From Amoebidium appalachense (lineage: Eukaryota > Protista > Ichthyosporea), in NCBI GenBank assembly GCA_963693365.1, contig CAVNZM010000006.1, positions 8,993,355 to 9,057,354 of the forward strand: DNA of 64,000 nt. Direction: 5' to 3'. The notes beneath the pieces were generated by a model. That model was not told where the DNA came from, ran no database searches, and worked only from the letters and a program-made list of their open reading frames with translations. Positions 1 through 64,000 of the stretch are shown one piece after another. Made by a program: the position numbers and the translations under genes. Positions within the stretch are counted from its first letter, which is position 1. Every line of letters begins with the position of its first letter.

Positions 1-97
1 TGTGTGTGTGTGTGTGTGCGTGTGCGTGTGCGTGTGCGTGTGCGTGTGCGTGTGCGTGTGCGTGTGCGTGTGCGTGTGCGTGTGCGTGTGCGTGTGC

Positions 98-159
<62 letters not shown>

Positions 160-161
160 CG

Positions 162-199
<38 letters not shown>

Positions 200-378
200 G
201 GGGGAGAATGGGTGTGATACGAGTGTGGGTGTACCGGGGAGATTGGGAAAAGGTGTACTAGAAATAAAACGCACAAGGATTGAGTGAAAAGGTTAAGGGG
301 CAGGGGGAGGAGGGGGGATCCGGGGTGGGGTGGGGGTGGGGGGGGGGGGGGGGGGGGGGGAAGAGTGAGGGGACGTAC

Positions 379-2892
<2,514 letters not shown>

Positions 2893-5161
2893 CTGTGGAG
2901 GAGAAGGTAGTCAGGGCAAGGCCATTAAAATTGTAGGGAGTGCAAACTTAGTCGAGTACGGTTCTACATAGCCATGCCGAAATTAGACAAGTCCTTCGAA
3001 AAGGGGTTCTGACAGTGCAAGCACACATGACATAGTAGACTTACCCATGACGGGAAATTGGTTCTTCGTATGAAGCAGGAAGTGTTGTGGTCCCAGCTGG
3101 AGGGAAATCCCTGTGATGTATGGGCGGAAACTCTAGCACTCTCTCAAGCAATTAACAAAGAAAAAAGAAGGAGTAAAAGGGGAAAAGCCAAACCTAAAGT
3201 TTACTACGGGGAAATTATATTTATTATAACCCAAAGACTTGCAAAACGTGACTGACGTGTCCGACAGACAAGGGATATGTTTTTATCTCTTTTGGAATTT
3301 GGTCATCGATGGCTAAAAACTGATAAGCCAATGATATCCTTTAATAATCATTTTTCATTGGTGTTCAAATTTGATTGGGTAAGCCGTTGGGATTCCGCGG
3401 GAGTTTCGAACGAGTACGAGTCCGACGACGTTTTTCCGGAAAAGTTTCCGACTGGTTCCCGATGGACAGGATGGTGAAGGGTAAGTTTCCGCCCCGCAAC
3501 AGTTCCGCAGACCATGCTGACTCAGTGCCTAAGTCCCTGGCCTGGCGCGTCCTGCGTATTCCCTCGGCTCGCAGCTGTACAATCAAATCGACCCTGACGA
3601 AAAGCTACCGTAGTACATACGTCGTAGGGCCTCGAGAAGGATAGCCGCCTGGCATGATGCATATGCATGCATCATGCTCGGGCCATGCGCATGTTTGGGG
3701 CCAGACGCGGGAGCCTCGTTTGCGCGGGGGGGGCCGATCATCACGGGAGCCCCTCGGTGGCCCGCCCCAGTGGGGCCCGGCTCCCCTCGGCGATGACCAT
3801 TATTATACGCCCCGCGCATGCGCATGGGGGTGAGGGGGGGGAAGGGGGCGGAGGGGGGGGGGGGGGGGGGGGGGGGGGAGGGGGGGGAGGGGGGGAGGGG
3901 GGGGGGGGGGGGGGGGGGGGGGCGGGGCGGGGGCGGGGGCGAGCCTGGCGGCCCTGAAGGATTGCCAATTGAATGCAATGCACTGTGACCACTCTGCCAC
4001 TCTGGGACTGGGAGTCGCCATGACGGTCGAGGGGGATTCATATGAGGGAAGGGGTGACGAGTTAGTGGGCGCCCATCTAGATTGTTACCTAATATAGCAG
4101 CATCTGTTACATATCTGGTATTATCTAGCCTTTTACCATTGGATAACGGTAGGCATTATCTGGTAAGATCTTTTTATCACGCGAATAATTGGATGAAAAG
4201 GACCACTGAACCGTTTGGCGCGCACTGCACCGCACATACCTGTCTGACGAACCCAAGCACATACACATGTGAAAACAAGGGTGGAAAAGGCACACTTGTA
4301 CTCAGTGCTTGGATGGTTGGGCTTGCACGGTACTGTTATGTTAGGCGTCTTTATTATTAGAAGCGTGTGCGAGGACAGGTACCGCCCGCTCTTCTTTACA
4401 TAATGCATATTACCATCGCCATTGTATAAAGTTTTTTTTGTACATGGGCGGTTAAACCTTCCCACGACCTCAGGTCATGTTTCTTTGCTTGTGCAAGTGC
4501 AGGTTGCTTTTTCATATTGTTCTTCGCAAGGTGTAGACTCCAATAGCTGGTGAACCCTGATAATTATGGTTGCGCGCTCTTTCTGACTATTTGTGATTTT
4601 TTCCGTCGTTTGTTCTGAGGTTTCCAGCTCTATAAGAACTCGAACAATCGCACTTTGTTCGCTGCTTTTTATAGGTTTTACGGCGGTGGCGCGGTCCTTT
4701 TTTGGATATGAGCACGGAAGGAAGGGTTAGTCTTTGGAGGCCCTGCACCCCCGTGTGTGTGCCCTCGTCACGAGAGCAAACGGGAAAGTGCTTGACGCCA
4801 CACATGCGCAAGCATCCTCTGGGTACCAAGCCACACTTATAATGGTACTTGCTGTGTGGGTTCTCATGATATCAGGGGCTTTGTGTGGGAAAAGGCCCAA
4901 CAGTATGTCTAACAGTGCAAATGCATGCCCTTTCATTATACGATCGCTCACAACGGCTCCAGTATAATCTAAATGCCTTGGTTGTTCCTTTTTCTTCCGT
5001 GGATTTTGTGCTGGGGGGAATGTGCTGTGTAGAACCGGTCACAAACCACACCACACATACACGGACGTGAAAGTTGTCTGCTATGTGCGACACTCAGCAG
5101 CAGTTTTGTCCAACGAAGTTGGTTCCAAGCGTTTTTTGTGCTAAAATTAGGGGCTCGGGAA

Positions 5162-5454
5162 ATGGTTTCAAATCTCCGACTGTGAATCATGAACAATTCT
5201 TTGTCCGGAAAGGGGAGGGGAAAAAAAAAAAAAAAGTTGGGGAGGTAGGAGGGTGGGGTGGGGGGGGGGGGGGGGGGGGGGGGGGGGGAGGGGGGGGGGG
5301 GGGAGGGAGGATGAGGGTGGGGGGGGGGGGGGGGGAGGGGAGGGATGTGTGGGATTTGTGGTTGCTTTTGGTTTTGAACACGCTAAAAATTTCAGCATTA
5401 CCAGACACTAAAGCCCGTGAAAACTAATTTATACTTGTGCCACGCACTCCCTGC

Positions 5455-5542
<88 letters not shown>

Positions 5543-5823
5543 CAAGCCCACATACATATATACGTCCACATACACATACACGTTGAGGTACACTCCACAT
5601 TAATGTTCATGTACACGTACACGTACACTTACACTCACACTTACGCTTCCACTTACATTTACACGTACACGTATACACAAACAGCCGCCGCGCAACCACC
5701 CCAAGCAGAGTCTTCTGCCTGCAGCCATAGCCAGTGGCAATACGGCCCTGGTTCGTGACTTGCTCAAGGCAGGTGTTCCGCTTACAAGCACATACCAGGT
5801 GAGATTCCCCCTGCTCCCCCCCT

Positions 5824-5854
<31 letters not shown>

Positions 5855-6801
5855 CCCGACCCTGCCCTTTTTTTTACCCCTCGGCCCTTTGTTTGCTGGC
5901 CTCTTTCTACCTCTAGCCCTTTTAAGTTATTAACAGCCAACCACATTATCTATGTGCTTTGTAACCAACCAACCAACCAACCCCCCCTCCCCCCCTTTGG
6001 GTGCCGTCCCTTTCTCTCCTTCCGGGTTTAATGCTTTTTTGCATCCCCCTGTATCAAAGGACGTAGGGGTGGATCTTCGCTTGTGCTGCTGGTGAGGGTG
6101 GTGCTTGGCGTGCGCACGCGTGTGTGGGTGTGGGTGTTGGTGTGGGTGGGTATTGGGGGGCGGGGGGGCGGGAGGGGAGGGGGGAGGGAGTATGTAGAAG
6201 GGAAGAACGGCAAAGGCGGCACACCGGGGCAGACCTCCGGAAACACGATTCACATATCTTTATGGCCTGTGCGCACATGGTCATTGTTAGTGTGTCCTTA
6301 TTTGTCTGTGCCCACTTTTTCACTTTGCAGGATGGCAAGACGGCGCTTCATCTTGCTGTGGAGGCAGGCCAGATGGAGGTCGCTACCCTGCTGATCGACC
6401 TTGGGGCCCCCATCTATGCCGTATCGAAGGTGATAACCGGCTATCCCCCCCTTCCTCCCCCTCCTTCGTGCCCCCTTTTTTTTAATTTTTCGATTGAAAT
6501 CGGGGCCTCCGTTTATGCCGTCTCCAAGGTGGACATCGACTCCCCCCCCACTCCCCCCCCCCCCCCCCCCCCCCCCGCGTTATTCTTCTGCTTAATGTCT
6601 TTCATTTTTCCAGTGTTTTCCCCACTGTCAACCGACAATGAGGCATCAAGAGTGTCTTATTCCTTTTTTAACCTTTAAGCCTTCTGACCTACCCAAGTTG
6701 GTAAACTGCAAGTCTGCACACTACCCTCTTTGCCCAATTCATCCGCTCATGGTCACGAAGATGTGCCCCGTATCTCCCTGACCTCTCTCTCTCTCTCTTC
6801 T

Positions 6802-6838
<37 letters not shown>

Positions 6839-7595
6839 GTTGGGCAGCTACAGCGCGCTGCACATGGCGGTAGACCAGGGCAACAGGGACATGGCTGCCC
6901 TGCTGCTGGCCAGAGGGGCAGCAGTCAACCAGCAGGCCAGGGTAGGCACTGTGTTCACTGTGCGGCCTACTATGATTCTCTTGCATTGCATTTTCTCTTT
7001 GTGCGAGATCTCGGTTCACCGCTTTTTCGATTAGCTTGTCCCGTGTGTTCTGGTGTTCATAGTTGGTGTAATGGCGTCTCTCTCTGCCTGCACTTCTGTG
7101 TGCCTCCCCCCTCCCCCCCCCCCCCCCTCTTAGTTCCTAGCTTCCTTGCCTTCCCTCCCTGCTTCGTCTCTTCTCACGCCCCTCTCCTCTCTTTTCTCCT
7201 ACCTTCCCTCCCACCTCCAACACTTACCCACCAATCCCTTACCCCCAGCCTTGCCGCCCTACCTTGTGCTCTTGGTTTACCATCACATTATCCCCTCCCT
7301 CCCCCCTCCCCCTCTCCACCCCACCCCAACCCCCACCCCACCCCAATCAAAAAACCATTATTCACGCCAAACTCCACACACACACACACAAAAACACCCG
7401 CACACAGCCTCACACATGCACATGTGCACACAAACACACACACCACAGGCACACACACACACACACACATATACACACGCGCGTGCACACACACACACAC
7501 ACACACATGCGCGTGCACACAAACCCATTCACGCATACACAAACACATAAAAACACACACGCGCGGCCACTAGGGAGCCCCTACGTGTGCACATG

Positions 7596-7643
<48 letters not shown>

Positions 7644-7980
7644 CACACACACACACACAGCCCGTATTACCCTCGCTTTCCGGCTTCTTCCTCTTTACGC
7701 GTTCCCCCTTTTCCTATACCCTATCACCACCATTTTTTTTTTCCAACTTCACTTACACCCACTGTCCTACCATATCTTTAGGTCTTTATAAATTAGAGCA
7801 GTGTAGTTTTAGTGTTTTTACTAACTCTGTGTTTATAGGGCACCAAGACACCCCTCCACATTGCCAGTGAGAAGGGGGACAAGGAGATGGTTAGGCTGCT
7901 GCTCAAGCACGGTGCCCTGGTGCATATGCTGGACACGGTCTGTCCTCCTTACCCCCCCCCCCCCCCCCCCTCTCCCTCCC

Positions 7981-8011
<31 letters not shown>

Positions 8012-8243
8012 AACCAACCCCCCCCCCCCCCCCCCGCCCTCCCCACACACACATACACACGCACACACACTCACTCACTCACTCACTCACTCACTCACTC
8101 ACTCACTCACTCGCTCGCTCACTTGCTCACTCACTCACTCACTCACTCACTCACTCACTCACTCACTCTGTATGCATGCGTTGTGTGTGGGCGTGCCTTG
8201 TTTTGCGTCTGTACCCCCGCCTCCCCCCCCCCCCCCCCCCAGA

Positions 8244-8337
<94 letters not shown>

Positions 8338-8473
8338 ACACACACACGCACATACACACACTGTAGTGCATGCTTTGTGTGTGGGTGTGGCTTGTTTTGC
8401 ATGTCTGGATGACCTTTCGCTAGGTGACCTTTTCATTGTGGATTTGTACCTCGTGCTGCGCACCACTTTCCAG

Positions 8474-8526
<53 letters not shown>

Positions 8527-9768
8527 ACCGGTGACAAGAAAAGTAAAGAAATGGCAAAGACTGCCGAGACGGAGACTTAAACTCAGCAAACACACAAGTC
8601 ACTTCCACACCTGTGCGCTTGCTTACTGAGGGAAACGTGGCAAGGCTACAACATACGATTAGAGGAAGAGAGAAAAGGGAGGGGGACGGGGGGAAGGGAG
8701 GGGGGGGAGGGGGGGGGGGAGGGGGGAACATTCAAGAAACATCTGTTTCAAGCAAATTGGGGTGCAGGGGGGGGAGGGGGGGAGCATTTTTGAACGAACG
8801 GGGGAGAGAGACTTTGCTTCTTGTGAACTCTTGTGCTTGCATCTGCACCTGTAATACAGAGAAAGTTCACCGGGCACCCGGAGAGGAGGGGGGGAGGGGG
8901 GAGTGTGGGCAAGGCGGGGGGGGGGGGGGGGGGGGAGGACATCACCACACAGGCAATTTGTCCGTTTCTTCGGTTTTAGATGGAGAATAATTTTGCTGAC
9001 GGTGTGTGTGTGTGAGCAGCAGAAGAACAGCCCCTACTACATGATGAAGGACAGTGCGGACCTGCACGAGGTTATGGCCAATCTCAAGTTCACAGACACC
9101 GTGAGTCTTGAACCCCCCTCCCCCCTTCCCATAAAAAAAGTATTATGGACACTCTTACTTTCACTCTCTCGGACCCTCTGTCTGCCTCCACTCCCCCCCC
9201 TCCCCCCTTTCCCCCCTTCCCCTTCTCCCCCCCCCCCCCCCCCCCCCCCCCCCACCCCACCCCGGGGACTCTCCCTCCCCTCGCGACCACCCAGAGATAT
9301 GCACGAGTGCGTTCACTGACACACACACATCTTTTTTGACGTATGTGCAAGGAGAGTCAAAAGGTGTGGGAGCTTCCCTGCTCTTTTCTTGATTTGTCAC
9401 CATTGTTTGCTTTTCTCCTCGTTTTCTCCCCTCCCCCCCCCCCCCCCCCCCCTCCCCCCGCCAGTTATAAACCTCTGCCCAGTCCAGTAAAAGCAGGTCT
9501 TAACTCTCCTGCCGTTCTGTCTATACCCTGCCTCCCCTCCTCGTCCCAATAATAATAATAATAATAATAATAACAACAACAACAACATACACCTGGGGCC
9601 ACCCAACCCGGTATCTTCCATCCCTTTATTCCCCTGGTACTTCACATGCAAGGAACACACTGGAAATCGAGCCAACACGATTGATAGTTTTTCTGGCTTT
9701 GTTCCCCCCTCCTCCCCCCCCCCCCCCCCCCCCCCCCCCCCCTGCCCCTCTTCACCCCAACACACGTG

Positions 9769-9843
<75 letters not shown>

Positions 9844-12800
9844 GCCTTGAGTATGTGGAGAAAGCCGCCAGCCCTAGCCCCAGAAAAGCCGCAACCACCC
9901 CTGTCAAGGTGTGTTGCTTTGCCGTGTGTAGGGGTAGGCGTGGGTGGCGCAATCGGTCATGCATACAGGATTAAGATTATTGGCATCATAGGTTGTTGTG
10001 ACTTGCCATGTGTGCAAGTGGGGCTTCCCCCCCCCCCCCCTGGAGATGGGCTCTTCTTATGTACTGATGATGAACTCTTTTGCGTGGGTCTCAAAATCTG
10101 CATCGTGTTGAATGAGTGTGAATGTGTACTTCGAACTCCACCCTCCCCTCTCCCCCCCCCCCCCCCCCTCCCCCTACCTTTCCACCCACCTACCCTTGTG
10201 CTGATGACGAGAAAGGAAGGCGTGCTCACCATTGTGCTTGCACGCACACATCCCACTAATCCACCTTTTCATTCATGCACACTCCGCAAAGGCGCGTGCG
10301 CGCCACACACACAGACACACACCCACACATGCACATGCACACGCGCACACGCCCACGCACGCACGCACAGCACACTCACATACTCACGCACTCTCTCTCT
10401 TACACTCACACTCACACCTCCCCCCCTCCCCCCTCCCCCCCTCTAACACCCTGCTTAATGCACACATAGCCACACTCACCAACATACTTACACACTCATA
10501 CTCACACACAAAAACATACAGGTTGCACCATCCAGGCCCACATCTACCTCTGGCCCCAGCCATGGCCTGCTTACACCCCCACCCAGTGGTGGGCTGGCGC
10601 CTGGCCCCAGCGACAGCATGCCCGTAGACTACTTCCACGTGCGCCACTCCACACAGCCCACACAGTCTAGGGAGATTGTGCTGATCGACTGCGTGGACGC
10701 TAGGCTGACGGTGGGTGCTTTCCTTCCCTCCTTCCGCCTTTTGTGTTACTTTCGCTCCCTTTTTTTCCTTCCCCTAAACGGAAGAGGGGGGGGGGGGGGG
10801 GGGGGGGGGGTCAGAGTGCGTGGAGTAGTAGTAAGTGCATGAGAATGGGTTTAGGAAGGTTGGTGGTTTTAACAGGTAATGATGGGGGTTGTTGCTAGAG
10901 AGGTGTGAGGTCGTGGGTGCCTGCCGAGGGGGGGGAGGGGGTGGGGGGAGGGGGGGGGGGGAGGGGGGGGGGGGGGGGGGAGGTGGGGAGGGGAGGAAGG
11001 GGGGCGGGGGGAGAGGGGAATATTTGGGATTACTATGTGGCATCGGATGGATACACAGCAACCAAACGTATTGTTGTGTGGCCCAGCTAATACGTAGTTG
11101 TTGCCTTTACGATCACGATGGCATTATGAGCCACTGCTGCTATCCTTGAATTGCATCTGACCGATCCCAATCATTTATTCGTTTTTTAGTTTCGTGTAAG
11201 TGTGTGTGTGTTCTTTCTTTCGTGCATGTTTTTTGTGTGTTTGTGTGTGCCTCTATACCTACGTGTGTTTGGCCGTGCTTGCGTGTGTGTTACTGATTGC
11301 GTGTGTCCCATCACATTCTAGAAACATCCGCTAACCCCAGCACGTGCACACACAGGAAGCCATCGAGCACATCAGCCGTTGGCACGTGATTGCACTGGAT
11401 GCAGAGGGGTTCACCCAGCAGGGCCCGGCCCTGCTTCAGATTGCAGTGGAGGGGGACGGGCGCCACCACCCGTACAGGCAGGTGGGGGTGATGTACGTGT
11501 ACCTGTTCGATCTGCTGTGCCCGGCACACACGGTCATCATGTCGTCACTGGCATTCATCCTGGCCCGACCCGAAATCATCAAGGTGGTGCACGACCTGCA
11601 CCAGGACTCGTGGCAGCTGTACAAGACATATGGTGTGTACCTGCGCAGCGTGTTTGACACACAGCTAGCAAACGAGTTTCTTACGGGGGAGATGTTTGGT
11701 GGGCTTGGTGTTGTAGTTGAGAGGTATGGGGATGGCAAGCACACGAGCAAGCACCGCACCAAGAAGGCTATGGCCGAGGACCCCCTGTTGTGGCACCGTC
11801 GGCCACTAGACCGTGAGAGGCAGTGCTATGCTGCTGACGATGTGGCGCTGCTCCTGCGGGCATTCCCCGTCGTCTGGGACTACCTGGGTCCCGTATATGC
11901 CACTGCCATACTGCAGGTACCAGCAACCCTTCCCCTCACCCCCCCCCTCCCCTCCCCCCCCCCCCCCTCCCCCCCTCCCCCTACACGCACACACACACAC
12001 ACACACACAAACACGCACGCACACACACACGCACACACACACACACACACACGCACAGCTCCTTTCCCCATTGCTACTATTCAAGCACTAAGAAAGGCTG
12101 TGTGATTGGTGGTGAGAAGCCAGAAGGGGCCCCATTTCTTCCCGCAGGGGGGGGGGGGGGGGGGGGGGTAATGCACGGAAGACTGTCTCAACTTCATGCT
12201 GATGTTCTTAGTGATGGAAGCAGCCCTTAAGGTTGGGATTCCTTGTGACCGACCCAAACTGCAATTTATGACACTAACACGTGCACGTGCAGGCATCGCA
12301 GATCCGCTGTGACCGTGCAGCCGGCAGCACCGACCAGACCGTCAACCGTCGGCCCATTGCCTACCGTGGGCCCACCCGTGCCCTGTGCAGTCTGGAGCTA
12401 TCGGTTTCTATGGGCTTCTACTGCCTCTACCCCCGACCCCTGCACAGTGAACGTGTGCCCGATGACATCCTCGCCTACCTACCCCACGCCTTTTCCGATC
12501 GCCTACGCCAACATGCACATATCGGGTACTTGCACGAGGTTACACTCGACTTGGGCCGGCCCCCCGTCGCGGTGTTTTCGCTCGTTGGTGGTGGGACGGA
12601 GACGGCGCTACTTGGGACGGATATGGTTAAAGTGTTCACGCAGCAGCACCTAGACCTGATACTGTCCTGGCTCACCCCCCATCTGGGCCCGGATAACCGG
12701 GCCGCTCTCGACGGGTCGCTGCATAGCATCAGCTGCATGCGCAACAAAAAAGGAAAGATTTACGGCTTGACCATCCGTGTGGGTCGGCCCGTGTTCGGCG

Positions 12801-13709
12801 CTGCGGAAATGCTTACGGACATTTTGTTTGACGGCGAGAAATCAGTGCTGATTGTCGGTGCTGCGGGCACGGGTAAGACAACGGTTGCACGTGACGCGGC
12901 ACGTGTGATTTCCCAGCGGTTTCCCAACGTTTGCGTCGTCGACACGTGGAGCAAAATCTGCGGTGCAGGCAATATCCCTCATTGGTCGGTGGGGTGGGCT
13001 CGGCCCATGATGGTTGATGACGTGGAGCGTCAGCCTGAAATTCTACGCGAGTGCTACCGAAATCACATGCCAGGGGCTGTGGTAGTCGATCAGGTGTATC
13101 GGTATGAGGATGCAGAGGCACTGAATGAACTGGGCAAGTACCGTGTGCCCTTGGTGGCTGGGGCCCAGGGGACGTTCCGAGAGTTGGTGTCCAACATGCA
13201 TCTGAATGGCCTGCTGGGGGTGGTGGCGGCATCCCCACACATCACACTGGAGCCTAGTGTCAACGACCCAAAGAGGGTATGCATCTAACCCATTCCTGTG
13301 TCTCCCCCCATCCGCCCCCTCTCTTGCTGCTCCCTAATTCCACCCACCCCCCCACCCCCCCCACCCCCCCACACATACACACCCATATAAGCTCAAGAAC
13401 AGGCACGCGCACATGCACATGCACATGCGCACATGCTCGGTCACATACACTCACAGTCACACACCACACTCATGCACCCACGCACGCACACGTACTCGTA
13501 TCACACACACACTCGACACACACACACACACACATTGAAACCCTTTTGCTGGCACACCCTCTCCATCTCGTCCACCTCGATATGCTTGTGTATTCCTTTC
13601 TCTCCCTACCTTTGCACACTAAATGGGTCTTCCCCTTGTGCACGTGCTTTCTTTGTCGTTCTGTGTACGAAGTCTGGTTGTGTTGCCGGTTTGAACCCCA
13701 GGCTCCGCC

Positions 13710-13761
<52 letters not shown>

Positions 13762-14439
13762 ACGCACTACCACAATCACCACCTCCACCATCACCTTCAC
13801 CACCTCATCCGACCCTCCAGAAACCTCCCGTCCCTCCCGACTCGCACCCAAGCGCACACCTCCAACTCCCCCCCCCCCCCCCCCCCTCTCCCCTGGGCCC
13901 CCCCTGAGGATGGGCTCTGCTTATTATGCATACTCTTTATGTATGGCTTGCATCATCTGTTATCCGTTTGTTCTTGTGTACTTCGTACTTTTTGACGCAT
14001 TCAAACCCCCCCCCCCCCCGCTCTCCCCCTCTCGTCCTCCTCCCTCCCCTCCGCTCCCGTCTCCCTCCCTCCCACCCACCCACCCATCCTTCCCCACCTC
14101 CACCCACCCCGCTTCCACCTCCCTCCCTTTCTATATATCTGTTTCCATCGTTCTATTCAGCTTTCTCTGTTAACCCACCCACCCATCCCACAGTGCCTAC
14201 GTCGTACGGCCTACCCCGTCTTCAACACAATAGTGGAGCTCAATCCCAGGTCCTTCGACCAGTGGCGGGTGATTACCGACGTTGCACGTGCGGTGGATGA
14301 TATATTGGCTGGCAGGCCTTATCGGGCCCAGATCAGGGAGAGGTGCCCCGAATCGGGTCAGGTTACGGTTCGGCTCGTGAGTGTGGAGGAGGATGAGGAT
14401 GCACCCCCTGTGCGTGTGGTGCTTCCAACTGTGAAGTAG
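5162..14439 (+). CDS. Ankyrin-repeat / DEDDy 3'-5' exonuclease / Ycf45-SpoIIIAA-like P-loop NTPase fusion protein, paralogue 1 (about 850 aa)
   Basis: Exons, all phase 0: tentative ATG 5162-5164; 5685-5798; 6331-6429 ([10 protein letters not shown]..); 6837-6941; 7839-7937; 9020-9100; 9843-9908; 10522-10710; 11356-11916 (IALDAEG, HDLHQD, YAADDV); 12293-13276 ([29 protein letters not shown]); 14194-14439 ending in TAG. Confidence 0.88.
11356..11916 (+). CDS. DEDDy 3'-5' exonuclease domain exon of paralogue 1 (EXD1/Egalitarian/RNase D-like)
   Basis: ExoI VIALDAEG, Exo[18 protein letters not shown], LWxxRPL and ExoIII YAADDV, all in one 561-nt exon bounded by cag|...|gt. Confidence 0.9.
12293..13276 (+). 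CDS. Ycf45/SpoIIIAA-like NTPase domain exon of paralogue 1
   Basis: Collinear with recalled Ycf45 motifs: [33 protein letters not shown], Walker [18 protein letters not shown], Walker B VVVDQ. Branch point cactaac at 12272. Confidence 0.88.
13898..14010 (+). repeat. Dispersed ~110-bp intronic repeat, copy A
   Basis: cctgaggatgggctctgcttattatgcatactctttatgtatgg...gacgcattcaaacc; near-identical reverse-complement copy at 57891-58006. Confidence 0.85.
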
Positions 14440-14593
14440 TGGTGGGGAATATGGAAGGTTGGATATAATGGATAGATTTGCAGAGGATGGTGGTGTGATG
14501 GTGGTGGCGGTGTTGGTAAATGTTTCTGGATAGTTTGTTACTGTCTTCTGACAGTGGTGATTGGTTTTTGTGTCACGTAGCTCCTTTTCTGAC

Positions 14594-14604
14594 ATATATA
14601 TATA

Positions 14605-14649
<45 letters not shown>
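14594..14649. repeat. (AT)n microsatellite downstream of paralogue 1
   Basis: Direct reading. Confidence 0.95.
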
Positions 14650-14650
<1 letters not shown>

Positions 14651-14721
14651 CTAGATTTTTGGTAGTACGAGCCTGACTAAACAACGGGTTTTCTTCAGGG
14701 CCGGGAGGGGTGTGTGTGTGT

Positions 14722-14759
<38 letters not shown>

Positions 14760-14982
14760 AAATGATGGTGGTGTCTAGGATGGTTTACGCGCAATCTTTG
14801 AGCTATCACGTTCTGTCTACATGGTTGTTGTGGCTGGATCAAAAACTTGAAAACCTAGGTTTTGGGTGTGGTTTCATTGTCCTTTGCTTTGCCTTGGCAT
14901 GGTGTTGGAATGTTGCCTTAGGCCCCGATGTCAATTGTGCAGTATTATGACTGCATACGCGCGCACACCTGAGATAATCCAA

Positions 14983-15050
<68 letters not shown>

Positions 15051-15696
15051 GCACACACACACAAGCACACACACTGTAACAGGTTGTTTTGTTGCAAATG
15101 AGTGAATACACACCACCTAAGTTTTAAGGCTTTCAGATAATTCGCCTTGTTATTTGTTTTTCAGTTTATTTATTTTTTCCCTTCCTAGGATACACTATCA
15201 CGACCTCACCACTAGACCAGTGTGTCAGGGTGACTGTTTCCTTTGAATCCTTTTATGCACGTATTCCATGCACGTAACATGCCCACACAGCGCTATTTCA
15301 TGCGTTATGTCTGCGGTATCACACATAGTTCGTTATGCTGCTCTGAGAGTGGTGTATATAGCCGGTACACAGGAAATATAAAGTTTTCATTTGTACAGCA
15401 ATTATCCCTCCTCGTTTTCCCCACCCCTTGTGCTTATATTCTTTGTAGCCGGGTATATGACTTAGCCTGCAAATAAAGTACACTGTGCCCTCTGTAGTGC
15501 AACATCCCCCCCCCGTTTTTAAAGGTTTGTTTCTCAGCAAACAATAATTGGCTGGCCAGATAGGCTCGGGTACCATAGCATACCGATTGGCTTAAGGTCA
15601 TGCAAACTTGTTCAAGTCCACGCGTGTCCCCATGCGTGTAATACTGTGTGTGCCCACAGCACCATCCTCAACTTACGCACAGCTTCCGCCCCCCCC

Positions 15697-15727
<31 letters not shown>

Positions 15728-15955
15728 ACCTTTCCTCCTCTGCCGGCCCTTCCCGTTTGCCAATTCTCCCCCCCCTCCTCCCGTACCAACATCCATGTGA
15801 TCAGTCTGAGGTCCTAATCCCTCCAGGCCTCACACCAAAAATTGGTTCAAGGCTTCAATGATACTTGAAAGTGAGTATTATGCGCTGCACGACAGCGTCT
15901 CCCAGCCCAGCCATGCATTATATGCAAGACCCTCCCTCCCTCCCCTCGCCCCCCC

Positions 15956-15991
<36 letters not shown>

Positions 15992-16055
15992 CGGGGGGCA
16001 CACCGCCATGCGGCACACATACGGCCCGGAGACGTGCGCATAGCTATATATATAT

Positions 16056-16071
<16 letters not shown>

Positions 16072-16131
<60 letters not shown>

Positions 16132-16161
16132 GGGGGGGGGGGGGGGAGGGGGGAGGGGGGG

Positions 16162-16208
<47 letters not shown>

Positions 16209-16281
16209 CAGAGAGGGGGAGAGAGTGATTGTGAGAGAGAGAGAGAGAGAGAAGAGAGATAGAGATAGAGAGCGAGAGAGA
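16072..16281. repeat. (AG)n microsatellite cluster interleaved with G-runs
   Basis: Direct reading. Confidence 0.9.
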
Positions 16282-16818
16282 GGGGGGGGGGGAGAGGGGG
16301 GGGGGGGGGGAGGGGACAGGGGTGAGAAGGCCGGGATGTGAGGCTTAATGCCATAGCACACGTGCACATAGCGCATTACGTGGGTATATGAGAATTGAAG
16401 TTGTTTTGCCAGGACCTGGTGATACGCAAACAATTTATTGGTAGGTAAGAACACACCCGAAACAACGCACACAAATCAAACTATGTAAATTCTTTTGCCG
16501 CACCTTCAAAACTTATTACTTGCTTTTGATTGGTGTTAGTAGTTTTTATTTATGGGCACGATGGGGGCCGTTAACAGGAAAACCGGAGAAAGGGCTGGAT
16601 ACGGAACTAACTAGCTAACTGGTGCTCATGCAATACTGTGATGTCAACAGAGTGTCCATTAAAAATTTGCATTTTCTAAAACAAAGTTGCCTATGATATT
16701 TCCCAGTTTAACTTAACGGAATTACTTGATTTAGTCACACTTCAAGCCACACACAGACCCAAACCACTGAGACCCCTCGGCACACCCATTCATACCCGCG
16801 CACCATTCGGGGTAGTTA

Positions 16819-18878
16819 TCACACCTTCCACATTTGTCGATGCACACACTTGCACTGTGGTTTGGGCTTATGGGGTGCGCAATCACAGTAAATGCCCTTA
16901 TATGGTGAATTAGGGTTGCATCCGTCGACTAGATTGCACCAGTTGTTTCCCTCACAACGGCGGTATGGATCTATGCATTTGCACTCGCACACCGCAGGAT
17001 AGGTTGGGGTAGGGTTTGGGGTACCAGTAGGTGTGGGCGTGGGTGTTGGTGTGGGTCTGCGTGTAGGTGTGGGGGTGGGTGTGAGGGAGCGCGTTGTTGT
17101 GGTTGTAGCCTTGGGTGTGGGGTTGGGTGTGGGGGTGGGTTTTGATTTGCAGCCGCAAACTGAATCCTTCCACTTTGAACCCTGAGCACACCCATTGGAC
17201 CTCTCACACCAGTCCGGATAGTTGGTGCATCGACGATAGGGATCGATACACACATTTTTTTAATTTTTTTTATATTAATTTTATCCCGTTTCACTCCCGG
17301 CGAGGCACTGCCTCAGGGGAGCTTACCGTCTTCCGCCTAGACACAGATCGTACTGTATAGCACATTCATAAGTCAGGATTCTAATTGACCCCAACTGGCA
17401 CTATTTTTAGTTACGCCTTATCCCACGGTTCTAGCCGCAGCAACGCTAGTGGGGAAGTGAGCACAGCTCACTTTAGCAACACCAGCCGGGAGCGACCCGG
17501 GACACATACACAAACAAAAAGACTTGAAAGGGGAAGACCCCATGCCCAGGACGCTGACCCGAACCGTGGCCGGTGACTCGGATTGGTCTCCCACTTGAAC
17601 GTTGGGCTGGGATGCCCAAGCGGCGCGCCGTCGACGTCAGAGGGCCGGTGCTGTTCATGACGTCATGTCTTGCGGCCGGATGATAACAAATTGGTGGTGC
17701 CTTGACGTGGTCTGGGGTGATGGCTTCTAGGGGGCGGCCAGATTGGTGGACCGTCGAGGGGATCGATACACACTCACTCACAGGGTGTCTGGGTGGGTGT
17801 GCTGGTGGTGGTGGTAGGTTTGGGTGTAGGCTTTCTGGTGGTGGTGGTGGTGGTGGTGGTGGTGGTTGGTTACGCCGGATTTGCGTTCTCCCATATGAAG
17901 TTTGCATAAGCGAGTTTGTTTGCCAATGGGGTGTCGGCATCGAGTTTGGTGATACGCCCCCTCACAGCACCGTTAATCACAGCACGTGTGACCTGCGTGT
18001 GTTCCTGTGCGTCAGTGTGTGGAAATATTCACCGCGTGTATATTAAGTGCTTTTCAGATATTATGGGGTTATTGCCAAAGGGAAACTTACATGGGGTGTA
18101 CAAAGCTTACACATACTATTGCGGTGTAAATATAGCACTGATTTTTTGTGAGCAGGATGTGCAAGTAAGATATTTTGGAGGGGTTTCAAGTTCGAGTGCA
18201 CGTGTTTGTGTCTTTGTGCACGTGTTGTATCGGTTTTCTCGCATGTGTATCGCAATATGGTGATCACACGTTGTGTGCACCTATTTTTTCAAGTACGTTT
18301 ATCATTATTGTTAGAACCAAGAGCTAAATATATGCACGTAACAACCACTAGCTGCACCTCGTCGTTATGTTACTCGTAAAACCTTTCGCATGCGCCACTG
18401 ATACACCAATCTTCTTCATGGGGCATGCACGTGCACAGTCTCACCTCCATAGCGCTGGCCTGTGGGTGCTGTGCACGGTAGAGGGCAGCCAGTCCGGCCA
18501 CATGGGGGCAGGCCATGGATGTGCCGTACATGGTGGCTGTGCCCCCCCCAGGCGCTAGAGACCTGCAAAATCCCGTATTTTCGTCAGTCTGGATTCGGAT
18601 AATTTGATTTTCCAGTGCTTATAGATTTGTGTGGCGGAGAATGGGTCTGTGGGTAGAACAGATGGGAGGGGAAATTGGGGGGGGGGGGGGAGGTGGGGAG
18701 GAAGGGGTGGGGGGGCGCGGGGGGAGGGGGGGGGGGGGGGGGGTTGGTCGTCGGCAGGAGTTGATTTACAGGATAGGCCCCCGGAAGGACTTAGGTGAGG
18801 CGGCCGTGAGGGGGCCCAAGAGGGAGTGGCACATGGGAGTGTTGCGCAGTTGAGAGCGCAGGAAGTAAAGAAAAGCAT

Positions 18879-18920
<42 letters not shown>

Positions 18921-18983
18921 CTTTTTCCTTTTCTTTTCTTTTCTTTCATTCTTTCTTTCTTTCTTTCTTTCTTTTTTTTTTTT

Positions 18984-19014
<31 letters not shown>

Positions 19015-19887
19015 GGATGAAGAACAAAGGGGAGGGCTAACGTGCTGGAGGATAACGAGTTTTCATATCGAAGAGGGGGAGGGGTGGGTGGGTGGGTGGG
19101 GGGGAGTGCCGGGAGGGGCCCAGGGTTGGGGTAGGGTGGGGTTGAGGGGAGGGAGGGGCGGAGCACCGGGCGGGGGGGGGGAGAGGGGCGGGAGCGGGCA
19201 TGGGAGGTTTGGCAGGGATTGGGGGGAGGGGGGGGGGGTGGGGCGGGGGGAAGGGAGGGGGGATCCACCAAACCAGTTATCCATAATGTTTCGATTCTTG
19301 CAACATGCGCCTGAAATAATGCATACTATAAAATTGAGAGTTTCAGTTTAAAAAGGCGCCATCTTGGCAGTTTATATTATCAAAGGAAAGAGACTTGCAG
19401 TGCGAGGGGTGCAAGTGGTACTTACTCAGCGTGTGAGCCTGGAGCCAGTATATCCACACACCTGTGGGATATCATATAAGGAAATGTCTTTGGAACCGGA
19501 ATAAAGAGCATCGGTTCGAACGAGTTTTATTACTAATAGCCAGGAGGGACAGTAAGGGTGGTACAAGTGATATGCAACGAATAGCTTGCATGAATCTCAG
19601 AGCGACCGTGCACAACCAGGCAATTTGTTACAGAAAAGACCACCTTTATAACACAAATAAAATGCTCACTCACACAGGTTGGGCACAACTAAAAACATAA
19701 GCAAATTCATCTGTGCAGGCACACGTTTGGACACCTTAACAACTGCATACAAAACGCACTGCCCACAGCAATACACACAAAGACACTCACCCCATACACA
19801 TTGCAACACTTCTTTTCCCTGCGTGTCTAGTACTCAAACACACACCCGCGCACGAACACGCACACGCACGCACGCGCGTGCGTGCGT

Positions 19888-19985
<98 letters not shown>

Positions 19986-20014
19986 ACCCACACAAACACA
20001 CACACAAACACGCA

Positions 20015-20087
<73 letters not shown>

Positions 20088-22677
20088 GCACACGCACACG
20101 CACACGCACACGCACACGCACACGCACACGTACACGCACACGCACACGCACACGCACACCCAAAATCCCTCACTCTCTCTTGCTCCCGTTCTCTCGCCCT
20201 CTTTCATCTCTCCTTCTCGTTCCTCTTCCTCCCTCTTCCCCCCCCCCCCCTCTCTGCCGCCCTCTATCTATCCCCCCCTCTCCCTCTCTCCCTCTCTTTT
20301 CTCCTCCTCTTGCCCATCCCTCCCCCCTCCCTTCCCCCCCCTCCCCATCCGCGCCTCTCTCAGAGATCTATCTCTCTCTGCTCTGCCCCCCCCCTCCTCC
20401 CCCCTCCTTCCCAACTCCCCCCCCCCCCCCCCCCCCCCCCCCCCAACAATACCCCCCGCCCCTCACTCCCCTACCTCAATCCCCCCCTCCCTCCCTCCCT
20501 CCCCATCCTCCCTTCCTCCTCTCTCTCTTCCCCCTCTCCCCCCCCCATCCCTCTCCCTCCTTCCTCCTTCCCTCCCTCCCTCCCTTGCTCCTTCCCTCCT
20601 TTCCTCCCCCCCCATCTTCCTTGCGCTTTCTCTCTCGCCCTCCCATCCCCCCCCCACCCCAACCCCCGTCTCTCTACCTTTATCTTACTTACACACCGCA
20701 ACAACCATGTACGCTCATCACCCACCTGCCCCAGTTTGAAAAATCAGCCTTTGCATCGTTGCTGTCTGTAGCCCCCACTGTGATTGCGTTTGGTGCCGAT
20801 GCAGGGGACACACGGCATGCATGAATGTTAAGGTTGCCTGCTGCAACCACCACCACAATGTCGTTCTCGATGGCATACTGGATGGTGTGTTGAGTGCCTG
20901 CATTTGTAATGATCAGGGTTAGGAAAGTGACGGTGTGCCATCCCCTTCAAGTGTAATAATGGTATCCGAATTCAATTGATATGTTCATTATGTGCACCTA
21001 AGACGAAAAGCCCTTGAGAGGAGATTGGTAAAGAAAAGCGCTCATGAGCGGGGAGAAGGACCAACGGTGCCGCCGGGAGACGGGGGGGGCTGAGGGGGAG
21101 GGGGGCAGTTTTTTATTTATTATTTTTTTTTTGGGGGGGTTTGGGGGGGGTTGGGGGAGGGGGGAGGGGGGAGGAGGAAAGAGTAGGGGGGGGGGAGGGG
21201 GGCAGGGGGGAGGGGAGAGGGGGAGGAAAGAGGAGGGGAGAGGGAGGGGGAGGGGGTGGGGGAGAGGGGGGAGGAGAAAAGGGAGAAGGGCAGATTAAGG
21301 ACAGACGAGTATCAGAGCTATCAGCCGTGCAATGGTTAATTCTACCAGATAGCCTTGGAAGAGGAGTGTAAGCATAAGGGAGCAGACGAAAGGAAGGAGG
21401 GGCATGGGGGCGCCCAAAGCCGCGGTCCCGGGAGAGGGAGGGGGAGGGAAAGGGGGGAGAGGGGGAGGGGAGGGGGCCCCGGGGGGGGGGGGAGAAGACA
21501 GCATACCGCCGAATAGCCGCCACCAAGTGACATGGATATTACGGCAGGACGGTTCAGATCTCTGTTCTTGACCACCCAGTCGATGCCTCCGATGGTGAAG
21601 GAGTTGTCCCCATATCCATTATTACGCAGAACCTGGGGGGTTGAATCCGCATCAGTCGAACGTGGATGTGCTAAGCATTTCACATGCTCCGGAATAGAGC
21701 AGCCCAAGTGCTACTTGACTTGATAATACCACAAACTGTAACTGTTTATCCATGGCTGCCCACGACTTCGATGAAATAGCGTACAAATTATTGCGGCAAA
21801 TTAGTTATCTATGTAGTACTGTAACAATAACATCACAGGGTGCCCAACAAATATTCTTCTTAGTTCCTGATCTAGGCGCAGTAAGTTTCAGCCCGAGGAC
21901 ATTTGTCTGCAGACACATAGATGTTCAGAAGCGCAAAATGAAACATCAAGTAAAAAAATAGCAGCCTGTTGTGTTTCACCACATAGTGACCCAAATAAGT
22001 ACTATACGTGTATCGAGTACAAAATTTCAAACTGTGCCACACCCACCTTAACACCATACAGCTTGATTTGGTTGCCACACCGTATTCACGTGAGCCGACT
22101 GTGCCTGGAAGCATACCGGCGGATTAGCAGTAGCAGGTGCTAGACTCTACCCCCGTGCAAAAAACTATAAACATCGAAGCACCTATTTACAACATGCCAT
22201 AACTGGTTTAAGTTACATAGGCTCAGGACTCTGTGGCACCTTCTACCCTAAGGCTTCGAGCATTATTACACTTTCACGAATCAATGAGCTATCACTGTGT
22301 GCACGTATTTGTAATTCTTGCACCTGCCTGCACAGTGGGTGCCATGGCCGTTCTGGTCGTCGTTCTGGTTGGCAATCTGGGAGTGCACCTGCCATGCCCT
22401 GCTCTCGAACTGGGGATGAGCATCGTAGATGCCCGTATCTGCAGAGGCACGTGTGAATGAGGCGGCACGGATCCATTATCATGACTAACATTAGCCAGAC
22501 CGCTAATCAGCCCTGCATATTACTCTGCATCCGATGTTTCACGGAGGGTTGACTACGGTAACCGGAGTGATGTCTGCTAATGGCAACAAAACGTACCGAA
22601 CATTTTCTTCCACTATCTATCTGTAACGACTCGATCAATCAATAATACCGGGGCAGCCGTGTACCGGGGGTATAGGG

Positions 22678-22714
<37 letters not shown>

Positions 22715-23849
22715 GGGGGGGTGCACGTGGCCCGGGGAGGGGAAGCAGCAACGGATTCACTCGGATCATGAGCTCGAGGTGCTCATAATAATATATTATA
22801 CCACTGTGGCATAGGAGTCGATGTGCTCTGACGTCGACATCCACGGTACCCATCTTGTAAATTAAGAGAATGCCCGATATGGGACCACAGGAATATTATA
22901 CACTGTTGGCGGTGGAATATCCAGAAGCTAACTCGGGCCTGAGGCAAGGCGTGAGTCCCAATAAAAACTTTGATGATGCCATGATCATTGATATGAGCGA
23001 GGAAGCTTCGTAAGGGGCGGGGCCGGGCCAGGGGGGGAGGAGGGGGGGGAAGGGGGGAGGGGGGGAGATCTCGAGCGGGGGGGTGCAGGTGGGGAGGTGT
23101 TTACCTAAAACATATACGTCCACTTCCGCGCCAGTGGCATTGAAGGTTGCCTCATAGTCCAGCGGCAGGTCGGCTGGTTGATGCGATCAATGCCCCACGT
23201 CATGGCAGGCCGCAGAAAGCTTTAATCGAGTAGATCTGCACCTCCTCCACCAGTCGCACAGAGTCGTCCAGGCGAATGCTCTCAAGTTCGTTAGGCGAAA
23301 GGTTCATTGCAACCATACTGAGGGAGTAGAACACCTTGGGCTGTGTAAAAGGAGATGGCACGGTCACCAGAAATTCATGTAGCTATAGCTATAACCATTA
23401 ATAATATTAATGAATATTCGACCGATTGCGAAGACTTTATCCGGTCAAGACGTATAAGTCTATCTATGCTCCATCTACTTTGACAGGCCCATGGCCACCT
23501 CATGATCATGTTCACCATGCCAAATGAAACAAATCTCGTCCCAATTTGTACCAACGCAGCTCACCGGGCTCACCAACACCTCAGCTAAAGGCTTAGCAAA
23601 ACCCCTTTCGATATCCCCCAAAGACACATTGAAATATCCCCCATGGCTAGATCTGTGTACGTACCTTCCCCAAAGGCTCGCCCGCAGTGTCTGCCCCACG
23701 TGCCCTCATGACCCGGTGGACATACTGGTTGACGGCCTGCGCACTTGTGTCTGGGTCAAACTGCACAATGTATTTGCCGCGCACCACACTCTTGCGGTCA
23801 CTGGCACGAAGCAGGGGCGACCGGCCGGGCATCGCCAAAACCACCTGTC
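16819..23849 (-). pseudogene. Disrupted proteinase K/aqualysin-like S8 subtilisin (I9 prodomain + catalytic domain + Pro/Thr linker + Cys-rich repeats)
   Basis: Exons 23849-23665 (GKYIVQF), 23340-23105 (TWGIDRINQ/DLPLD..VDVYVL), 22438-22328 (DTG..GHGTHCAG), 22104-22047, 21632-21507 (SMSLGG), 20897-20726 (VVAAGN..SPASAP..TVGA), 19461-19426, 18562-18445 (GTSMACPHVAG), 17992-16819. Four single-base deletions, in-frame TAA (17870-17872) and TGA (17774-17776), and an insertion at 17254-17758. The signal-peptide exon was not found. Confidence 0.85.
17254..17758 (-). mobile_element. 505-bp non-LTR retroposon insertion (5'-truncated LINE or SINE) with A-rich tail and 15-bp target-site duplication
   Basis: Exact direct repeat gggatcgatacacac at 17239-17253 and 17759-17773. 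T-rich tract at 17255-17282 forms an A-tail on the - strand. Excising the insert and one TSD restores ..VCIDPYRRC.. in frame. Confidence 0.88.
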
Positions 23850-25506
23850 CTGCAAAGAGCTGTGGCCAACAGGCCGCTCACTGCAAGTTGTTGAAGCATC
23901 TTCCAGCCAGCAGGTTGAAGAAAATTCGATATCCCAATGCCCCTACTGTAGGAGATTAGTAAAACAACAGGGATAGATGGGCTGTTGTTCCTTGACCTCA
24001 TTATATTTGTCCTGAAATTTTGAAAAGCTCAACAGAGTGCAGCAGTGTTGAGTCCAACGGGCAAAGCAGCAACTCGATTCGTTGATCTATCAGGATCTAG
24101 ATTGAGAAAAGCGGTCGTCGATAACGATTGGATCAAAACTGCGAATCTACTCCAATCTACCATGGCATGCCATACCTATTAGTGGATCTCTCTCCACGAA
24201 TCAGCCTGAACGTTTTCATTTCGCGGACTCTTGCGCGGCAGTCTACAGACCGTCTGTCCGCAGTTCCGTTATATTACCAAGTTGCTTCCTTCGCCGGGCC
24301 TTCTGCCCTCAGGAGTACTATGTACATACTCCCACTAACGCAACCTATAAATTTCTGTAAACTCCATATGTGCTTAGTCGACATACATTATAATGTAAGG
24401 ATGCGTGGGCAGAGTACACATTGCACACAACATACGTGTGCACATGTACAGTGTCAGTAGTATGTATGTACATGTATGTGCATTGACGTAAAAAGTGTTT
24501 CAAGCATTGTACCGCACCGTGGTATTGGGTCTGGGACCACGAAGCTGCGAGAAACAAGTAGCTTTTCCGGCTTTTCACGTTCCTCCCGGGCCATGAGTTT
24601 TTGAAAAATAGATTGGGTCGACATCAGCCGATGTACGTATGACGGCTGCAGCTCGAGACTATGCGGGCCATGGTGCACAACGACGCCAGGACCCAAGGGT
24701 ACACGTGGCTTGCAAGCTTGCAAGCTTATACTTATGTGTGTAAGTTGCTTGGTTGTGAGTACGGTAAGTACTTTGTTTGAGAATCAATACGCATCTATAC
24801 GTCATAATGCAAGTCGATTACCTATATGTGCGTTGAAGCAAAAATCATGGGGTGCTGAGCTGGTGTAGCTCAGTATAGTCTCCAAGGCTTTGTACCCGCT
24901 GGCTTACGTAAGTGGCCGGGGCGGCCTACGGCGCTGCGGGACTGCGGCGACATACAAGGTATGTTATAGGCCGCAGGGAGACAGCCCTCAGAGTGACTAG
25001 TAGCTCAGCTAGTTAGGGCCCGAGAAATGATTTTGTATTTCTAGCCTTTTTTGGTAACCGCGCATTGAAAAGCTGACGACGTTACGTCACTGCTGAATTT
25101 GAAACTTCTTTTTGACATGTTGCCAATGCCAAGAGACACAGTCGGAAGTGGTGCTACGTAGGAGTTGCATACACTCAGTCTGATGCCTGCCTGAGTCCCT
25201 GTGACAGTTTCATCAGAGCTCAAAGTCACTGGTCGCATAGAAAACGAAAAAATAAGCGTACTGAGCAGAAAGTGTGTCGATTGAATGCAGACGGTAGCAC
25301 GGGTCGTTTGTCTACTGTTGAGTAATTGTGACTGAGGGACTGTTTGAAAAGGCTGCCAAAAGATGCGACGCAATAGACAGCAAGTGTGCCAGTAGCGACA
25401 GACTACGGCACGTGTGAGTTGTCTTTGCCTCATTTTCATCCTTAGCGGGTAAGCGAAAGGCGCGCTGACAACAACTTTTTTCTCCGTGAAACAGTTATCA
25501 AAGAAA

Positions 25507-26760
25507 ATGGCAAGTGTCAGCTGCACCCCCCTCCCCCCCCCTTTTCCTCCTTCTTAACCCCGCCTCCAGTCCCCTCTTATTGTCTTCCTTTCCCAACTGA
25601 TCATGCCGATGATTGCCATGTGTCTCTACAGCCACCACCAACACACGGAGTGAGCCCCCCCTCCCCCCGCCTTCTCCCTTAGTCATTTACATTTTTTTGA
25701 AAGGTCCCCCCCCCCCCCCCCCCCCCCCTCCCTCCCCCTCTTCTTTTGACCCTTTCCCTTTCCTTTTTGGTTCCAGGGGCCCTCATTGTCATGGTGTGAT
25801 TCGTCACAATTCTAACTCACTCCATCTACTTTCTATGTTTCGATCTGCATCTGAGGCTTTTAATCAACACCATTCTTGCAGGTGCACCCACGATTCCTGG
25901 AAATGGTGACAGCAATTGAAGGCGGGCACACAAATGCTGTGCAGCATTTGCTGGACGAAGGCATGACGGTCAAGTCTAAGATCAAGGTAACTGTGTCCAC
26001 TCTTCCGGCTGCTTACTGAATTGGTTGCATAAACGTTTGGGTGCACTTGGCCCAAAGGCGCAAGATCTGACATCATCGCAAATGCCTGCCCCCCCCCCCC
26101 CCCCCCCCCCCCCTCTTGCTGGGTTCCAACTGCCCTTGAATTGAATTGGAGGGGCCCCATATGTACACATTATGTTGACACGAAACTTGCACTAAAATTG
26201 AACATATATGCAGGCACTCAAACTGTTACAGTACAACACCCAGCAATTAATGGCGACAGCTAAATTCTCTATCCACCTCCTCTCCTGGCCAAAAAATCAA
26301 AATTTCAAAAGACCAATCAACCAACCAATATAAGACGGGCACGTTTAGATATGCGCAGGAACGGAAAGTACCTATGGTTAGATATAAAAAATTGCTCCTA
26401 TTATCAATTCAATTATTACACAACTATTCTGACTTAAACTAATCAGCGGGCGAAACGGGGGTGGGGGGAAAGGGGGGGGGGAGGGAGGGGAGGGGGTGGG
26501 GAGGGATATTGATTTTCGAGTTGTTCCTTTTCTGAAATGTCATATTGGCTAGGTATACAGCATAGAGCATGTGTGGGATGAAACCACCCTCCACCCCTGC
26601 CAAGTGTATTCATACAACCCCGCCTAACCATCCCTCCCCAGGAGGACATGACACCACTGCATGTTGCAGCCCAGGCAGGCCAGGAGGACATTGTGCGCCT
26701 GCTGCTGGCCCAGGGGGCAAAACCTAACGTTCCATGCATGGTGGGCATAACCCCTCCCCC

Positions 26761-26791
<31 letters not shown>

Positions 26792-27898
26792 AAAAAAATT
26801 TAAAAATTAAAAATAAAATAGTAATAATTACTAATAATATACACACACTGCTGCAGCAGGCCACTAACATGTGCACACAACATGACTGTTGGAAACATGA
26901 CAGCAACATTTTGTGATGTTATCATTAGCATACAGGAGGCTGGAGTAACAGAGTGACGTCTTCTCACAAGCACCCACACAGACATGCATGCACGCCCACA
27001 CACGCCGACACACACATGCACACACACACACACACCCGCACGGGCTTACACGTACTTTTTCAATCACCATACATTTCCCACCATTTGTCAATTGTCGAGC
27101 TCAACCAACTATTCGTCGTTTTTGCTTGTATTTTCACGAGTTTTTCATGTGCCCTGCTTCTGGTCGGAGCTAGGGTGCTAATAGATTTTTTCGTTCTGAA
27201 GATGTTTTTTGTCCCGCAACCTTCACTTTATCTCTTTACTTGACTTTACTCTGCCACGTGCGACTGTGGCCTTAGCCGCCGTATGAACAAGTCAACTCTG
27301 CTTACCTGTTTACTTGCCTTTACTCTGCCACGTGCGATTGTGGCCTCAGCCGCCGTATGAACAAGTCAACTCGCCACCTCTTTACTTGCCTTTACTCTGC
27401 CACGTGCGACTGTGGCCTCTGGCGAGTTGACTTGTTCATACGGCGGCTGAGGCCACAGTCGCACGTGGCAGAGTAAAGGCAAGTAAAGAGGTAAAGTGAA
27501 GGTAGCGGACAAAAAACATCTATTTTTCAAGGGTATGAGTTGGCGCGTGATCATTTGCTTCAGAAGGAAAGTTTTGTCAGCCTTGAAAAATAAGAGCTAC
27601 CTCCAAAGGTAGCAGGACTTAACTTCTTCACCTTCTTCACCTTCACTTTGTTCCTTTACCTTTACCCTTCCAGTTTCGTTACCCTCCACCCCCCCCCCCC
27701 CCCCCCCCCCCTCCGTTTTTTTTGTCATGTCTTTTTTTGCAGGCGGATGGCAAACAGTCGTCACTCCACTATGCAGTTGCAGGCAGGCACGTGGGTGCGG
27801 CCCGTGTATTGCTTGAGAACGGAGCCAACATCATTGACAAGCGGCAGGTAGGCGTTACGTCATGTTGAGAAACCCAAAAATATACCCCCCCCCCCCCC

Positions 27899-27939
<41 letters not shown>

Positions 27940-28555
27940 GAGAAAAAGAACTGTATTTTCCAGAACACTGCCGTTAAGATATACGGAATCCCAAAGAGTT
28001 GAGATTAGGAGCAGAGCCATCTGCAGGCTGCTGTCCTTGTTGCTTCGTTGTTTTTGGTTTTCTTTTTTTGTGCCGTCAAAGTGGGAGTCTGAAGGATAAT
28101 GAGGGGAAAGATGTTGTTTTCATTGGAGTAGTGGAGGAGGAGGAGGAGAGGGGGGGGGGGGGGGGGGAGGGGGGGGAGGTGGGGGGGGAGGGGAAGGTGA
28201 AGGGTGGCGTTGAAGGGGGAGGGGGGGAGAGAGAGGGGAGAAGGGGGACGTGGGTAGGAGGTCCCAAGGAATGAATGGCAGGTATGAAGCATGCCTCCGC
28301 ATAAAGTGTTCACTGGAAATACCCCCGCCCCCCTCCCCTTGGTTCCCCCCTCCTCCCCCCCCCTCCCCCTGCCCATTAATCATCATCGGTCCCTCTGCCT
28401 CCCTCCCCTCCTGCGTCTCCACCTCTCACCCCCTCCCCCTCTATGATGCAGGATGGGCAAACAGTGCTGCACATAGCTGCAGCCAGTGGCTGTGCCGAGA
28501 TGGTGACTCTGCTGATGGCCTTTGGTGCCAATCCAGCAACTAAAGAAGTGGTCCA

Positions 28556-28594
<39 letters not shown>

Positions 28595-30562
28595 TCCACC
28601 ACCCCAACCTTCCCCCTTTCCACCCCAACCCTCCCCTCCTCCCCCCGCACCCTACCCCCGCCCTCCCTCTCCTCCCCCTTTCCCCCTCCCCCCCCCCCAC
28701 CTCCTTTGCCCCGTGTCAAGTGTTTGTGTTGAATTCTTCTACCCAGATGACGGGCTATAGATTGATACAGTAGACACTATGTTTACAAACTGATCGCCGC
28801 CCAGCCTTTCATCTCACGGCCCAAACCTGCAGGGGGGCTATACGGCTCAGCAGCTGGCGGTTAGGTCAGGGCATATGGACTTGGTGGCACTTTTGGATAA
28901 GGTCCGTGCTGCCCCGGGAGAGGGGGGGGGGGGGGAGGGGAGGGGGGGGGGGGGGCAGACACTGACTGAGGGAGAAGCGAAAAAAGGGGGGGATGGGGGG
29001 GGGGGGGGGGGGGGGGGAGGGGTGGGGGTGGGGGGAGGGGGGGGGGGGGGGGGGGGGGGGACGGAGTGAACGGGGAGGGGGTGGGATGGAGGGAGGGGGG
29101 GGAGGGAGGATGGTAAGAGAGAAAAAAGGAACAGGGGGGGAGATGGCAAGAGTGAGAGGGAGCGGGGGAGAAAGAGAGAGATTGGGAGAGGATGAAGTGG
29201 AGGAACGAGAAGTGTTGGAGGGAGGGCAGAGGTGGGGGGATGTAGGGCAAAGAGAGTTAGGGCAAAGAGAGTTAGAGGAGAAAGAAGGAGGGGAAGAGGG
29301 GACGTGAGGAGGAGAGGGGGTGAAAAAGGGGAGCTAGAGAGGGAGGGAGGGAGGAAGAGAAACTGAGAGCAATGATGGTAGGGGGAGACATGAAACAATA
29401 GAGGGAGGGAGATGGGGGGATAGGGGAGGGGGTGGGAGCTAGAGAGGGAGGGAGGGAGGGAGAGAAACTGAGAGCAATCATGGTAGGGGTAGACATGAAA
29501 CAATAGAGGGAGGGAGATGGGGGGATAGGGGAGGGGGTGGGTGGGTGGGTGGTGGGGGTGTGAGCTTTGGGGGGTTTTGAGGGGGGGAGTGAGAGAGAGG
29601 GGGGGGGAGAGAGAGCAAGAGAGAAGAGAAACAGAGCTCTTATGTTTGTCCAAGAGAAATCTCTTCGTGGTGCATTTAAATCAAAATCTTTGCGTAAGCA
29701 GAGAGAGCATCCACGGCAGTGGGAGGTGCCTGAGGCCATAGCCAGTGGGGATGTGCGCCTGCTGCAAGAGTTGCTGGATGGAGGGGTCTCGCATGTGGCT
29801 GTGTACCAGGTGCTTGCCAATCAGAAACCCCCCCCCCCCCCCCCCCCCCCAACCCCAACCCAAAAAAAAAAAAAAAAAAAAAAAGGAGAAGAAGAAAGTC
29901 AAAAAAGAAGAAAGGAAAAAAGGCCAAAACAGAAGAGCGCAGAATAAAAGACAACCACCCACAAAAAGGGTCAAGAAGATTTCGTGCACAAAAAAAAGCA
30001 AAAAAAAAAACAATGAGAAGGAAGAAGAAAGGGAGGTGGTGAGGTAGAGAGCAGACGAGCAAGTACAAAGGGAATGGAAGCAAAATCGAATAAACACGGC
30101 TGCACGGATCACAGGTGGCTTCTAGTTTGGAACTGAAGTCAAATACAGCGATAAATGGATAACGATGGGGATAGTGGTGGGTATCATTGCATTCTATATG
30201 TTGAATGAATTGAGCAATCAATTCAGCTCCCACAAATTTCATCCAAAGGTTTGTGTCGATTTTAGAATTTCCAACTTCCGCCCCATGTAAGATTCGGATT
30301 TCTGACTATCCGGAGTTATCTGGGGTGCTTACCGGATGGGTTCAGGATGGCAAAACGGCACTGCATCTTGCTGTGGATGCCGGCCAGGCAGAAATAGCCG
30401 AAATGCTGCTGCTGAAAAAACTCAACCCCAACATAGCGTGCAAGGTGTGTGTGTGTGTGTGTGCGTGTGCGTGTGCGTGTGCGTGTGCGTGTGCGTGTGC
30501 GTGTGCGTGTGCGCGTGCGCGTGCGCGTGTGCGTGTGCGTGTGCGTGCGCGCGTGCGTGCGC

Positions 30563-30636
<74 letters not shown>

Positions 30637-30969
30637 ACGTGCATGTATGTGTGCTCGTGTGTGTGTGTGTGTGTGTACACACGTGCGTGTCCGTTGGTGT
30701 GTACGATCACGATTTGGTATGGGTTCAATTGATCGATCCCTCACGTCCCCACCCTCCCGTCCCCACCCTCCCCCTTCCAATTAACCCCCCCAACACATGC
30801 ACACACACACGCATGCACGCACGCACTCACGAACACACGCTCACAGTCACAGACATTCCCCTGCCCTTGCATCTCCACCTACCCCTCCCCCCCCCTATTT
30901 TGTATCTGCCGAATTGGCCTGCGGTTGCTTGACCTCTTACTGTCGTTGCTCACATAGTCAACAATCAGC

Positions 30970-31003
<34 letters not shown>

Positions 31004-31055
31004 TTCTTTCCCGGCATCACATTTCATCTTATCTCTATTTCTTTATTTCTGTATT

Positions 31056-31086
<31 letters not shown>

Positions 31087-31171
31087 CCCTCTGCATCTCC
31101 TCTAATCTCTAATTCTTTATCCTCCCCCCCCCCCCCCCCCCCCCCGCATCACATCTTCTCTGATCTCTATT

Positions 31172-31203
<32 letters not shown>

Positions 31204-33221
31204 TTCTTTCCCGGCATCACATCTCATCTAATCCCTATTTCTTTATTTCTGTATTCCCCCCCCCCCCCCCCCTTCCTCCCCCCCCCCCCCCCCTGCATCT
31301 CCTCTAATCTCCAGGTCTTTATCCTCCCCCTCCCCCCCGGCATCACACCTCCCCTCAGATCTTTATTCCCCCCCCCCCTTCCCCCCATTCCCCCCTGCAT
31401 CACATCTCCTCTGATCTCTATTTCTTTGCCTCCCCCCCCCCCCCTCCCCCTTCATCCCCTCTCCTCTAATCTCCATTTCTTTGTTACTTCCCCCCCGGTC
31501 CCTCCCCCCCCCCCCCCCCCCCCCCCCCCGCGCCCCGCGCGGCATCCCATCTCCTCTGATCTCTATTATTTTGCCCCTTCTCCACCCCCCCCCCCCCCCC
31601 CCCCCCCCCCTTTTCCGGACATTACATCTCCATTAATCTCCATTTCTTTGCCCCCCCCCCCCCCCCCCCCTCCCTCCCCCCCCTCCCCCCTCCTCCCCCC
31701 CTTCCGGGCATCACATCTCCGTTAATCTCCATTTCTCTGCCCCCCTCCCCCCCCCCCCCCCCCCCACCTCCCCATGCATCACACTTTCTTTGTCCCCCTC
31801 CCCACCTTTCCCCAGATCAACAGCTACAGTGCACTGCATCTAGCAGCACAGAGGGGCAACCTACCAATGGTGCAGTTGCTGTTGCAGCACAGTGCAGCAG
31901 TAAACCAGGTCGCAAAGGTAGATTAACTCCCCTTCCTAGCCCTCCCCCCCCCCCCCCCCCCCCCCCCCCGCCCTCCCCCCGCCTCCCCCCGCCTCCCCCC
32001 CTCCCCCCTTCTCCCCCTCCACAGACACACACACAGCCCCATGGTCCCATTCCCCCCCCCCCCGTTCCTCCCTTGCTGATGGCATGGTGGAATGCGAGTC
32101 AGTCCAAGGAAGATTTGTGGGTGGATGCCACAGGGATATCATCCGCATGCTTATCCAAATCTTGTCCTTCCCATTCCTGTCCAGTTCCTACCCCCCTTCT
32201 CCCCCCCCCCCCCCCCCCCCCCCCCCTTCTCCCTTTCTCCCTTCCCCTCCCCCCCGCTCCCTCCCTGATTCCCCAATACTTAAGCCAATAGGATGGTATC
32301 TGACCCACCACTCTCCTATGCTCCTGCAGGGCAACATGACAGCCCTGCACATTGCAGCGTTCAAGGGGCATTGGTCCATAGCCTACCAGCTGCTGCGTGC
32401 TGGCGCCATCATTAACCCTAACGAGCCTACGGTCTGTTACCCCCCCCCCCCCCCCCCCCCCCACCCACCCCACCGCACCCTCCCCGTCTGCCCCCTTTCA
32501 TCCTTCCCCTCCCCTTCTAATGCTCTTGCTACTCCTCATGCCCCCCTCCCCCTCCCCTCCCCCCCCCCCCCCCCCCCCGGGCTGCTGCTGTTGCCACCAA
32601 AACCATATGCGTTTTCTTATTTGTTATGTTTTCTTCGTAGTAGCGTGATGGCAAACATCAAGAAATAGACAGCTACATGTGAGGGTAATGGGCAGATTGG
32701 CAATCACGTGTGCACCATCATAGAGTCATTGTGTTGTCCTACTGCCCTGCAGTAGCCCCCCCCCCTCCCCCCCCCCCCTCCCCCCCCTCCCCCCCCCCCC
32801 TCCCCCCCCCCCCCCCCCCCCCCAAACACACAAACGGCCTTTACTCCTCCCCCTCCTCCCCGTTCCTTCTCTGCGCATGTTCCACACCTAGCTAGCCCTT
32901 GTGTCTTTCATTCCCTTTGTCACTGTTCCTTTTCTTCTTCATGGCAGCAGGATCTGCATGCATCGTGTGTGTTTTTCATTCACGGTTTTACTTATAATCC
33001 CACACACATGGATTAGAGGGCACGGGTTGATGTGTGGACTCACACTGTAGATCACGTGGCGGGCAACTCCACAGAAGGGGGAGCAGTGCTACCGTGCTAT
33101 TGTCGACAGCGGCCAGCCATGGGTGGAGTGGCTCGTCACTACAGACAAGGTGTGCAACCCCCCCCCCCCCCCCCCCCCCCTCTCTCCTGCCCTCCCCCCC
33201 CCCCCCCCCCCAAAAAAAAAA

Positions 33222-33252
<31 letters not shown>

Positions 33253-35179
33253 CACACACATGCACACACCCCTTATGCCTGGGCGGCTATTCTGCTGCGG
33301 TCTGCTGTACTGCCTGAACAACGAAAATAAGGAAAGGGAAGATTGGGAAGGGATGAGTAATAGGAGAAAGATGGAAAGTCTTAAATGGGTGAAGGCATAT
33401 ATGTATGTAGGTTTCTCCCCTTTATGCGTGTGTGCGTGTGTACGTGGGTGCGTGCGTGCGTGCGTGGGTGTGTGTGTTCCGTGGGTGTGTGTGTTCGTTG
33501 TGGTAGGTGAGTGGGGAAAAAAGACGCTACAAGAACATAGGGTCAGCACGTACAGTATGGGACGTATGGGATTTTGTGGTTAAAAAGACTGACGGGAACT
33601 GTGTGAAGGGAAATGTGCAATAGCAAAACAGATAGCTGTGCTGGTGGTAGACTGCACAGCTTTTTGTAAAGAGAAGGGCTGGGGTGGGGCACAACAAAAA
33701 CATTGTTTTCTTACAAGTGAACAAAGTGTATGGAAGCATAGCCGGGCAGTAACCATCCTGATATATTACACTGAGGGAAAGCTTCGAGCAAACCCCGTAT
33801 ACTCTAAGACTGGTTTTCATACCTCTAGCAAACATTGTAGACCTGCCCAGCAAGCCACACCACCCTCCTAACTCCAGCCCATCTTCAGGGTGTGATATTG
33901 GACGAATCATCCCAACCAAGACTTCAGACCCAACCCCCCTCACCGGGCCCAAGCACCGTCGACTCCATTCACACCACAAACGGGAACACGACCACCCACC
34001 CTATTCCCCTCACACCCACACCTGCCCCTGTTCCATCCATATTCTGTTCACCCACACCTCCCCCATCCTCCACACCCACTCATCCTCCGGCCCCGACCAA
34101 GAGAGTCACACCAATCAAATCCTCACCCACCCGTGCACCTGCACAGTCATCTGGCTCTCACCAAATGGCTCCAAATCCAGTGTCGGCAGAAGTAGGTGTC
34201 CTCCTCCTCCCCGACTCCCCCCCCCCCCCCCCCCCCAAAAAAAGAAACAAAAAACAAAAACAAAAAAACCCCACCCCCTCCACACACACACACACACACA
34301 CACACACCTCCTTGCCTCCTCTCCCCCTTTCGCCCCTTTCCTCCCTCTCCTTTTCCCCTCCTGGGTGCCCTGCTTTAGACACACAGCGTATACCCATGGT
34401 GCTTTCGTGAAATTGTTTAGTTGCGGTTCATATCCCCGTTTCCTTTCTTGGCAGCGTTCTTAAACCAACCACCGCATCTCCCATTTTAAGCAAAATCGAG
34501 GTTGATCCGATCGAGGATTCCGAATTGCCCTGGCGCCGCATAAGAAATTATCGAACTTATCAAGCGATCGAGGGAGTGACGTCATTCTGGGAAAAGTGTG
34601 CCCAGAATGACGTCACTCCCTCGATCGCTTGATTAAGTTCGATAATTTCTTTGGCGGCTCCAGGGCAATTTGGAATCCTCGATCGGATCAACCTCGATTT
34701 TGTCTAAAATGGGAGATGCGGTGGTTGGTTTAACACCCCCCACCTAATTTTATCCAACACCGTCATAGCATGTGCAAAAGTATGCATTATATTCCCGTTT
34801 TTGATATCGTTGAACCCATCCGTTCGTGTCTTTGTGACTAATCAATTTCTCCTCCAGACCCAGCCACCAACTGTGCCAATGAGCACACTGCAGCCACCTC
34901 CATGGGTGCCATGGCCTGGCTCAGGCCAGGGAATACCTAAAAACCGCATTGAAAAGATGATGAAAAAGGTGGATCTGGCTAAGAGGGAGGTAGTCCTGAT
35001 CGACAGCAACGGCAGAGTTCTTGAAGTTAGTTGACCCCCCCCCCCCCCCCCCCGGGGGCCCATTTCCATGCCACACGCTGGAATGTTGTCCTGTTGTTCC
35101 CACTTGTTCTTGTGTGCATAGGCGGTTGTTGTGTGTATCTGTCGACACTGCGCATAATCTCATGGTGCGTGCTTGCATT

Positions 35180-35211
<32 letters not shown>

Positions 35212-36654
35212 CCCCGCCTCCCCCTTTCCCCTCGCCCCTCCCCCTCCCCCCCCCTCCCCCCCCCGGTGTTTTATAGCAGATGCCGTTCATGTCTATGTGC
35301 ACACAAGTATGTGACTGTGTGTCCTCCCTGTATGAAAGCATGTGCCCACATGTGTGCATGCTCATGGAGTGACTGCGTGTTTGGGTTTGTATCCACAAAT
35401 GTGTGTGCGGTCCATGTGCCACATGCACGTACACGTACGCACGTGCTAATATGGCATGTGCACACACAGGAAGCTATCGTACACGTACGCACGTGCTAAT
35501 ATGGCATGTGCACACACAGGAAGCTATCGTACACGTACGCACGTGCTAATATGGCATGTGCACACACAGGAAGCTATCGTACACGTACGCACGTGCTAAT
35601 ATGCCATGTGCACACACAGGAAGCTATCGAACACATGTTCAGGTGCCTTCTTCTTACTCTCGATGCTGAGGGGTTTTCACCCACCGGTCCCTCCCTTTTG
35701 CAAGTGGCGGCGGTAGGGGTGGATCTTCTGTTACCCGAACGCACGAAAGACACCATCTACGTATATCTGTTCGATCTACGATGCAACGACAGTAAGGCGA
35801 TAATGCAAGCGCTCGCACCCGTTTTGGGAGGAAAAACACCCATGAAAGCAATACACGATCTGCACCAAGACGCATGGCAGCTGGCAATGGCACACCATGT
35901 TCCACTTTCTGGGGTGTTCGACACGCAGCTGGCGCATGAGTTGGCTACAGGGGAGGTGTTTGGTGGGTTGGGCAAGTTGGTGAGTCGCTACACAGACCTG
36001 AGCCATGCCAGCAAGCGGGACACCCAGAATGCAATGGATGCCGACCCGGACCTGTGGGCGCACCGGCCCATTGACCCGGCCCTGATCGAGTATGCATCTG
36101 ATGACGTGGCGCTGCTGCTGGCTGTGTTTGCGCAACTGTGGACTAAGCTGGACCAGGCCCAGCTGGCATCCGTGCTCAATGTGTGTCATTGCCCCTCCCT
36201 CCGTCCATTTTGGTTTGATGCAGTGTTTGTTTGTCTTTCCCTCTACCACAGCGGGTGAGTGGGTACCGGTTTCAGATGTCTACACACTTCTCATCTTGCT
36301 CTTCCCGTTTTTTTTGGGTCTTGCTATTATCTGTTGTGTTGCCATTTGGGTGTTAAGCGAGGCACGGAGTTGCGGGAAAACGGAGCGGGGTGTTTCCCTC
36401 CGGGAGGAGGAGGTTAGGGGTGGGGGGGTTGGGGGGGGAGGGGGGGAGGGGGGGGGGGGGGGAAGAGGGGAAGGGGGGCCCTGTACTCCCAATTAAGACG
36501 TTACCGAATTAGCCCATCACTGTTCAATTGGGCAGGACTGATGGTAGGGGTAGTGTATGGTCTTAGGGATGGAGGTGGGTGGGTGGGTAGGTGGGCGGGT
36601 GGTGGTGGTGGGAGGGGGAGAGTGGGGGAGGGGGGGGGGAGGGGGGTAGGGCGG

Positions 36655-36687
<33 letters not shown>

Positions 36688-38335
36688 GAGAATGTTTGGA
36701 GAGGGCTAGTGGTATGGTGCGAAAAGGAAAAAAAGGTGGGGGGGGATTGGGCATGTGTGGCTCTGGTTTTTTGCTGACACATGGGGTTGTTTACAGGCAT
36801 CCCAGGAGAGATGTGACCGGGCCATGGCATGCACCAGTGAGCTGACAGCCAGCCAGAGGCCTATGGTGTGCCGGGGCGACCAATGGCGGCTCAGCAGCAC
36901 CGAATTGACCAATCACGTCGCAAACATGAAAATTGGCGGGCCGGTCAAACGCCGCGTGGAAATGGATACGAAATCGATTGGCGAGTTTCTTCCCCAACCG
37001 TTTCGTGATCTGATTGCGAAAAATCGACGGGCTGAAAGTATCCAGGAGATAGGCATTGAATTAGGCCGTCCCCCCGTTATTACGTATCGGTGTTCCGATG
37101 GCGAGACTGAGATGGTGGTGATGGAAGGGCCAGGAGACATGACTTTTACGCAAAAACACATGGACGGTGCAATAAAAGCACTGGGTAGCCGGTTAGGCAG
37201 CAACAACAGGGTAACTCTTGATGGGTCCCTCCACCGAGTCAGCGCTGTTAGAATGGGTGATGTTGTGTGTGGGCTGACAATATTCCCTGGTCGGTCGATT
37301 ATGGGTGCAGCAGACGCGGGTGCAAACCTGTTTTTCGATTCGCGGAAATCGGTTCTTGTGGTCGGTCCGAGAGGGTCAGGAAAAACGACATTTTTGAGAG
37401 AGGCAGCTCGCCTGCTGTCGCAATTGGTTAAGAAGGGTGCAAAGAGTGTTTTTGTGGTGGACACTTTGGGTGCTGTGTGTGGTTATGGCACGGTTTTACC
37501 ACCGGCGGTCGGTTTAGCGCGGCGAATGCCGGTCGAAGACCCTCTCAAGCAAAACGCGGTCATTTCGGAGTGTGTTCAGAACCACCACCCGCACACGATC
37601 GTAATCGATGAGATTTCGCCGAATTCGGACGTGGATGCTGTGCGTGCGGCCATTTCCATGCGGGTGCAGGTGTTGGCTGGGGTGCAGGGGACATTTAGGG
37701 ATTTATGTTTGAGTCCTGAGCTGTGTGAGTTGGTGAAGGCAAGACCCGTCCCACAGCAAACCGGCCCACAAACCTCTACACAGCAAGTACGAATATTCCG
37801 TCTCCCCACCCCTCCCCCCCCCCCCCCCCCCTCCCCCCCTGTCCCGCCCTCCCCTCCAAAACCCTCTCCCTTCCCCTTTTCCCGAATGCCCCCCCCCCCC
37901 CCCCCCCCCCCTTGTGGCCCCTCCCCCCTTTCACATCCCCTCCCTCCCCCCCCCGGCCCCTCCCCTCTTTCACTAGCCTAACCGAGCCACAACATTCGGC
38001 CTAGCCCCCATCACGTCCCCCCCTCCCCCTTTCCTCCCCTCCTCCCTCATCTGCAAATCTCTGTTAGTCACGTTCCCAGCCATTGTTGACTGCACTGTTG
38101 TCAGCTGTGGTGCAAGTACCTAGACATGTCGGTTTGTTACCTGTCTCAAAGCTTTTTGCACAAACAGAAACCTGGGCTTGCACACTCTCCCAGGTCATTC
38201 CACACAGATAACTCACTCCATCGTGGTTCGGACGTACCACCTATTCTTGTGGATGCCTTCTGCACTCTTCCTCCGACCTCCTGTCCCCTTATCCATATAT
38301 GTATGTTTGCACACTCACTCTCATGCCTGCCCCCC

Positions 38336-38401
<66 letters not shown>

Positions 38402-38654
38402 ACCCCCAAACACACACAACCAGCCGCTGCCGCCGCCACCACGCCCTCAGAGCCTTTTTGGTGCCGTGGTTGAGCTACTCCCAGGCAGCCCTAATAGGTG
38501 CCGTGTGATTGTGGACCCCCTGAGGGCCAGTGAAGACCTGATGGCTGGCAGGCCCTACAGGGCACAGGTCAGGGAGATAGATGCAGATACGGGCAGGATG
38601 ATTGTCTACTGGGTGCCTGTGGATCAGTATGGTGTGGAGTTGCCCATGCGGTAG
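25507..38654 (+). CDS. Ankyrin-repeat / DEDDy 3'-5' exonuclease / Ycf45-SpoIIIAA-like P-loop NTPase fusion protein, paralogue 2 (about 1090 aa, duplicated ankyrin block)
   Basis: Exons, all phase 0: tentative ATG 25507-25509 and 25632-25649; 25882-25986; 26642-26740; 27743-27847; 28452-28550; 28833-28901; 29702-29809; 30346-30444; 31816-31917; 32330-32431; 33051-33149; 33889-34191; 34858-35025; 35620-36180 (LTLDAEG, HDLHQD, YASDDV); 36797-37786 ([15 protein letters not shown]); 38424-38654 ending in TAG. Confidence 0.88.
27200..27521. mobile_element. Fold-back/MITE-like element with long terminal inverted repeats and internal ~72-75-bp tandem units
   Basis: Starts agatgttttttgtcc..cttcacttta and ends taaagtgaagg..ggacaaaaaacatct. 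The unit tttacttgcctttactctgccacgtgcgactgtggcctcagccgccgtatgaacaagtcaactc occurs about 2.6 times forward and once inverted. Confidence 0.65.
29329..29541 (+). repeat. Two-copy ~105-bp purine-rich tandem duplication
   Basis: gggagctagagagggagggaggg..agagaaactgagagcaat.atggtagggg.agacatgaaacaatagagggagggagatgggggg occurs twice. Confidence 0.8.
30970..31800 (+). repeat. Degenerate minisatellite: (gc)atcacatctcctctgatctctatttc units separated by variable poly-C runs
   Basis: Roughly a dozen recognisable units in the intron upstream of exon 31816. Confidence 0.8.
34460..34733. mobile_element. Near-perfect palindromic (fold-back) MITE-like element bounded by TTAA
   Basis: Arms of about 130 bp (ttaaaccaaccaccgcatctccc...cattctggg / cccagaatg...gggagatgcggtggttggtttaa) around a 9-nt loop aaaagtgtg, in an intron of paralogue 2. 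Confidence 0.75.
35431..35630 (+). repeat. Four-copy 50-bp tandem repeat spanning the branch point, acceptor and first bases of the exonuclease exon
   Basis: acacgtacgcacgtgctaatatggcatgtgcacacacaggaagctatcgt x3 plus a fourth copy with two differences. Confidence 0.95.
35620..36180 (+). CDS. DEDDy 3'-5' exonuclease domain exon of paralogue 2
   Basis: [30 protein letters not shown] and YASDDV. 561 nt, the same length as the paralogue 1 exon. Confidence 0.9.
36797..37786 (+). CDS. Ycf45/SpoIIIAA-like NTPase domain exon of paralogue 2
   Basis: [24 protein letters not shown], Walker [18 protein letters not shown], Walker B IVIDEI. Confidence 0.88.
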
Positions 38655-38879
38655 TGGGAGGTGGGGGGTGGAGGAGCTCGAGGGAGGCATTGGGAGGGGG
38701 GAGGGGGGAGGGGTGTGTGTGTGTGTGTGTGTGTGGGGGGGGGAGGGGGGAGGGGGGGGGGGGAGGGAGGGGGGGAGGGGGGAGGGGAGAGGGGGGATGA
38801 TGCTCTATTATTGCGTTTTCCTGTCGTCACACACACGTACATATGCACATGAAAGGACACAAGGAGGCACATGCATAGG

Positions 38880-38972
<93 letters not shown>

Positions 38973-39665
38973 TTACCTTCTTTATAAGTTGGACTATTAT
39001 TGTGTTCGTTTTTATCAAGGCAGTGCACAACATACATGCTCATGTTGGGTGCCACGCACATACTCGCACACATTGCTAAGTACTAAGAGACATGCACGCT
39101 TAACAATGCACTTTCGTGGTGGAAATCTAAATCAATCACAGGCTTCACTGAATTATTCGTATTTTTCTGACTTAAAATGCGCGTGTATTTGTTCTTTTCG
39201 ATGATTATTCGAATGACGTCAAGTGATTGTGCAGGTCAATTGAACACATGGATAGCTACTATGCGATGATGAATGTAAACTTACAGGAATCAACCAGGAA
39301 TGTGACCATATTTTGCTTGTATATATCCAACTGTATTCCATCGATGTTTAACTGTACAGGGATACACACACCAGCCAGTAAAGATGTGTCTGAGGAACTT
39401 TGGTAAACAGACTTGAGCAAACCCCCCCCCCCCCCCCCCCCCCCCTTCCCCCTCCAAAAATAAAAAGTAAAAAAAATAAATCATCATTATTGCTGTGATG
39501 ACGATGACTACTGTCTATTTCCACAAAGGTGGAGTGGGTTGTGCAATACCGAAGTGACTGGGTATATATACGTGTGCATGTAGATGTGGGGTGGTGGTGG
39601 TGGTGGTGTTTTTTTTTTTTTTTTGTTTTTTTTGGTGGTTGTTTTGGGTGGGTGGGTGGGTGGGT

Positions 39666-39721
<56 letters not shown>

Positions 39722-40432
39722 GGGGGTTATATATATCTAGTAGGTAAAAAGGTCCACGTTGTTGAGATATCAAGACTCGAATTCGGGGTGTAAAGGATTT
39801 TACGTGTCCGTGTTCATGTAAGTTCTGTGTGTGTGTGTGTGTGCATGTTATATCTGTTTGTGTGTGTTTGTGTGTGTTCGTAGCTCTTTAGGTGTGTAGG
39901 TGTGTTTCTCATTTGTGAGTTGTTAACGTTGGGTGATTGTGCTTACGTTGGTTCGGTTTCATGAAGTAGGAACGGTGGGTGGACATTGAGGCCGGGAAGG
40001 GGGGGGGGGGGGGGGGGGGTCATCATGGTTGGGGTCCAAAATATCGATTTCGTCAAGTTTATTATCATTCTTGTATAAAATCATCAAAACATAAATCTCG
40101 TCTATATCAATTGATTATCTGGCAAGCCGTCGACCAGTTGTGCTCTTCTCAATCCCCCCCCCCCCCCCCCTCCCCCCCCCCCCCCCCCCCCCCCTCCCCC
40201 TCCCCCCCCCCCCCCCCACACACACACGTCCAGATTTGGCAAGGCACATACGGCATAACATTGCAAAGCCGTCCAGTATTTTCGGCCTATTTTGTGTACA
40301 GCCACTAGTACTAAGACAAAAGCAAGAGTATACATGAGCATATATATATTCAATATTCAATTCGTAGGTATGCAACAAACTAATATTCACATCATATCGT
40401 ACATTCACATTCCCGTCTCCGCAATATGCCGA

Positions 40433-62268
<21,836 letters not shown>

Positions 62269-62796
62269 GCTGATGCTATGCCTGTACATGTGAGAGAAGG
62301 TATCAACATCTCCATCTTTTCACCCGCACTTTCCCCTGTCATGCTCCCCCCTTCTCCTCCCTCCCCTCTCCCCTCTTCCCCCCCCCCCCTCCCACACCCC
62401 CACCCCCGCCCTGCCCCCCTGCCAGCCCTCGCCGCACCCCCCTCTCCCCTCCCCCCCTTCTCCCACTCCTTCCCTCCCACTCCCCCAGGAGGCCCCACCA
62501 CCACCAACACCACTGCCACCACTGCTACTACCCAACCACCCACCAAACCCTCACCACCACCTCCTGTCACCCGATGCCTTCTCCTCTTCTCTTCCCCCCG
62601 TCCCCTACACTCCCTGCAATCAGATAAATACCCCCCACACACGGACGCCTAGTGTGTGTGTGTGTGTGCAGACATTCCATGCCAAAGACCCCCGTCCCTC
62701 CAAAAAAAACAAATAAATAAACTAAAAAATGATTGAATCGAAACGGTGCACTCCCTCCCCCCCCCCCCCCTCCCCCTCCCGCCTTCCCCTCAATCC

Positions 62797-62828
<32 letters not shown>

Positions 62829-63314
62829 AAAAAAAAAAAAAACATCCCCCCCCCCCCCCCCCCCCCAGCTCCTCCCACAGATTTTACGACCCAGGCACTC
62901 AAATAATTCAAGGAATACGATGATAATAATGCGCAAGGATAAATTCATGGCAGGATGACCGTGACGAAGAATGTTGTGCTTGGGTGGAAGGCCTCAAGGT
63001 CCATTACCGTTGACGGCACCACGGAACTCTATGTTTGTCCTAAATAATGGCTTAAATAACACAGAGGAGACGCAAATATAGTTCTCGTTTATGCCAATTT
63101 TTTTGGTTCGTATTGTAAACTAGGTGCTCAACTTTGCCTCATCTTTCTTTTTCCACAATTGTTTCGTGTGTCTGTACACCGGATATTGCGGCGGTTGCTT
63201 GCATGCTGAAGGCAAGATCCGAAAAAGTGAGCGCACGACTATGATTGGCTAGCATCTCTTTTTTTGGCGGGAAAATAAGCCCCACAGATTGGTGAGCCTC
63301 CTGTCGTCACAATG

Positions 63315-63391
63315 CATGCATATATCAAATATAAACAATAAAAAAAAAGTAGGAATATTCCTACTTTTTTTATTGTTTTATAATATGCATG
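63315..63391. repeat. AT-rich inverted repeat (hairpin) upstream of PDS5
   Basis: aaacaataaaaaaaaagtaggaat|attcctacttttttttattgttt, extended by catgcatat / atatgcatg. Confidence 0.7.
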
Positions 63392-64000
63392 TTTTGCTTA
63401 TGTTGCATATTTACATGTTTGCTCTTGCATACCTGTGCCTACGGCCATGGGGGCATCTCAAAGCATAAAGAAGATGATCCCAATCCTTGAACAGATAGGT
63501 GTGTGTGTGATGTTAAAGTATGCAAACATCTGCCCTTCATTGGTGGGTGGGTGTCACAGTGGGTGGTAATGATTTAGATAGTATCATACCAGCGGGATTT
63601 CAAGCACCTTACGTACATGAGGCACATGATGCATATGTAGCCAAAACATGGTAGTAACTTTTCTTTTGACTCGGGTTTATTGATCGTTGATGAAGGCAAC
63701 GTGCAGCCACAGGCTACATAACCACCAATAGAACTGAAAAAGCCAAAGCTACGAAATAAAAATAAAGCGACAAGTGACAAAGGACACCAGCGGGCAAAAC
63801 CTTAAGTGTACGTGTATGCGTGAAACTAGTTTGCTCCAACTAGTCATATGCATCGATGTTGACCAGACCACACTCCGCAAGAAGACATCATTACTGCTCC
63901 TTCCCAACAGGCCCCCCTCAAAACCTACCGAGGCACAGCAAGCAAGTCAGCCTCTAAAAGAGCAATGCAGACCAATTCTGAGCTAAAAAACAATCCCAAC

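Follow-up and report, generated by a model that had tools for sequence, protein, structure and literature searches.

Ankyrin–exonuclease–Ycf45 fusion genes of Amoebidium appalachense: a candidate docked RNA exonuclease with an eroded ATPase domain

The exonuclease domain of Drosophila Egalitarian (Egl; PDB 9uju, 9rvy-9rwb) belongs to the DEDDy type, which is defined by four acidic residues and the tyrosine of motif III. Egl is described as carrying three LOTUS-like domains ahead of this domain and as retaining all five DEDDy residues, which are nevertheless reported to be dispensable for binding RNA as well as for in vivo function, while EXD1 is described as catalytically inactive (PMC13186709 / 10.1101/2025.08.03.668247). 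A nuclease-fold domain joined to a PilT-type ATPase has been described for archaeal PINA, a hexameric PIN-domain ATPase driving Holliday junction migration (PMC6061704). In the secretion ATPase CpaF, the Asp-box E312, Walker B E357 and His-box H382 lie at +25, +70 and +95 from K287 (PMC11300603), and mutation of these motifs in PilT-like enzymes is reported to disrupt ATPase activity (PMC5424180). The literature searched contained no description of a fusion between an exonuclease and a Ycf45-type NTPase, although one may be listed in some domain-architecture table beyond the papers covered; this agrees with the original prediction, which knew no family name for the three-part ankyrin architecture.

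Here we analysed a window of 64,000 nucleotides from the ichthyosporean A. appalachense (contig CAVNZM010000006.1), in which Pfam matches and open GT-AG models confirm two predicted paralogues on the forward strand with the order ankyrin repeats, linker, exonuclease and NTPase (Table 1). We propose, with a probability of about 0.5 and on the basis of sequence comparison, that these members of a widespread exonuclease–Ycf45 family encode an RNA 3' exonuclease docked through ankyrins and carrying a pseudo-ATPase scaffold. Both proteins would trim the 3' ends of a presumed RNA substrate, the ankyrins would dock the enzyme on a partner protein and so take over the targeting role that LOTUS-type front ends have in relatives, and the ATPase domain, having probably lost hydrolysis, would be a nucleotide-binding scaffold rather than a motor or a switch.

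Table 1. Positions of the two fusion genes, their exons and the intervening gene within the window.
Feature	Position	Strand	Evidence or remark
Gene 1	4842..14439	+	849 aa; ankyrins, DEDDy exonuclease, Ycf45/SpoIIIAA NTPase; open GT-AG model
Gene 1 start ATG	4842-4844	+	Last three bases of upstream exon, spliced to 5685
Gene 1 ankyrin exons, 4 repeats	5685-5798, 6331-6429, 6837-6941, 7839-7937	+	
Gene 1 linker exons	9017-9100, 9843-9908, 10522-10710	+	
Gene 1 exonuclease exon	11356..11916	+	Pfam PF01612 (DNA_pol_A_exo1), E 5.7e-15, above cut-off
Gene 1 NTPase exon	12293..13276	+	Spore_III_AA match, 23.9 bits, below cut-off
Gene 1 last exon and stop	14194..14439	+	Conserved C-terminal part of family NTPase
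Subtilase (S8) gene between paralogues	16760..23900, ends approximate	-	PF00082 in 3/4 exon frames scanned; catalytic His and Ser motifs
Gene 2 ankyrin region	25882..32431	+	9 exons in two blocks; Pfam and GT-AG prediction
Gene 2 first ankyrin block	25882-25986, 26642-26740, 27743-27847, 28452-28547, 28833-28901	+	
Gene 2 second ankyrin block	29699-29809, 30346-30444, 31816-31917, 32330-32431	+	
Gene 2 linker exons	33051..35025: 33051-33149, 33889-34191 (Pro/Thr-rich), 34858-35025	+	Predicted (GT-AG sites, frame)
Gene 2 exonuclease exon	35620..36180	+	PF01612, E 6.6e-16, above cut-off
Gene 2 NTPase exon	36797..37786	+	Spore_III_AA match, 34 bits, above cut-off of 27
Gene 2 last exon and stop	38424..38654	+	Second in-frame acceptor at 38451 possible

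Gene 1 is expressed, as a spliced contig of 3294 nt has the length expected of its entire model with a further 191 nt at the 3' end. The contig supports the first four introns, thus showing the splicing of the ankyrin exons, and the join of these to the nuclease exon is inferred from its length, not read base by base. It also moves the start upstream of the originally predicted position 5162, which lies in the intron before 5685. No sequencing run is recorded as RNA, but this contig shows that X1 and X2, all from one sample, contain transcripts; all sampled words of the gene 1 NTPase exon are present in X1. The last exon of gene 1 matches that of gene 2 (E 3e-10) and the C-terminus of relatives.

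Gene 2 is a predicted model, in which exon 25882-25986 is the first clear coding exon and the start at 25507 is putative. Its linker includes the expected Pro/Thr-rich exon and another, 34858-35025, that aligns with gene 1 exon 10522-10710. Its first five ankyrin exons could form a separate gene, or gene 2 could be decaying, so that the nine-repeat fusion would be artefactual: exon 28833-28901 is similar to the final ankyrin repeat in a relative from Ichthyophonus hoferi (EP00124_P001088, P0144), and exon 29699-29809 resembles the first coding exon of gene 1. We consider this unlikely, given that all 14 introns are GT-AG and phase 0 and that no stop interrupts 1079 codons; moreover, a shorter model would still have four ankyrins, nuclease and NTPase. 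The two genes are separated by 11 kb with an unrelated subtilase gene on the opposite strand inside, so the pair predicted as tandem does share a strand but is not strictly tandem.

The architecture put forward as undescribed proved to combine a widespread core with a front end found in one relative. Both exonuclease and Ycf45/SpoIIIAA domains occur in 165 of 244 fetched relatives, whose hosts include diatoms, oomycetes and choanoflagellates (PF01612 plus PF19568 in proteins of Nitzschia, Seminavis, Saprolegnia, Salpingoeca and Rhodelphis). The Atlas cluster score for this core is 0.96; a search with the whole Ichthyophonus protein returned only short ankyrin clusters (0.76). Both window genes follow the family order of PF01612, PF19568-type NTPase and conserved C-terminal segment, at 32-37% identity over about 550 residues. 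The front domains in 33 selected relatives (LOTUS in five, GLEBS in two, SAP and NPM1-C in one each) point to RNA and nuclear contexts, and ankyrins were found in one of 245 relatives, the Ichthyophonus protein. Ankyrins are thus one option among several exchangeable front ends that this widespread core can carry. The Ichthyophonus gene model likewise holds ankyrins, exonuclease and NTPase, but it has about three repeats and stops roughly 70 residues short of the family's C-terminus, possibly through truncation. It forms one clade with the two window proteins in the nuclease tree (SH-aLRT 99), which is better evidence than their grouping in the NTPase tree (SH-aLRT 90), a quick tree with long branches and hence weak.

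The nearest solved relatives of the nuclease are the RNA-acting Egalitarian, RNase D, RRP6 and EXD1, in line with the kind originally predicted, and the Ichthyophonus model has an RNase D-like fold. Egalitarian is the best solved sequence relative of the gene 2 exon (E 2e-6) and of the family nuclease profile (E 7e-25), the latter match reaching beyond the catalytic core; EXD1, Mut-7, RNase D and RRP6, of the same superfamily, match more weakly. In Egl an exonuclease-adjacent helical domain and a dynein light chain site come after the nuclease; here a long helix follows the nuclease, precedes the NTPase and aligns weakly with Egl. The predicted DEDDy positions are indeed intact in both genes (D-A-E, HDLHQD, and YAADD in gene 1 or YASDD in gene 2), unlike the inactive EXD1, and all five residues (D, E, D, Y, D) are also present in the Ichthyophonus protein. 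Within this trio, nuclease identity is 52-59% (56% and 52% between the Ichthyophonus and window proteins), and nuclease branch lengths are normal, at 0.34-0.54 against a median of 0.34. Elsewhere in the family, 123 nuclease domains occupy every column and 53 of these keep DEDD, so the family often uses this domain without catalysis. The gene 1 nuclease exon gave 61 pattern matches in metagenome contigs, none of them confirmed.

Intact DEDDy residues do not prove nuclease activity, and an Egalitarian-like adaptor is possible, if rather doubtful. The exonuclease fold would then bind structured RNA uncut, the ankyrins would connect that RNA with a motor, a membrane or a granule, with the dead ATPase as a scaffold. 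Egl is the closest solved nuclease, its intact catalytic residues are reported as dispensable, and its LOTUS-like front recalls the relatives that combine LOTUS, exonuclease and NTPase (P0002, P0006, P0082). However, a profile search found no LOTUS-like domain in the ankyrin trio, where the front consists of ankyrins and a Ycf45-type NTPase stands behind the nuclease; no ATPase is among the described domains of Egl. The five catalytic residues, lost in more than half of other members, are moreover kept in all three ankyrin proteins despite their divergence, which favours an RNA-trimming enzyme.

The NTPase matches the Ycf45/SpoIIIAA domain of bacteria and plastids, with PF19568 above cut-off in gene 2 and the Ichthyophonus protein and below it in gene 1, and with the SpoIIIAA equivalog TIGR02858 far below cut-off in all three (47-51 vs 281 bits). 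As predicted, Pfam found no R3H domain in the NTPase or last exons of either gene, in contrast to the bacterial-type P0236; neither last exon matched any family. By sequence, the gene 2 NTPase exon has no meaningful solved relative. The structural model of the Ichthyophonus ATPase has an N-terminal alpha/beta subdomain and a RecA-like core, and its Foldseek matches include VirB11, CpaF, FlaI, PilT/U and PINA (E 3e-10 to 8e-8; top match PINA, 5f4h), which share the predicted fold and motif order at 12-15% identity. Family residues at +25, +71 and +96 from the Walker A lysine were mapped to the Asp-box, Walker B and His-box by spacing to CpaF and strand order rather than residue-level superposition, and the arginine-finger assignment is likewise inferred.

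Walker A (GxxGxGKT) is intact in all three proteins. Gene 1 has lost the first arginine (to S), the Asp-box E (to K), the Walker B E (to Q) and the His-box H (to Q); gene 2 has lost the second arginine (to F), the Asp-box E (to A) and the His-box H (to Q) but keeps Walker B; the Ichthyophonus protein has lost the His-box H (to Q) and one arginine, keeping the Asp-box E and Walker B DE. Thus four, three and two of eight PilT-type residues are changed, whereas 231 of 244 relatives have none changed and three have two or more. Of 44 NTPase columns conserved at >=95%, gene 1 departs at 11, gene 2 at 14 and the Ichthyophonus protein at 13, against none in 167 of 244 relatives; the one other row with 11 changes, P0187, has an aberrant end. 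In the NTPase tree the trio's branches measure 1.3, 3.2 and 4.0, where the median is 0.58. All three trio pairs are more alike in the nuclease than in the NTPase, as are none of 1378 family pairs, which are non-independent and come from a family collected with NTPase queries, favouring high NTPase identity. Relatives therefore keep ATPase motifs and often lose DEDD, and the ankyrin branch does the reverse. The loss of several NTPase catalytic residues did not figure in the original prediction.

With its nuclease residues retained and ATPase residues lost, the ankyrin branch is likely to be a docked enzyme that trims RNA and whose motor is dead, rather than an immune switch. As gene 2 and the Ichthyophonus protein keep Walker A and the Walker B DE, and the latter also the Asp-box E, slow hydrolysis would be possible. 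A still-active motor nuclease on DNA or RNA, with a rewired active site and similar to PINA, would agree with the intact Walker A and the top fold match; we regard it as highly improbable, since the His-box histidine is lost in all three proteins along with one arginine each, and in gene 1 the catalytic glutamate is missing as well. Such an activity fits the canonical family better than the ankyrin branch, and in the ancestral family an ATP-driven ring may have been coupled to a domain that binds RNA or acts on it as a nuclease.

One ankyrin repeat is encoded per phase-0 exon, and Pfam Ank is above cut-off in all nine exons scanned, out of 13 (four in gene 1, nine in gene 2). The second block of gene 2 matches the gene 1 array at 49.6%, and the best match of its first block is the Ichthyophonus array (35.9%). 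Identity between the two cores is 38.7% over 671 columns (E 3e-136), with about 50% in the nuclease, and gene 1 is equally close to the Ichthyophonus protein and to gene 2. These comparisons suggest an old duplication, not a rapid expansion, and one that may have preceded the divergence from Ichthyophonus (SH-aLRT 80).

NLR-type receptors are ordered effector, NTPase and repeat sensor. The original prediction likened the genes to an innate-immune system; on that view the ankyrins would sense a product of a virus or transposon, the NTPase would change state and the nuclease would degrade RNA. Two diverged copies with four and nine ankyrins, and an exon structure that would ease shuffling, are consistent with this, and a non-hydrolysing nucleotide-binding domain could still switch; LOTUS and EXD1-type domains have also been tied to small-RNA and anti-transposon granules (PMC2848206; PMC13186709 / 10.1101/2025.08.03.668247). 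Nonetheless, this logic found no positive support and appears quite unlikely: the order here is repeats, nuclease, NTPase, the C-terminal NTPase is PilT/VirB11/PINA-like with hydrolysis residues lost, no STAND structure is among the fold matches listed for the Ichthyophonus model, and NB-ARC, NACHT and nSTAND profiles are below cut-off, the first two matching the P-loop only. The conservation of ankyrin block and nuclease, the possible age of the duplication and the neighbours, a subtilase and PDS5, argue in the same direction. Some action against viruses or transposons is nevertheless conceivable. It is similarly improbable that the family is a eukaryote-wide RNA machine ancestral to Egalitarian, with a PilT-type ring feeding RNA to a DEDDy nuclease, whose ichthyosporean version would be an ankyrin-gated receptor with a pseudo-ATPase assembling on ligand and unleashing the nuclease on viral or transposon RNA.

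The core family spans many eukaryotic groups, with the closest solved-structure match to the nuclease of Egalitarian among its members, and the ankyrin branch would represent a natural experiment in which the front end is swapped and the kept catalytic site reversed. Comparing this branch with a canonical member would separate nuclease and ATPase roles, would assign Ycf45-type ATPases their first eukaryotic function, and would bear on whether Egalitarian arose from a motor-nuclease whose ATPase was lost among close relatives of animals.

There is no support for a viral origin: 13 viral loci encode stand-alone Ycf45-type ATPases, and the flanks fetched with them contain neither a nuclease frame nor an ankyrin frame. 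Among 7997 candidates, the gene 2 NTPase exon had one match when compared with longer proteins, and an ankyrin-clade profile recovered only the Ichthyophonus protein; both searches were word-limited, so further ankyrin members may exist beyond the three now known.

Judged by the aligned sequences, the pattern of constraint in the ankyrin branch is reversed with respect to the rest of the unnamed eukaryotic family of exonuclease and Ycf45/SpoIIIAA proteins, and this is the new point. The branch comprises gene 1 and gene 2 of the window and P0144, an Ichthyophonus hoferi protein. All three retain D, E, D, Y and D in the nuclease, as had been predicted for both paralogues, while DEDD is retained in just 53 of the 123 full nuclease domains from other members (the first motif is possibly misaligned in some). 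The NTPase was compared over 44 columns invariant at a level of at least 95% among 244 other members, a definition biased towards those 244. Gene 1 is changed at 11 of these columns, gene 2 at 14 and P0144 at 13; no change was found in 167 of the 244 others, and one with an aberrant end has 11. The NTPase branches of the trio exceed the median 2- to 7-fold, and the nuclease branches are ordinary. Besides, nuclease identity exceeds NTPase identity in 3/3 trio pairs versus 0/1378 family pairs, although pairs are non-independent and the set was collected by NTPase.

Counted from the Walker A lysine, the family residues at +25, +71 and +96 correspond in spacing to CpaF residues E312 (Asp-box), E357 (Walker B) and H382 (His-box), which lie at +25, +70 and +95 from K287 (PMC11300603, in extract). 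PilT-like ATPases conserve these three residues and two arginine fingers, and motif mutation disrupts activity, according to the extract of PMC5424180; from their position, we infer that two conserved arginines of the family are the arginine fingers. In gene 1 the substitutions affect one of these arginines, the Asp-box E, the His and also the catalytic E, which has become Q. Gene 2 differs at the Asp-box E, the His and the other arginine, and P0144 at the His and the same arginine as gene 2. The eight key ATPase residues are unchanged in 231 of the 244 relatives. Walker A is intact in the whole trio, which makes it probable that nucleotide binding persists.

On a nuclease tree of 56 DEDD-intact domains the trio forms one clade (SH-aLRT 99), in which gene 1 is closer to P0144 than to gene 2 with weak support (80), so that the duplication may be old. 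The clade also makes an ichthyosporean the likely source of the window.

The most likely reading, to which we give a probability of about 0.5, is that these proteins are RNA 3' exonucleases: the nuclease would trim RNA 3' ends, the ankyrins would position it on a partner, and the pseudo-ATPase would serve as a scaffold. RNA is the proposed substrate because of the nearest relatives and the LOTUS domains on family members; the extract of PMC2848206, the source for LOTUS as an RNA pointer, makes no mention of an exonuclease-Ycf45 fusion. AlphaFold2 was run on P0144 with 95 further rows, and statements on folds refer to this model rather than to the window proteins. Its mean pLDDT is 80.5, high across nuclease and NTPase and low across the ankyrins, where the alignment is near-absent. 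For the nuclease, Foldseek gave matches to RNase D, Egalitarian and RRP6; in sequence comparison, Egalitarian ranks first among solved structures. As the five catalytic residues are present in Egalitarian and nevertheless dispensable (PMC13186709, 10.1101/2025.08.03.668247, both in extract), the main rival to RNA trimming is an RNA adaptor that does not cut, which we consider possible but rather unlikely. The NTPase of the P0144 model matched PINA, VirB11, CpaF, FlaI and PilT/U. A PINA-like active motor (PMC6061704, in extract) fits the canonical family better than the ankyrin branch, and the latter merits bench work as a contrast to that family. On the other hand, the original prediction of an ankyrin sensor, NTPase and nuclease effector acting by innate-immune or antiviral logic now seems improbable: no STAND structure is among the fold matches listed, the order of repeats, nuclease and NTPase differs from that of NLR-type receptors, and the viral contigs examined bear Ycf45 ATPases only as stand-alone proteins.

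The two-domain exonuclease-Ycf45 core is common; no description of it was found in the literature searched. In P0001, the first relative found, nuclease and NTPase are already joined. Its NTPase matched 1403 proteins among 7995 candidates, and the gene 1 NTPase exon matched 2402 representatives; relatives were drawn from the best 120 and the best 150 of these, respectively. From 250 proteins and the two gene models, 247 usable NTPase domains were obtained. Among the matches listed, the nuclease is also present in 165 of 244 non-ankyrin rows, whereas ankyrins, searched with a profile of the window's 13 repeats, occur in 1 of 245 relatives, namely P0144. Named members come from diatoms, oomycetes, a red alga, Rhodelphis, a raphidophyte, a labyrinthulid, a green alga, a chytrid and choanoflagellates, and in the Atlas this core recurs in a eukaryotic cluster (score 0.96). 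Front ends differ among 33 relatives hand-selected as long or labelled: LOTUS (5), GLEBS (2), SAP (1) and NPM1-C (1). What is new is the ankyrin-bearing branch, with its eroded ATPase and three known members; its component parts were already known.

Several other forms were observed. In 67 of the 123 other full-nuclease members, DEDD residues are lost and six key ATPase residues kept, a mirror image of the ankyrin branch. P0123 (1753 aa) has two Ycf45-type ATPase domains, and P0236 joins a bacterial-type Ycf45 to R3H, with a LAGLIDADG intein within the ATPase domain. The stand-alone viral ATPases (L001-L013, 3001-3720; 13 contigs) have intact motifs; several contigs exceed 80 kb, and L008 belongs to a giant-virus bin.

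The window DNA is eukaryotic and rich in introns, which are full of microsatellites. With exon boundaries placed at GT-AG sites, both gene models are open. In gene 1, four exons encode ankyrins and three the linker, followed by a nuclease exon (187 codons), an NTPase exon (328 codons) and a last exon. In gene 2, nine ankyrin exons and three linker exons precede the same set of three core exons. Identity between the two cores is 38.7%, and the last four ankyrins of gene 2 share 49.6% with those of gene 1. Pfam matched Ank on all 9 ankyrin exons scanned (13 in all); each nuclease exon matched DNA_pol_A_exo1 and each NTPase exon Spore_III_AA, bearing out the proposed three-part order in both paralogues; R3H, which the original prediction held to be unrecognisable, was not found by Pfam in the exons scanned. 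The two genes were described as a tandem pair, and they do lie on the same strand, but an opposite-strand gene stands between them. No further copy of the nuclease-NTPase core was found within the 64-kb window. All 24 modelled introns of both genes (4845-38423) are in phase 0, including those beyond the ankyrin repeats; RNA supports four of them, and the remaining ones were picked to preserve frame.

Features of the ankyrin-exonuclease-NTPase locus, in window positions
Feature	Position	Strand	Remarks
Probable gene, divergent from gene 1	258-4155	-	Pro-rich frames, perhaps with a membrane helix; Pfam gave no match above cut-off on these frames
Gene 1	4842-14439	+	
Subtilase (S8) gene, multi-exon	16760-23900	-	Separates gene 1 from gene 2; Pro/Thr-rich linkers, Cys-rich C-terminal repeats
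Gene 2	ankyrins from 25882, stop 38654	+	
Repeat in gene 2 intron	27206-27516		~73-base unit, three tandem copies, then one inverted copy
Hairpin in gene 2 intron	34460-34733		274 bases, near-perfect, arms 94-100% complementary; possibly a miniature inverted-repeat element
50-base tandem repeat	35440-35639		Copies the gene 2 nuclease-exon acceptor; four acceptor copies, open frame from the last only
PDS5 cohesin regulator gene, downstream of gene 2	~40900-62000	-	PF20168 on three exon frames

Expression data concern gene 1, and all runs come from one sample. Every sampled word of its NTPase exon is present in sequencing run X1. Region 4900-7300 is covered by one 3294-nt contig (depth 90) on exons only, which omits a 532-base intron at GT-AG and continues into the exon at 7839. 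Since the sequence ahead of the gene 1 exons in this contig ends at 4844, the start codon is at 4842-4844, and 5162, formerly taken as the start, is inside an intron. Counted along the model, the stop is at contig position 3103 and the contig ends at 14630 within an AT repeat. By its length, and with the joins past 7839 as we infer them, the contig fits a single transcript from ankyrins through NTPase. The fusion is independently supported, because the P0144 gene model carries the same three parts. In the first intron of gene 1, a contig over 5052-5204 occurs at low depth (6.6 versus 90) and represents a retained intron, another start or DNA.
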